Notes: generated by a model not told the origin, from the sequence alone. Numbered from the stretch's first letter, positions 1 to 64,000 are shown. The stretch: 64,000 nucleotides of DNA from Candidatus Bathyarchaeota archaeon (GCA_963768425.1 CAVYHV010000015.1:1-64000); one strand, 5' to 3'. Translations and numbers: made by a program.

Positions 1-460
1 AAGGGCGCCGTCATGGGTGGTTCATAAAAAGATGCAGTAGCAAGCCTAACGCTTTTTCCATGAACTGCCTACCTGGAACGGTAAGGCTTGCTGCGAGTGA
101 ACCAAAATAGTTTTCTAGAAATATTTCTTCAAGCTTATCACTAATTCCAAGATGCGGTAAAAAGTTTTCTCGACGTCTTTTCGTCCAAACCAAAAGATAG
201 ACAAATCAGAACGCAGGGAAATAGTGCCAGTTTTTTGCCTTCTCCGTAATCCATTAGTCGGGCTCCGTCATCGTGTCACAATAATACTGCGCTTTCGCAA
301 TTGTACTACAACTATTTTATTGAATGAATCATGGAAAAGTGCACAAGTGGATTAAATTTTAATCCCACACACACACCGACCTACGGAACTACCGTATTGT
401 TAGGGTGCTTAGTAGTGGGTATGGGTGGGTAAGTGTGGAATAATAATAGTCAGGTATTGG

Positions 461-553
461 TATGAGGAGTAAAAAACATAGTAAAACTTACCCCCTGCAA
501 ACTAACAAATACTATGAGGGGTAAAAAATAACATAAGAAAAGTTACCCCTTGC
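461..553. repeat. Two imperfect ~40-bp direct repeats, each internally palindromic (GAGG(A/G)GTAA...TTACCCC)
   Basis: 461-498 TATGAGGAGTAAAAAACATAGTAAAACTTACCCCCTGC vs 513-553 TATGAGGGGTAAAAAATAACATAAGAAAAGTTACCCCTTGC; perfect palindrome GGATTAAA-T-TTTAATCC at 349-365 nearby. Confidence 0.7.
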
Positions 554-579
554 CATAAGGAGTGAATATGGAAAAAAGA

Positions 580-777
580 CTATATTCTTGTGTTCTCTTG
601 AAGCTTCTTTTGCTTTAGCTCCCTTCTTTGGACTATGGCTTCATATCTTTTCCTAACATAAGTTGTCCTACACTTGCTTGAATGGTACACTTTTCTTGGG
701 TCATACGTTTTGAATACGATGCCACAGGGACAGGTTCTAATGAGAACTACATTACTTAATCTCTCAAAGTTTTCCAT
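580..777 (-). CDS. Small Zn-finger protein, mobile-element type
   Basis: CPCG...YHSSKCR motif, basic C-terminus. Confidence 0.65.
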   Translation of the reverse strand: MENFERLSNVVLIRTCPCGIVFKTYDPRKVYHSSKCRTTYVRKRYEAIVQRRELKQKKLQENTRI

Positions 778-822
778 ATCACTCTACCCAACAAACTCTA
801 AGACAATGCCATTTTCCTGTAA

Positions 823-975
823 TTATCGGGAACCTGACTTATGCTTACCTGCCTTATACGTCCCCACGCCACAATCAAGACACTTAACGATATCTTCATC
901 TTCTTCAAGACGAGTGCTACCACAAGAAGGACACTTTGGACATGAAACGTTATTCAGTTTTTTCTCTGTTGCTAT
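823..975 (-). CDS. Small Zn-ribbon protein (50 aa, possible ATA start; not in ORF track)
   Basis: Manual translation IATEKKLNNVSCPKCPSCGSTRLEEDEDIVKCLDCGVGTYKAGKHKSGSR*, two CxxC; GAGTGA upstream. Confidence 0.55.
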   Translation of the reverse strand: MATEKKLNNVSCPKCPSCGSTRLEEDEDIVKCLDCGVGTYKAGKHKSGSR

Positions 976-997
976 TTGGCTTCACTCTTCTTAGCTG

Positions 998-1138
998 TTA
1001 TTTATTTTCGCCCTTCTTCATGGTGTCTATGTAGGTCTTCTTTTTCACTTTCTTTCTAATCGGGCAATTAAGTCGAATACTCGATTTGCACCTGCGGCAG
1101 TTTTTAACTAAACCTGCCCTTAATTGGCACATTTTCAT
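998..1138 (-). CDS. Small basic Cys-rich protein (46 aa; not in ORF track)
   Basis: MKMCQLRAGLVKNCRRCKSSIRLNCPIRKKVKKKTYIDTMKKGENK*, GAGGT immediately upstream. Confidence 0.45.
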   Translation of the reverse strand: MKMCQLRAGLVKNCRRCKSSIRLNCPIRKKVKKKTYIDTMKKGENK

Positions 1139-1822
1139 TTACCTCGTTTCCCATGTTTACACTCACTGCTCTTATGCTTATACCATTGCTTTTTTTAGCT
1201 ATGAAGCACTCATATTCTGGATAGTTACCGTTCTGCGTCTTCGGGTTAACTGCGCACGCTTAGTAATGGAAAAACAAGCCAATAATAGGGTTGGGTATAG
1301 TCGGAATCGAGTATATGTAAACATAACAAAAATAATTTTCATTTTTATTTAAATTCCAGTTTGCTTTGCTATCGTCAATTACATGACAACGTTATATTTC
1401 AAAAAGAAAAGAAATTAAGGTTTCTTTAGCGGTTTCGGAACCATAAAAACAGGGTTATCAACATTTTTTACATGTTCTTTTCCAGATATTACTTCTTTGA
1501 CTAAGTGGTGTTTCTCACATTTCCAGAACTCGCTCGTTTCATTTTCGTGAACTTTCTTGGTTTGTCCACCGCATAATTCACATTTAAAACCCATGTTCTA
1601 AGCCACTGTATGAATATGTTACGACGCTTAAGAAGTAGCGCACAATCCATATCACATAAGGTTAAGGTATAGTACATGAAGTGTCTGAATCGAGTAAACA
1701 CATCAAAACAACGGAAAAATACGGAAAAATAACGCAAAGGGCAAAAATCTTAAAACTGCATAGTGTAGAAATACTCAAGTGGTTACCTTCTTATTCAGAA
1801 TTTAAGTAGTTGGCTATTCAAA

Positions 1823-2902
1823 ATGAGCCTCGTTCTTCAAGAAGAAATTGATAACGTGAGAAATTGTCTACAAGCTATGCCATTGACCTCAGATGCACTG
1901 GGTGTAGAATGGATAACTGCGAACATCCTAAACGTTGAAGAGAGAACTAAAAAGCATTCTCTTTTTTGGCTTCTTTGGTACGCAGATAGAAGTAGCAAAC
2001 TTGAATCGTGGTTGGCAGTCTTAAAAACTTCATTGCCAGATACGAAATTTAGAAAAATAATAACTTCGCTGAAAGAAAAGAGCGGGGAAAACGAATTTGG
2101 GAGCTTCATTCCCGAAATTGAAGTTTTAGCGTACTATGCAAGCAAGAAAGATAATGGGGTAAGTGTGGAGTATGAACCGAATATTCCTAATAAAAACAAT
2201 GTAGGGGATATCAAGCTTTCATTTGGCGGTAAAGAAGTATATTTGGAAGTCACCAAATTATTTAGTTCAGAGAAAGAAAGAAAAATTGACGACCTTTTGC
2301 GTCTACTTGGTTCCAAAATTGATGAGATAGTCGATAATCCTTTCTATATATCGATTGGAATTGAAGAGAGTTTTACAGAAAACGATGTTATGCCATTTGT
2401 TGAATCGGTTCAGAGTCAAGTAGACAAGTATAAACACATACAAGAAATTCCTGCGGAGAGAATCCCTAAATTTGATTATAACTCAAAAGGGTTTTTCATG
2501 ATACTTATGAGAGCACCAACTGGTAAAAAAGGGCACGCTGGTGGTTTCTTTACCCCAGCAATGGAACTGACAACAGCAGGAAGATTGAAAGGAAAAATAA
2601 AAGATAAGGTCAAGCAATTGCCTGACAACCAACTCAATGTAGTCGCTCTTGACATTTCTCATCATTTCGCTCATTTCGATGATATTGAGGACGCTTTTGC
2701 TGGTCAAGAAGGAGTAAGAATTAATGTTGGAACAGGAGAAGTCACCCCTTACAGAAATGCTAATGGAATTATACACATAGACGAAGGAAAACAAATAGGG
2801 CTGATAATCGGTTTCAAAGGATTTGATTACGAAAACAGAAGAAAATATGTCAATTTGTCAGCAACCGTTCCATTTAGTGACGAAATGGTCTCAATATTAT
2901 GA
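1823..2902 (+). CDS. Hypothetical protein with a PD-(D/E)XK nuclease-like motif
   Basis: 359 aa; E...YEPNIP...GDIKL...YLEVTK pattern. Confidence 0.6.
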   Translation: MSLVLQEEIDNVRNCLQAMPLTSDALGVEWITANILNVEERTKKHSLFWLLWYADRSSKLESWLAVLKTSLPDTKFRKIITSLKEKSGENEFGSFIPEIEVLAYYASKKDNGVSVEYEPNIPNKNNVGDIKLSFGGKEVYLEVTKLFSSEKERKIDDLLRLLGSKIDEIVDNPFYISIGIEESFTENDVMPFVESVQSQVDKYKHIQEIPAERIPKFDYNSKGFFMILMRAPTGKKGHAGGFFTPAMELTTAGRLKGKIKDKVKQLPDNQLNVVALDISHHFAHFDDIEDAFAGQEGVRINVGTGEVTPYRNANGIIHIDEGKQIGLIIGFKGFDYENRRKYVNLSATVPFSDEMVSIL

Positions 2903-2997
2903 ATAGGCATAAGAACTCTACCGAAAATAAGCAAAAAGTCTGGAAAAATTATCGGCGACCATCACGCATGGTTTCAGGAATCGAGTTACGATTGCTG

Positions 2998-3435
2998 TTA
3001 TTTTTTGTCCGATTCTAATTGACGATTTATTTCTTCAAAATCATTTCGGTAAATGTGTTCTAACTCATGCTCCACATCGTCAGCAACACTAAACGTCGAA
3101 GTTGTTCTTCTAAATGTAAGGTATTCTCCATTGCGTTTATCTATGGTAAAGGCGCAGCAGGTTTGAACTGGTATCACTTCGCCGTATTCGATTCTTTCTC
3201 CTGCCTTGTAATGCTTCTCCCTTTCTAAATCTTCTCTGTAAGCTGCCATGATTTCAGTTAAAACTCTGAAAGTGACGTTGTATGCTCTCACTTTTGGAAA
3301 CGGCTTTTCACCGTAAGCCACCTTCCAAGAGTCCTGAACTTTTTCCCAAATCTCGCGTAATTTCGTTTGAGAAATCTCTTTCGCATAGAATTTTAGTATG
3401 TGTTTCTTGTCGAGTTCTAAAGTGAACTCTACCAT
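2998..3435 (-). CDS. Hypothetical protein with HExxH zincin-like motif
   Basis: VEHELEHIY; likely start MVEF at 3435 after GGAGAGG. Confidence 0.6.
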   Translation of the reverse strand: MVEFTLELDKKHILKFYAKEISQTKLREIWEKVQDSWKVAYGEKPFPKVRAYNVTFRVLTEIMAAYREDLEREKHYKAGERIEYGEVIPVQTCCAFTIDKRNGEYLTFRRTTSTFSVADDVEHELEHIYRNDFEEINRQLESDKK

Positions 3436-3614
3436 GTGCCATCCGCCCTCTCCTATCCCTATGTACCAACAGTTTCGAGTCGGTTTAAAGCAGATTTCGC
3501 GTACACTAATATGCAAAAAATTGAAACATTATGGCGAGCGCCGCTACATCTACTTTTGCTTCACATCCATGGTTGAACAAATTTATCTGCAAAAGAAACT
3601 ATCGGTAGAATGCC

Positions 3615-4250
3615 CTAATTGCGCTGAAAAACTTGTCTGAGGGCAGAAATGAAAGAACAACCATTAATTTCCGAGATTATTCTGTCTAATGATATTGGTT
3701 TATAATTGATGACTTCTGCTGATACGTTAATTGTTTTTTCTTCCTTGTTGATAAAAGGGTACTTTTCAAGGTTGTTGTTGTGCTTTTCGCCATGAATGAT
3801 CCAATCATTCCAATATTGAGGTCTGATGGGGTTGTGAGTTAGCATAAATGACTGTTCTTTGTAGCGTATGAAGTAGTGATTTGGTGCTTCAAGGGCTTTG
3901 GTAAAGGGTTGAGTATCATGGTTTCCACGTATGAAGACTTTTTTCCCATTTAGCTTATCAAGCCAATAATCGATTGACCTGACGTTTGTTCCGAATGCCA
4001 AGTCACCTAAGAAAAATATAAGGTCAGAAGCTCTTACAGTGTTATTCCAATTATTCACTAATGCTTCATTCATCTCTCTTTTTGTGCGGAAAGGTCTCTT
4101 GCAATAACGGATTATGTTTTCATGGTTAAGGTGTAAATCACTGATTAGAAAGATTCGAGTTGAGGGAGACAAAATCAAGGGTTTGTCAGGAGAGAAACCA
4201 TTCTCGTGGTTAAGTCTCTGTCGGAGAAACTGTAGGGTTGTTTTTCTCAT
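3615..4250 (-). CDS. Calcineurin-like metallophosphoesterase, probably the C-terminal domain of a 2H-phosphoesterase fusion
   Basis: SDLH, GDLAF, RGNHD, THNP, HGEKH motifs. Confidence 0.85.
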   Translation of the reverse strand: MRKTTLQFLRQRLNHENGFSPDKPLILSPSTRIFLISDLHLNHENIIRYCKRPFRTKREMNEALVNNWNNTVRASDLIFFLGDLAFGTNVRSIDYWLDKLNGKKVFIRGNHDTQPFTKALEAPNHYFIRYKEQSFMLTHNPIRPQYWNDWIIHGEKHNNNLEKYPFINKEEKTINVSAEVINYKPISLDRIISEINGCSFISALRQVFQRN

Positions 4251-4266
4251 GTTTCTATCTAAAGCT

Positions 4267-4827
4267 TCATTGCCGAGTAAGTAGCCTGTGCTGAAGCAAA
4301 TCGTATTCGCGAAGTATCTTGGCGTTCTTGAGAAGAGTCAGTCTTAAAACAAAATGCTGTATTTTTGGGACATCTACAGTTTCAAGGAACTTCTTTATTA
4401 CTCTAAATTTATCATCAATGTCTTTGAAAGCAATCGTGGCATGAGGCTTGTAGCTTTTCCTTGTCATGTTCATTTAATACGCAATATTCTGCGAATTTTT
4501 GGATTAAATTTGACCTTAGTTCTTTCAGCTCCGTTGATGGTTCAATGTTAACAGCCAAAACTTGCTTATCACTAAGCAAATTGCCAAAACTTCTAAATCC
4601 ATTAAAGCTGAAGGCAACAAGGTCAAAGTTATTGCCACATTGCTCTATTGCGTTAATTACCTTTCTTTCATCAGTTGTCTGAAATGAACCAACTATGGAA
4701 ACATGTGGAACTACTCTGTTTCTTGTTACTCCTTGAACACCGAACTTGTTCGACACGTCATAAATCAAGTCTTGACAAACTTTCTTGCTGACCCATGAAG
4801 CCTGAACTCAACAAGATAGTTGTCCAA
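4267..4827 (-). CDS. 2H phosphoesterase (2'-5' RNA ligase family), frameshifted
   Basis: Two HxS/T motifs, PHVSI and PHATI, in consecutive frames; TTG start MDNYLVEFRLHG at 4827. Confidence 0.8.
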
Positions 4828-4831
4828 AGGG

Positions 4832-5369
4832 TTATTCACTCAGGGCATACTTACTTCTAACGTTAATACTTGAGGTATAGATTGTTCCGCAATATGTGCA
4901 CTTTATTGGTTCAGCAGGGTCAAGAATCGTAAGGTTTGCACCGCAATGTGAACATTTCAAGGGCATAATCTCTGCATTTCTCAAAGCCAAGAACTTTTCA
5001 ATGATTTCTTTTGTAGAATAGGTTAATTTTAGACCTGAGCCTTCTTTGAAAAATGCTATGCGCTTGACTTCTTTTTGAGGAGTGGGAGTACCCTGAGCCT
5101 TGACTAAAAAGACCTTGTGGTAATCACGAAAAGCCCTCTGCCTTTAGAAGTTTCTGTGGAGTCTGCCTTTGTAGGAAAATAAATATTTGGAGTCTAAAGG
5201 CTTTAATCCTGTTTCTTCTTGAAGCTCTCGCATTGCAGCTTTTCTTCGACTTTCACCTTTGTTTGCTCCACCACCCGCAAGCATAGAAAGATTCACTGCC
5301 TTGGCTAACAACTAAAATGCCTTCAGGAAACTCAACAATAGCAGTCCCTCTCCTTCGATTGTAAACCAT
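4832..5369 (-). CDS. NUDIX hydrolase with C-terminal Zn ribbon, frameshifted (not in ORF track)
   Basis: Manual translation: Nudix box GGGANKGESRRKAAMRELQEETGL; C-terminal KCSHCGA...KCTYCGT. Confidence 0.85.
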
Positions 5370-5421
5370 TAAGGTTTTCCTCTTTTGATTCTTTTCTATT
5401 TTATGCTTTCAGATTTAAGAC

Positions 5422-6072
5422 TTATCTTTGTGAAGACTCTCTGCCATGCAGTTTTGACTTTGAACATTCATTACAATAAAACTCCTCTTTTCCCTCTTTT
5501 GTGATTAACAGTCCCTTTCCTTTGTTGATTTCCTTCAAAGTCCATTTAGAGGGCATGGTGTTGACTGTCGTAGTTTGAGAGTGCTGGATTTTCTTACATG
5601 ATTTGCAAGTAAAAAACTTCTTGCTTCTAAGAGTGTAATCATAGTATTTTTTCATGCTTTCACATTTAGGTGCATCCAATACTTCTTTGCACGTGTATCC
5701 AACTCCATTCCGTTGTATTTGGATAAGCCCAATGCCCAAGTGCCTCGCTATCTCGATGTCATCATCACTGAATTTTCTATCTTTTCCATCAACTTTGTCA
5801 AGTGAAGCAAAAAACATCTTGTCACAAAAAAGCGTGTAGCCTTTAGCTTGACCGAAATTAGCAGATATAGGAATCTTGTCTATTTTGACCTCAACTCCGA
5901 TAGTTTCAATTTCCGTTTTTTCATCGTTGATATAATAGACTCCGAAAACATCTACAGAACCTATCCCTTGCTTTCCAGCTTCCACAAAAACCTCAATATA
6001 ATTAGGTTTTTTCTTCATAAACTGCTTTACTGATGAATACAGGTCAGCTTCTCTCAACAACATAATTTGCAA
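5422..6072 (-). CDS. PD-(D/E)XK restriction-endonuclease-like protein with C-terminal Zn finger
   Basis: EADLY...VDVFG...GVEVK...GQAKGY; CKSC/CNEC. Confidence 0.7.
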   Translation of the reverse strand: MQIMLLREADLYSSVKQFMKKKPNYIEVFVEAGKQGIGSVDVFGVYYINDEKTEIETIGVEVKIDKIPISANFGQAKGYTLFCDKMFFASLDKVDGKDRKFSDDDIEIARHLGIGLIQIQRNGVGYTCKEVLDAPKCESMKKYYDYTLRSKKFFTCKSCKKIQHSQTTTVNTMPSKWTLKEINKGKGLLITKEGKEEFYCNECSKSKLHGRESSQR

Positions 6073-6159
6073 ATGATTTAGGTACTATTAGAATTTTTAT
6101 AATATGGAGTTATATAGAAAAATCTTCAAGGAGCACATCCATTAGAAAATATTCTTCTC

Positions 6160-6555
6160 CTATGGAACTAAGACTGTTTGCTTGATTGATGCATCGGTTT
6201 TATCCATAATATCAACCGCAACTATACCTAAATCCATAATTTCATCTTTCTGTTCTTCAGTTAAGCCACGAATGAATAAGCCGCCATGATGGAACAAATC
6301 ATTACGTTTCTTCTTAAATTCAAGGACCTTACCATAATCATCATGTGATAAATAGCCGATATCTTTTAGAATCGCAAGTTTTTTTCCAATGCTTAATTCC
6401 ATTAATGGGTCGGCTTTAGGATTCTGACTTGATAGACAGTAGGCTTTTAGAATACTTTCATCTGCTCTGAGTTCGATTATCCCCCATGAAATAAGCAAGA
6501 ACTCAGAAAATTTTCCCTCTCGCTTGAGTTCTTCCAACATGCCTGGTTTCGCCAA
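6160..6555 (-). CDS. Putative HEPN-fold protein
   Basis: Helical 131 aa protein with Rx4H motif RNDLFH and upstream E. Confidence 0.55.
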   Translation of the reverse strand: MAKPGMLEELKREGKFSEFLLISWGIIELRADESILKAYCLSSQNPKADPLMELSIGKKLAILKDIGYLSHDDYGKVLEFKKKRNDLFHHGGLFIRGLTEEQKDEIMDLGIVAVDIMDKTDASIKQTVLVP

Positions 6556-6560
6556 TTCAT

Positions 6561-7082
6561 TTACCCCCTTTCTTCTAAGACTATTTTTCCATCATTCAAG
6601 CAGGAGTGTGTCAAAATGAACTTTTTTTGAGTTTTAATAACATTAAACACGTGTATTCTATCATTTGGCGAGTATTCAATGAAAGACTTCGTACTGCCTA
6701 TGTTGACAAAGATTCCTAAAGGATATTTTAGAACATTGATGTAATCATTCAATTTTAAAAAGTCTTCCAACGCCTTTCTTTTGTTTGCTTTGAGTTTAAA
6801 TTCTATTGCCACAAAATTGCTTTCTTCTCGGGTTCGTGCTTTTCCCTTTTCAAAAGGGATGTGAACTATTACATCAGGTCTGTGAGAAATACCATGATTG
6901 GGAATAGTTTTTTGATATTCTTGCTCGACGATTGCCTCATCTGATATTATGTTGTTTTTGCAGAGCAAGGTCTTCAGGTTGCTTGAAAATTCTCCTTGAT
7001 ATCCTCGCTCTGAAGAATAAAATCGTGGATTTTGAACTTGTTTTAATGCTTCAATAATGACCTCAAGAAGGTTTTCAACCAT
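6561..7082 (-). CDS. PD-(D/E)XK nuclease-family protein
   Basis: SERGYQ...QEY...RPDVIVH...AIEFK. Confidence 0.7.
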   Translation of the reverse strand: MVENLLEVIIEALKQVQNPRFYSSERGYQGEFSSNLKTLLCKNNIISDEAIVEQEYQKTIPNHGISHRPDVIVHIPFEKGKARTREESNFVAIEFKLKANKRKALEDFLKLNDYINVLKYPLGIFVNIGSTKSFIEYSPNDRIHVFNVIKTQKKFILTHSCLNDGKIVLEERG

Positions 7083-7287
7083 GGAAAGTAATATTGTATG
7101 TTTTCTTTATTTGCCTTGTGCGTGCGAAAAAAATAAGAATAATAAAGCAAAAGAAGACAAGAAAAATTACCAATCGTAGATTGAGAAATAATCAGGGATA
7201 TGCTAAAGGGTAAAAGTGTATGCTCGTAATTAAGGGAGAACTGAAAGAGAAAGTGTTAAAACTCCACCGTTCTTATGAAGTGTAAGC

Positions 7288-7425
7288 ATGCATAAAATAC
7301 GAGCAATCCTGTTTGACCTTGATAATACTTTAGTTGACTTCATTCGCATGAAAGAAGAATCATGTAGAGAAGCAGCTAAAGCGATGATAGCATCAGCAGC
7401 TTTTAGATTTCAAAGAAATCATTGA
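7288..7425 (+). pseudogene. Truncated HAD-superfamily hydrolase (N-terminus only)
   Basis: MHKIRAILFDLDNTLVDFIRMKEESCREAAKAM (DxDxT motif I), then stops. Confidence 0.65.
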
Positions 7426-7530
7426 TATTGTTGAATCAATCCAGTTGAAGGCTGAGTGAGCCAAAAATGTTGGAGAATAATCCAAAAACAAATCAGCTGA
7501 TTATTCCTAAAATATGCAGTGCGTCCTAAT

Positions 7531-8979
7531 CTACAGCGTGTAACTTTCCCCAACTTTTCCCAACAACGTTACATTTTTTGACCAGTTCTCGAAAGCCTTC
7601 GCATTTTCAGTATGAAGTGGAATTACGTTTTTCGCGTTAACTTGCTCTACGAACTCTTTAAGTTGAGGACCTGAAGCATGACCAGAAACGTGCGTGGACT
7701 CAACGTTCATGCCAAAATGGTTTATCCAGTTCATTACTCTCTCCCAATCCATCTCCATTTCAGCATCAAAAGGCTCACAAACAGACTTTATGTAAACTGA
7801 ACCTTCAACAGGCTTTATGTCAATGAGTTCTTTAGGTCAAAGTTACTGCAAAACATCAAATAATCCTCTTGATTAGCACCTACATCTTTGTAGCAAACAG
7901 CCCTGTCAAGATAAGGACGTTCCCAAGAATCATAATCTTCGTCGCGAATCTTATCGCACCATTTTGAGTCGCCTATGACGCCCCAGCTTTTTCTGTTAGC
8001 GTAAAGCTGCAAGTTTTCATCGTCAGTTTTTGGAGCAATGGAGTCGCCACATTTAGCCAGTTCATCCAGCAAGTACGCTTGTTTGAGGGAAATAGCAAGT
8101 TTCTTGTCAAGCTTCTTGGCTACGTTTAGAAAAGAGAGCATTCTATCCGTGTCTCTTATGGACCAGTTGCAGATTGAAAGTCCTTTGGCTTTTGATGATA
8201 TGTCGCCAATTTCGTCTTCAACTTCAGCTTCTTTTTTGGAACTGTTAGAGTCTACTCTTGTGCCTTCAATTATCAGCACATCTGGTTTTGCTTCTTTGCA
8301 AGCTTCCATGAATGCAGCGGTTTCTTTTTCTCTGCGTCCATGAAAACGGAAATCTCCCGTGTAAACAATCGTTCCTGAAGAAGTGTGTATTATGTATCCT
8401 GTTGCTCCAGAAAGAGAATGGTCAACCCTGTAAGGCTCAACCTCAATGTCGTCTATGTGAAACTTCTCGTTAAACTTGAAGGGTTTGTACTTGCGATCTA
8501 TCTTGATGTCTCTTTGAACGGATTACTTTTCCATCTTTAATGTGAGTTTCAAAACAAACTGACAAATCCGTTATGTCGTTAAAGCCGCTGCTTGAAGTAT
8601 CATTCAAAGCTTTAAGAATACAATAAGATTCATCTGAACAGTAGATGGGTAGGTCTTCGTGAAGATGATTAATGTACGATGCATGGTCAGCGTGAGCATG
8701 AGAAACGAGCAAACCCTGAACGTTCAGGTCTTCTTTTGGTCGTCCCATATGCTTTATGAAGTCAGACCTGTAAACACCTTTCAAGTCAGGAATAAGCCCG
8801 AACTCAATGAAATCGCCTAATCCACTGCATTTTCTTGGTTGCAAAAACTCTGAAAAATACTTGTTTGCTGTGCCAAAGCTCATCCCAAAATCCAAGAACA
8901 ATTTTGTGTCATTGTCTTCGAGAAGAATTTTGTTTCCGCCTATCTCGTTTACAGCACCATAGAAAGTAAGTTTAGTCAA
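7531..8979 (-). CDS. MBL-fold beta-CASP hydrolase (RNase J-like), frameshifted
   Basis: GAVNEIGGN, LDFG, HAHADH, DHSLSG, YTGDFRFHG, EGT, HVSGHA, LHTE across frames. Confidence 0.85.
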
Positions 8980-9349
8980 TTCAAAGCCTCTTAGAGAGAT
9001 ATGCAGTTGTTAGCTTTTTTGCTTTTCGCGAGCGTTCTCAGAGCAGGATTACTTTGAGGAAGCTTGAAGACATGAAGTGCTCAATATAGCGCTAACAACT
9101 TCTAGGTTGCTCTCAACCATTCTTTAAGCGCGGCAGCTTCTGGTATCGTCCTCACTAGTTGGAAATATTATCTTGATTCTGTAATTTGCAAAATCTGGTA
9201 ATGCAGTTGCATATTCTTTAGCCATCGCTATGAACACTTGAGAATACTTTTTACAGTTTAGTTTGTTCTCAGGTGTCAGTATAGGTTTTTCTTAAGGCTA
9301 TGAATATTTTAAATACTATTAGAAATCTAAGTACTTCAGAGTGACTGAA

Positions 9350-12317
9350 TTGTCCATTGGAATACGTTCCATGAGAACACATGTAATGCATTGCTTTGCG
9401 AAGAACTCCGCAATTTGGGGATTGAAGCTTTTTTGAAGAACATTATCTAACTCTGTTTGGGATTAACAAACCCGATGTTCATATAATGCATAAACTATCC
9501 AACTATTTCATAGAAGGAAAACAGAAACCCAGAAAATTAGTTGATGCTGTTAGTAAAGCCTACACCTACAAACAGAAGCTTAGTTCTGCTTCTCCTAAAG
9601 TCGTTTTCGCCGTCCTGTACCCTACAGACTGCATTGGTTCTTGTGACGCCGCAGCCTTGCTGGATGCTTATCCTTTCTATATAACATACAATGCAAAATC
9701 CTTGAAGGACTTAGCCCAATGGATTCATAATCTGATTACTGTACCACCTGTTACGTTCGAAATTAACACTACCGACGCAATCAATTTGCTAAGAGAAGCT
9801 GTGAATACCATATCTGAGACTTTCGCAGGGGTTGAGGCAAAAGATGTAGAAGAGATTTTTGGCGGTTCGCTGTTTTTTGAGACTGTCTTAGGAGTAAAGG
9901 AAGAAAAAGAGATTCCAGTTCAGTACCTTAGAGAGGCTGCTTCTTATTTATTGACTAATCAAATTCTTTTCTACCAAATCTTAGCTAAAGAGAAGAAGGA
10001 ATTAATCAGATACAAATCAATTGATGCTGAAGGATTAAAATCACTATCGGAATTGCAACTAAAGTATTTCTCAAAGGTGCTGCTTGAAGACTATAAACCT
10101 ATTTTTGGCTTTGATATCGCCTCAAAAATCAATGTAAAGAAAGGGCTGGAAGCAATTAAGGTAACAATCGATTCTGTTAACGCCTTGTCACCTGGAGCCT
10201 TGGGTCACGATATTCTTGGAAAAATATTCCATAATTTGATTCCTTTTAATTGCGAAAAGTAGTGGCAGCTTATTATACAAATGTTCAAGCTGGAGAGATT
10301 TTAGCAACCCTAGCAATTAACGAACCGGAAGTAAAAGTCCTCGACCCAGCCTGTGGTTCAGGTACTCTGCTTGTATCTTCTTATCAAAGAAAGAAACACC
10401 TGATTGAAAAGAAGAAAAAATTCAATTTCAAAGACCATAAGCGATTTCTTTGAAGAAGAAATAACTGGTATGGATATCATGCCTTTTGCGGCTCATTTGG
10501 CGGCAGTTCATCTTTCTCTTCAAGCTCCCCTTTATGCTACTGATTTCCTAAGAGTGGCAATTCATGATGCAACTGGACTTAAACCAGGAACCACTATTTT
10601 GCCAGCGAAAAATCTCTTAAAGAAGCATTCAAGCAAAAAAAGATTGTTGAAATCTATTCTAACCCAGCGATAGAAGAGAAGAAAAAGGTTCTTGTTGGGG
10701 GAGTCTCTCTTTCAGACGAAGGTAGACCTCGACCAATAGAACTCACAAAAGTTAACCTTGTAATCATGAATCCACCCTTTACAAGATACCAGAGGATACC
10801 TACTCCCTACAAGAGGGTGCTAATGTCACGATTTCAGAAGCAAAATACAAAGAGTGCTTGCACGGTCAATTAGGTTTACACGGCTACTTTCTTTTGCTTG
10901 CAGATAAATTTGTAGAAAATGACGGAAGAATTGCTGCAGTACTACCCATTACTACATTGTCGGCAAAGGGCTTGTATCAGGTTCAAAATCTCTTGCTCAA
11001 AAACTATGATATTGAGCATTTAATCGTTTGTGAAGGTAGGTTTGCCTTCTCAGAGAATGTCCTAACAAGGGAAATCCTCCTAGTCGCCAAGAAAACCAAA
11101 ACCAAGGAAAACAAAATAGCTGTCTCGGTCCTCAGAGTATCACCCAGCACTCTTTCGATAGGAGAAGCACGTTCACAGGGGAAACGCTAAAAGAACTTAG
11201 GGAAAACAACCAAATTGGGACAACGATAAACCAGGAGAAATATTTGTTCAGATTATTGTCGCAAAAAAACATCGCAAAGAACAAGAGGAGTCTTTTTAAA
11301 GCAATTTCAATGTATCGAAAGGAAATTATTGTGCTATCTGACAGAATTGGAAAACTCTTTGAACAATCAGCAAAGTCAACAACATTTGGTAAATATCTAA
11401 AGGTTTCCAGGGGTGAAATACATGAAAGCCCCAGGGGGATAGAACGCTTAGGCTACTACGGGTTGTCGATTGTCAGTAAAGAAAACCGTGCTTTGAAAAA
11501 ACACGACTTTTGGTTTGTGGAGCAAAAAAATAAAAACAAAGTATGGGTCAAAAATCGCTTTTCGCACCTGACATTCGAAATACCTGAAAATTGTCTTGCC
11601 CCAAACATTAGACGCTATGCAGGACTCTTGAATTTTGATATTAGCGATGCAACGGATTACACGCTAATTAAACCCTTTGATAAGCTTGATGAGTTCCTGA
11701 ATGCCAGCGATATCAAAGAAGAAGAAAGAAAGCAGGCACTCAAGAACATTCGCAACGGACAATGGGAACAATTTGTCAAAGAACACTCCTCAAATCTGGC
11801 TCTATTCTATAGAATGGATATAACAGGAACTGGGACACATAATTTATCATTCTTCTCAGATAAGAAAATGTTCTTTGGTGGCTCTCTGTGGAATATAGAA
11901 CTCAAAGATATTACTCAAAACAAACTGCTTTGTCTTTGGTTCAACAGTACACTAAACTTGTTCCAAGTTCTTATTGAACGAAAAGAAACCCGTGGCGGGT
12001 GGATTTGGCTTGACAATTACGTACTAACAGAGTTCGCAATGCCTGATTTAACAGCGTTACCAAAAAATGAATGCGAAAAGTTGTTGAACATATTTGAATC
12101 TCTCGGTGAAACAGACATGCCAAGCATACTAACACAACTTCAAGAAAAAAACCTCAATAGAATGAGAATTGACAAAGCATTTCTGCACATACTAGGTATG
12201 CCCGAAAAAGAGACTGCGGCTTTCTTAAACGAATTGTACAATGTAATAACACAAGAAATAAGTATGCTGAGAGAGGTAATGGCTGAAGGAAATCCCCATC
12301 GGGAAGCGGATTCATAG
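9350..12317 (+). CDS. Type IIG-like fused restriction endonuclease / N6-adenine methyltransferase, multiply frameshifted
   Basis: N-terminal KPDV...IEGK nuclease motif; motif I VLDPACGSGTLL; motif IV IMNPPF near 10765; long C-terminal specificity region. Confidence 0.85.
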
Positions 12318-12370
12318 AATCCATTAGATATAACTAAAAAGTAAAATAAAAGTAAAATCAAAGAAATGTG

Positions 12371-12757
12371 TTAGTTCCGCAAGCTGTTGTCTAAAATCTT
12401 AAAAAATCGTGCATAACTGTTCGCTTCCTTTTCTTCAATTCTGTTTTGTAACTCAATCCTTTTAGCGTCGACAAGATGATGATACAACTCGTGCAGCACA
12501 ACACGTTTTTTTAGGCCCTCTCTTGTAAAATACGCTTTATTCTTGAAGTACACTCCGTAGCATCTTTTGGAAACTCTGCGCCCATCAAGAATAATTCTCA
12601 TCCTTCTGATGCCATAGTATTTAGTTAAGAAATCTAAAGCTTTTTGGCATCCTTCAAGCTCGTAAATAATTAGGAATTTCTCTCGAACTCTCTTTAGAGG
12701 GAGCTTTACACTTAGAGCAACTGAAGAAGACTTTCGAGTCTTCCGCATAGCGAACAC
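12371..12757 (-). CDS. Small basic HExxH protein (zincin/SprT-like)
   Basis: VVLHELYHH...EEKEANSYA. Confidence 0.6.
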   Translation of the reverse strand: MFAMRKTRKSSSVALSVKLPLKRVREKFLIIYELEGCQKALDFLTKYYGIRRMRIILDGRRVSKRCYGVYFKNKAYFTREGLKKRVVLHELYHHLVDAKRIELQNRIEEKEANSYARFFKILDNSLRN

Positions 12758-12875
12758 CTACTTTAGTTCTGCGATTCTTGGATTCCAGACTTTCTTTTCA
12801 GAAAACCTTCTAAAACCTCATGCAATGCCCAAATAGCTTATCAGCCAAATTGCAGAAAAAGTGCATGTGCGACGT

Positions 12876-13432
12876 TTACTCGCATTTTTTTCCTTTCAGG
12901 AGACTGTTCTGCATTTCAACAATTTCAGCGCTGTTTTTTGTCGTCACGTAATTGTCAAGGAGCATGCCGTTTAACTCGAAAAACGTGTGTCCCCAAGTAA
13001 AAATTGATAGAAGGTCTTCCGACTCTTTTTGGAAACCTGCAATGTACAATGCAGCCGCAATTGCTTCTGCGGTGGTCAGCTTCGTTAGTTTTCCAAAGTT
13101 AACGGGGTTGCCTGCTATAAGGATGGGTAAGCATCGGCTGGTTCCTTTAACGTGTTCTCCCATGACTTTTTGGGCGTGTTCCCAACTGCAATCCAATGCA
13201 GCCAACCCGAACTGCGAAAGCCGCTCTCTATCCGCGGGCGAAAACGCGATTTCACCGAAAGGGTTGAGACAATGGCCCGTTTTGGCAAAAACCTTACCTT
13301 GGTAACTATTCTCGCGAACCCGCGTCGTTTTAGCCTAAGGGCTGTGTTTTTTTTAGGGTCATCCTGGGCAGCATGATAAATAGTAATCCTGACTGGCAGG
13401 TCGGGTTTTGGAGCTTCGGAGTCAATTTCCAC
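12876..13432 (-). CDS. tsr3: rRNA aminocarboxypropyltransferase Tsr3 (DUF367), frameshifted
   Basis: DDPKKNTALRL, ALDCSW, LIAGNPVNFG, LTTAEAIAAAL, FTWGHTF. Confidence 0.92.
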
Positions 13433-14959
13433 TTGGGCGTCGCACCTTTTGGTGGCTCATTGGGTCATCGAAAACTTGTGGAATCCAATCAATAATGTCT
13501 GTTGCAACCATGTGAAAACCCAGCTCATTCTCGGCAAAATCGCCTGCTGCCCCATTTACAAACGCTCCTGCTGCTGCAGCTTCAAACGGATCAACGTTCT
13601 GAGCCATTAAACCGCTAACGATGCCGCTGAGAACATCGCCTGTGCCGCCAACTGTCATGCCGGGGTTCCCTGTGAAATTCAATTTGATCCGGTCTTGGCT
13701 GCAAATGTAGTCAACTTTTCTCTTGACAAGAACCACAGCGCCGAGCTTTGTGGCGGTTTTCTGTATGGCCAAGGCTCGATCATCTTGGTTTTCAGGCAAA
13801 GTCTCGCCCGTGAGTATTGTGTACTCGGCTGTGTGTGGTGTAAGAACAAGCGGCACTTTCAGCGGGCGTTTGAATTTGGCGAATGCTTTGAGTCCGTCAG
13901 CGTCCAGAAGCAACGGTTTTCCAGCCCGCTCAACCTCTTCAACGCAGAGCTTTACGAAGTCGACTGTTTCAGGGTTCAAACCCAAACCGGGACCTAACGC
14001 AACGGCATTAACCATACCTAAGTACGGCTTCAACGTTTCCATATCGCTCGGAACAATGTTGTCGCCCTCAAGTTTAACCGTGATCAGGTCAGGGGACATC
14101 GAAGAAATCGCGTACGCTGTTTTTGAGGGAGCTGCCAGATAAACAATATCGACTCCCGTGCGCATGGCGCCCAATGAAACTAAAGTGGGTGCTCCAGAGT
14201 AAACTTCGCTTCCCCCGATGACTAGCAGCCGACCGGAATCGCCTTTGTGAGCATTCGGGCTCCGAGGCAACTCACGAGGTAAACGTCGCCGGACCCGTGT
14301 ACTGCTCCATTTCCATAGGCAATCCAATGTGGTTTTACTACGAGTTCGCCGACGTATTTTTTGGCTTTTTCCAACCCTGCCTTTGACCGGTGAAAAGTGA
14401 TGGTTAAATCGGCTTTCACCGCAACGCCCAAGATGTCTCCTGTGTCTGAGTCTATCCCCGTGGGCACGTCAACAGCGATTTTGAAAGCATCCGAAGCATT
14501 GATGACATCGACTACCTGACTTATCGGTGGCTTAATTTTTCCCGTGGTCCCTGTTCCCAGCAGAGCATCTACGACGACGTCAGCCTGTAACTTTGGGATA
14601 CCTGAGCTGTCAGTTACTTCTACTAATGGAATGTTGTTCTTCAGGGACTGGAGTATAGTTAAGTTTCTGAGTGCTGCTTCATGGCTGATATCTTTGGTTC
14701 TACCCGCAACAACAACGGACACATGGTAACCAGCTGCCAAAAGATGTCTGGCCGCGACAAAGCCGTCACCGCCGTTTCCGCCTAAACCACAGTAAACAGT
14801 GACCCTTTTGTTTTTAGGAAAACGTTCTGTGACTTCTTGAGCAACACTGCTTCCCGCATTCTCCATAAGTTGAAGCAGGCTTACGCCATAGTATTCAGCG
14901 TTAGCTTCTAAGGCGCGCATTTCTCGGCTTGTGATTGGTTTTTTGTTTTGCATTTTCAT
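13422..14959 (-). CDS. nnr: Bifunctional NAD(P)H-hydrate epimerase/dehydratase (YjeF), frameshifted
   Basis: LMENAG, GNGGDG, DALLGTG, VDVPTG; HKGDSG, GPGLG, DADGL, LTPH, GGTGDVLSG. Confidence 0.93.
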
Positions 14960-15005
14960 GCCTATGTTTTATTGAGTGCAAGTTAAAAGATAAGCCTTGC
15001 TAAGC

Positions 15006-15029
15006 CGTATACAAAAGCATCACCAAAAC
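15006..15029 (+). promoter_or_regulatory. 24-bp dispersed intergenic motif, copy 1 of 5
   Basis: CGTATACAAAAGCATCACCAAAAC; other copies at 18878-18901(-), 21565-21588(+), 25517-25540(+), 26141-26164(-). Confidence 0.6.
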
Positions 15030-15233
15030 ACACTAAATAACACCCAACTTGGCCCGACGGCTTTACCTTTTTTGCTTTTCATCAACGCACGCTGGCTGTC
15101 CCTTAATTAACGCTTATTTTGGAAGAAAAGACAAGGCAGTTTCACCGACATTTTTCAACACTTAGTATCGGAGGCAGCGCGCTTTAGAAACACGCTTAAG
15201 TATGTTGAACAACAAAATATTAGAGGTGCTGCA

Positions 15234-16580
15234 GTGAACAAGCAATCCGTTGCACTTGTCATCGTGGTTAGTTTTGTGGCTGCATTTATTGCTTCCAATC
15301 TTGCGCCTACAGCTTTCGCAGATGACTGGCCGATGTTTCAGCATGACTTGTCACATACTGGATACTCAACTTCGGCGGCACCGCTCACAAACCAAATTCT
15401 TTGGAGCTTTGCAGCCTCCGATATATCTGCGTCTACCGCTTCAGTTGCAAACGGCATAGTCTACGTTGGTGGAAGTACTAACATGTATGCCATAAATGCT
15501 GCAAATGGAATTCAATTATGGAACTACACTGGCGAGCCTGTCAGTGGAGGTTTTTCTATTTTTGCCCCAGCAGTAGCAAATGGCATGGTCTATGCCGGCA
15601 ATGGAGACGGCAGTCTGTATGCTTTTAACGCGTTAACGGGCTCACTCTCCTGGGTGTACCAAACTCTCAGCAGCGGCATAGGGTCTCCTTCTGTTGTTAA
15701 CGGCATAGTCTACATTGGTTCAGGCGACTTCAACGTATATGCTCTCAATGCAACCACTGGCACTGTGATATGGAACTATACAACAGGAAACCAAGTATAT
15801 TCTTCTCCTGCACTTGCAAACGGGATCCTTTACATAAGCTCATACGACGGAAATGTGTACGCTCTAAACGCTGCGGACGGCAAGGTAATCTGGAAATTTT
15901 TAGCCTATAACGTGAAGGGAACTGAAGCTATACCAAGTTCTCCAGCAGTCGCAGATGGTATAGTCTACGTGGGTTCACCAAACGATAACGTCTACGCCTT
16001 GAATGCAAGCAGCGGGGTGCAACTCTGGAACTACACGACTGGGGGCGGCGTCGATGATTGTCCCGCCGTTGCTAACGGTGTAGTCTACTTTGGTTCAGGT
16101 GATGACAATGTGTATGCTTTAAATGCCGCCACAGGCGCGTTGATTTGGAATTATTCTACTGGCGCTCCAGTGGGTTCTAATCTCGCTGTTTCAAACGGGA
16201 TGGTTTACGTCTGCTCAGTTTCATCAGCCCCTTTCCCCTACAGCGGACAGATCCCACTTAAGGGAACCCTTTATGACCTAAATGCGACAACAGGTAAAAA
16301 CATATGGAGCTTCGTTAATCAAGAGTCGCAATTGTCTTCCCCAGTAATTGCGGGCGGGGTACTTTACATAAGCTCTGACGGCTACCTCTACGCCTTCGGT
16401 ACTCAATACACCCCGTCGCCTTCGCCGAGCCCAACTTCAACTCCCTCGCAAACAACGCCACTCTCTCCTTCGCCTACCCCTTCCGTTCCAGAGTTTCCAG
16501 TGTTGATGATTCTGCCACTTTTTGCAGTAGTAATATTGCTATCATCTATATTTGTCAAAAAGAGAATACACAAAAAATAG
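15234..16580 (+). CDS. Secreted PQQ-like beta-propeller protein with PEF-CTERM archaeosortase signal
   Basis: Signal peptide, WPMFQHD, repeated SSPAVxxGxVY...YALNAxxG.W; P/S/T linker, VPEF, TM helix, basic tail. Confidence 0.9.
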   Translation: MNKQSVALVIVVSFVAAFIASNLAPTAFADDWPMFQHDLSHTGYSTSAAPLTNQILWSFAASDISASTASVANGIVYVGGSTNMYAINAANGIQLWNYTGEPVSGGFSIFAPAVANGMVYAGNGDGSLYAFNALTGSLSWVYQTLSSGIGSPSVVNGIVYIGSGDFNVYALNATTGTVIWNYTTGNQVYSSPALANGILYISSYDGNVYALNAADGKVIWKFLAYNVKGTEAIPSSPAVADGIVYVGSPNDNVYALNASSGVQLWNYTTGGGVDDCPAVANGVVYFGSGDDNVYALNAATGALIWNYSTGAPVGSNLAVSNGMVYVCSVSSAPFPYSGQIPLKGTLYDLNATTGKNIWSFVNQESQLSSPVIAGGVLYISSDGYLYAFGTQYTPSPSPSPTSTPSQTTPLSPSPTPSVPEFPVLMILPLFAVVILLSSIFVKKRIHKK

Positions 16581-16754
16581 CCCTACTTTTCGAGTACGCT
16601 TAACTCATTTGATACGGGACCCCACTTCTCAAAATAAGCTTTTCAATTTCGGGACAAGCCAGCGCTCTCGCAAAAGGTTTATCCAATAGTTTCACGCTAG
16701 TAATTTAGAATTCTGAATAGATTTAACCTAAACAGCATTTTATGAGGTACCTGT

Positions 16755-17477
16755 TTGAACAAAACCTACAATATATCAAGTGACGATGCTCTTTTGATAA
16801 CTGACATCCAAAACGATTTTCTGCCCGGCGGTGCGCTACCCATTCCTGGCGGAGACGAAATTGTGCCCGTTCTGAATGGATATGCAAGAATTTTTAAAGA
16901 CGCTAAAGCACACGTTTTTGTCTCCAAGGATTGGCATCCCCAAAATCATTGCTCCTTTAAACTGCAGGGTGGTCTTTGGCCCCCGCATTGTGTCCAAGAT
17001 ACCCCAGGCGCAGAATTCAGCCCTGATCTCAAACTGCCCAAAGATGCAGTAGTTGCTTTCAAAGCCACTGATCCTATGCGGGAGAGCTATTCAGTATTTG
17101 ACGGAACAACCTTCGCCAAAGAGTTGAAAGAACGCTGCATAAAGCGACTTTTCGTGGGAGGCTTAGCGACTGACTACTGTGTCTTAAACACGGTTCTTGA
17201 TGCACGCAAACTCGGTTACGAAACGGTGGTTCTTATGGATGCAACACGTGGCATTAACGCGACTCCCGGAGACGTTGACAGGGCAGTGGAATCGATGCTT
17301 AAGTGCGGCGCTTTGCAGGCGACCGCCGCTGATTTCCCAGATGCTGTTGACACCCTGTCAATAGATGAGACGGATGCTGACCTCTTGGAAGATAAGCCGG
17401 TTGGAAAAGCTGACGTGAAAAAGAAGGCTCGGATGCGGTCTCGCGGGTCTGCTAAGAGGCTTCCAACTGAGAGGTAA
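16755..17477 (+). CDS. pncA: Nicotinamidase/pyrazinamidase (isochorismatase family)
   Basis: DIQNDFLPGGAL, DWHP, WPPHCVQ, GLATDYCV. Confidence 0.9.
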   Translation: MNKTYNISSDDALLITDIQNDFLPGGALPIPGGDEIVPVLNGYARIFKDAKAHVFVSKDWHPQNHCSFKLQGGLWPPHCVQDTPGAEFSPDLKLPKDAVVAFKATDPMRESYSVFDGTTFAKELKERCIKRLFVGGLATDYCVLNTVLDARKLGYETVVLMDATRGINATPGDVDRAVESMLKCGALQATAADFPDAVDTLSIDETDADLLEDKPVGKADVKKKARMRSRGSAKRLPTER

Positions 17478-17918
17478 GGCTGATTTTCTTCGAAGCACGG
17501 CGAACCTTATATAATCATAGCGTTGAATCGCTAAAGGAACGCCTTCTTCAGCTTTGGCTCAAGACTGTGGTCGCAAAATGGGTTAATGTTGGAGTATCTT
17601 AGTGGTCAAACCCGAGAAAGACCTCAAATACGGCTTTTGAAAAGCACTAAAGTGCTATTCTAAGGACCTTTACGGCGGCATTCACGCTTTCATCTCCAAA
17701 GCTTTGCACTTTCTTTTTAAATTGACTCAACGAAAGATCATCGAATGGTAACTTTTAACAATAAATAGTTAAAAAATTAAGTCTGCTTGCTGTAAATTAT
17801 CATTAAAACAATTAAAAAGATGATTGTGCAGTGTTTCTCTATTGATGATTAGGCGAACTAATCAAGAAACTCAAGAAAAGTAACAATTAAGCTAAAGGGG
17901 AGCAAATACCTGCGGTTT

Positions 17919-18344
17919 TTATTGTTCACCCATGACCTGGATGATAACAGTTCGCTTTCGCGGGTAAACATCTGTCTCAACAAAGAACAATGATTGCCAT
18001 GTCCCAAAGGTGACTTGACTATTGACTATCGGCAAGGTCTTGTCTGGAGGAAGAAGCATCGAACGCAAATGCGAATGGGCATTAGAAGGATGCTCGTAAG
18101 ATGCATGTTTTGGTGCAATCTCTTCAAGCAGGGCCTTGATATCGTTAAGCAGAGCATCGTCGTTTTCTGTTAAAATCAGTATGCCGGTTGCATGTGGGGC
18201 AAACACATGAACGACCCCGTTTCTTATGCTTGAAGCGGAAACTTCTTCCTGAATTTTGTCAGATAAGTCAACGAAGTCTATTTCACCCTTGGTCGTGAAT
18301 GTGACAGTTTTATTTACAACTTTAAAGGTTGACATGCTCTCCAA
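17919..18344 (-). CDS. yjbQ: YjbQ/UPF0047 family protein
   Basis: PHATG, NAHSHLRS, GTWQSLFFVE. Confidence 0.9.
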   Translation of the reverse strand: MESMSTFKVVNKTVTFTTKGEIDFVDLSDKIQEEVSASSIRNGVVHVFAPHATGILILTENDDALLNDIKALLEEIAPKHASYEHPSNAHSHLRSMLLPPDKTLPIVNSQVTFGTWQSLFFVETDVYPRKRTVIIQVMGEQ

Positions 18345-19606
18345 AACTTTATCCTGAGTTAAACTGAAAAACGTTTCTAAAGCTAATCACTCAAGAGAAG
18401 TAGCAATCTGATTGAACGGGCTTAACATTTTGCCTATGAGGTAAAGTTTGGAAAGTTCGTCTTCCGAACCCACTAAAAGCAGGTTTAAGCCGTATTCTTG
18501 CATAAAATTTGTTAAGTCTGCAGTTATTAAATTGATCATTTAGCATTTATTTGTAAAGAATGTTCATGCAACACATCTTTCGAAAATGCAGTAGACATGT
18601 TAGCCGCCCAATTCGCATCAGAAATCTCAAAATAATTTTGCCACACGCCTAAAAAAATCATTTCTTCGCAAAAAAAACGCCAGCATTATGGTTTTTTGTC
18701 CCATTCTACCTTTTTGGCGTCGTTCCCTTTGCCTTGAAAACAGGATTTTTAGTAGTGAGCTATGTTCTGTTGCGGCGTCGATCTTAATTGCCCATGTATA
18801 TTTAAGGTTCGCTCGTATTCGATCCCTCAAAGGACACCTCAGTTGAAAATTGAAAATCCTAAGATTTTCGAAAATGAGTTTTGTTGATGCTTTTGTATAC
18901 GGACGCTTGATGTGGTTACTTTGCATGGTCGCGACTGCTCAGGAATTGAGCAAGAATGGGGCAAGAACTTTCGGTCTCGTTTGTAACTATGAACGGGTTC
19001 GGTGCGCTTTTTGGGCAATAACCCGGAGGGCTTGCTTATTTCTGCCGTTAGAAAGATTCAAAATAGTTAAGAGAAAATGAATAGACCTTTTGGATGATTA
19101 GTGTGCTGTGCTGACCGATTTTCTTTGCTCTCGCAGAGAGGCTTGTGACGGGAGGTGCTATCCGGTCCGAGAGTTCTTCTTTGGTCTAGCAGTCTGTACT
19201 AAAGAATTGATTTAGGATGCGGGCAGATTCAAGCTTGTTTTGCGCGACTTCAAGCTCTAAAATTCTTTTGACGTGGAACTCAAGCCTATGCCCTAGCACT
19301 CTAAACTTATTCTACTATCTTTGTTTCTTTATTCCCGGTTTCTTAGGTTTGAAAACTCGGTTCAATTCGTTTGTGTTTCGGAAATTCCTGAACTTATTTC
19401 TCGACTTTTGAGGTTGGTGAGGTAATGGTGATCATCAATTCTTCATGCAATACATTTGTCACTACCATCACCCGAGCATATTTTCTGACCAAGCAAGCAC
19501 ATAAATGTGTAGCCTTTTGTGCCTGCTTATTGCGTGCAATAACGTTAATGGATATAAAAGATCTGGACGACTTGATTTTAGGCTGGAGGAAAGGCAACGA
19601 TTTTTG

Positions 19607-19909
19607 TTAGTGCGTCACGAGGGCTAATATTTCTGTTGTAGGTGTGCGCTTATTGCCTTCTTCTTTGATTATGAGTTTGTAAACATCACATTGCATGCAG
19701 TTTGTTAGCTTTGTTGCAAAACTTCCTTGCACTTTTCCACCGCAGAATGTTCCAGCAACAGCGTAGCAGCTTCGTCCACCGTTTCTTCCGCCATGAACTC
19801 CGTTGAGACGTAAATCATGTGCAGCTGGACACGTACCTAATTCTTTGATTTTTTCTCCACCAATTTGTCGACCGCATTTTTTAATTTCCCAACAATTTTC
19901 TTTTGCCAT
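19607..19909 (-). CDS. Two-CW-domain Cys-rich protein
   Basis: NCWEIKKCGR...CPA...GGRSCYAVAGTFCGG...CMQC. Confidence 0.8.
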   Translation of the reverse strand: MAKENCWEIKKCGRQIGGEKIKELGTCPAAHDLRLNGVHGGRNGGRSCYAVAGTFCGGKVQGSFATKLTNCMQCDVYKLIIKEEGNKRTPTTEILALVTH

Positions 19910-20059
19910 GCAATTTTCACCGAAATTGATTGACTTTAAGAATATACCGCTAGATATTTGTCATTTATGAATTCAAAAGACATAAAATTCAAGTTCCCAG
20001 TCACACCACCACAAACTTAACAGTGTCGAGGATTTAACACCAACAAACGAAAGTTGACG

Positions 20060-20725
20060 TGTATGCCTAACAGACGAAGACTTGATAGAACTAGGCAGAG
20101 GAAACTATAAGAGTAATTCACCTCAGCGCCGATTTGGCTGAACTGAGAGAGCATGAAGGAGGGCTCAACAAATTTTGTTTTAACGATTTGCCGCTTCCGG
20201 GTCCAAAGCTGTAACTTGAACTCAGGGGTTTTCAGGAAGCTCTATTCAAATAGGCTTTTCAACTGATCATACTATCCACACATCTTTGTTTCAGAGGTTG
20301 CATTTGAGTCGACAAGTTCCTGTTGAGAGTTGGTTTGCTGCTTCGTGATTAGCTCTTTATGATGGCCACAAATTAGCTGGCATATGCAAGGTCCTAAGTC
20401 ATTCTGAAAACCCATCCAGAGTTTCCAAGTTTATAGAACAATGAGAGAGCATCCAACACTCACTATCTAAAGTCGCTTTTTTGGTGAATTGAGTTTCTTG
20501 ATCGCTTGACTGAGGGGGACGGACCTGCGGGCTTTTGCAGTAAGTGATTCTGGAGAAACCAACAAGATTACTTTCCTTAAGCTGACAAGTTTGGTCCTGA
20601 GAGCTGAGCCTGCTGGATAGCCTACCTGTTTAGGCTAAAGACTTTAGGGGAGGATTTGTTCTTCGTAGTTGCACTCTTTAGTCAGGGGATTTTCTTACAC
20701 TTTCAGTTTGCAGGGGTTGCTTTTT
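20060..20725 (+). ncRNA. Candidate large structured non-coding RNA
   Basis: No ORF of 60 aa or more in 19910-20821; series of hairpins with plus-strand G-U pairs (see findings). Confidence 0.35.
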
Positions 20726-21664
20726 CAATGTTCAGAAATCGGTCTATCGTTTATTTCTTTTTGCCAAAATAGCTTATTTTATGGCTTGTATTGTCAAAAT
20801 ACTAAATAAATACCGCTGTTGTTACCCGAAGAATGGCGTATAGAAAATCTCTTGATTTTTTTGCATGGAAACGAAAATTGAAGAGCCCATTTTAATGCTG
20901 AAAATGTGAAAACGCCTCAATTTAGCCCTATTCACTTGTCCCCTAGGGAACTGGTATGGGGAATATCGTGGCCTCATATAAGTACCCTCGAAAATCTCCA
21001 TGCGAAGCAAACCCATGTTTTTTCGAACTATCTTCGAGCTCTTCCGCATTTTTTTGGGGTGTGCGTGAAACTTTGTTGTTTTTTGACAAAAAAATTTAGA
21101 ACTAATTTTTTTTCGAGCACTGGGCTTTTTTGCAAATTGCTTTCGTTATGGGCTTAGATAATTTCCGGGTTTTGAAGTTAGGGGTCATAAAAAATTTTAG
21201 CTTAGTTTCCAGAGGTAAGTCAAAGTCTCAGGCAGCGCGAATGAAGTCGGAAGCTGCTGGTTTTCGGTTTTCTGTATTGCGGTTTCCTCAAATCGGTTTG
21301 GCCATTCTTAGGTTTTCTGAAAGAGAGGTGTTTTTCTATGTTCACCAGATGCTTTGTTGGCAATTTTCTTTTTTACAGTGGGTGTCGTGTGTCCATCTTT
21401 TTTGGCGCAGTCCTAACTCTGCAGCGCTTAATGTAGTCTAAACTGGCAATATCTTCAGCGTGTGGATGACGCATATTACGTGTACGGTTGTTCTGGTGCT
21501 GTACGTATCACATTTGTTTGTCTCCATCACCAGAATGCGCCAGTGTGCCACCGCCTAAGGCATGCGTATACAAAAGCATAACCCAATCTGTTTTCGAGTG
21601 TCTCTAAGGCAACAATTTTTATCCTCTGGGCACAAATAAAACAGCAAACGCAGGGAAAAACTGC

Positions 21665-22100
21665 TTGAGTAAAGAAATTGACAGGGTGAGACTTCGTCGC
21701 TGGCGCAAGAGAGGCTTCTATAGTGAAACCGTTTTGGTGAAGCTTCTGCAGAAAAAAGGCTATTACTCCGTTCGGGTTCCTGTCAGCAACCCCAGTCTCA
21801 ATCCCCTGCCCGGACATAATGGCCAGACGTGGTCTTCACACTTATGCCTTTGAAGTGAAAAACGCCACTTACTATGCCTACTTTCCCAAACAGCAAGTTG
21901 ATAAACTCTTCAGGTTCCTCAACCAATTTATCCCCTCAGACAATTCCTTTAAACACGCTGTAGTCGCGGCGCACCTAGGCAAAAGATGGCTGTTCAAAGA
22001 AGTCCCTTGGGCGGATTGGGAGAAAGACAAATTACCAGAAAAAATACGCATCCTCAAACGCGACCGAGGAAACCTAAATCTGGACACAACATACCCCTGA
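21665..22100 (+). CDS. Hjc-like Holliday-junction resolvase / PD-(D/E)XK protein, frameshifted
   Basis: RKRGFYSE...GYYSVRVPVS...LPDIMA...AFEVKN. Confidence 0.75.
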
Positions 22101-22178
22101 AGTTAGGAAGCAACTGTACCTCAACGTTATTATTTGCCGCCTTAACCTCTTTTTCAGTCGGAAGAGGCAAAGAAAGAA

Positions 22179-22872
22179 ATGCAAAACCAAGACGAGGTTG
22201 CCGTTTATGCAGAGGCTCTAGGAAAATTCTACGAGATAGGCAACGAAAAACTCGACGTCTTAAGAGACATCACATTTTCCATTCACAAAGCCAAGTTCAT
22301 CGTGCTCAGCGGAGCTTCAGGTTCAGGAAAAACAACCCTTCTCAATATCATCGGGGGACTTGACAAACCCACAACAGGGAAAATCTTCGTCAATGGCCAA
22401 GACCTAACAATCCAAAACGAAGATGCTCTCTCAGATTACCGTTGCAACAGCGTCGGCTTTGTCTTTCAAGCCTACAACTTGGTTTCAACATTAACTGTTG
22501 CAGAAAACATTGCCTTTCCGATGGAGTGGACCGCAAAACCACAAGAAGACATAGAAAAACGAATCTCTGAACTCCTTGAAACAGTGGGCTTAGCCAATAG
22601 ATCAAACCATTTTCCAGCCCAACTAAGCGGGGGCGAGCAGCAACGAGTCGCCTTTGCTAGGGCACTTAGCAAACGATCCCCAGCTTATTCTTGCAGATGA
22701 GCCAACGGGAAATTTGGACGACAAAAACGCTCAGAAGATTGTACAGGTTCTTCAGCTGCTCAAAGACAAAGGGAAAACAGTCATTGTGGCGACGCATGAT
22801 GTTCAGATAAAACAATTGGCAGACCAAGTTTTATGCCTTGAAGAAGGCGTTTTGGCGGGAAAAGATGAGTAG
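22179..22872 (+). CDS. ABC transporter ATP-binding protein (LolD/MacB-like), frameshifted
   Basis: GASGSGKTT, LSGGEQQRV, ADEPTGNLD, ATHD. Confidence 0.92.
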
Positions 22873-24736
22873 CGCAGCTTTTCCAATAAACGATTTGCTT
22901 CGTAGACGACTTCAAACCGGCTTAAGCATCGCAACTTTAGCATTAAGCGTTGCCTCCACGCTGTTTCTGCTGTTTTTCAGTAGCCGCTTGGGCGGTTTGA
23001 CATCTGCAAATACTGTTTTTACTATAGGAATAAGCGTGTTATTTTCACAATTCATACTCTTCATAGGCATCCTCATCTTTGCCGTGGGCGCTATCTTGGT
23101 CTCTTTCATAACATTCTCCATGATGTCTCAAAGAACTCGGGATTTCGGGCTGATAAAGGCTGCCGGATGCCCAAACAGCCTTGTCGCGGGATATTTCATG
23201 ACCGAACTCTTAGCAACAACGGTGGCAGGATGCGTTTTAGGCATAGTCGTCGGTTTCTTGATGGATTTTGCTGTTTCAAAATATGTTTTCTCATCCTATA
23301 GTTTGCCCAATCTATTGTTGGTTCCAATAGTTTTTGTCGTTTTCCTTGTTCTGGCTTTTGTTTTTGGCATTTGGCCTCTTCTTAAAGCCTCAAGAATGTC
23401 GCCGATAAAGGCTCTTTCACCCGTAACCTACCATGGTCTAACCACAACCGCCAAGCATAAGCCCTTTTCAAAGTCAGGAATAACATGGAGCATTGCAAGC
23501 AGAAGCCTACTTCGTAGACAATCAGCAACTTTTCGGCTTGTAATCTTGCTTTCAGTGGTCTTCATTCTGCTCACTGTTTGCATCGGCGGAGGTGTTATCG
23601 CAAGCGGCACAACCACAACCTGGGTTCAAAACAGCGTCGGCAAAAATACAATCGCCATAGCTTCAAACAGCATGGGTAGTCAATATGTACACTTGCTGTC
23701 ACAGTTTTCAGGCGCCTCAAATAAAGCCAATTTCGACTATTCAAGTTCAAATCTCGCGATTCCCAACTCAGTAGTAAAACAACTATACGCTTTGTCAAGT
23801 GTCAATTTAATTGATTCTCGTTTAGTCTTAAATGGGCAAATTCAAGAGGTTGCCAACTTCAGCTTTAACGGCGACACGGGTTCAATGAGCCCCGTGGGCG
23901 GCAATAGGACAACAAACGCTATTGTCGTCGGCGTGAATGCTTCAGAACTTTCAAGCAAATGGAACGTAAATGGACGATTCCTGAATAATGATGACCAGTA
24001 TCAGGCAGTTGTTGGCGATTCAGTCTCCCAAACAATCTACATGCCTGATTCACACTTGGGAATATCGGACGCAAACCCCCTTCTGGAAGACATGACCTTT
24101 GACAATATCACGTACAACATTGTAGGAGTATGTGTCGACCCCTTAAACAACGGCTTCGTCACATATGTTCCTATTCAAACCCTGGAAAACTCATCTGGAA
24201 TTTTAAGCCCAAATTTGCTATTAGTTACATTAAAGAGTTCAACTGACCAAGCGGCTGCCATTGCGCAAATCAAAGGTCTCCTTCAAAATATAGATCCAAA
24301 CTTGAATGTTTTTCAGTTGAGCAGTGTTGTCGAAAAAGACACGAATTTTCTTGCTTCAAATTGGCAAACAATAATGATTATGCCGTTCTTTGCTTTGGGT
24401 GCGGCAGCGCTCTGTATGGTAAGCTACATGATGCTTGCTGCAGATGAACAACATCAAGAATTCGGAGTTTTACGTGCTATCGGTGCCAAACCACGCTTTG
24501 TTGTGTCAGTTTTGGCGCTTCAAAGTGCAGTTTTGCTTCTTTCAAGCTTCGGAATTGGAATATCTCTTGGAACTATCATAACTATTCTTATTTTGATACA
24601 GCAACCCATAGTCACAAGTTTCATGATTCTGGAAATAACGGGACTACTTTTCGTCGCGCTGGCAGGAATCCTGCTCTTGAGCCTTTACCCGGCGTTCAAG
24701 TTGGCGAGAGCTTCAGTTTTGAAAATTATCACCTAG
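22865..24736 (+). CDS. FtsX/MacB-like ABC permease
   Basis: Two FtsX-type regions (RTRDFGLIKAAG, EFGVLRAIGA), large extracellular loop. Confidence 0.88.
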   Translation: MSSAAFPINDLLRRRLQTGLSIATLALSVASTLFLLFFSSRLGGLTSANTVFTIGISVLFSQFILFIGILIFAVGAILVSFITFSMMSQRTRDFGLIKAAGCPNSLVAGYFMTELLATTVAGCVLGIVVGFLMDFAVSKYVFSSYSLPNLLLVPIVFVVFLVLAFVFGIWPLLKASRMSPIKALSPVTYHGLTTTAKHKPFSKSGITWSIASRSLLRRQSATFRLVILLSVVFILLTVCIGGGVIASGTTTTWVQNSVGKNTIAIASNSMGSQYVHLLSQFSGASNKANFDYSSSNLAIPNSVVKQLYALSSVNLIDSRLVLNGQIQEVANFSFNGDTGSMSPVGGNRTTNAIVVGVNASELSSKWNVNGRFLNNDDQYQAVVGDSVSQTIYMPDSHLGISDANPLLEDMTFDNITYNIVGVCVDPLNNGFVTYVPIQTLENSSGILSPNLLLVTLKSSTDQAAAIAQIKGLLQNIDPNLNVFQLSSVVEKDTNFLASNWQTIMIMPFFALGAAALCMVSYMMLAADEQHQEFGVLRAIGAKPRFVVSVLALQSAVLLLSSFGIGISLGTIITILILIQQPIVTSFMILEITGLLFVALAGILLLSLYPAFKLARASVLKIIT

Positions 24737-25426
24737 CTTTTGGAAGGTCCTGTGGAAAAACTTGACGTTTTCTGTGTATATAGATAGTTGGTCTAGGAAG
24801 TTTTGCAGCTGCAATATGGGAATTATCGGGACTTCATAGTAAAATTTGAATGCACTGGGTACAAGCGACAAGACCGCAGGCATAAGCTTAGCTTCGCTCC
24901 AACATGCGCATTCAAGTTTTAACGCCGGGTTAGGCAATGAATCTGCCAACGCGCGGGTGCGATTTACCTGCAAATCAACAATTCTCTTCAAAGCCGACGT
25001 CGCTATAGAGTGTTGCCAATGTTTGCAGTCGATGCAGACAACCAAAGGTTTCTTGCAGCCAACGATATCCATTTCCCATCGTCTACCTGAACCCTTGAAA
25101 TGAACGTTATTCGAAACAGCGTACCCGTTCTTTTTTAGAGCGTAAGCCGCAATTTCTTCGAACTCTTGCCAACAAAGCATGTTGCTGATATACTCGATAT
25201 CTGCACCTAATGACAGTGCTTTGACTGCCATTTTAAGCCTGCTGCCTAGTTCTGGTTCAACACTGCCCTGTTTCAAATAAACAAGGCCTTCGTCTTGAAG
25301 TTTACATAGCAATTTTATCATGATACTTGTAGGCAGATGTGCTTCATTTTTGACAAGTTCAGTTAAAACAGGCCCTTCTTTCGTCAGTTTTAGAAGAGAA
25401 ATTATCAGATTACGCTCAACACTCAC
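24713..25426 (-). CDS. wHTH + Mrr/NERD-like restriction-endonuclease domain protein
   Basis: WQEFEE...EMDIVG...IDCKHW. Confidence 0.75.
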   Translation of the reverse strand: MSVERNLIISLLKLTKEGPVLTELVKNEAHLPTSIMIKLLCKLQDEGLVYLKQGSVEPELGSRLKMAVKALSLGADIEYISNMLCWQEFEEIAAYALKKNGYAVSNNVHFKGSGRRWEMDIVGCKKPLVVCIDCKHWQHSIATSALKRIVDLQVNRTRALADSLPNPALKLECACWSEAKLMPAVLSLVPSAFKFYYEVPIIPILQLQNFLDQLSIYTENVKFFHRTFQKLGDNFQN

Positions 25427-26249
25427 AGTTAACCCTCAACAGATTTAACACAAAGCAATCAAAAAACAACAGATTGTTAGCGCAACAGTCCAAATCGGCA
25501 AGGCAACTTCCGAGATCGTATACAAAAGCATCAACAACCCCCACTTTCTAACCCCCAATCAACAAAAGCCATCAGACACAGTCGCCCTTTGGTCATCAAC
25601 TTTCACTTTTTCTCCTTTTTTGCCGTGTGCTGGAGAACTGCACTCACTAATTGAAATACTTTCTTTATCCTCTGCAGAAACCGAGGAGAGGGAGCCTTCG
25701 CCTAACGAAGAGTTCAGTAGGGAGCTAAGGCATGGAGCAATTAACAGATTAATGCTTTTTTGGCAAACAAGCACTTCAAATTTTTAACTTTTATATTTAA
25801 AAAATACCCATTCGCTTGTTTTTCGCTAGTTAAAAAAGAGAGTGACAGGGAGAAGCCAGTAATTTTCGTGTAACAGTCGTCCAACAAACCACTAATGGAT
25901 GCCGTTTTCGTCCCAAAACTGTTTAACTTGCTGAAAATAATACCTCAAGGGTCGGCTATTGATCAGCCCAACGCATTTGACGATCAGTTTAACCATCTGC
26001 ATTCAGTTTTTCAGCTGCTCAGGGCTGTTTGCTTCCTAATTGCGGTTTCCAAGTTTCACGTATATTTAAGGTTCGCGGATTTTCGATGAAACTGACTGTT
26101 TCAAGCAGTTTGAAAAAATAAGCTCAGGTTGAAAAAATGTGTTTTGGTGATGCTTTTGTATACCGGTAGGTAAAATAGTGACGTAGAACGTGAATTTTAT
26201 CCTTTAAGAGAAATCAGAAATAAGAAAAGTGATAGTTTGGTCCAGTTGT

Positions 26250-26450
26250 TTATTTTTCTTTTTCGTGGATTTCGCATTGAAGTTTCTTTATGATTTCGTC
26301 AACTCTGAGTGGTTCAATCTTCAGCGTATAAAGTTGGCGAGGCGTGCGAAGCTTCAACTTAACGTTGTCTTTTAGTCTCTGCACTGAGCAGTATTTTGCT
26401 TTGGCGCTCATGGCGACAAACTTATCAACATCAGTAATTTCAGTTGGCAT
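26250..26450 (-). CDS. rpl38e: Large-subunit ribosomal protein eL38
   Basis: MPTEITDVDKF...VKLKLRTPRQLYTLK signature. Confidence 0.85.
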   Translation of the reverse strand: MPTEITDVDKFVAMSAKAKYCSVQRLKDNVKLKLRTPRQLYTLKIEPLRVDEIIKKLQCEIHEKEK

Positions 26451-26585
26451 ACCCGTTTCCTCAACAGTAGCCTTGAGGATGCAAAGTCGAGTTTTTATTT
26501 GTTTTGGTCAGCATATGCCAAGAGACAAAATCGAAAACGAAATGACTTTAAAGAAAAGGGATTTTGATTAGATAAGCACTCTTGC

Positions 26586-26786
26586 TTATGGTTTCTTTGA
26601 TTTGATACCAAGCTTAAGGTTAACTTCGACGGTGTATTCTTTGTCGCTTTTTCCCACGGCGAAATTCCAGTCTTTCACTTCGACTTCCATGTCTTTGAAT
26701 TGATTTACAACGGCGTCTTTGTATTCTTGGGCGGTTTGACCTATCTTCTGCAGTTTCTCAGTTATGTTAATAGATGTTTCAGGCAT
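26586..26786 (-). CDS. Hypothetical protein
   Basis: 66 aa ORF with GGAGGTG upstream. Confidence 0.75.
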   Translation of the reverse strand: MPETSINITEKLQKIGQTAQEYKDAVVNQFKDMEVEVKDWNFAVGKSDKEYTVEVNLKLGIKSKKP

Positions 26787-26974
26787 AAATTACACCTCCC
26801 AAAAACAGTAGGGTTGTGCTAAAGGCATTGAGCGTTAACTGCTTTTAAAAATTTGTGGTTGTGCAGCCACAACAGCAATAACAGTCATTTTTTCTTGGCA
26901 AATCTGGAAGCTCATGCGGGGGTCCCATTTGATTTTGGTCAGTCCAAAAGCGTTTTCCTAATACAAGCTTGATT

Positions 26975-27292
26975 TTAATGTTCTGGGTGCGTGTGGTTGA
27001 AGCCATAGTAAATGGCAACTATAAACAAGGCAAGGAAGATGACTTCGATTATGGCTGCGATGATAACTGCTGTTTGGAAGCTTTGTCGTTCTTGGTTTGT
27101 GAGATTAATTTGTACAGTTGGCGATCCTTGGGTTGGATTGGTCCCTGGAATTATGTATTTATAAATTGAGTTATTCGCCGATAAAACTACGATGGCTGGA
27201 GGTATTGTCAAAGCTACGATCAGAAAGACTGCTGCAAGCGCAAAAACACGTTTTCTATGCATAAAAATCCAATATTTATAATTCTTTTTCAA
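26975..27292 (-). CDS. Two-TM membrane protein
   Basis: Two hydrophobic segments. Confidence 0.65.
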   Translation of the reverse strand: MKKNYKYWIFMHRKRVFALAAVFLIVALTIPPAIVVLSANNSIYKYIIPGTNPTQGSPTVQINLTNQERQSFQTAVIIAAIIEVIFLALFIVAIYYGFNHTHPEH

Positions 27293-27382
27293 GGTAATAA
27301 GCGTTAGGCTCGGGTGATACTGTTAAGTCTTTTTGTCATGAATCCTTTTAAGTAGTTTTGGGGGAACTTCTCTTTGAAAATG

Positions 27383-27736
27383 TTAATGACGCCACACTAC
27401 CTCTAGTATCTGCCACAAAATTGTTACGAAAATTATCGCAATACCAAGGTTCATCATAAAAGCAATTGCGATACCCCAAGGGATGCCCGCAAGCGGAAAC
27501 GATGGCACAGGTCCCGAACTTGGACCAGTAAAGGAATATTGAATATATGTGTACACTACCTTTCCGAGGAAAGTGACGACGAACCCTTGCGACCAAGTGG
27601 AATTTCCTGCACCCGTATCCGTCACCGTAAATATGTTGTGGCACCCTGCTGGAACCCCCAAGGAAGTCATCGGTAAAGCTAATATTATCCCTACAAGCAA
27701 AACGAAAACGAAAGCTCTCATTCTCGCCCAGACCAA
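27383..27736 (-). CDS. Small membrane protein
   Basis: N-terminal signal/TM and C-terminal TM. Confidence 0.55.
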   Translation of the reverse strand: MVWARMRAFVFVLLVGIILALPMTSLGVPAGCHNIFTVTDTGAGNSTWSQGFVVTFLGKVVYTYIQYSFTGPSSGPVPSFPLAGIPWGIAIAFMMNLGIAIIFVTILWQILEVVWRH

Positions 27737-28110
27737 GACTGTCAGTAGTTTTCCAGAGAATAGTTAAACGGCATCCAATAAAGATTTTACGATCATCAAC
27801 CGAATATTCAGATGAACGCTATTTCAACCGAGAACTTCACAGAACCGGCTCGGGTTGATTGCAATCCAATCAGGTTTGCCATCTCTGATAGGTCGGTTAA
27901 GACATTTGCTTTTTGAATACTTCGGTATGTCCGGGTACAATGACTTTAAGAAAAGTCGTTTTCTAGGTTGGTATGCCTGCTGAATCGATCTAGATCCTGC
28001 TTTAACTCAGACGAAATCAAACCAATGTACCACGTGTTTGAATGCAGGTTCAAAAAGCATGAATTTTCTTTTGAGACGTGGCGGCTGACCGTAATTCGGA
28101 GTAAGTGGAT

Positions 28111-28187
28111 TGGTGGGCCGTACCGGATTTGAACCGGTGATCTTCGCCGCGTGAGGGCGACGTCCTAGCCAGCTAGACTAACGGCCC
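28111..28187 (-). tRNA. tRNA-Val (CAC), CCA encoded
   Basis: GGGCCGT/ACGGCCC acceptor; TCGCC-CTCACGC-GGCGA anticodon arm; ACCGG-TTCAAAT-CCGGT T arm. Confidence 0.97.
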
Positions 28188-28553
28188 AGATGCTGAATTC
28201 AAAATACAGAGTTTCCTTTCATAAAGCCTTTCCCCTCACAGAGACAATCGATAAGAGGTAACAAAAAAATGCAAGAAAATTTGATGATTTCGTAGACAGA
28301 CATGAAGGATCCCTAATTTTTGCATGTTTTTTGGCAAGTGCCACGTTAGGCTACGTTTTAATGCACATTACTAAACTTCATTCATAAACCAACGTTGCAT
28401 GGGCGTCCAAAAATACTTTGGAGCGCAATCTGCTTATGCCTTCGATGCTATAGCACAAGCAGATTTCGAGTGTTTTCGTAAAAAGATAATTAATATTTCT
28501 GAGGAAACGTTAAATGATTAGGCTCTCCCATATCCGAGGTCATCCAAAAGAGT

Positions 28554-28627
28554 GCCGAGGTAGCTCAGCCTGGGAGAGCGCTCGGCTGAAGACCGAGTCG
28601 TCGCAGGTTCAAACCCTGCCCTCGGCA
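28554..28627 (+). tRNA. tRNA-Phe (GAA); anchor of the downstream array
   Basis: GCCGAGG/CCTCGGC acceptor; CTCGG-CTGAAGA-CCGAG anticodon arm; GCAGG-TTCAAAC-CCTGC T arm. Confidence 0.97.
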
Positions 28628-28748
28628 CATTTTTGCTTATTTTCTGCTTGTTTCTTTCCAATTTCTTGGTTCTTCGCAAAGAAAGGGAAAAATACATTCG
28701 CTTTGGCTGTTCAAACCTCCAGGACCATAATGTGGTCTGAACTCTGCG

Positions 28749-30384
28749 GAGACTGTGTGAAAAGTCTCTTTCTCTGCTGGCTATTTACCGTTAACCTTAA
28801 ATCTAGACTAGCTTTAGAGCAACAGAAAGAGCTGAAAAGCCATGAGCGAACACGTAACAGGCCACCACAGAAATCAGTCAGTTCTCTTCCCAAACACCAT
28901 CGACGATTACGTCGACAAGGAAAACCCAGTACGATTCATTGACGCTTTTATAGATAGCCTCAACTTAGAGAAGCTCGGATTCAAGCATTCAGTACTCGCA
29001 GACACAGGAAGACCATCTTATAATCCCTCAGACCTTCTCAAACTCTACGTTTACGGCTACCTCAACCAGGTGAGATCAAGCCGAAAATTGGAGAAAGAAT
29101 GCCACCGCAACGTTGAGGTCATGTGGCTGATGAAAAAGCTAGCTCCGGACTTCAAAACCATCGCTGACTTCAGAAAAGACAACGTGGACTGCATCAAAGG
29201 CGTATTCAAAGAATTCGTTTACCTCTGCAGGAGCCTGGATCTTTACGGTGCTCAACTGGTAGCGATTGATGGCACCAAATTCAAAGCGGTAAACTCCAAG
29301 AGCAACAACCTCAACGAGAAAACAGTCGCTTTGAGGCTCAAACAAACAGAAGAAAAGATAGCAGAGTACCTCAAAGAAATGGACCAAAACGATACGGCTG
29401 ATTCAGCTGAAGATGAAAGCGTCAATGCCGATGAGCTCAAGGAGAAAATATGCAAGCTTGAAGAGGAAAAGCAACGATACGAGCAGATTCAAGACCAAAT
29501 GAAGGCAACAGGCCAGAAGGAGGTTTCACTTGTGGATCCAGATAGCCGTTTGATGCGGGTAGACAGTCAAAGGCTTGAAGTCTGCTACAACATTCAGACA
29601 TCTGTGGATGCGAAGCAGCATTTAATCGTGGATTACGATGTCATCAATAATTCGACTGATCATCACCAGCTAGCGACCGATGCTAAGGCTGCAAAACAGA
29701 TGCTTGGCGTTGATCAGCTGGAAGTTTTGAGTGACAAAGGATTCTATGTTGCAAATGACCTCGTTGAATGTGAGGAAGCTGGGATAACGGTGTTTATGCC
29801 GATTCCAGCTTTCAATCCTACTAAGAATGTAGGGGTGCCGGAGCCCGAGTTTTGCTCTGACAAGTTTGTCTATATGTTGAGCGAGATGCTTATGTTTGTC
29901 CTGGCGGGAGTGAGTTGGAGCTTTTGAGGCGTAGTTATCGAGGAAAAGAGCAATGTTGGGGTGGTCTTTATGGGACGAAATTCTGTCTGTCTTGTTCTTT
30001 CAGGAGTAGGTGCACTAGAAACAAGCGTGGCAGACGCATGTTCAGGCGGAGTATCAAGATGCTGTGGATAGGTTAAGGGCGAGAGTTAGCAGTTCAGATG
30101 GAAGAGCGAAGTTCGTTTGAGGCGTGAAATAGCGGAGCATCCGTTTGGAACTATTAAGCGAGCGTTCAATCAGGGTTATTTGCTTTTGAAAGGGTTACGG
30201 AAGGTTAAGGGAGAAGTCGGATTTACTATGCTGGCTTATAACATGAGAAGGGCGATCAATATTCTTGGAGTTGGCACGTTAATGGCTTTGATTAAGGCGT
30301 AAAAAAGATAGTAAAGAACAAACGCATCTAAGAGCTTGGGTGGGCAAATAATGAGGCTTTAGCTATGAGTTTTGACACAGTCTG
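28749..30384 (+). mobile_element. IS1182-family insertion sequence (~1.64 kb)
   Basis: TIRs GAGACTGTGTGAAAAGTC / GAGTTTTGACACAGTCTG; TSD TGCG (28745-48, 30385-88); empty homologous site GAACTCTGCGGGGTTC at 52601. Confidence 0.92.
28842..30302 (+). CDS. IS1182-family DDE transposase, frameshifted
   Basis: GRPSYNP, SSRKLE, PDFKTIADFR, AIDGTK, DPDSR, SDKGF, EHPFGTIK, AYNMRR. Confidence 0.93.
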
Positions 30385-30487
30385 TGCGGGGTTCAAAACC
30401 CATAGAGACCTGAACCGTTATGGCACGAAAACTTTTGGATTCGACCCTAGCGCGAAGAGGCTTAGGAAAAAGCCTGCCCATTTTGCC

Positions 30488-31042
30488 TCAGAGTCCTAAC
30501 TCAATCAATTTGAGCAAACTGCCGATTTGTATAGCGTCACTTCCGGTCACCAATTGCGAAAACGTCGGTTTCGCATTCAAACCAATAGTGACCACCTTGC
30601 CACCTCCATAAGAGATAGTAACGGTTAATCCTTTGTCCCTCAATTCCTCAGCAACTTTTCTTGCTTGGCTTAAGCTGCTCCACAATGATGCTCTGCCATT
30701 CCCCAACCCGCTTAGCACCTTCTTGACGAAGTGTTTGTCGATTAAATCAAGGCTGAATTCTTTGTTTTCCGCCTTAAGTTGCAGAGTTTCCCGTCCATTT
30801 ATCGTGACTGCTAGTTCGCCTTTCCTAAAAACGTGTCCCAGCAAATTCGGCAACTTCAGGTCCGAGCCAGGTTTTTTCTCTTTGACGATAGCGAGATCGA
30901 GGACAACGAAGCCATCGAGCTTGGTTTTCAATGTGCCCGCTTCAAGGGTTAGGTCGTGAAAGGTCACCTTAAAGTCGGATTCTTTTCCTGCAAGTTTGTC
31001 CATGAATTTCATGAATGTGGTGCTGAAATTTTCTGTTGCCAC
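30488..31042 (-). CDS. Hypothetical protein
   Basis: 184 aa ORF, no recognised motif. Confidence 0.65.
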   Translation of the reverse strand: MATENFSTTFMKFMDKLAGKESDFKVTFHDLTLEAGTLKTKLDGFVVLDLAIVKEKKPGSDLKLPNLLGHVFRKGELAVTINGRETLQLKAENKEFSLDLIDKHFVKKVLSGLGNGRASLWSSLSQARKVAEELRDKGLTVTISYGGGKVVTIGLNAKPTFSQLVTGSDAIQIGSLLKLIELGL

Positions 31043-31581
31043 AGCCGAACACTATCTAAGCAAGATGTTAAAGTAACAATAAATTAAATTTATGAATCGT
31101 CCATTCATGAAAATCATGGCATGGGTAAGATACAGATTGTTCCAGCAATGCGTTTGTTATAGCAATCAATGAGATTAATGGTTTAGCTATGTCGTTTTCA
31201 GAGATATATTTCAGTCTATAGCAACAAAGTCAAAAGACAATACGCTGCAGTTCAATTTCTTCGGAGATATTTCAGATTTTTCTTCTATTAATTAAGCTTT
31301 ACAAGGACATTCTCAAGGCGACTTCTTCTGAAAATACTCAGCTAAATCCCGCATTCGAACCAAAACAGAAATTGCTGCCTACAACAAACACTTTGCAACA
31401 AAGGCAGCGCCTTTCTAGGCATAAATCTTATTCAAACCCACTATGTTTTATATTATTTCATCTTGATCATAAATTAAGTAACACAAAGGTTTTTTACGCC
31501 TTGTTTTTTGCGCCGTACTCGTCTTCAAGAATCAGCGCTCACTAGAAATTCTTCGATTAGAAAACAATGCGGGATGTCAAT

Positions 31582-31866
31582 TTAGAACATTCGCCCATTT
31601 CTTGTTTTGTTAACGTAATCTATCAAACTGAATTCCAAAACGCCGCCGAAGCAGTTGGCTATCAACCATGTCCAAGCTCCAAAAGTGTTGAAGGCAAGCC
31701 AAAAAATAACGGTGCCTACCAGAAATGTTATCGTGCCAACAAGATTATACTTAACGAATCGTAAAACCAAGTTACCTACCCTGTTGTGCAAAGCAAAATT
31801 GATCATCCTTTTCTTAAAGCTCAAACGGTCGCACAACACATTGCTGTCGCATATATTAACTGTCAC
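31582..31866 (-). CDS. GtrA-like small membrane protein
   Basis: RFVKYNLVGTITFLVG...AN pattern. Confidence 0.55.
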   Translation of the reverse strand: MTVNICDSNVLCDRLSFKKRMINFALHNRVGNLVLRFVKYNLVGTITFLVGTVIFWLAFNTFGAWTWLIANCFGGVLEFSLIDYVNKTRNGRMF

Positions 31867-32533
31867 GATATATTACCAAGATAGTAATATATCAAAACCT
31901 AAACATAACCTTTTCAATGAGCGATGAAAACAACTGTTGTACACCTGGTCATTAAAATATAGACAAGATAAGCATTCTGAAGGAAAAAAACCATCAAATT
32001 TAACTGAAAAGTGCAAAAGCTAGGCAGTAGTCGCGTTGTACAATAAGATGAGACTAAACCTTTCTCGGCGTCTTCGTAGTGGTGAATTACCCCCGCGAGG
32101 ATTTTGTGTTTGGATTCGTTGATGCAACGGTTGGTTCAATTGAATTATCAATTGTGGCAAAATTTTTTTTCGTTGATCTTTAGGTTTTCTTGCCTACTTT
32201 TTACAGATGTTACTACGTCCAAGAACATGGCTAAACGATCACCCATGCCCAACTCTTAAGATGAGTATCTAAACTTCCCACCGACCATCTTATCACAGCC
32301 ATCGATAGGTATAGTGTACGAGCACTAACGCTGCAGAAAAAAGTTGTGAAAAGAAATGGAAAAAATCGGCGTTATCCACGCCAAATCAACGGTCATTCAT
32401 AACGAATACTAAATAATTTTAGGCTGCAAATGAAGTGGGCTACTTTTTTTGAGTTTCGGCATAATACTGACGCTAAATACATAAGACATAAGGGCTTCTT
32501 AAATTCAACGATTCCATAGATGACTCTGGAAAA

Positions 32534-32899
32534 ATGGGGCCCAAGAACGAACATATAACTTTGTGGATATTGGATCAAGACCGCAAAGAAAATCGAGAAC
32601 GCAGAAAAGCAGAAAATGCTCAAAAAAATCAGATGGATGCTGTTGAAGGCAAAAACCATTGTTCCAAGTGCAAGAAGACTTTTGACGAACCCAAGATAGT
32701 CCTAGTTTGCCCTCATTGCTTGAGCAAAATAGAAGAAAAAGGCAAAACAGGCTGCCAATACTGGTTGGGTTTTCTGAACCAAAAAGAAAAGACCGAATCA
32801 ATCCCACAGGAATGTGTTGAATGTCCAAGAGTTTTGGAGTGCATGCTTAGCCAAGAAAAATCTGCAAGCGCAGTTTCAGAAATTCGTAAATGGTACTGA
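32534..32899 (+). CDS. Cys-rich Zn-binding hypothetical protein
   Basis: CSKC, CPHC, CQYWLGFL, ECVECPRVLEC. Confidence 0.7.
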   Translation: MGPKNEHITLWILDQDRKENRERRKAENAQKNQMDAVEGKNHCSKCKKTFDEPKIVLVCPHCLSKIEEKGKTGCQYWLGFLNQKEKTESIPQECVECPRVLECMLSQEKSASAVSEIRKWY

Positions 32900-33149
32900 G
32901 TTGCCAAGATTTGCAGATATCCGGCTCATTTACGCCTTTGCTGTTTTACCCAGATGCCACCGAAACTACGCGACCCATGAGATCTTCGTCTTGCTTTAAG
33001 TTTAGATACTTATCGATACCTTTAATCTCTAAAGACAACTCTTCTCTACCGTGCCCTAACATCTCAACAGCCGCATTGTTAACGTCAATAAAGTTTTCTT
33101 AAAGATCGATGACCCATATGGATTCATCCATGCCTTTAATCAGCTTCTT

Positions 33150-36100
33150 TTAAGTTGCCTCACTTTCTCTTAAAGCTGCCTCTTTTTTCTTGTCGACTGA
33201 AATATCTCTTGCAGTGATTAGCGAAAGTTCTTCATTATTAGTTTCAAGCAAAGAAACGGAAAATAGAACGGGAAAAATTTCCCCATTTTTTCGCCTAAAA
33301 TATGATTCTTTGTTTCTTACTTTTCCTTCTTTGTTTAACATCAAAGTAATCCTTTCTCTATCAGAAGGGTCCGCCCAAATGTTAAGCTCTAAAGCACACT
33401 TACCAATAACTTCTTGCCTGGAGTAGCCAAACATTTCCAAAAAAATATCATTACACTCAACTATTAAGGAACCTCTTAATGTAGTAATCATAAAAGCATC
33501 TAGACTGGTTGAAAATGCTGTCCTAAGCCTTTCTTCACTTTCAATTAACGCTTGTTCAGCCTTCTTGCGTTCAGTGGTGTTTCGGGCTATGCTTAGAACT
33601 GCCCGCTTTCCACCGTATGTTATGAGACTTGAGCTAATCTCCACCGGAATTTCTTGTCCATCCTTAGTAACGTGAATTGTTTCAAAAACCCGATTCCTAA
33701 CAGAAGGAATTTCACCAAGCCTTTTTCTAATTTGCTCTGGGCTCATGATCTTATCAATGCCGCTAACACCAATACGCATCAACTCTTCTTTAGAATAGCC
33801 CAATGTTTTAACCGCGGCATCATTCACATCAATAAAGTTTCCCTCAAAATCAATAATCCAGATAGTTTCAGTCATGCCGTTAACTAAATTTCTATAATTT
33901 GCCTCGCTCTCCGCTAAGGCTTCTTCAGTTTTTTTGCGTGTGGTAATGTCGTGAGCGACAACGAAAGCGCAATCAAGTTCGTTGTTTGTGTATTTCAATT
34001 TCGCATTCAAGGTTGCCCAAATGGAACGACCGTCTTTCGTTATTACTCCAAATTCAACGTTTGGGTCTATTTTTTCTCCAGTTATGCTTTTTCTAAATAT
34101 TTCTCGGAAGCGTTCTTTGCTCTCAGCGTTAAGAAGGTCAAAAGGACTCATAGAAAGCAATTCTTTTTCCGAGTAACCCGACAGAGCGCACATATAGTCG
34201 TTAACACTTTTGAACTGGAGACTCTTGCAGTCGATTTCATAGATAGCGGCTGGAGCGTATTCTGCAAGATGGCTGTATTTTTCGTCTTCTTCCCGCAGCT
34301 TCTCCTCTGCCAAAGTTTTGGACAAAGCCAAAGCCAAATGGTCAGCTATCCTTTCCCACATCTGAATAGCTTCGAGAGAAAACATGTTCTTCCGCTTACT
34401 ATTTAACTGAAGCAACCCCAATCGATTGTTACCGACATGCAACGCAAGCAACGCAACCGACTCATAGCCTTCTCCGTTGCAACGGTTGCGAGTTCGAATT
34501 TGACGGTCCGCATCAGATGTTGTAGCAAGAAGCCGCGCGGTATCGTTTGACCAAAAGCTTCCCTTTTCAGTAAAGAATTTTTTTGAAGGGTCGAATCTTC
34601 CGCACAAAATGTTTTCACACATGCATTCGATAACTGGGTCACCTTTCAAGTCTCGAATTAAATTGCCAGCAGCGTCCCTAGCGACAAAGTTTGTCCTCTA
34701 AGTAAGACGTGTTCAGGAGGAAAGCCTCTAGTTTCATAATAAGGATAATCATCTCCGTCTTTGAGCCTAATTCCTACCCCCTCGCAACCTGATTGTTTTT
34801 GGAAGAACTCAAGGGAAGCAGTAATCAAATCCCTGGTACCAAAGTTGCATTAGTGATTTTCAGAAACTGGATCATTATCTCGCGTTCAGTTTCAGCTTTT
34901 TTGCGTTCAGTTATATCGATGATTGATCCTTCCAGTATTCCCTCTTCAGGATAAAGCTTCAAAGCCGTAAGACAGAGTCTAGCTTCGCTTTGCTTGTTTA
35001 GCATTTTGCATTCGAAATCTTCGACAAAGCCATTGGCTTTTAGTCGGTTAACCATGTCTATTCTTTCAACTGGGTTAGCCCAAAGAGTAAGCGATGATTT
35101 ACCTATTATTTCGTTCCGCCTGCGGCCAAAAATGCGGAGAAACTTTTCGTTGCAGTCAAGAATTTCAGATCCATCTAACTTGGTCCTAAACATTCCTGCT
35201 TCGGAGTTTTCGAAAATACTCCTATACTTTACTTCACTTTTCCTCAGTCCTTCCTCAGCTTTCTTGCGTTCAGTAATGTCATTCGCGTAAATGTTTACGT
35301 AGCCTTCGACAATGACAGGTGCAAATAACATCGAAAATACTTTTGCGCCATAGATCTGTTCACGCTCAATTTTAATGTTGGATTTTAGACAGTCAGCAAC
35401 AAGTTGATTTATGTCGTCAGGTGCACGTTCGCCAACTTTGATATTCCACTCGTTCAACAATAAAAGTGCAGCTGCATTTCCATAAAGAATTGTGCCTTCT
35501 CCTTTAATACGAAGCACGGGCAAAGGATTCTCAGAAGGAAACTTTGATAAACTTTTGATTTTGTCTTCTTGTCGCTTAAGTTCAGTTATATCATCAAAGA
35601 TTGAAACGAAATACCCGTTTTCTGGGCTATAGGTAAGTATGGAAAAACATCTTTCTGAACCTTGAAAGCAATATTCGAACCTTGCTGATTTACCATGGGA
35701 GATTATTGGCCAATATGTTGCAAGTAAATCTGTAAGATTCTTCGTGATTCCGCCAGGGAAAACATTTGTGCCTCGTTCTCCTAAGACGTTTTTCTCTATT
35801 CCAGTGATTCTTTTAAATGCAAGGTTTGTTTCCAATATAATAAAATCGATTGGTTTTCTATCTAATCCAAAAATTATTTTGTTGTAAGAAAAACCGCTAT
35901 TTAGGTTAGCAAATAAGTAATCAAATTGTCGTCGATCCCGTCTAAACGCCTTATTTTGGGGAATACTCGCCAAGAACCACGCTGCATTAAAATAGCTTTG
36001 AGCTAATTCTACCAAGCAAGGATTATTTGAAAAAACCGCATCACTCTTGCTTTCCACAAGTTTCATTGAGGTCGTGAGAAGAATTTCTTTGTCATCGTAT

Positions 36101-36741
36101 AGTCTAAGCCAAACTTCAAGTGGGGTAATAGCGTATCGGTGTTCAAAATTGGGGAATCTTTCTAATGTTTGGAGTACCCTCGAATGATTTGGTCCATGAA
36201 ATTCTTCTGTGATAATTCGTATGGTTACCTTTCGTTTCAAAGCGCTTTGGATGCTAAAGTTGTTAATGGCGATCCATCTGAGCAATCTTTCCAAAGAAAC
36301 CATAATACAAATTTTGTCTTTGGCGTTTTCAAGATGTTTTTGTAGCTCAAGTTCAAGTGCGTCTCCTCGGATTAAAACGAGTTGATTGCTTTCGGAGTCA
36401 GATTTTGTATTTTCCTTCTCTTTCAGTTTCTCAATTATTTTGTTTGCTTTTTTGTCCAGATCTATGCTTTCTTTGGTTCTTCTCAGCATCAAAATGCCAA
36501 CGGCGTCATTTATGGACAGAGGCTTATACTTGGTTGGAACAGTAACTATTTTTTCAACTAGTCCAGCTTCTAGTAAGTCAATAATTGCTCTATAAGTGTC
36601 GGGGCGGGCTACTTTTGAAACATTAGCGATTTCGCTAATAGATCCCAAGCCTATCCGAAGGAGACCAAGATACGACTTTGCTTGTGTACCACTAAGACCG
36701 AGATCAACTAATGTTTTGATGTTTTCATCAAGGGCACTCAA
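33150..36741 (-). CDS. TrmB-type HTH regulator fused to PAS and GAF-like domains, frameshifted, with decayed 3' end
   Basis: LGLSGTQAKSYLGLL...EIANVSKVARPDTY HTH; repeated PAS ends (DITERKKAE); GAF-like GYESVALLAL; further PAS remnant down to ~32960. Confidence 0.8.
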
Positions 36742-36940
36742 GATGCATTGCCTTCTACTCTTTGCAAATTGAGCAGTATTGTTCTGTTCTAGCGTATGTA
36801 GTCTTTAAGCTTTGGCGAATTCCACCCGATTTCGCTTAATTCAATTCAAAACTTTCAGAACAATATCCTGTTGGATGACCTTCCACCAACAACGGCTTAT
36901 TACCTAAACAGTCTCTATAGACTACGGGGATGATTGTATT

Positions 36941-37441
36941 ATGGCTCTAGACGATTTGGATAGAAAAATAATACAATATCTAAGCTCCGGAACAAACTCC
37001 TATCAAGAACTTGCCCGAACATGCAACGTTACAAGGAATACCATTTACCGGAGAGTTGCTGCCCTTGAAAAAGAAGGAATAATTAAGAATACCCTTCACT
37101 GCATCGTAAACTTGGAACAAATGGACCTCGTTCCTGTAACGATTGGAGTAAGAATTCATCAAAGTGACCAAGATAGAGCGATCAATCTGCTGACAACAAA
37201 CAGGAACGTGAGATTTCTGTGGCGAACCTATGGAGAGCACAACCTGATGCTCGTTGCTTTTTGTCCCAAAGGCAAAGAAGGCGAAATAATCCAAGATATC
37301 AAAGCTGCCCTTGAAGAACTAAACTCAGAACACATATGTGTATCTGTTGGTTACGTGTGGGAAAAGATGAGCTATTCGCCGTTTGATGACCAAACGGAAT
37401 TTGAAACGAAAATAGCGCAGATAATAGAAAATAGATATTGA
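36941..37441 (+). CDS. Lrp/AsnC family regulator
   Basis: LDDLDRKII...SYQELARTCNVTRNTIYRRV..LEKEGII; TYGEHNL. Confidence 0.9.
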   Translation: MALDDLDRKIIQYLSSGTNSYQELARTCNVTRNTIYRRVAALEKEGIIKNTLHCIVNLEQMDLVPVTIGVRIHQSDQDRAINLLTTNRNVRFLWRTYGEHNLMLVAFCPKGKEGEIIQDIKAALEELNSEHICVSVGYVWEKMSYSPFDDQTEFETKIAQIIENRY

Positions 37442-37536
37442 TATTTACCAAAAACAGTAATCAGGCGTAACTATGTTTGTTTGATTCGAGAATGAAAGGA
37501 ACAAATCTGTTTATTTGCTGAAATCGTAAGAGAAAC

Positions 37537-38030
37537 TCAGATTGCTGTTGACGAGCAACTAACCTTTCTGTTCTCGGATTGAAGCAGGCTTTGTTTTAGA
37601 TCCAGCAGGACAAAGCTTCGCAGAGCACTTATCGCTGCAAACTTGGCTATAACGTCTAGAAACAAGTCTGGAAATGTCTCTAGCCACTTCCGGTAAGATA
37701 CCCTGATGGAAACATCAGTGGTGCCTAATTGATTTGCAAGCTCATTTTGCTTCTTAATAGCATCATATCGGTAACTTAGAAGATAGAATAAGCCTCCAAC
37801 AATGGACTTGGAGCTTTTACCGCTAAAAAATACAAATTTTCTGTGCATAAGTCTGATTAAGGATTTGCATAGTCTCGGAGGTTACTGTGTCAGCAATTGA
37901 TTTATCATACCAGACAGCATGTGCCGCAAAAGAGATTTCATCCAGAGGTATACGTCTTAGCAAACTCAATCTTTTCACTTCGTCTGTTAATCAAGATAAG
38001 TCAGCTCCTGACAGGGTTATCATTACCGCC
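37537..38030 (-). CDS. TFB-like cyclin-fold protein, frameshifted, start uncertain
   Basis: SGKSSKSIVGGLFYLLS...KQNELANQLGTTDVSIRVSYRKW resembles the TFB C-terminal cyclin repeat/HTH. Confidence 0.55.
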
Positions 38031-38189
38031 CTACGCAAAAGAAACGTTTTTGTCATTTTTTTTGCACAAATTTATCTATTCAATGGAAATAGTGCATTAT
38101 GTCGAGAAGAACTGACTATTAAGATTGCTTTGCCATGAGTTCATAAAGGCTATTAACAGTTCACTCGTTTTCAGAATAAAGGTAACAAA

Positions 38190-40823
38190 ATGAGTATTAG
38201 AAATGCTTCAGCTGCGTCCAAGGTTCAAATTGCAGAAGATGAAAGTTCTCGACCCATTTTCAGCTTAGGTTCTTCTGTCCAAGAAGAAGCCTTGCATATT
38301 TTGCATGTTGATGATGACGCTGTCGCTCTTGCAAGTTTCGAAAATGATTCTGGAGACTGAAAACAACTTCTTGATTGACGTGGCAATTTCTGTTGATGAT
38401 GCTTTAAAAAAATTGCGAATGCACAATCCTACGATGCGATTGTTTCAGACTATGAAATGCCCCTGAAAAACGGATTAGAATTCTTGAAAGAACTCAGGGA
38501 CCAAAACAATCAAATTCCTTTCATCCTGTTTACGGGCAAAGGCAGAGAAGATGTTGCGGTCAAAGCTTTGAATTTGGGCGCTGACAGCTACATCAACAAA
38601 AACGGTTCTCCAGAAACAGTCTACTGCGAATTGGCAGATGCCATAAACAAGACTGTAGACCGCAAGAAGTCAAAGCAACTGCTTGTCGAGTCAGAGATGA
38701 AGTATCGCACGCTGGTTGAAAAATCGCTTCAGGGAATACTGATTACTCAAACTTCTCCGCTGCAACTGGTTTTTGCCAACGAGTCCATGGGAAACATTTT
38801 GGGCTATACTAATGACGAGTTGAAGTCACTTTCACCTTTAGAAATTGCAGGACTAATATATGACGAGGACAAAGCCGTTTTCTTTAGCCGCTTAGAAAGC
38901 CGCATACATGGGGAACCATCGGACTCAAGCCTTGAGTTTAGAGCAGTACGAAAAGACGGATCGATAGTTTGGCTGGAAGCATTCTCAAGCCGCATTGAAT
39001 ATATGGGGCAACCAGCGGTGCAGGGCATGTTTCTGGACATTGATGAACGCAAGAAGGTCAGCGAGATTTTGCGTGAAAGCGAACAAAGATATCGGGAACT
39101 GGCAAATTCTCTGCCGAACATTGTTTATGAATCTGACACAACTGGAAAGCTGGAATTTGTCAATGAGAAGGCACATGAGATTTCGGGCTATTCTCAGGGG
39201 AAGCTTGAAAAAGGGATGAATGTTCTGCAGTTCATTGTTCCTGAAGACAGAGAAAGAGCAATGAAAAATATGGAGCGGTTGTTAGCGGGAGGCAGTTATG
39301 TTCCTGCTGAGTACCTTTTCTTGCGGAAAGACGGAACCACTTTCCCAGCACTTATCACGACAACTCTTCGTATTTCCAAAGACAAGGTGACAGGGCTTAG
39401 AGGCTTGGTAATTGACATTACTGAACCCAAAAAAATGGAGCAAGAATTTAGGGACTTGGCGAAATTTCCTTCCGAAAATCCTAATCCTATCTTGCGCGTC
39501 TCAAAAGACAACCTGGTCTTGTATGTAAACCAAGCTGCAAAGTTATTGTTAAAGGAGATGAACATTGAAATCGGACAACCTACGCCCCTCTTCTTGAATC
39601 AGTCTATTGCCACGACTCTGAATTCAGGTTTTAGTCAGGAGGCTGAGTTTGAGCAAAACCAGCGAACGTACTTGTTTACAATAGCTCCGATAAAAGACGC
39701 TTCTTATGTCAACGTGTATGGACTAGAAATCACCGAACGCAAGAAAGCTGAAGAGGCTCTTAGGCAAGAGCGGGATATGCTTGAGTCAGTTACGTCAGCC
39801 AGCGGTGCTGGTTGGGTAATTGTCAGTAAAGACTACCATGTGTTATGGGCAAACGATTTTATAAAACGATACAAAGGTGACACCATAGGAAAATTATGTT
39901 ATGCAACGCTCAACAGTTTAGATACGCCTTGCCATGATTGCGGGGTCGCAAAAATTTTTGCGGGAAAAACAACATTTGACTCCCACGAATATTTCTCTAC
40001 GACTGTTGATGGCAACCCGTACTGGGTTGAAATTGTCGCTACCCCCTGTACGGATGGGAATGGAAACGTTACGTCCGCAGTGGAGATTTGTGTAGATATA
40101 ACAGAACGCAAGAAAAACGACGAGAAACTAAGAGAAAGCATTCATAAAAACGAATTAATCAATGAGAAACTCAGCGTTGTTGGCAGTTTAACTAGGCATG
40201 ACGTGGGCAACAAACTCACGGTTGTAAAATCCAATATTTATTTGCTCAAGAAACAAATTGGCGACAATCCAAAATTAGCTAAGTACCTTGAAGGCATCGA
40301 CTCTGCAATTAACCTGTCAGATGAGATGTTTGAGTTTAGCCGTTCCTACGAGAAAATTGGAGTAGAAAAACCTTCAAAAATAGATGTTGCCGAATGCTTT
40401 AATCAAGCTATCGCAATTTTGCCTAATTTGTGCACAATAAAAATCATCAATGATTGCCAAGGGCTAGAGGTAATGGCTGATTCGCTGCTTAAGAAACTTT
40501 TCTACAACTTACTCGACAACTCGCTAAAGTACGGGGAAAAAGTCAGGCAGATTCAACTGCACTTCAGTAAAGAAGATGAAGGGATAAAGCTGTTCTACGA
40601 AGACAACGGAGTCGGAATACCCGAAGCTAACAAGCAAAAACTCTTTACAGAAGGTTTCACCACAGGAAAAAGCGCAGGGCTTGGGCTGTTCCTGATAAAG
40701 AAAATGGTCGAAGTCTACGGCTGGACAATAACTGAAGAAGGAGAACCAGCCAAAGGAGCAAAATTTGTAATAACAATTCCTAGGCTAAATAAAAATGGGA
40801 AAGAGAACTTTCAAATTGCGTAA
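38190..40823 (+). CDS. Hybrid sensor histidine kinase: receiver + multiple PAS + HisKA/HATPase, 5' frameshifts
   Basis: ILHVDDD...VSDYEMP receiver; TRHDVGN; NLLDNS, DNGVGI, GFTT, GLGL. Confidence 0.92.
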
Positions 40824-40845
40824 CAAGTTAAGGTAGTGTTTAACT

Positions 40846-41214
40846 ATGACAATAGAAAATACTCAAAAACAAGTAGAGTTTGCAGTGACGACTGACGCAT
40901 CAGGAATACATGCGACTTTTGTGAAAGTCGCCAAAACGACCGATATCCCATTGGGAAAGATGAGGCACCTGGAAGTTGATGGGCAAGCGGTACTTATTGC
41001 TAACGTCAAAGGTAAGTTTTATGCTGTCTGCGACATATGCCCTCATCTGAGTGCTATGCTATCCAAGGGAACTCTGAATGACTCAATCGTTATTTGCCCT
41101 CGCCATTTTTCAAGCTTCGACGTGACAACAGGAAGAGCAATTTCTGGAACGCGCAGCCGCTTGCGAACTTACGAACTGAAAGTGGACGGCAACGACTTGC
41201 TTATTGAAAGCTGA
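40846..41214 (+). CDS. Rieske-type [2Fe-2S] ferredoxin
   Basis: CPH...CPRHFSSFD. Confidence 0.9.
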   Translation: MTIENTQKQVEFAVTTDASGIHATFVKVAKTTDIPLGKMRHLEVDGQAVLIANVKGKFYAVCDICPHLSAMLSKGTLNDSIVICPRHFSSFDVTTGRAISGTRSRLRTYELKVDGNDLLIES

Positions 41215-41338
41215 GTAACAAGTGAAAAACACTTTTTTGTTTATTTTCGAGGAATGATGCCATGAAATTCACCCAAAATACCTCACCTTGACTGTTTTTG
41301 AGAAAAAAAGCTTACTGGTGATGTCACCAATAGTCAGA

Positions 41339-41410
41339 GGTTCAAATCACACTAACACGTTCGGTTCAAATCACACTAACACGTTCGGTTCAAATCCCAT
41401 CGGATCCGCA
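41339..41410 (+). repeat. Two 24-bp tandem units followed by a tRNA 3'-half relic
   Basis: GGTTCAAATCACACTAACACGTTC x2 (41339-41386), then GGTTCAAATCCCATCGGATCCGCA. Confidence 0.85.
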
Positions 41411-41547
41411 CGTAAATTCATCAAATTAGTTTTAGTGGTAAATTGGCGTCAAAATCCCCCGCCTGATACGCGCACGCTTTCTTGCCCAGATGGGAATCTC
41501 GCACACCGTTTAGGTCGAATTTAAAAAACTTGCTTATGTGATAAAGA

Positions 41548-43247
41548 CTATTGCCTTAAATTTTTGTTTTTTCTAAAGAACTGAAAGAGCGTAGCTATCA
41601 TAGCGAGGCTGACTATTGCTCCAAGGGCTATTCCTTCCAGCACTTCGGTAGGGTCAATCGCGTTTTTTGGAGAACTGCTAAGGTCTACGATGATTTGGTG
41701 GGTACAGAGGTGGTATGAGAAGGTCAGTATCCAAGAATCAGCATTTGACGAAACCGTGAAGCTTTCCGCGTTTCCGTCGATATACGCTTTGATGTTTGAT
41801 GTTTCGTTAACAAGCGACTTTGCGATGTAAACGTCGGCGTAGCCTCTTGTCCCGTTTAGTCCACTCACTGTGAAACTAAGCTGCCCGCTTGTCGAGTTGA
41901 ACGCCAAGTCAGTCACTGTCGAATTCGACGCTACAGAGAATGCGTCCTGCGCGTCCGCGGAGTTGTAGGGGGTAACCACAAAGTTAACTATGTGCTTGTT
42001 CCAGAGAAAACTGCGTTGCCCGCATAGGTGGCGTTGATGACGTAGTATCCAGTGACTGCAGGCAGCCACTCCGCTAAGAAGCCGCCGTTGGAATCTGTCT
42101 CGATTGTGGTTAGATTCAGCCAGGAGCCGCCTCCTGTTACGCTGTACGCGAGCAGAATCGGAGCTTCAGGGACACCCGGCCGTTGTAGGTTAAGCTGCCG
42201 TTGATTTCAACCATGAAGTTGGATAGTGTTGTAGAGCTTTGGCATGAAACGGCAAGAGTCGGCTTAAGCGACGAAGGATATGACAGATTAGCCGGTTTTG
42301 AATTCACAGTCAAGGTGTATGCTGCTTGCCCGTTTGCCGTTAGCACGTCCACAATTAACGGGTCCCCTAGGTTAATGTTCCAAGGTCCTGTTCCGTTAAC
42401 ACTTAAATCTGAACCGAAGCCACCTAAGACTATTTGGTGGTCAGACCAATTTACCAGGTCAATACCAATCGGGCATTCGATATCGTCTCTGGCAGCCTGC
42501 TTCCCAGCTGTCAAAGCCCTCTTCGTCGTATATTCTTATGACGGGAGTTGTGCCTCCGGCTACGGTGTCAATTGACCCATCGGACATGTTTGTAACCTGC
42601 GGCTGGATGTTGCCGAATCCGTTGCCGTCTATTATGATGGTTTGGTTTCGAGCTGCGGCTATGGGACTGACATAAGTTATGGCTGTGGGTTCTGCGACGC
42701 TAGACGGAGCATTAGGACCTACACTAACAGTGTACACTGCTTGCCCGTAAATAGTAAGTACGGCTATCAGCAGGGGATCTCCTGCCGCAATACTCCATTG
42801 AGTTTGATTGTTTGAGCCGCCGGAACCAAGTGCTGAGCCGAATCCACCCAAAACTATTTTGTCATTTGACCAAGCCTTTAAGATAACGCCTATCGAATCT
42901 GCGCCGGAACCTGGGGAATCTTGAACGCCAGCTTCCCAGCTGTTTGGTGGTTGCCCTAAATCGTAAATCCTGATGACTGGTGTGTCTCCTCCGCCAACGG
43001 TGTCGACGGAGCCGTCGCCTAAACTCAAAAGTTGAGGCTGAACGTTCCCGAAGTTGGTGCCGACTATAGTTATAGTCTGCTGTGTAGTTGCGGTTACTGG
43101 GGTTACTGAAGAAATTGAAGGTGACACTTCACCAGGCGCCCCAGCGGATGTTATGCTCTGGGATGAGCCTAACTGTAAACTTCCAGCTAACAATAATCCA
43201 CCAACCATCAAAACTATCAACAGCGCACTCCGAAGTATCGCCTTCAT
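41548..43247 (-). CDS. Secreted, membrane-anchored surface protein with two IPT/TIG-like repeats, frameshifted
   Basis: Signal peptide; duplicated QTITIxGxxFG...DTV.GG.TPVIRIYD...SWEAG; C-terminal TM plus basic tail. Confidence 0.75.
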
Positions 43248-43553
43248 GGTTACACCATATTTCCACCGTACCATCCGTAGCCTTATAAGCGGTCGCTTTT
43301 AATCATGGATCTTTAAGAAACCAAAAAAATTTCACCTTCAGCATTCTTGCCGAAGAATCAACGGCTTAAGCCTTCAAAAACTTCAATAACGGTGTAACTT
43401 TGTATTTTAAGGGCAAAATTGAACCTTTAAATAGCACATACATTAGCTTTCACCGCCGTTTTGTGTTCACTGGTGTTGTCAGCCTCAACACTTAAAACAG
43501 ATGCCCAGAATTCGGCTGATTGGCGCTTATACACATAGTCAAAATATCCTAGT

Positions 43554-43591
43554 GACGGTTTAAACGACGGCGTCAAGCTAGCCCTCGGCAC
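43554..43591 (+). repeat. att-like site 1 with tRNA-Phe 3' duplication
   Basis: GACGGTTTAAACGACGGCGTCAAGCTAGCCCTCGGCAC. Confidence 0.88.
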
Positions 43592-43905
43592 TTTTGCTTA
43601 TTTTATGCTTGTTTCTTGACAATTTCTTGGTTCTTCGCAAAGAAAGGGAAAAGTACACTCGCTTTGGCTGTTCAAACCTCCCGGACCATAATGCAGTTAG
43701 AACTCTGCAGGGTTCAAAACCCGTAGAGTCCCAAACTCGAAGCCTGATACAATCCCCTTAAATAATTATTCATCTGAATTCCAATCCTCTCTTGATGCTC
43801 AGAAGGCCGAGACCGTCTGGCCTCCACCCAACCTACTTTAAAAGACCTTGGCCATGTTGTCTAAAAAAAGACAATGCAGAATTGCCTTCAGAGAATTTAG
43901 AGTTT

Positions 43906-44014
43906 GCTGAGGCTCTGGAAACTAAGGAAGAAAAGTTTTTTCTTTAGGAGAATAAAGAAAAATGCAAATTCTTCAATTGCAGCTAATTTGAAATGTAACC
44001 AGAGCCTTCTCGGC
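43906..44014. repeat. ~100-bp terminally inverted element, copy 1 (others at 48097-48202 and 57777-57882)
   Basis: GCTGAGGCTCTGGAAAC...CCAGAGCCTTCTCGGC. Confidence 0.75.
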
Positions 44015-44098
44015 GCCCATTCTTTTATCGCTCCATTTTCTCATGGTTTTAAAGGACTAAAAAAAGGAAAAAAGGAATTTTGTGTTGGTTTTTGTTGT

Positions 44099-46819
44099 TT
44101 ACGGGTGTTTTCTTGTGACGAGGAGTGCGAGTACCGCGCCGATTACGATTATGATGATGGCAATTGCTATAATTCCGTATTCGACTGTGGCGTTTGACGC
44201 TAAACCTGTAGTTGGTGTTGATGTTGGTGCTGCTGTTGCTGCTGCGTTTTGTACAGGAATGGCGGTTTCTGCGCTTGAACCCCAGTAACCATTAGTGCCT
44301 GAGAAGGTTGCAGTAACAACGTATTTGCCTGGAATACTTGGAGGCGCCCACATGTAGCTGAATGCGCCTTTTGAATCAGTTGTTGCGGTGCCAAGAGTAA
44401 TGAAGTTGCCGTTCGGGTCTGTGGCAGTCAACGTTACTGTAACGCCTGTGAAATTAGTTGGTTCTGGCTGCTGCTGATAAACGTAGCCCATCCAAGCCTT
44501 CATGCTTGTTTCAGAGCAAACTGGGACTCCATATGGAAAGTCTGCTTTCTGTTCTGTTTGCTGTGTGCCAGCGGAAGTATCTATCACCGTGCCCTGAATA
44601 ATTACGCTGTTGCCTGCTGTGACAGTAGTCAGTGGCGCCTGTACAGTAGTAGCACTAGGTCCTCTGCCTACAACGTAGATTGAATTGTCATAACCGTTAA
44701 ACCATGTATTATAGCCATCAGCCATAGCATAGCTCATCTGCCCGAACTCGGCGGTTACGCCAGAAATAGTCCATATCTCCTGACCTGTAGTAGCGTTAAT
44801 AGCCCGTGCTTCCGCGCCCTTGTAAATCGGCGTTGTCCAAGTATGTGCACTGGTAACTGTGTAAACTATTCCGTTGCCAATAGCTTGCAGCTGGGTTGGA
44901 TAAACACCATAAGGATAGTTTAAGCCGGCGTTAGTACTGTTGCCTGCGCCGCCATTGCCATAAGTCCACAATAGCTTTCCAGTCAAATCGTTGTAGCAAT
45001 AGACTGTTCCTCCGTATGCGCTGCTGTAAAGATGACCATAAGCTACCGCGCCAGGTAATGTGCCTTCCGATGTACTGCCATAGTAATCAATAGCTTGTTG
45101 TGGTGGAGCCGTCCATAAATAGCTACCGTCAGTTAAGCTGTATCCAACCCATTGGACACCTTCTTTGTAATCCTGCATAAAGACGCGAGTGCTCCAATCG
45201 ACTGGGCCTTGCACGACTGTGTAGTTATTTGCTGGCGCTTGAAGTGTTTTCCACCATAGGACCGAACCGATTGCCCCCTTAGATGCGTTGAGGTTAACAA
45301 AGAAGTACGTGTAGGGAGCTGAGCTTACCCAACTGTAAAGCGCGTTTTGGCCGTTTGAAGGCATAGTACCGTTCATACAAAGTAACCCATCATTGTAGTT
45401 AGCTGAAACAACGATAAATGGCGCGGTCATGGTGTTGATATATGGTGTCGAAACGTTCCAGTCATAATAGCTTCCGCTGCCCCCATCAATTGTGCCCGTT
45501 GGGCCTCCCGGCGCTGGCCAAAGGTTCCATGCAAACAACAGAGATGAGTTCCACTCAGCAAGATTCCAATTTGGTTTCGCTGTTGTTCCTGCGTTTGCAA
45601 AGACATAGTCTAAGTAATTACCGTCTGGCCCCATTGCCCTTGCAGAGCCCTCAAGGAACGGACTAGGTGGACTTCCTAACTGTGCATTGGTGTATACGGG
45701 AATGTTAGTTACATTTAACAAAGACTGCCCTGTGTCACCGTCATAAATCAGCCAACTTGAACCAATTACAGCAACTATCATTGGCGGAGTAACTCCGTGC
45801 TCGTTCACTGTGTCAACTGATTGGACGTACCCAAATGATAAAGGCGGTATGTTAGAGTTGCTCCAAATTTGCTGTCCTGTCCGCAGGTCGACGCAAACAG
45901 TAGGTCCGTAAGCGAATGTAAATCCAAACGGTATGGTGTTCCAATAACCTGCACCTTCAAAGCCTACTGGTTCAGTATAGTAAATCATTCCATCCAGAAT
46001 TATCGGATTGTTGTATCTAATCAAATACGCAGATCCGTCGAAGTAAGTGTCCGCCGGAATGGCAACATTGTTTCCTCCAACTACTCCTCCAGATTGAAGC
46101 GACTTAGTCCACATAACATGGCTAGTTTGAGATCCTACAGCATCTCCAGGTGCAATCTGCATGAAGGTATTAGGTCCAGAGAGAGCATCCTGACCAGTAT
46201 TCATATAGCCGCCATAGTTTGGTGCACCGATACCTAGCCAGTTTGATGCAATCGTGTACCAGTTGGTGTTTTCGCCGTATATTGGTCGCGTCCAATAAGC
46301 GGTTGGAAGTGGGGCACCAGTCAAAACATTAGCTACGGGTGTGCTCGAAACAGTAACCGACGTTGATGCTGAAGCAGGTGCAAATGAATCGTTAGTGTAC
46401 GGGTCATCCGCTGTGATTGTTTCTCCCGGGTAAGAAAAGGTCAGGTTGTAAACGCCGAGTTGGTCAGGAACAAAGCTTGTGTGTTGATTTGAGGTTGTGT
46501 CGAAGACAGTAGGAAAATTCTGCGTTGTTACTGCACCATTAGGGGCGGTAATAGTAAGTTTATAGTTGTGGAATCTAAGGTTGTTACTTATCGATGCTCC
46601 GGGGTATGTATTGGTTAGCCACAGATAAACTGATATTGTCTGACCGACACCGTCTGGGTTAGGCGAAGCCCAAATGTATGCGTAGGTTGGAATTTGCCAT
46701 GCTGGCGTGTGTGCGTTAGCGTTTGGTATTATTATCAGTGAAGCTGTCATCAAAAATGTTAAAAGTACTGCAATAAAAACTGCCATTGTTTTACTTTTCA
46801 TTTTTTTCATTTTTTTCAC
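44099..46819 (-). CDS. Large secreted PQQ-like beta-propeller surface protein, paralog 1
   Basis: 906 aa; signal peptide, LPTAYWTRP, G..LW propeller repeats, Ig-like C-terminus, TM plus LVTRKHP. Confidence 0.88.
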   Translation of the reverse strand: MKKMKKMKSKTMAVFIAVLLTFLMTASLIIIPNANAHTPAWQIPTYAYIWASPNPDGVGQTISVYLWLTNTYPGASISNNLRFHNYKLTITAPNGAVTTQNFPTVFDTTSNQHTSFVPDQLGVYNLTFSYPGETITADDPYTNDSFAPASASTSVTVSSTPVANVLTGAPLPTAYWTRPIYGENTNWYTIASNWLGIGAPNYGGYMNTGQDALSGPNTFMQIAPGDAVGSQTSHVMWTKSLQSGGVVGGNNVAIPADTYFDGSAYLIRYNNPIILDGMIYYTEPVGFEGAGYWNTIPFGFTFAYGPTVCVDLRTGQQIWSNSNIPPLSFGYVQSVDTVNEHGVTPPMIVAVIGSSWLIYDGDTGQSLLNVTNIPVYTNAQLGSPPSPFLEGSARAMGPDGNYLDYVFANAGTTAKPNWNLAEWNSSLLFAWNLWPAPGGPTGTIDGGSGSYYDWNVSTPYINTMTAPFIVVSANYNDGLLCMNGTMPSNGQNALYSWVSSAPYTYFFVNLNASKGAIGSVLWWKTLQAPANNYTVVQGPVDWSTRVFMQDYKEGVQWVGYSLTDGSYLWTAPPQQAIDYYGSTSEGTLPGAVAYGHLYSSAYGGTVYCYNDLTGKLLWTYGNGGAGNSTNAGLNYPYGVYPTQLQAIGNGIVYTVTSAHTWTTPIYKGAEARAINATTGQEIWTISGVTAEFGQMSYAMADGYNTWFNGYDNSIYVVGRGPSATTVQAPLTTVTAGNSVIIQGTVIDTSAGTQQTEQKADFPYGVPVCSETSMKAWMGYVYQQQPEPTNFTGVTVTLTATDPNGNFITLGTATTDSKGAFSYMWAPPSIPGKYVVTATFSGTNGYWGSSAETAIPVQNAAATAAPTSTPTTGLASNATVEYGIIAIAIIIIVIGAVLALLVTRKHP

Positions 46820-46998
46820 TGAATTGCTTATTTATCGATCGCCTTATATGCCTTTGTTGTATAACGCAAAATAATGGACAAAACTCTTGAAATCCCACCT
46901 TTTGACTGAATATTTCACGTTTTTAGTTAATAAAGGAGAAGCATCACCAAAAAACGTCACAATTCAGTTTATGTAGCACCTCAGGTAACAGTGTTTGC

Positions 46999-47964
46999 AT
47001 GAAAGAGCTTGAGCAGATAGATATCAAGATTCTCAAAATGCTTCTCAAAGACGGTCGAAGAAGCTTTTTAGAAATAGCTACACAATGCCACACCTCAAAA
47101 AATGTCATCTGGGCACATTACAAAGAACTCAAGAAGGCAGGCATAATTGTTGGCGCGACTATTCAATTTAACTATCAAAAATTTGGCTACCATGGCTTAG
47201 CGACCATAATGATGAATGTAGAATCGCAAAATCTTGCAAATGTTTTCAGTCGCATTAGCGAAATCCCTGAGATGCATATGTTTCGCTACTATAATTCTGT
47301 CTATAATATCGCTGCAATCTCCACTCTGAAAAACATGAGTGATTTAGAACACGTGAAACAAGTCATAAACAAAAACAACAAAATAAATGAGTTCAAAACT
47401 TATCTTTGGGTCGATGTTCGAAACATACCTGAAAACATTTTGTCTGATCCTTCTGACCATCAAGATGATTATGTTTGCCCTCCAGTAAATAATCAAGAAA
47501 ATTTCCAAAAAATTGATGAAATCGACCTACAAATAATCGATGCGCTCACTTTAAATGGGCGCTTGCCATTCCGACAAATCGCTCAACAGATTGGGGCATC
47601 AACCACCACAATAACTAGAAGATACGAACGGCTTAAGAAAAATAATCTAATCAAGGTCTCGATTCAAATTAATGCGTTGAAATTGGGTTTCCAAAGCATT
47701 CTGGAAGTTAGCTTAGCATTAGCTGATCAAAATGAGATAAACGAAGTGGCAAACAAGCTATCTAGAATCGCAGGAGTATCATATCTTGTAAAAATAAGCG
47801 GAAATTATGACTTGTCAGTCGTTGTTTTAGTAAAGGACTGTAATAACGTGGTTAAAATTAATGACGCAATCTTACAAATACCGAACATCAAAAAGATGGA
47901 AGCAACATTAAGGACACTTCCCGCCACTTGGTCTGGGAAACGTCAATATATATCTACGTTTTGA
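46999..47964 (+). CDS. Tandem double Lrp/AsnC regulator
   Basis: Two HTH-AsnC units (IDIKILKMLLKDGR; IDLQIIDALTLNGR). Confidence 0.9.
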   Translation: MKELEQIDIKILKMLLKDGRRSFLEIATQCHTSKNVIWAHYKELKKAGIIVGATIQFNYQKFGYHGLATIMMNVESQNLANVFSRISEIPEMHMFRYYNSVYNIAAISTLKNMSDLEHVKQVINKNNKINEFKTYLWVDVRNIPENILSDPSDHQDDYVCPPVNNQENFQKIDEIDLQIIDALTLNGRLPFRQIAQQIGASTTTITRRYERLKKNNLIKVSIQINALKLGFQSILEVSLALADQNEINEVANKLSRIAGVSYLVKISGNYDLSVVVLVKDCNNVVKINDAILQIPNIKKMEATLRTLPATWSGKRQYISTF

Positions 47965-48277
47965 TAAATTGAAAAGGAATTGTCATTTTCTTGAATAAAA
48001 ACACTATTAATAGCAGATTATGGTTCGAATCCCTCCTCAGTGTGAACTTAATAAAAACAAGGAAAACAAATGATTTTTTTGAAAAAATTGGGGTTTGCTG
48101 AGGCTCTGGAAACTAAGGAAGAAATTTTCTTTTTTAAGGAGAAAAAGAAAATGAACATTCTTCAAGTGCAGCTATTTCGAACATGACCAGAGCCTTCTCA
48201 GCCATTTATCTTTTCATCTCTTCTTGTTTTTTGGGGACTAAAAAAAGGGAAAGGGAGTTGTGTTAAGCACTTTTAAT

Positions 48278-51200
48278 TTATGGATGTTTTCTTGTGACAA
48301 GGAGTGCTATTACTGCGATTCCCACGATTATGACGATGATGATTGCGATACCTACGTATTCGATTGTTGATTGGGTTGCAATTCCGGTAAGAGGTGTCGC
48401 TGTTGGTGCTGCTGTTGCTGCGGGAGAGCCGGCATAGACGAAAGTTTCAGCCGCCGATGAGTAGTAGCCATTAGTTCCTGCAAAAGTTGCAAATATAGTG
48501 TAGTTACCTGTTATGCTTGGAGTCCATGTTAATCTGTAGCTGCCGCTCTGATCAGTCGTGGCGTAACCTATGGGGTAGTGGTTTCCATTAGAGTCTAAAA
48601 CAGCCAATTGCACTTGAACACCTGTGAAGTTAGTTGGTTCAGCCTGATCCTGGTAGACGTAGCCCATCCATGATTGCATGCTTGCGTCAGATGCACATGG
48701 AACCCCGTGTGGAAAGTCTGCTGCCTGTTGACTTTGGGTCGTGCCAGATGATATGTCCATCACTGTGCCGGTGATCGTTACCGGTGTAGCTGTCGTCACT
48801 CCTAGGTTAGGTGCTGAAACAGTGGTAGCACTGGGGCCTCTGCCAATACTGTATATTTGGTTGACGTAGCCGTTCATGCAGGTTATGTATCCATCCGCCG
48901 TAGCCCATTGTGGAGCAGCACTGGAAGTCCACTCGCTCGGGTATTCTGAGAGTGCCCATATTTGTTGTCCTGTTGTGGCGTTAACAGCGGTTGCTTCAGC
49001 GCCTTTGTACAGCGGGTCAGGAATGGTGTGCTCATCAGTAGCCAAGTATACTACTCCGTTAGCAATGGATTGTATCTGGGTTGGGTAAACTCCGTATGGT
49101 GTGTTTAAGCCAGCATAAGTGCTGTTACCTTCACCACCGTTGCCCCAAGTATAGACTAGTTGTCCAGTTACGTCGTTGAAGCAGTAGAGTATTCCTCCGA
49201 ATCCATCGACATAGAGGTTCCCGTAAGCAACTACTCCTGGAGGGGGTTGCCCTGGGTCGTAATAGTAATTAAAGGCGGCTGCGGTTGGAGTTGTCCATAG
49301 TAGTTGGCCCGTGTTTAGACTGTATCCTTGGAATTGTATAGTTTCCAGCGAATAAAGTGTGAAGACGCCGGTTTGGAAGTCGACTGCACTCTGTAAGAGA
49401 GTGACGTTGCCTGCTGGCGGATTATACGTCTTCATCCACAGGATTGAACCGATTGCACCGACAGATGAGTTAAGGTTGACGGCGAAGTATGTGTAAGGAA
49501 GTTGCGGGTATCCTGCTTTAGTCGCGCCGAAACCAACGGGTAGAGAGCCGTTTCTGCAAAGCATTACATCGCCATATTTTACTGCGAGTATCGACACGGG
49601 GTTTGATCCAGTTGGCGGTTGCACTATTTGTCCTGTGACGGCGCTGGGTGTTGCAGGTGGCGGCGGCATGGTGTTAAGCCATGGTAGTGAAATGTTCCAG
49701 TCATAAGTTGTTAATGAGCCGGAATTGATGCTTTTTATGGGAGCAGTGGTTCCAGGTGCAGCGGCATTGGAGTTAAGAGGTATGTTTGCATTCACCGTAA
49801 TTGAGGAGCCGCGTGGAACGAATGTTGTAAGGCCAGTTTGGTAGATAACCCATTTCACCTACAGCTGGAATAGGGATCGTTGGAAGAAGGACTCCGTTGG
49901 ATGCATTTACTGGGTCTGGTGATAAACTTCCACCGCCGGTGTACGGATTAATGTCGTACTGCCAAAGTTTAGACATGTTCCATTCAGACATGTACCAATT
50001 TGGATTAGCAGCAGTGCCAATGTTGGTTATGACGTACTTTAATTCTTCACCGCTCGGACCCAAGATGTTATTGCTTACAACAGTATTCGGGAAGGCTACA
50101 ACGCTTGGGGGGGATGTAGCTATAGGTACGACGTATGAAGTGCTTGCGGGAAGATTAGTTACGTTGAACAGCGAGTCTCCTGTGTATGCATCATAAAGCT
50201 GCCACTGGCCTGTAATTGAGTTTGGTGAGACTAAGATTGGCGGGTAAACACCATGTTGGTCGGGGTCCCAGAGGCTGTAGATGTAGCCGAATGAAATTGG
50301 GGGTATGTTTGGGTTACTCCAGAGTTGTTGTCCTGTGCGGAGGTTAATTGCTACGGTGGGTCCGCTGCCGGGGCCAGTGAATGACGCTGGTTGTGTGTAG
50401 AATAGTACTCCGTCCATTATTATCGGATTGCTGAATCTTGGCTGATATGCAGATCCTTCGTAATAGGATGCTCCCTGAACAGCACCGCTGGGATTTGAGC
50501 CGCCGGCTGAAAACATGTTGCCTCCAACCACTCCTCCAAATTGAAGCGGCAAAGTCCACATAAGATGAGAAGTTAAAGGTCCTACGGCATCTGTATGATA
50601 CAGTGCTGCGTTTGCAGTGGCGCCATATCCTTCTGGCGGTCCCGAACCTGAGCCTAGCCAGTTTGACGAAAGTGGCCACCAGTTAGAGTCTGCACCGTAT
50701 ACTGGTTCTTGCCAGTAGCTTGTCGGTAGGGGTTCACTAGTTATAGCGCTGGAAATTGGTGCTGTTTGCACGGTGAGCGTTGTTGTTGCATTGCTAGGAA
50801 GATATGTATCGTTCACCATCGGTGATTGGGCGTAGCCGTTGCCATTTGCGCCGTACACTTGTCCTGGATAATAAAAGCTGAAAGTGTAGGTACCAACAGC
50901 GGTAGGAGTAAAGGATGTTTCCTGATTTGATGTTGTATCAGAGATGATTGGAAAAGTCGTTGTTGTTTTTGCCCCATCCGGTGCAGTTACGGTAAGCTGA
51001 TAGCCTAGGAATCTATAGTTGTTTGAAAGTAAGGCTGCGCTCGCTGTGTAACCGTTCGTTCCGACAGCGGCAGTTGTTCCACCGGGTGCTCCGTAAACTT
51101 CAGTAAGCCACATGTAAACGTTTATTGTTTGACCGACACCTATAGGATTAGGTTCGGCAACAATGTAGGCTTGTGTTGGAATTTGCCACACAGGTGTATG

Positions 51201-51299
51201 TGCGTTAACGCTTGGTATTATCATTAGTGAAGCTGTCATCGAAAATGTTAAAAGTACAGCAATAAGAATAGCCATTGTTTTGCTTTTCAGTTTTTTCAT
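48278..51299 (-). CDS. Large secreted PQQ-like beta-propeller surface protein, paralog 2, frameshifted near 49830
   Basis: N-terminus nearly identical to paralog 1; LPTSYWQEP; ends LVTRKHP. Confidence 0.88.
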
Positions 51300-51470
51300 T
51301 TTTTTCCCTGAATGGCTTATTTATCGATCTCCTTATATGCCTTTGGTGCCTAACGCGAAAAAATGGACAAAACTATAGAAATCCAGTCTTTTGACTGAAT
51401 ATTTCTCGTCTTTAGCTAAAAAATGGGAAGCATTATCAAAAAAACAGGATAATTCAGTTTATGTAGCACC

Positions 51471-51680
51471 ATCTCCAGCTTTATCCCACATCTCAAGCTT
51501 CTCATATTTCATTGCCGCCTCCTCATATCGCCCAGCTCTTTCAAGATTTCTGGCTTCTTCCATTATACATTCTCGTGGCGGAGGCGGAGGGACTGATAAA
51601 TCTGTTCAATCTTTTCTAAACTTTATACGGCAACGTGGACACCAAAAGACATCTGCGAAGGTATTGGTCGGATTTCGAAA
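51471..51680 (-). pseudogene. Truncated Zn-ribbon/TPR-like gene fragment
   Basis: FWCPRC...*...ARNLERAGRYEEAAMKYEKLEMWDKAG, cut off at the 51470 junction. Confidence 0.5.
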
Positions 51681-51829
51681 GACGAGCTTTTGTTAAAATC
51701 ATGGGGATATCTTGACGCCAGTTATTACCATTTAATTGAGCTGATTTTTGTGTAAATTATTCTGGTGTTCTATGGTAGAATTGAAATTTGCAAAAGACCT
51801 TTTAAGGTATATTTCGTAAGCTTGCCCAA

Positions 51830-52090
51830 ATGTTTCTTCAGGTTTTGGCTGCTGTAGTTCATAACCAATTTGAAGTCATTCACCCCTTCCAAGATGGCAA
51901 CGGGAGAGTCGGGCGACTATTGCTAAATAACATATTACTAAAACATAATCTGCCACCCTTAAACATCGAATTAAAAAATCGAGCCCAATACTTCGCCGCC
52001 CTACAAGCATACGAAAAAGAAAACAAAATACGCCCAACGTTGGAGCTCATGCTAAAAGAATACCATGCCCTCAAAAAAATCATCAAATAG
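51830..52090 (+). pseudogene. Fic-domain protein, C-terminal fragment
   Basis: HPFQDGNGRVGR catalytic motif; only 86 aa. Confidence 0.8.
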
Positions 52091-52267
52091 GTGACTACAA
52101 AAAACGGAAATGTAGTCACCCAGAATTCCTGGCGGCTGTTTGACGTGCAGAAAGTCGCTGGCCTGAATCTGGTCCGACCTACTCCCGCGTAGAAATGCTC
52201 CATTTGACTGTTTTTAAAGTATTTTGTTATTCTTGCTCCTTTAGCTCTTTGTGGTTTGAACCCGACA

Positions 52268-52397
52268 GAGGCTGTGTAAAAACTCAAATCGAGTTCAAAA
52301 AATTGCCTCAAATGTGCATTGAAATTTTTTTTAGGCCAGCATTATTTGCATGAAGCCAGCAATTTTCTGAGATCAAGAATAGTTTTTACATAGTCTG
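52268..52397. mobile_element. 130-bp IS1182-related MITE, copy 1
   Basis: TIRs GAGGCTGTGTAAAAACT / AGTTTTTACATAGTCTG; TSD GACA. Confidence 0.88.
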
Positions 52398-52453
52398 GAC
52401 ACGGGTCAAATCCCGCCCGACCCACTCCCAAGGCACACATTTAAGGTTCTAAC

Positions 52454-52491
52454 GACGGTTTAAACGACGGCTTCAAGTTAGCCCTCGGCAC
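52454..52491 (+). repeat. att-like site 2
   Basis: GACGGTTTAAACGACGGCTTCAAGTTAGCCCTCGGCAC. Confidence 0.88.
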
Positions 52492-52717
52492 ATTTTTGCT
52501 TATTTTCTGCTTGTTTCTTGGCAATTTCTTGTTTCTTCGCAAAGAAAGGAAAAAGTACATTCGCTTCGGCTGTTCAAACTCCCGGACCATAATGTGGTTT
52601 GAACTCTGCGGGGTTCAAAAACCAATCGAGACCCAAACCGCTTCAGGCTCGAATCCAATCATAAAATTCTCATCTTATTTGCCCTGATCCCTTGAGATAA
52701 ATAAACATGAAGAAACT

Positions 52718-53168
52718 TCACTTGGCTTCGTCTGAAAAGAGTTGCTTTCCTTTTTCTGTGATTTCGATGGCACCTACTTGCTTGAAAATATTAACGTTGT
52801 CAGTAACGTTCCAGTATTCTGCGAGTTTGCCATTAACTATACGATAGATGTCAACAGCCTCAGCTCTTATCTTCTTTCCAGTAGGACTTAGTCCCATAAA
52901 TTCGCCTTTTGTGGGTCCCAGTATAGGAAAGGCGAACCCACACCTTGTTCCCTTCAGCGATGATGTCTTCAATAGATTCATGCCAATCAGGAAATGCGTT
53001 AAGACCCATAATAAATAATTGTTTGAGACCTTCTCGACCGACATTCTTGGAGCGGTCGATATAATCTGGTGCCACAAAATCGTCTATTAATTTCAAATAG
53101 TCCACGTTTCGATTATTATAGGCTTCAATAAATCTGCGAACAATCGCTTTATTCTCTTCTAAAGACAA
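52718..53168 (-). CDS. SnoaL-like ester cyclase, frameshifted
   Basis: EENKAIVRRF, AFPDW, AEGNKVWVR, GTH.GEFMG, PTGK. Confidence 0.88.
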
Positions 53169-53333
53169 AAAATCACCAGTAAATTCTATTCTCTTTTTGA
53201 GATTTAAGCGTGTTGTGAAGTGCAAGTTTTAGACTTTAGGGCTTATCCACTTCTTTGCAGTCTATCAAAGACTCCAAGAGTAACCGTTTCCCAACGTCAT
53301 TTTTAGATACTTTTCTTGTCGCATTCAAATCTC

Positions 53334-54149
53334 TTAAGTAATATCAACACGTTTTGAAGACTCGGCACTATGATCAAGAAAAAGAGCTATTAAATTCAAT
53401 GTGTTGTCAGTTATCAGCTCGCGCGATAAACCACTTTTAATTCCCATTTGATTCAAAGTCGTTCGTCTTAATTCCATCTCAGAAAGCAGACCATTCATAA
53501 GCATAGTTACATATTGAACGATAATACTTTCTTTCATATCATTCTTTATTGTTTTATCTTTCTTGCCTTTTCTAACTGCTTTTGACCAAAACTCACCATT
53601 TCTCAACATCTGAATAAAGAATTCAATGAAATGGGGCTCTTCAAAATATTTCTCAAATTCAAAATCTTCTAATGGCGAGAGGTCTTCAGTCAACTTGTTC
53701 AGGGTAGACTGTCCTACTTTGTTGACGATAAGTTCAATTATGGATTCAGGCATTAAGTTCATGTTTTTAATGTGCTCAAAAGTGTCATTGGTGATCTTTA
53801 GTACTATTGGGTTGTCGATGCCATCTTTGAGTGTTTTTGCGCAAAGGAATAGAACCTGTTCTTTTCCGGATACGTCAGTTGGTAGAGTGGCAATCATGGT
53901 TTCATTGAGTTCTTTGAAGACTTTTTTTCCGACGGCAAAAAAAACATCGTTTTTGTTTTTAAAATAATTATATATTGTTGTGCGACTTACAAACGCTGCT
54001 TCGGCAATATCTTCTAGAAGGACCTCATTTATAGGTTTTTTAGAGTAAAATTTTTCCGCTACGGCGAGAATTTCTTCTTTTGTTCTCTCTTTCTTTCTGT
54101 CGCGCAATTGTTTTTTTTCTTTGGAGGCATTGTTTTGAGTTAGTTTCAT
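53334..54149 (-). CDS. TetR/AcrR family regulator
   Basis: EDIAEAAFVSRTTIYNYFKNK. Confidence 0.9.
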   Translation of the reverse strand: MKLTQNNASKEKKQLRDRKKERTKEEILAVAEKFYSKKPINEVLLEDIAEAAFVSRTTIYNYFKNKNDVFFAVGKKVFKELNETMIATLPTDVSGKEQVLFLCAKTLKDGIDNPIVLKITNDTFEHIKNMNLMPESIIELIVNKVGQSTLNKLTEDLSPLEDFEFEKYFEEPHFIEFFIQMLRNGEFWSKAVRKGKKDKTIKNDMKESIIVQYVTMLMNGLLSEMELRRTTLNQMGIKSGLSRELITDNTLNLIALFLDHSAESSKRVDIT

Positions 54150-54206
54150 GACGTGAAAACATAATTGGCATCGCTGTTTATAAATATTTTACAGCTAATA
54201 CATAAT

Positions 54207-54221
54207 TTTACACCGTGTAAA
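54207..54221. promoter_or_regulatory. Candidate TetR operator
   Basis: Palindrome TTTACAC-C-GTGTAAA between the divergent tetR and membrane-protein genes. Confidence 0.55.
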
Positions 54222-54258
54222 TATTTATATGCGACGTGTACTATAGTAATTAAATGTC

Positions 54259-54969
54259 GTGTTTTGTATGTCAACTGAAGAAGAAAATTTTTTGAGCAAA
54301 GAAAAGAGCGTTTTGCGATGGAGCGGTCTGGCTGGTATTCTGGCTGGAGTCTTTTTTATTTGCACCATCGTCACGCTAATTAATTTTGGGAATTCGACAA
54401 CAGCCAACGTTGCGGATTTGATCACAAAGTTTCCAGATCACAGAATGGACCTTGCGGTGGGAAATGTCTTCTACTTTTTGGTCAGCGTCTCGTTAGTTGG
54501 TCTCGCGCTTGGCCTGTATCAGGCTCTTCGAAGGGCGAGCATTGGACTCCCGCTCTTCGGGACTGTTCTATTCGTTCTAGGTCTAGGAGTAACCTTTATT
54601 GAAGATACTACGCAGATCGCTTTCGACCCGATCTCCAAACTCTATAATGCTGCCGCAGCGACCTCCACGGACAAAGCTACACTCACCCTCATATGGCAGG
54701 CAACACAGGGTATGTTCAATCAGTTTGACGTCGGAGCAACACTCCTCCTCTCCACAGGGTTAATCGTTCTTGGAGCAGCCATGATCAGGGTACCAGCTTT
54801 TGGCAAAATCTTCGGCGGGCTAAGTATTGCAATCGGAGCGGCTCAGATCGTAGGGATATCTTTCCTTTCAACCAATTCTGCCGCATACGCACCATTCGCC
54901 CTCCTAGCCTTCTTAATCTTCCCAGTCGTCTTCGGATGGAAACTCTACAGTCTATCAAGGAAGCCATAA
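54259..54969 (+). CDS. Multi-TM membrane protein (DUF4386-like)
   Basis: About 6 TM segments; RWSGLAGILAG start. Confidence 0.7.
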   Translation: MFCMSTEEENFLSKEKSVLRWSGLAGILAGVFFICTIVTLINFGNSTTANVADLITKFPDHRMDLAVGNVFYFLVSVSLVGLALGLYQALRRASIGLPLFGTVLFVLGLGVTFIEDTTQIAFDPISKLYNAAAATSTDKATLTLIWQATQGMFNQFDVGATLLLSTGLIVLGAAMIRVPAFGKIFGGLSIAIGAAQIVGISFLSTNSAAYAPFALLAFLIFPVVFGWKLYSLSRKP

Positions 54970-55151
54970 GAAATCTTGGAATTGTTCTTGGGGGACTCCT
55001 TTTACGGAGTCTTTCAACACAATAAACTGTGTTGGAATCCCAACGGGCCGCCATAAGAATTTTTTAAGAAGAATTGAGGATTCGCTTAGCGCGCGCTAAA
55101 GTGTTTTCAAACGCGCTTGACGCTTTTAGGCGATTGGACCTGACCCCATTT

Positions 55152-55281
55152 GAGACTGTGTAAAAACTATTTTTAATTTCAGAAAATTGCTGGTTTTATC
55201 TAAATAATGTTGGTTTAAAAAAGGATTCAAAACATATTTGAAGCAATTTTTTGGGCTTGATTTGAGTTTTTACACAGCCTG
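55152..55281. mobile_element. 130-bp IS1182-related MITE, copy 2 (inverted relative to copy 1)
   Basis: TIRs GAGACTGTGTAAAAACT / AGTTTTTACACAGCCTG; TSD ATTT; internal sequence aligns with the reverse complement of copy 1. Confidence 0.88.
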
Positions 55282-55326
55282 ATTTGGGGTCAAATCCCAC
55301 CGGACTCGCACCTTTAAAGTTCTAGC

Positions 55327-55364
55327 GACGGTTTAAACGACGGCTTCAAGCTTGCCCTCGGCAC
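55327..55364 (+). repeat. att-like site 3
   Basis: GACGGTTTAAACGACGGCTTCAAGCTTGCCCTCGGCAC. Confidence 0.88.
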
Positions 55365-55524
55365 TTTTGAGTTCAATAGAAGCTTGTTTTAACAATAAAG
55401 TCACACTTTGGAATAATTTGCCTACAACTCAGGGATTCGTGAAATATTGAAAATGAGATGAATAGAGTCAAATTGTAGAAATCTTTTTACTTCTTGTTGC
55501 TCATAAGGACATAGGCGACTAAAA

Positions 55525-55734
55525 GTGACCCTAACAATCAATAGCGATGAACTGAAAACTGTCCTTGATAAACTAGATACGGTGAAACTTGAACTTTTAC
55601 GATTGAGAGCAATGTTGTTGCCAGAAGAGGAGGCTACGGAACAAGAAAAGAAAGAGATCAAAAAAGCGAAACAAGAACTATCAAAAGGGTCAAGGATAAA
55701 CCTTAAAGAGTTTATTGATGAACTGGGCTGCTGA
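55525..55734 (+). CDS. Putative antitoxin
   Basis: 69 aa acidic protein directly upstream of a RelE-type toxin. Confidence 0.7.
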   Translation: MTLTINSDELKTVLDKLDTVKLELLRLRAMLLPEEEATEQEKKEIKKAKQELSKGSRINLKEFIDELGC

Positions 55735-55741
55735 CTTCTAA

Positions 55742-56003
55742 TTGTTTGACATCACTGTTGCTCAACGAGCCCAGAAGAGTCCAAGAAGCTGCCTGAACAC
55801 CTCAAACGCAGAATTGTCGAACTTCTTTTAATCTTACGGGAAAACCCAGTCCCAGCAGAATACTATGATGTAAAGAAACTGAAGGGACTGGCAGACACAT
55901 ATAGAATTAGAATCGGTGATTTCAGAATTATCTATGAAATTTCTTGGGACAAAGCGGCGGTGAATATATTATATATTGGGTCCGGGAAAACGCGTATTCT
56001 TGA
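55742..56003 (+). CDS. RelE/ParE-family toxin, frameshifted (not in ORF track)
   Basis: KKLPEHLKRRI...ENPVP...VKKLKG..DTYRIRIGDFRIIYEI...RENAYS*. Confidence 0.85.
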
Positions 56004-56006
56004 ATC

Positions 56007-56047
56007 GACGGTTTAAACGACGACATGAAGCTAGTCCCTCGGCACCA
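56007..56047 (+). repeat. att-like site 4
   Basis: GACGGTTTAAACGACGACATGAAGCTAGTCCCTCGGCACCA. Confidence 0.85.
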
Positions 56048-56265
56048 AATATCCTTAATTTAAGGTTATTTTGCAATATTGGGCATAAATTACAACATTA
56101 TATGCGCTCTGCAAGCAGGGTAATGAGATATGAAAGAGGGAACGTTTCTACTCATAGACTTTACCGGAAAAGCAAAATATTGATTGAAGCAAACAATACT
56201 GCTTCACGATTGGAGGTAACAGATTGATTTCGGGGACAAGGGGTCTCCAGATATTTTTATAAATG

Positions 56266-56535
56266 TTAGAGCATTTTTGAAAAGTCATCGTACACTTTGC
56301 TTCTATGGCCGACAAAAAGAATGACTACTTGGTTTTTGTTTTGGTCTATCTCGTAGATAACTCTGTAGTCGCCTACTCGTAGACTCCAGAAATCTGATTG
56401 TTTTAGGGGTTTTCCTGTTTTGTCGGGGTTTTCACGCAGTTGCTTTGCGCTCTCGACTATTCTTGTTCGGACGTGTTTTTCAGTTTTTTGGAGTTCTTTT
56501 GCTGCTTTAGGGTGCAGAAGTACTTTGAAAGTCAC
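56266..56535 (-). CDS. RelE/ParE-family toxin
   Basis: AAKELQK...ENPD.TGKPLK...SLRVGDYRVIYEI...VGHRSKVY. Confidence 0.9.
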   Translation of the reverse strand: MTFKVLLHPKAAKELQKTEKHVRTRIVESAKQLRENPDKTGKPLKQSDFWSLRVGDYRVIYEIDQNKNQVVILFVGHRSKVYDDFSKML

Positions 56536-56753
56536 TCTAGTTCCTCTATAGGAATGAGGGATTCTGGGCGTTGTTTTGCTTCTTCGCTACGTTCCATGAG
56601 TGTGTTGAAGAAGTTGCATGTTTTTTCGCGTTCTTGATAGTAGGTGATGATTGATTTTATGGCGTCGCTTCGGTTTTTGAAGCGGCCTTCTGCTACCCAT
56701 CCATCTATTTCCTCGAGGGTTTTTTGTGGAAGACGTAGTTGTACTTGAGCCAA
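56532..56753 (-). CDS. Ribbon-helix-helix (CopG/Arc) antitoxin
   Basis: VQLRLP...IDGWVAEGRFKNRSDAIK; overlaps the toxin start. Confidence 0.88.
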   Translation of the reverse strand: MAQVQLRLPQKTLEEIDGWVAEGRFKNRSDAIKSIITYYQEREKTCNFFNTLMERSEEAKQRPESLIPIEELE

Positions 56754-56852
56754 ATATGTCGCCGTAAACAGTACTGTTTACAACTCACTTAAACGTTTCC
56801 TAAACAACCATCCGAGTCCCGACCCACTCTGTCTTGCGGATAATGGTGCAAC

Positions 56853-56892
56853 GAAGGTTTAAACGACGACATGAAGCTAGCCCTCTGCACCA
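56853..56892 (+). repeat. att-like site 5 (most degenerate)
   Basis: GAAGGTTTAAACGACGACATGAAGCTAGCCCTCTGCACCA. Confidence 0.82.
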
Positions 56893-57969
56893 ACTATACT
56901 TTTAAGAAAAAAGAGCTCTCGGTGAGAGAAAATGGCTTTGAGCTTGTTCTGATGCACCGAGTTTCCACGTAGTCTAATATGCTTGATCGTGTTTGTTCTG
57001 TGGCTTTTGTAAGGTTTATGGCTCTGTTTCTGGCTTTTCATTCTTTCGTCTTTCTGGTTTTCTCCATTTCTCAAAATGGTTCAGACTTTTTAATGCCACA
57101 AACAAGAGCCCGAGCACATTGGATTATAAAGCGTACAACTGGAAGGTTTCCCGGTTGATACCGGGCACTATGCGAAAACATCTGTAGAAGGTTAGTGTTT
57201 TGAAATAATGCGTTCAAAACCAAAAATTTTATTGGGTTAATTAGCTTGGCTTCTACCGATCCTTTCATTTCATCTGACTGGAAGAGGATAGAGAAAAGAT
57301 ATCAAACTCTATGAATATGTCTAAAAGGATGCGACGAGAGTAGGCTCAGCTAGATGTAGGATTATTCAGATGGAACAGTGTGCTAATTTTATTGGTTTTG
57401 ATCGCTTAGAATTTCTCTCAGGAACGTCCCAATCACTGCATATTTTTTCTAACGTTAAAGCAATGGGTTGATAGGATTCATATGGCGTTTCTTTGACACC
57501 TAACATTATCTTATATGCCAAGATATAATATAGTTATTTCATTGGCTGTAATATTACGGTTTTCGACATAAGGCTAAAATCAACAAAGATATTCATATTC
57601 TAAGTTTTGGCTAACAAGTCTTCTCAAAAAGTCTTCAATCCCGCTTTATCATAGATTTCTGTAAATGCTTTGATGATTTGAGGCTTTGCTCAGTTAAGTC
57701 TTGATTTTCTTGTGGCTTTTAGAGAGTCTATTGAAACTTGGTCAAATTGATCCAAAATTCGCACGATGTAGAGTTTACTTAGGCTCTGGAAAATTAAAGA
57801 AGAATTTCTTCATAGTTAGTCGAAAAAAAATCTGCATCGCTGCCTTGCAGCAATTCGTGACGCTATCAGAGCATTCTGAGCCATTTCTCTATTTCAGCTA
57901 ATCTCAATGTTTTTTAGGGGCTAAAAAAAGGAAAAGGGAATTTTGATTTTTTATCATGGTTGCTTTTGC

Positions 57970-60639
57970 TTATGGACGTTTTCTTGTGACGAGTAACGCG
58001 ATTACGGCGCCGATTATGATAATGACGATGATGATTGCGATGCCCATGTATTCGAGTGCGTTTTGTGTTGCTAAACCGCTGAGCGGTGTTGATGTTGGTG
58101 CTTGTGTTGGTGCTGGGGCGCTGGCATAGAAAGCGGTTTGAGCGGAAGAACCATAGTATGCTGGTGTACCTGCGAAGGTAGCTGTGACGGTGTAGTTGCC
58201 TTTGATGTCAGGTGTCCAATTTAAGCTGTAGAAGCCGTTTGCGTCAGTTGTGGTTGTTCCGATTGAGCGGTAGTTGTTGTTGCTGTCTAAGACGTATAGT
58301 GTGACTGGAACTCCCGTTATGTTGGTCGGCATTGGCTCCTGTTCATAAACAGCTTCCATAAACTGCTCCATGCTAGCGTCAGAAACACAAGGCAAGCCAT
58401 TGGGGAAGTTTGCTGCTACTGCTTGTTGCTGTGAACCTGAAGATATGTCAGTGACCATTCCTGAGATGGTTATTGGAGTAGTTGTTGATACGCCGACGGA
58501 AGGTGCGCTAACTGTTGTTTTTGTGGGGCCTACGCCATATGAGTATATCTGGTTGTCGTATGCATTGAAAGTCAAGAGTTGCCCGTCGACTACTGCTGGA
58601 CATGAACCTGTGTCAAAGTTGATTATGCTCCAGACAAGTTTTCCTGTCGTTGCGTTGATTGCGTAAAGTTTTGCTCCGCTGAATAGTGGCGGACCGTAGC
58701 AGTGTCCAGATTCGGCAAAGAGCATGCCGCCTGCAAGTGTGGCTTCGTAGTCGCCGATGATCCAGAAGGGATTGACACCGTAGGGTGTGTTTTCTCCAGC
58801 TGTTCCGTCAGTAAAGCTCCAAATGAGGTTGCCGTTGGTAATGTTATATTTGTAGATCCATCCGCCGAATGTCCATGCGTATAAAGCTCCGCCTGCACAT
58901 ACGCCGCTTGTTTGGTCGTAGTAGCCTAAAGGATTCTGGAAGGGAGTTGTTGGACCCCACACTTGTTGTCCTGTGGTTGTGCTGTAACCGGAAAATGTTG
59001 TCGTTTCTTTGGTATATTCAACGTAGACTCCATCGTTAGCTCCTGGTATGGCCATGACTGTTGAATAGGGGGTTTCGGTTTGGTTCTTTATCCAAAGTTG
59101 CGCTCCAGTGTTAAGGTTATAGGCTGCTCGCATAACCCAGCCTGTGGCAAATGAGTACATGGAATACTCACCAGCGCCTGCTCCTAAGATGGCTATGTTG
59201 TTGTCTGGATCTATTACTGCGTGTCCAACTTCGTCAAGTATCCAGCTAACTCCTGGAGGGAAAGCAGTCCCTTGATAGCTGTTTGGCAGTGGTACTGACC
59301 AGACTACTCCTTTAGAGTAGGCAGTTACAGAGTTTTGGTTTAGCGTCGAGAAGCCTAAATCAACTCCTCCGCCTATTAGGCAAACGCTGGAGTTCCAGAA
59401 GTTCAGGAATTGAGTTCCAGTGGCGTTGGTACTGGTGTAGTACTGCAACAGAATGCCGTTGCTTCCTTCAATGTTTGTAACGCCGAATGATCCTGAGGGT
59501 CCTGAGCCGTTAATGCTTAGTATATAGTTTCCGGTTGCTGCGTCAAATAGGTCAAGGTAGTTTATTCCGTTTGTCGTTCTAGTTGCCCAGAGGTAGCTTT
59601 GTCCGCCGTAAGTGTTCGGTGATTTATACACGTATACTTGTCCGCACATCAGAAGATCATATGAACCTGGAGCAAAGTAGTCTCGATAGTTCTTGGTCCA
59701 AAGAATTTGTCCTGATCTTAGGTCTCTGGCAACCCACCCTTGGTAGGCTCCACCACTTGAATAGGTTGGGACAGCATCATAGTAAAGAACTCCGTTGATG
59801 ATTATCGGTGAAAACTTAGGTTGATACTGGAACCCTGAGTAGTAGTTGCCTTGCTCGCTGGCACCGAATTCGCCGCCCATTTGACCGCCTGGTGAGCCAG
59901 GAACTAGTGGAGTAGTCCAAAGTATGTGTGCAGAGGTTGGTGCTGTGGTGTATGGGTTGTAGTTGCCGGTGACTGCGTAGTCTCCAGTGTTTGCGAATTC
60001 TACATCTCCTAATCCGAACCAGTTGCCGTCTAATACATACCAATTGTGATTGAACGCTTCGACAGGGTTCGTCCAGTAACTAGTTGGCAGCGGATTCTCC
60101 GAAATAGTGCTTGCGGGAGTTTGCGTAACCGAGATGGTCTCAGCTGCACTGGTAGAAGCACCAAAAACGTCGCCTATTGCCTGGGTATTGGAAAACGTCA
60201 TGCCGCCCGGGTTTCCTTGGTCACCTGTCAGAGTCTCTCCAGGGAAGCTAAAGACTGCAGTGTAGTTGCCTAGTTCGGTCGGAGTAAATGTCGCGGTGTA
60301 GCCGCCTGCGTCATCAGATTGGAATGGTCCCAGGACTACTTGTTTACCGTCTGGCTGCGTAATTGTGACAGAAAGGCCTACCCATCGGTCACCTAACGGC
60401 CCGAAGGCAGTAGTTGGAGGTTTGTCAACCCACATTACAAGGAAAACGTTCTGACCTATGCCTACTTGCTGAGGGACAGCTTGAAGATACGCGTAAGTTG
60501 CAATTGTTCCTTGAATATCACGCGCTTTGGTGCTTGGTACGATTGCGATTGCTGCAGAAATTGAGAGGACTAATATCAAAGCAATTGACAGAGTTTTTTG
60601 GTTTTCATTTGATAATTGCATTTTTCTTTTTTTCTCCAT
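57970..60639 (-). CDS. Large secreted PQQ-like beta-propeller surface protein, paralog 3
   Basis: 889 aa; LPTSYWTNP; conserved C-terminus NxTGVPVTL...LVTRKRP. Confidence 0.88.
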   Translation of the reverse strand: MEKKRKMQLSNENQKTLSIALILVLSISAAIAIVPSTKARDIQGTIATYAYLQAVPQQVGIGQNVFLVMWVDKPPTTAFGPLGDRWVGLSVTITQPDGKQVVLGPFQSDDAGGYTATFTPTELGNYTAVFSFPGETLTGDQGNPGGMTFSNTQAIGDVFGASTSAAETISVTQTPASTISENPLPTSYWTNPVEAFNHNWYVLDGNWFGLGDVEFANTGDYAVTGNYNPYTTAPTSAHILWTTPLVPGSPGGQMGGEFGASEQGNYYSGFQYQPKFSPIIINGVLYYDAVPTYSSGGAYQGWVARDLRSGQILWTKNYRDYFAPGSYDLLMCGQVYVYKSPNTYGGQSYLWATRTTNGINYLDLFDAATGNYILSINGSGPSGSFGVTNIEGSNGILLQYYTSTNATGTQFLNFWNSSVCLIGGGVDLGFSTLNQNSVTAYSKGVVWSVPLPNSYQGTAFPPGVSWILDEVGHAVIDPDNNIAILGAGAGEYSMYSFATGWVMRAAYNLNTGAQLWIKNQTETPYSTVMAIPGANDGVYVEYTKETTTFSGYSTTTGQQVWGPTTPFQNPLGYYDQTSGVCAGGALYAWTFGGWIYKYNITNGNLIWSFTDGTAGENTPYGVNPFWIIGDYEATLAGGMLFAESGHCYGPPLFSGAKLYAINATTGKLVWSIINFDTGSCPAVVDGQLLTFNAYDNQIYSYGVGPTKTTVSAPSVGVSTTTPITISGMVTDISSGSQQQAVAANFPNGLPCVSDASMEQFMEAVYEQEPMPTNITGVPVTLYVLDSNNNYRSIGTTTTDANGFYSLNWTPDIKGNYTVTATFAGTPAYYGSSAQTAFYASAPAPTQAPTSTPLSGLATQNALEYMGIAIIIVIIIIGAVIALLVTRKRP

Positions 60640-61020
60640 TCAGTTTTGTTTTTCTATTGAGCAAAAGGCACAGACAAGATGGAGAATAGATATGTTCGCC
60701 ACTTGCCCGCCGCTTGCCCATTGGCTTATCACAAAAATTTATATTTAATACTTTGCAAGACTGAGAAAAACAAATCGACAAAATTGCATTTTCGTACAAA
60801 AAAAGGCAACAATGAATGTTCATCCAAGGAAGCCCAAATTTGCAAGAGCAAGAAGAAATGAAGATTTGCGGAAGAGATCACCAATCGCTTTTAGTCCAAA
60901 CCTTGTCTTCGGCACCGCTATGTCTATTTTTTTGAGAAAGCATGCATTTTGGCGATATGGATTTAATGTTTCTATCAAGTTTATATCTGAATTCTCAAAT
61001 GTTACTTTTGGTGTTTAGTT

Positions 61021-61574
61021 ATGGAACTTGATGATTGCATTAAGGGTAGAAGAAGCGTCAGAAGCTTTACCGATGAACCCGTGTCAAAAGAGGAAGTCCA
61101 AGCGATATTGGAAGCAGGCACGTGGGCGCCCACAGGAATGAACAGGCAGCCTTGGAAGTTCATTATCATCGAAAACAAGAAAGTAATCCAGCTCGTCTCT
61201 GAAGAACCAAGGTTTTAGTTAGACAAAACATGCCGCCGCTGGCAAAGCAATACTCCACAGAACAAGACGTTATCTGCTACGACACACCCATGCTTATCCT
61301 AATATGCGCGGAAAAAGACAAGCAATGGGAAAACCTCAACCTGCTCGACTCAGTGCTTGCTGCCCAGAACATGTTTTTGAAAGCGTATGAACTAGGGCTT
61401 GGAACATGCTATATGGGTTTCGTCACTTTGCTCAATAGCAAGCCGGAAGTGCTCAAAAAGATCGGCGTGCCGGAAAACTACCGGATGATGGTGCCATTCA
61501 TTTTGGGACACCCGAAAACAAAACAGGGCAAAGGGAAGAGAAACAAGCCCGAAATCAAAGAATGGCTAAAGTAA
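61021..61574 (+). CDS. Nitroreductase family protein, frameshifted
   Basis: RRSVRSF, APTGMNRQPWKF, AAQNMFLKAYELGLGTC. Confidence 0.9.
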
Positions 61575-61870
61575 AACACTTAAATTTTTGCCTTGACCGA
61601 AAGTCAAGTGCTTTTTTTCTTCGAGAATCTATTGTTTTTTCTATAAGTCGAAATGAGTTTAGGCTTTGCGAATATCTGGCGAACAGCTTCTTCGTTGTTG
61701 CTAATTAATATTATAAGTTAAGATTTCAAGATCGTTCTCTTCATATGGTTTTCTTTTGATGGTTTATGGGTAGATTATGGGAAATCCTTAAGAAAGACGG
61801 CGAAGAGGGCAAATGCTATGATTACTCGGGAAAGGTAGCTTCGGAAGGTTTGTTGATAAGAGCTGGTTAG

Positions 61871-64000
61871 ATGGCAAGGTCGTTTTTTGATTCACTGAAT
61901 CATTTCATTCGAAGACGTTACAGGTGGGTTATAGCTGCTTGGGTAGTTGCGGTTGTGCTTTCGCTTTTCCTTATCCCAAGTTTCTTCTCATCTGTCTCCT
62001 ACGACCTTACAGGAGGGTTCGGAGCTCCAGCTAATACAATGTCGGAAAAGGCAGCCAACATCATCCAAGCCGAGTTTCCCGACGGCAACCTTAGCGATGC
62101 CAGCATTATTGTTCTTGTCCAGAACACTTCAGTTTATTCAGATGCTCTAAAGCAGGTTGTTCTGGCTCTAAACCAAACTTTGTCTGATGATTCAAACGTG
62201 GGCAACTTCACGGGTGAACAGACTCTCTATTCAAGTGAAGCAAATGTTCTCAACGGCTCCCTCCCGGCGATAATTAACCAGACAGCTGCACTTCAACCCA
62301 ATATAGTCCTGATCAACCAAGGCTTGTATTCATTGACTGGAAACCTGTCGTTGCTTAGCCAAAACCTGTTCCAAATGCAGGATGGAATCAACCAAACAGC
62401 GCAACTTGTATGGGGAGTTCCAGCGGCATTTGTTAATGTTTGGCAGGGCGTATCTCAGCAGTTCGTTGGGTCGGGTGACACTAACCCCTTCGACGCCAAC
62501 GCGCAAGCCAACACGTCCACGCTTAACGTAACAAGCAATTTCGGAGGCAACACCCAATCCATAGGATACTACATTGCTTTCTTCAACGCTTGGAACTCCA
62601 GTTTCTTGACTCTTCCACCGAGCACATCTGTGTCTGATAGGGAAGCCTACGCTGTCGGCCAAGCTGTCACCGGATTCTTGAGCAACCCTCAGATTGATAC
62701 CCAAACAGGCCAGATGATCGGCCTCGTCGCTTCCGGCTTAACCAGCGTAAATTGGAACCAAGCCGCTGCAGTTGAGAACTTAACGATTACAAGCATGGTT
62801 TCTGACATTCCGTCGAGTCTTGCATCTTCTCTTGGCGCTTCACCGTTAAGCGTCGTGAATGAACTATACAATCTCGGACGGTCGCCTTCAAACTCAACCA
62901 TTGAAAACTACTCCATTACTCTATTAGAAAAAAGCTACAGCAACATGTCAACGGCAGATGCAGGCTTTTCTGTTTCTGACTTAATGCACTCCGCCTACGA
63001 TTTAGGCTCATCACCGACCAACCTGCAGACATGGAACCTTGCGTGTGAATTAACATCAAACGCGACTCAAACTGCTATGGTCGATTCTCCTCTCTTCAGC
63101 GTAAACACCGACTCATTCACCAGTCTTCTCGAATCGCTCTCGCCAAACGCAACCGCCAATGATATCACTCAAGCAATTAACAACGAAGTTGCAACCAAAT
63201 CCTGCATAGGCTACCCATTTGTGCTAACCTCAGCGTTGACACACAACTTTGTTAACTCACAAAACAACACCATGATGGTCGTCTTCAGTTTCGCGTCCAC
63301 TCCAGACGATAACACGATTGCCCATGTGAAGGCCGCTGTGCAAAACTCTGGGATTCAAAGTTACGGAACCGTCTTCGTCACTGGCGGTGCAGTATTGACT
63401 TCTGATGTCGCGAAAGCATTCATACCCGCCTTAGAAGTCACTATAGGTCCTGGAATAGCAATCTCACTATTGATAGTCGGACTGCTCTTTCTGGCGCCGA
63501 TGGCTGCTCTCATCCCCGTCATGCTGGGAGGCGTTTCGATTTCCGTCGCGCTTGCCTCCATCTACGAAGGATTCGTGAAAATTGGCCATGGAAACCTCAC
63601 TTTTCTCACTCCAACCCTGACTATACTTCTCATGCTAGGTTTGGCCGTGGACTACTCGGTTTTGCAGCTTAGACGCACAAGGGAAGAACGGCTGAAAGGC
63701 AAAACAATCGAAGAAAGCGTAGGAATCTCCATCAAATGGGCAGGCCAAGCTGTATTGACCGCAGGCATAACCGTCATCGTAGCTTACATCGTCATGGCGG
63801 TTGCAAACGTGCCCATATTCAGCGACGTTGGAACAGCAATAGCCTTAGGAGTCGCAATCTTGCTCGCGGCGTCTTTGACTTTGCTGCCTGCTTTGGAAAT
63901 TGCCTTAGGCGATAAGATCTTCTGGCCAGGGCTGAAGGGAAAAATCAACGCAAAGTCTGACCCCAACAAAAACGTGCTTAGACGTTTGGCTCATTGTACG
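61871..64000 (+). CDS. MMPL/RND family transporter, partial (runs off the window)
   Basis: RRRYRWVIAAWVV start, large extracellular region, VTGG, LGLAVDYS TM motif. Confidence 0.85.
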   Translation, partial: MARSFFDSLNHFIRRRYRWVIAAWVVAVVLSLFLIPSFFSSVSYDLTGGFGAPANTMSEKAANIIQAEFPDGNLSDASIIVLVQNTSVYSDALKQVVLALNQTLSDDSNVGNFTGEQTLYSSEANVLNGSLPAIINQTAALQPNIVLINQGLYSLTGNLSLLSQNLFQMQDGINQTAQLVWGVPAAFVNVWQGVSQQFVGSGDTNPFDANAQANTSTLNVTSNFGGNTQSIGYYIAFFNAWNSSFLTLPPSTSVSDREAYAVGQAVTGFLSNPQIDTQTGQMIGLVASGLTSVNWNQAAAVENLTITSMVSDIPSSLASSLGASPLSVVNELYNLGRSPSNSTIENYSITLLEKSYSNMSTADAGFSVSDLMHSAYDLGSSPTNLQTWNLACELTSNATQTAMVDSPLFSVNTDSFTSLLESLSPNATANDITQAINNEVATKSCIGYPFVLTSALTHNFVNSQNNTMMVVFSFASTPDDNTIAHVKAAVQNSGIQSYGTVFVTGGAVLTSDVAKAFIPALEVTIGPGIAISLLIVGLLFLAPMAALIPVMLGGVSISVALASIYEGFVKIGHGNLTFLTPTLTILLMLGLAVDYSVLQLRRTREERLKGKTIEESVGISIKWAGQAVLTAGITVIVAYIVMAVANVPIFSDVGTAIALGVAILLAASLTLLPALEIALGDKIFWPGLKGKINAKSDPNKNVLRRLAHCT

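Follow-up and report, generated by a model that had tools for sequence, protein, structure and literature searches.

In an uncultured Bathyarchaeia archaeon, the region of about 32 kb behind the tRNA-Phe gene, at positions 28629-60915 of the 64,000-nucleotide stretch analyzed here (the window), is probably a genomic island anchored at this tRNA and made of stacked small cassettes without integrase genes. It likely arose as non-autonomous integrative cassettes accreted one after another, mobilized in trans by a tyrosine integrase. The source genome (G000) is a bin of 33 contigs, 91% complete and with 4.75% contamination, and the contig carrying the island measures 127.6 kb. The anchor is tRNA-Phe(GAA), on the plus strand at 28554-28628 (ARAGORN; Rfam RF00005, 65.6 bits), whose last 11 nt (28618-28628) are the core common to all junctions. 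The outer limit of the island is a sixth, decayed site, a terminal attR on the plus strand (60876-60915) composed of a tRNA-T-loop-like arm of type B (60876-60904) and a core with two mismatches (GTCTTCGGCAC, 60905-60915). An earlier note on this DNA had ended the array at 56892 and thus missed its last 4 kb.

The core GCCCTCGGCAC is exact at 28618, 43581, 52481, and 55354, and has one mismatch at 56035 (TCCCTCGGCAC) and 56880 (GCCCTCTGCAC). Six core matches in the window compare with 0.40 expected, and none of 100 shuffles reached six, which bears out the earlier observation that the tRNA end recurs five times downstream in the same orientation. Directly before these five downstream cores stands the same 27-bp P arm, GACGGTTTAAACGACG (at 43554, 52454, 55327, 56007, and 56853), as had also been noticed. 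It consists of two direct ACGACGG repeats 12 bp apart, followed by a diverged T-loop-like CTTCAAGCTA. A search allowing up to three mismatches gave six P arm matches, where 0.42 would be expected; the one outside the junctions (42258, three mismatches) is probably a chance match. Core mismatches run 0, 0, 0, 1, 1, 2 with growing distance from the tRNA, a gradient that supports the proposal that the newest units lie nearest to it.

In the proposed unit, the core is followed by a P' arm of 130-190 bp that starts with a T-run or with a hairpin and a T-run; two arm types, P'-2 and P'-3, are non-coding. Arm, core, and arm are common to the segments, in agreement with the single att architecture first proposed. 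The claim of one long downstream arm was right for tRNA-Phe and the first two junctions, the only island sites followed by the P'-2 arm (about 130-160 bp), and wrong for junctions s3, s4, and s5, which have other arm types. All junctions are on the plus strand. Junction s1 (43554-43736) comprises the P arm (43554-43580), the exact core (43581-43591), and P'-2 (43592-43736), and s2 (52454-52650) has the same order (52454-52480, 52481-52491 with an exact core, and 52492 to about 52650). In s3 (55327-55364) the P arm (55327-55353) and exact core (55354-55364) precede a different arm (TTTTGAGTTCAATAGAAGCTT...). Junction s4 (56007-56235) has its P arm at 56007-56034, the TCCCTCGGCAC core at 56035-56045, and a P'-3 arm, opening with a hairpin and T-run (AACCTTAATTTAAGGTTATTTT), from 56046 to about 56235. 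In s5 (56853-56890) both the P arm (56853-56879) and the GCCCTCTGCAC core (56880-56890) carry one mismatch.

The P'-2 copy behind the tRNA (28629-28790, plus strand) has a T-rich start, ATTTTTGCTTATTTTCTGCTTGTTTCTT, followed by tRNA-like relics; its homology to the s1 and s2 copies extends to 28749, with 93% identity to that of s2. The arm includes a relic of the 3' end of tRNA-Ala(CGC) together with the downstream flank of that gene. T-loop-like relics are denser in the island (7 per 32 kb) than in the genome as a whole (3.4 per 100 kb), and a further tRNA-like relic is seen at 52403, before the P arm of s2. We read the tRNA-Ala relic and this excess as probable scars of co-mobilization, which we count in favor of accretion.

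The cargo differs between segments, and their sizes had been given correctly as 15.0, 8.9, 2.9, 0.7, and 0.85 kb. Segment A (28629-43580, 15.0 kb) encodes PAS sensors, TrmB-PAS, an AsnC-HTH protein, a receiver-PAS-histidine kinase, and a Rieske protein (Pfam), and these matches confirm its description as two-component signaling cargo. An internal tRNA-3'-like relic at 41387 suggests that it is composite. It also contains a plus-strand IS element (28825-30306) with DUF772 and DDE_Tnp_1 matches to Pfam and an ORF of 361 aa (28842-29927); a copy of 487 aa in the congener G045 matches the element at the DNA level (74%). The element seems to interrupt the first P'-2 arm, the distal module of which resumes at about 30370-30440 (relic at 30390). 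Domain matches also agree with the surface proteins and Lrp, and with the SnoaL, TetR, and membrane proteins, recognized before. Segment B (43592-52480, 8.9 kb) holds three PQQ_2/Ig-like surface proteins and a double-HTH Lrp/AsnC regulator, with an internal relic at 48022; segment C (52492-55353, 2.9 kb) holds a SnoaL-like gene split by a frameshift (52718-53225), a TetR regulator, and a DUF4386 membrane protein.

Segment D (55365-56034, 0.67 kb, plus strand) contains an antitoxin-like ORF of 69 aa (55525-55734) and a ParE/RelE-like frame (55750-56016) that ends at the TAA of the P arm. The RelE toxin-antitoxin module read here earlier stands insofar as the frame exists; it matches only profile positions 25-86, and no ATG, GTG, or TTG start was found for it. 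By contrast, the RHH-RelE pair claimed for segment E (56046-56879, 0.83 kb, minus strand) was recovered as a ParE-family toxin (56266-56535) and an RHH antitoxin (56532-56753; Pfam). Segment F (56891-60904, 4.0 kb), assigned from domain matches and metagenome contigs, codes for a PQQ_2/Ig-like surface protein of 889 aa on the minus strand (57970-60639) and contains two further ORFs of 65 aa each. Metagenome contigs from relatives place a P arm and core directly before the homologue of 57378, so F probably comprises two units that lost their inner junction. No junction is recognizable near that position in the window, which counts against accretion.

The cassettes were described as integrase-free, and this was upheld. 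Profiles PF00589 and PF00239 had no match across the 127.6-kb contig, and tblastn with nine query proteins (seven of them integrases) against 28001-61500 gave a best E of 0.29, with no integrase remnant. The statement that no recombinase is visible is accurate for tyrosine and serine recombinases; it overlooked the DDE-type transposase of the IS element. Among loci with a P arm, only 5 of the 46 named ones and 3 of the 80 from metagenomes showed integrase similarity. In 12 further cassettes (45 ORFs listed), all 10 cargo proteins picked had accessory functions and none was a recombinase.

Congeners include empty sites, which identify the segments as discrete insertions at the tRNA. In 4 of the 20 tRNA-Phe loci fetched (G044, G051, G021, and G053), the homologue of the conserved chromosomal flank at 60961-64000 begins 8-250 bp after tRNA-Phe. 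Insertion at the tRNA had been proposed, and a comparison of cassette number and order suggested; the D and E cassettes recur in other species at other array positions. Window 55320-56047 (segment D) has 90.4% identity to a cassette in G002, where it lies behind a 0.2-kb mini-cassette at tRNA-Phe. For window 56006-56818 (segment E), identity is 94.3% with the cassette that ends a 14.7-kb array in G045 and 92.3% with a copy in G022. The flank gene at 61021-61576 reaches just 70.5-73.5% identity in these three genomes. Homology to congeners breaks off at the junctions.

The arms likewise recur. P'-3 stands in front of different genes in the window, at two places in G045, and in G012 and G070. 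P'-2 has a match in 11 of 60 congeners; elsewhere, in G000 and other genomes, it follows tRNA-Leu(TAG), tRNA-Leu(CAA), or a P arm with a Leu core. Complete-armed cassettes can be as small as 0.24-0.85 kb. The motif search suggested earlier found the P arm at many loci, all within one Bathyarchaeia genus. The 80 metagenome loci contain 84 P sites; of their cores, 30 are of the Phe type, 16 are CCCCCTGCAC (Leu TAG/CAG), 14 are CCCGCAGCAC (Leu CAA), and 24 are others. Most cores agree with the anchoring tRNA wherever it can be seen. Three Phe-core P sites in arrays headed by tRNA-Leu(CAG) or near tRNA-Thr (G002:C4, G012:C12, and G003) count against our reading, because simple insertion at the heading tRNA predicts otherwise.

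As we picture accretion, a circular cassette would carry an attP made of the 27-bp P arm, a core of 10-11 bp that matches the target tRNA's 3' end exactly, and a P' arm of 130-190 bp. Recombination inside the core would place the cassette immediately behind the tRNA, and its P' arm would become the new tRNA trailer. Older cassettes would thus be displaced outward, P-core-P' junctions would remain between them, and the oldest and most decayed sites would end up farthest away. Since the cassettes encode no recombinase, a tyrosine integrase would have to act on them in trans. Logan contigs, in which no more than 0.18 of the sampled words occur, showed no excised circle, same-strain empty-site variant, or recombination product, which counts against this picture.

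The best candidate for this enzyme is the Zn-ribbon/PF00589 integrase family abundant in the genus, although we regard its involvement as possible rather than probable. Its members lie next to tRNA-Phe and tRNA-Leu genes, at a distance of 40-70 bp from the 3' end. They adjoin tRNA-Phe in G059, G046, and G064 (with a frameshifted copy in G022), and 52 of 60 congeners have them beside tRNA-Leu TAA/TAG/CAG and other tRNAs. At three loci the integrase lies just distal to a P arm with a Leu core, full-length in L124 and L189 and near-full-length, cut by the contig end, in L229. Intact integrase-bearing elements at tRNA-Phe end on the right in the type B arm instead of the P arm, so recognition of the P arm by this family is putative. 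The terminal attR of the island has the arm type found at that end in G059 and G046, and an element of this family therefore probably founded the island. The expected co-occurrence of a recombinase with the motif was found in part: the family uses the same tRNA ends in the genus, but G012, with three P arms plus P'-2 and P'-3, has no match to it at E<=1e-20. No intact integrase adjoins tRNA-Phe among the P-arm-positive genomes fetched, and in G000 no integrase of the tRNA-Phe clade adjoins a tRNA.

The absence of integrases could instead reflect once-autonomous elements that lost theirs by deletion and are now inert, without mobilization in trans. Integrase fragments or frameshifted copies do adjoin P sites in L082, L086, L101, and G022:C28, the terminal site has the arm of integrase-bearing elements without the integrase, and the same sort of decay is described for tycheposon islands in the part of that report drawn on here (bioRxiv 10.1101/2020.12.28.424599). 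This history is nonetheless unlikely. Integrase-bearing elements have the 3' end of the gene 40-70 bp from the core, whereas the non-coding P'-2 and P'-3 arms keep their 130-190 bp before unrelated cargo at many loci, a pattern that independent deletions would not create. The smallest complete-armed cassettes and the lack of any integrase remnant across 32 kb also speak against it. The integrase joined to cassette E in G022 is a secondary fusion and not the ancestral state, because the deletion that created it removed the first ~85 bp of P'-3. Somewhat less probable still is exchange by homologous recombination after DNA uptake through the tRNA and the P/P' arms, with no site-specific recombinase needed today. 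The tRNA (97-99% identical across species) and the arms (77-94%) offer 75-190 bp of homology per side, and G012 carries P arms without a candidate integrase; homology breakpoints within or at the arms are predicted by both models. However, such exchange leaves unexplained the origin of P-core-P' units, the exact switching of the 10-11-bp core with the target tRNA under constant arms, and an identity block that ends exactly at the tRNA 3' end.

We give little credence to the arm and core being a host repeat, such as a terminator, small RNA, or regulator site between operons. The unit does lie between gene groups with T-runs after it, and its arm is conserved genus-wide. Yet Rfam matched only two tRNAs over 27500-61500, single-strand folding of the five sites was no better than that of shuffles (z -1.35 to +0.55), a terminator scan fell under the shuffle mean (9 vs. 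13.6), the core co-varies with the nearby tRNA, and entire segments are missing from congeners. Equally remote, or slightly more so, is stitching of the metagenome bin at repeats of ~210 bp, which the fragmentation and contamination of G000 and the 89-93% likeness of the junction repeats might suggest. These repeats are divergent enough to be distinguished, one contig of run X1 (199 nt) spans s3 (55235-55433) with 0 differences, and the same architecture appears in independent assemblies (the G045 and G002 arrays, 46 named loci, and 82 metagenome contigs).

Among known systems, the island, under the accretion reading, best resembles CIME/ICE accretion and tycheposon islands. CIMEs of streptococci are cis-mobilizable, att-flanked elements without recombination genes, thought to be mobilized by the integrase of a related autonomous element. 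Shared features are integrase-less att-bounded segments in tandem at a tRNA-type site and internal att scars that suggest co-excision of neighbors. The host here, however, is archaeal, nothing conjugative is visible, and the cassettes are a family apart: their conserved arms, not derived from tRNA, are unlike those of integrase-bearing elements, and one arm set serves several tRNA targets. IMEX are integrase-less elements that use host XerCD at dif; they too are non-autonomous, borrow a recombinase, and build up in tandem at one site, although the target here is a tRNA end. The integron-like label did not hold. Ordered, small, promoter-poor cassettes rich in toxin-antitoxin genes, with the newest beside the insertion point, are common to both, but here the sites do not fold as attC sites do, the array is headed by neither an integrase nor a Pc promoter, genes lie on both strands, and the insertion point is a tRNA 3' end.

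Nor is a distinct gene-capture system called for: integrase-bearing elements of an ordinary tyrosine-recombinase family occupy these tRNA ends within the genus, the outermost site has their arm type, and accretion at tRNA sites is already described in the portions of earlier reports considered here (PMC6563490, PMC8371274, bioRxiv 10.1101/2020.12.28.424599). Within those portions, tycheposons of Prochlorococcus form tRNA-anchored islands by successive integrations that push older elements inward, with partial tRNA copies between elements, degraded integrases, and niche-adaptive cargo (bioRxiv 10.1101/2020.12.28.424599). These features have counterparts in our system; tycheposons carry their own tyrosine recombinase, whereas most units here carry none, have long conserved arms in common, and reside in archaea of peat and soil. 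Classical archaeal tyrosine-integrase elements of the pNOB8 type, in the same limited material, integrate at tRNA 3' ends with the integrase gene left intact and reuse one site to form tandem arrays, a form of "gene capture" (PMC8371274, PMC6563490). The target and its reuse are as in our island, but each arrayed element brings its own integrase, and an integrase-free family with modular arms is not mentioned in those portions. Because the same cassettes occur in other species, those of the Bathyarchaeia island look like mobile hitch-hikers by which accessory genes spread.

The repeated unit of the array is the tRNA end itself. tRNA-Phe(GAA) lies at 28554-28628 on the plus strand, divergent to tRNA-Val(CAC) at 28111-28187 (both called by ARAGORN and Rfam). 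Its final 11 nt, the core GCCCTCGGCAC, have exact copies at 43581, 52481 and 55354 and copies with one mismatch at 56035 and 56880. The claim of an earlier note that the tRNA-Phe 3' end recurs five times behind the same arm is thus well founded, with six core matches against 0.40 expected and 0 of 100 shuffles getting to six. Directly before every downstream copy stand GACGGTTTAAACGACG and about 11 further conserved bases. By direct reading, this P arm consists of two ACGACGG direct repeats, 12 bp apart, followed by CTTCAAGCTA, a part that resembles the T-loop region of tRNA-Phe (GTTCAAACCCT) with a one-base gap. The proposal of a shared downstream arm stands in part: the P'-2 arm, of about 130-160 bp, lies 3' of the core at tRNA-Phe and at the first two arm-core junctions (s1 and s2), but other arms follow the core at s3, s4 and s5. 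With growing distance from the tRNA the core carries 0, 0, 0, 1, 1 and 2 mismatches, which fits insertion next to the tRNA.

Among 60 other congeneric genomes (G numbers; the source genome is G000), 55 yielded a tRNA-Phe locus, and 20 of these loci were fetched. In G044, G051, G021 and G053, a homologue of window positions ~60961-64000 lies within 8-250 bp after tRNA-Phe. Directly before this conserved flank, window 60876-60915 reads gatcaccaatcgcttttagtccaaacctt GTCTTCGGCAC, a decayed core copy after a T-loop-like arm; the same arm ends integrase-bearing elements at tRNA-Phe in G059 and G046. Because of this decayed terminal site, and of the flank homologue standing at the tRNA in congeners, we place the island at 28629-60915 (about 32.3 kb). 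An integrase-bearing element was probably the starting point of its oldest part. The GC content of the island, 0.40-0.46, equals that of its surroundings.

The cargo first assigned to the segments, from signalling and surface proteins to toxin-antitoxin pairs, was largely right, except that the SnoaL gene is frameshifted and that the 0.67-kb cassette has a toxin frame lacking a start codon. The SnoaL-like gene (52718-53225, minus strand) is probably a frameshifted pseudogene, since it is split into two overlapping frames that cover profile positions 3-88 and 79-125; G056 has a 93%-identical copy that lacks an att context. Among the cassette cargo, large secreted PQQ_2 beta-propeller/Ig-like proteins recur (window 44099-46819, 48278-49858 and 57970-60639; positions 864-2138 of L093, another arm-bearing locus) and have many 64-73% paralogues across the genus. 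An IS element at 28825-30306 (DUF772 and DDE_Tnp_1; ORF of 361 aa) is a passenger that appears to have split the first P'-2 arm. A 74%-identical copy in G045 has 487 aa, and the distance between copies of this IS and arm sites is about 220-310 bp in G045 and on contig C3 of G002. This IS may have a preference for cassette arrays or may merely accumulate in them.

Single cassettes were found again in other species. Window 55320-56047 (arm, core, cassette D, arm, core) stands second after tRNA-Phe in G002 at 90.4% identity. Cassette E (RHH and ParE) matches the last unit of a 14.7-kb array in G045 at 94.3% (56006-56818) and a stretch of G022 at 92.3% (56131-56892), and the chromosomal flank gene at 61021-61576 is 70.5-73.5% identical in the same three genomes. 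The comparison points to movement of the same cassettes from one species to another. Cassettes B and C were represented elsewhere in the genus only by 64-73% paralogues and by single genes at 79-93%, the SnoaL gene of G056 among them. The ~190-bp P'-3 arm of s4 stands before differing genes in G045 (two cassettes), G012 and G070. P'-2 has matches in 11 of 60 congeners, the examined copies lying after tRNA-Leu(TAG/CAG) or a Leu-core arm, and in G000 it follows tRNA-Phe, tRNA-Leu(TAG) and tRNA-Leu(CAA).

The P arm is proper to one genus of Bathyarchaeia. When one mismatch is tolerated, its pattern is present in 9 of 24 further congeneric genomes and in 0 of 16 genomes of other genera in the same order. 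In a collection of 185,579 species, each represented by one genome, the exact 22-base-equivalent pattern was found in 46 stretches, every one of them titled as a Bathyarchaeia or Bathyarchaeota MAG; it was also found in 82 metagenome contigs, with 0 matches in the viral contigs searched; as these collections overlap, the counts are not independent. The core changes with the tRNA that is targeted: of 84 arm sites counted across 80 metagenome loci, 30 carry the Phe core, 16 CCCCCTGCAC, 14 CCCGCAGCAC, 8 CCCGCTGCAC, 7 CCCTCAGCAC and 9 other cores. Searching for the arm and comparing tRNA-Phe loci, as the earlier note had proposed, gave empty sites and recurring cassettes in congeners, but also some Phe cores away from tRNA-Phe: in G002 and G012 at the distal end of tRNA-Leu(CAG) arrays, and in G003 at 4.9 kb from tRNA-Thr. 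Further arm copies in G000 lie on C24, behind an intron-bearing tRNA-Leu(CAA), twice on C13, and in partial form on C28 and C30. Two 120-nt intron-bearing tRNA-Leu genes, both integration targets, were missed by a default ARAGORN run (anticodons by eye: CAA at G000:C24:6390-6509, minus strand; TAA at G000:C14:260234-260353, plus strand).

That the segments hold no recombinase, as had been supposed, was borne out for tyrosine and serine recombinases. Neither PF00589 nor PF00239 has a match on the whole 127.6-kb contig C15, PF00239 (serine recombinase) has none in G000, and a tblastn search with nine proteins, including seven integrases, gave a best E of 0.29 in 28001-61500. Integrase similarity was present in 5 of 46 named arm loci (three fragments, one frameshifted, one full length) and in 3 of 80 metagenome arm loci, which span at most 8-15 kb, so that a more distant integrase gene would escape. 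From 12 further cassettes 45 open frames were listed, and no recombinase was among the 10 scanned for families; these encode a PQQ propeller, Zn-dehydrogenases, a lipocalin-like protein, an HTH regulator, DsbA, a CheB-CheR-PAS kinase, a kumamolisin-type protease, a flavodoxin and one protein without family match.

The array had been called integron-like, a description that we abandon. Integrons carry an IntI-type tyrosine recombinase and attI at the head of the array, whereas contig C15 has no PF00589 match. Their attC sites are imperfect palindromes that fold as single strands; here the arm has direct rather than inverted repeats, and the five arm-core sites fold no better than shuffles (z -1.35 to +0.55), in agreement with the view that they are not attC-like. 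Integron cassettes are mostly co-oriented under a common promoter, whereas genes lie on both strands of this array; promoter and terminator scans did not rise above shuffles, and Rfam at E<=1 returned only the two tRNAs in 27500-61500. An IS or MITE origin would predict terminal inverted repeats and a target-site duplication; here the aligned P and P' arms, inspected by eye, are not inverted copies of one another, and what is repeated is the end of the tRNA. Nor is the pattern an assembly quirk, since it recurs in many independent assemblies and a contig from sequencing run X1 spans s3 with 0 differences.

As in classical pNOB8-like elements, the inserted DNA lies between direct repeats of the tRNA 3' end, and the tRNA stays intact; an integrase gene of its own beside the att site is absent from the island and present in related elements of G059, G046, G064 and L124. 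The cassettes may be CIME-like, since they have att-like, putatively functional flanks and lack recombination genes; their mobilisation by the integrase of a related autonomous element would have indirect support in the shared tRNA targets and in cassette recurrence across species at 90-94% identity against 70-74% for the flank. Archaeal tyrosine-integrase elements are already known to use tRNA sites repeatedly in tandem, and "gene capture" is known as well (PMC6563490 and PMC8371274). Tycheposons are likewise described as tRNA-anchored islands grown by successive insertion (bioRxiv 10.1101/2020.12.28.424599), a likeness of architecture only. Our literature search found no description of these arms or of integrase-less cassettes in Bathyarchaeia, nor of an archaeal family of integrase-free cassettes with conserved modular non-tRNA arms and several tRNA targets.

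The island also bears traces of its past. Within the P'-2 arm lies a relic of the tRNA-Ala(CGC) 3' end, joined to chromosomal sequence normally found after that tRNA, and more tRNA-3'-like relics occur ahead of the s2 and s3 arms. The 32-kb island has seven T-loop-like relics, six in tRNA orientation, compared to 3.4 per 100 kb genome-wide. Neighbouring elements that excised jointly would leave captured right-end sites with chromosomal flank, as in the accretion-mobilisation model put forward for streptococcal CIMEs. Fragments like the 3' ends of other tRNAs also lie within 60 nt after Pro(CGG) on C9, Ala(CGC) and Gly(GCC) on C10 and Pro(TGG) on C8 of G000, so that many of its tRNA loci may bear att scars.

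Read evidence came from Logan contigs only, with no run holding more than 0.18 of the sampled words; excision, circles and strain-level empty sites lie beyond their reach, and whatever they leave uncovered, habitats included, carries no weight as evidence. Contigs of runs X6 and X7 place arm and core directly before the homologue of 57378, which suggests a further cassette boundary near this point, lost from the window. These contigs are weak evidence because they come from relatives, with 90% likeness and 31-nt sides. Loose ends in these runs show a tRNA-Leu end and then the P'-2 arm. One X1 contig joins 43732 to 52636 (side 37), which may be only the P'-2 arm of another locus. Terminal overlaps of 20-200 nt, as in circular contigs, were found in 0 of 126 P-arm-bearing loci.

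The insertion mechanism of the cassettes at the tRNA is well supported in outline; the enzyme that moves them is unproven. A tyrosine recombinase family with PF00589 and an N-terminal Zn-ribbon-like DUF7838 occurs in 52 of 60 congeners, often in several copies. Its genes have their 3' ends 40-70 bp from the 3' ends of tRNA-Leu(TAA, TAG, CAG), Ala(TGC), Cys, Arg(CCT) and Ser(CGA), and a 44-46% clade is found at tRNA-Phe. The gene is whole after integration, the classical type described in PMC8371274. The tRNA targets of the cassettes coincide with those of this resident family, and in L124, L189 (both full-length) and L229 (near-full-length) a member lies directly beyond an arm and Leu core junction, arguing that integrase-less cassettes inserted between the tRNA and a resident integrase element. 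The recombinase that the earlier note expected to co-occur with the motif has a candidate family, but one that is missing at E<=1e-20 from the arm-bearing genome G012. Since, in addition, the right ends of the family's own elements carry a different, T-loop-like arm (type B) and not the P arm, and no intact integrase stands at tRNA-Phe among the arm-positive genomes fetched, we rate the family as a possible partner at well below even chances. G000 itself has an intact 436-aa member at the intron-bearing tRNA-Leu(TAA) on C14; at the right end of its element, no tRNA-end repeat was found within 70 kb at <=2 mismatches.

Other integrases were considered. One of 453 aa (G000:C28:17802-19163), a candidate partner because of an arm-like ACGGTTTAAACGA 57 bp past its stop codon, is kept as no more than a weak lead: it has no close homologue in 60 congeners (best match a 119-aa fragment at 50% identity, the rest at 22-37% except one 35-residue fragment at 63%), and no arm lies near 29 distant relatives fetched. 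The intergenic stretch directly adjoining its 3' end (C28:17400-17810) contains a partial P arm and two relics, one resembling the 3' end of tRNA-Ala(TGC) and one resembling tRNA-Arg. The 119-aa fragment, with one internal stop, is the sole close relative of its C-terminal part and lies at G068:C1:832329-832682, about 4.5 kb from the tRNA-Phe-like match of G068. An integrase with toxin-antitoxin genes in G022 looked at first sight like an autonomous P-arm element; alignment revealed a fusion deleting the start of P'-3, and the integrase is frameshifted. A 196-aa integrase fragment at G000:C30:143377-144246, bacterial-looking (XerD/transposon-like) in composition and sequence and overlapped by a long antisense frame, may be contamination of the G000 bin.

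Few uncultured archaea in sediments, peat and soil are as abundant as the Bathyarchaeia, yet to our knowledge the ways in which their accessory genes move are almost entirely undescribed. This locus provides a concrete, sequence-searchable unit of gene flow, with a genus-specific arm, a tRNA-matched core and few arm types, and it links a mobile vehicle with the large families of PQQ-propeller surface proteins, sensors and toxin-antitoxin pairs. The defined putative att sequences and the short list of integrases might later serve site-specific insertion in archaea without genetic tools. Numerous PQQ-domain genes in Bathy-6 genomes, with lateral transfer suggested, are noted in PMC11697101, and the cassettes may be one vehicle for that expansion of the PQQ_2 family. 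A tentative reading, which we consider rather doubtful, is that the genus runs a dedicated cassette-exchange system with a P-arm handle, interchangeable P' arms and a swappable core. A recombinase or accessory protein would grip the P arm, whose two ACGACGG repeats are spaced by one helical turn, and the rest of the unit would come from a few interchangeable P' arms that bear terminators. A change of the 10-11-bp core alone would let the same cassette enter behind tRNA-Phe or any of three tRNA-Leu genes. If so, this would be a functional archaeal, tRNA-anchored counterpart of integrons, and could be a main route by which accessory genes, such as those of PQQ-propeller surface proteins, spread among these uncultured archaea.
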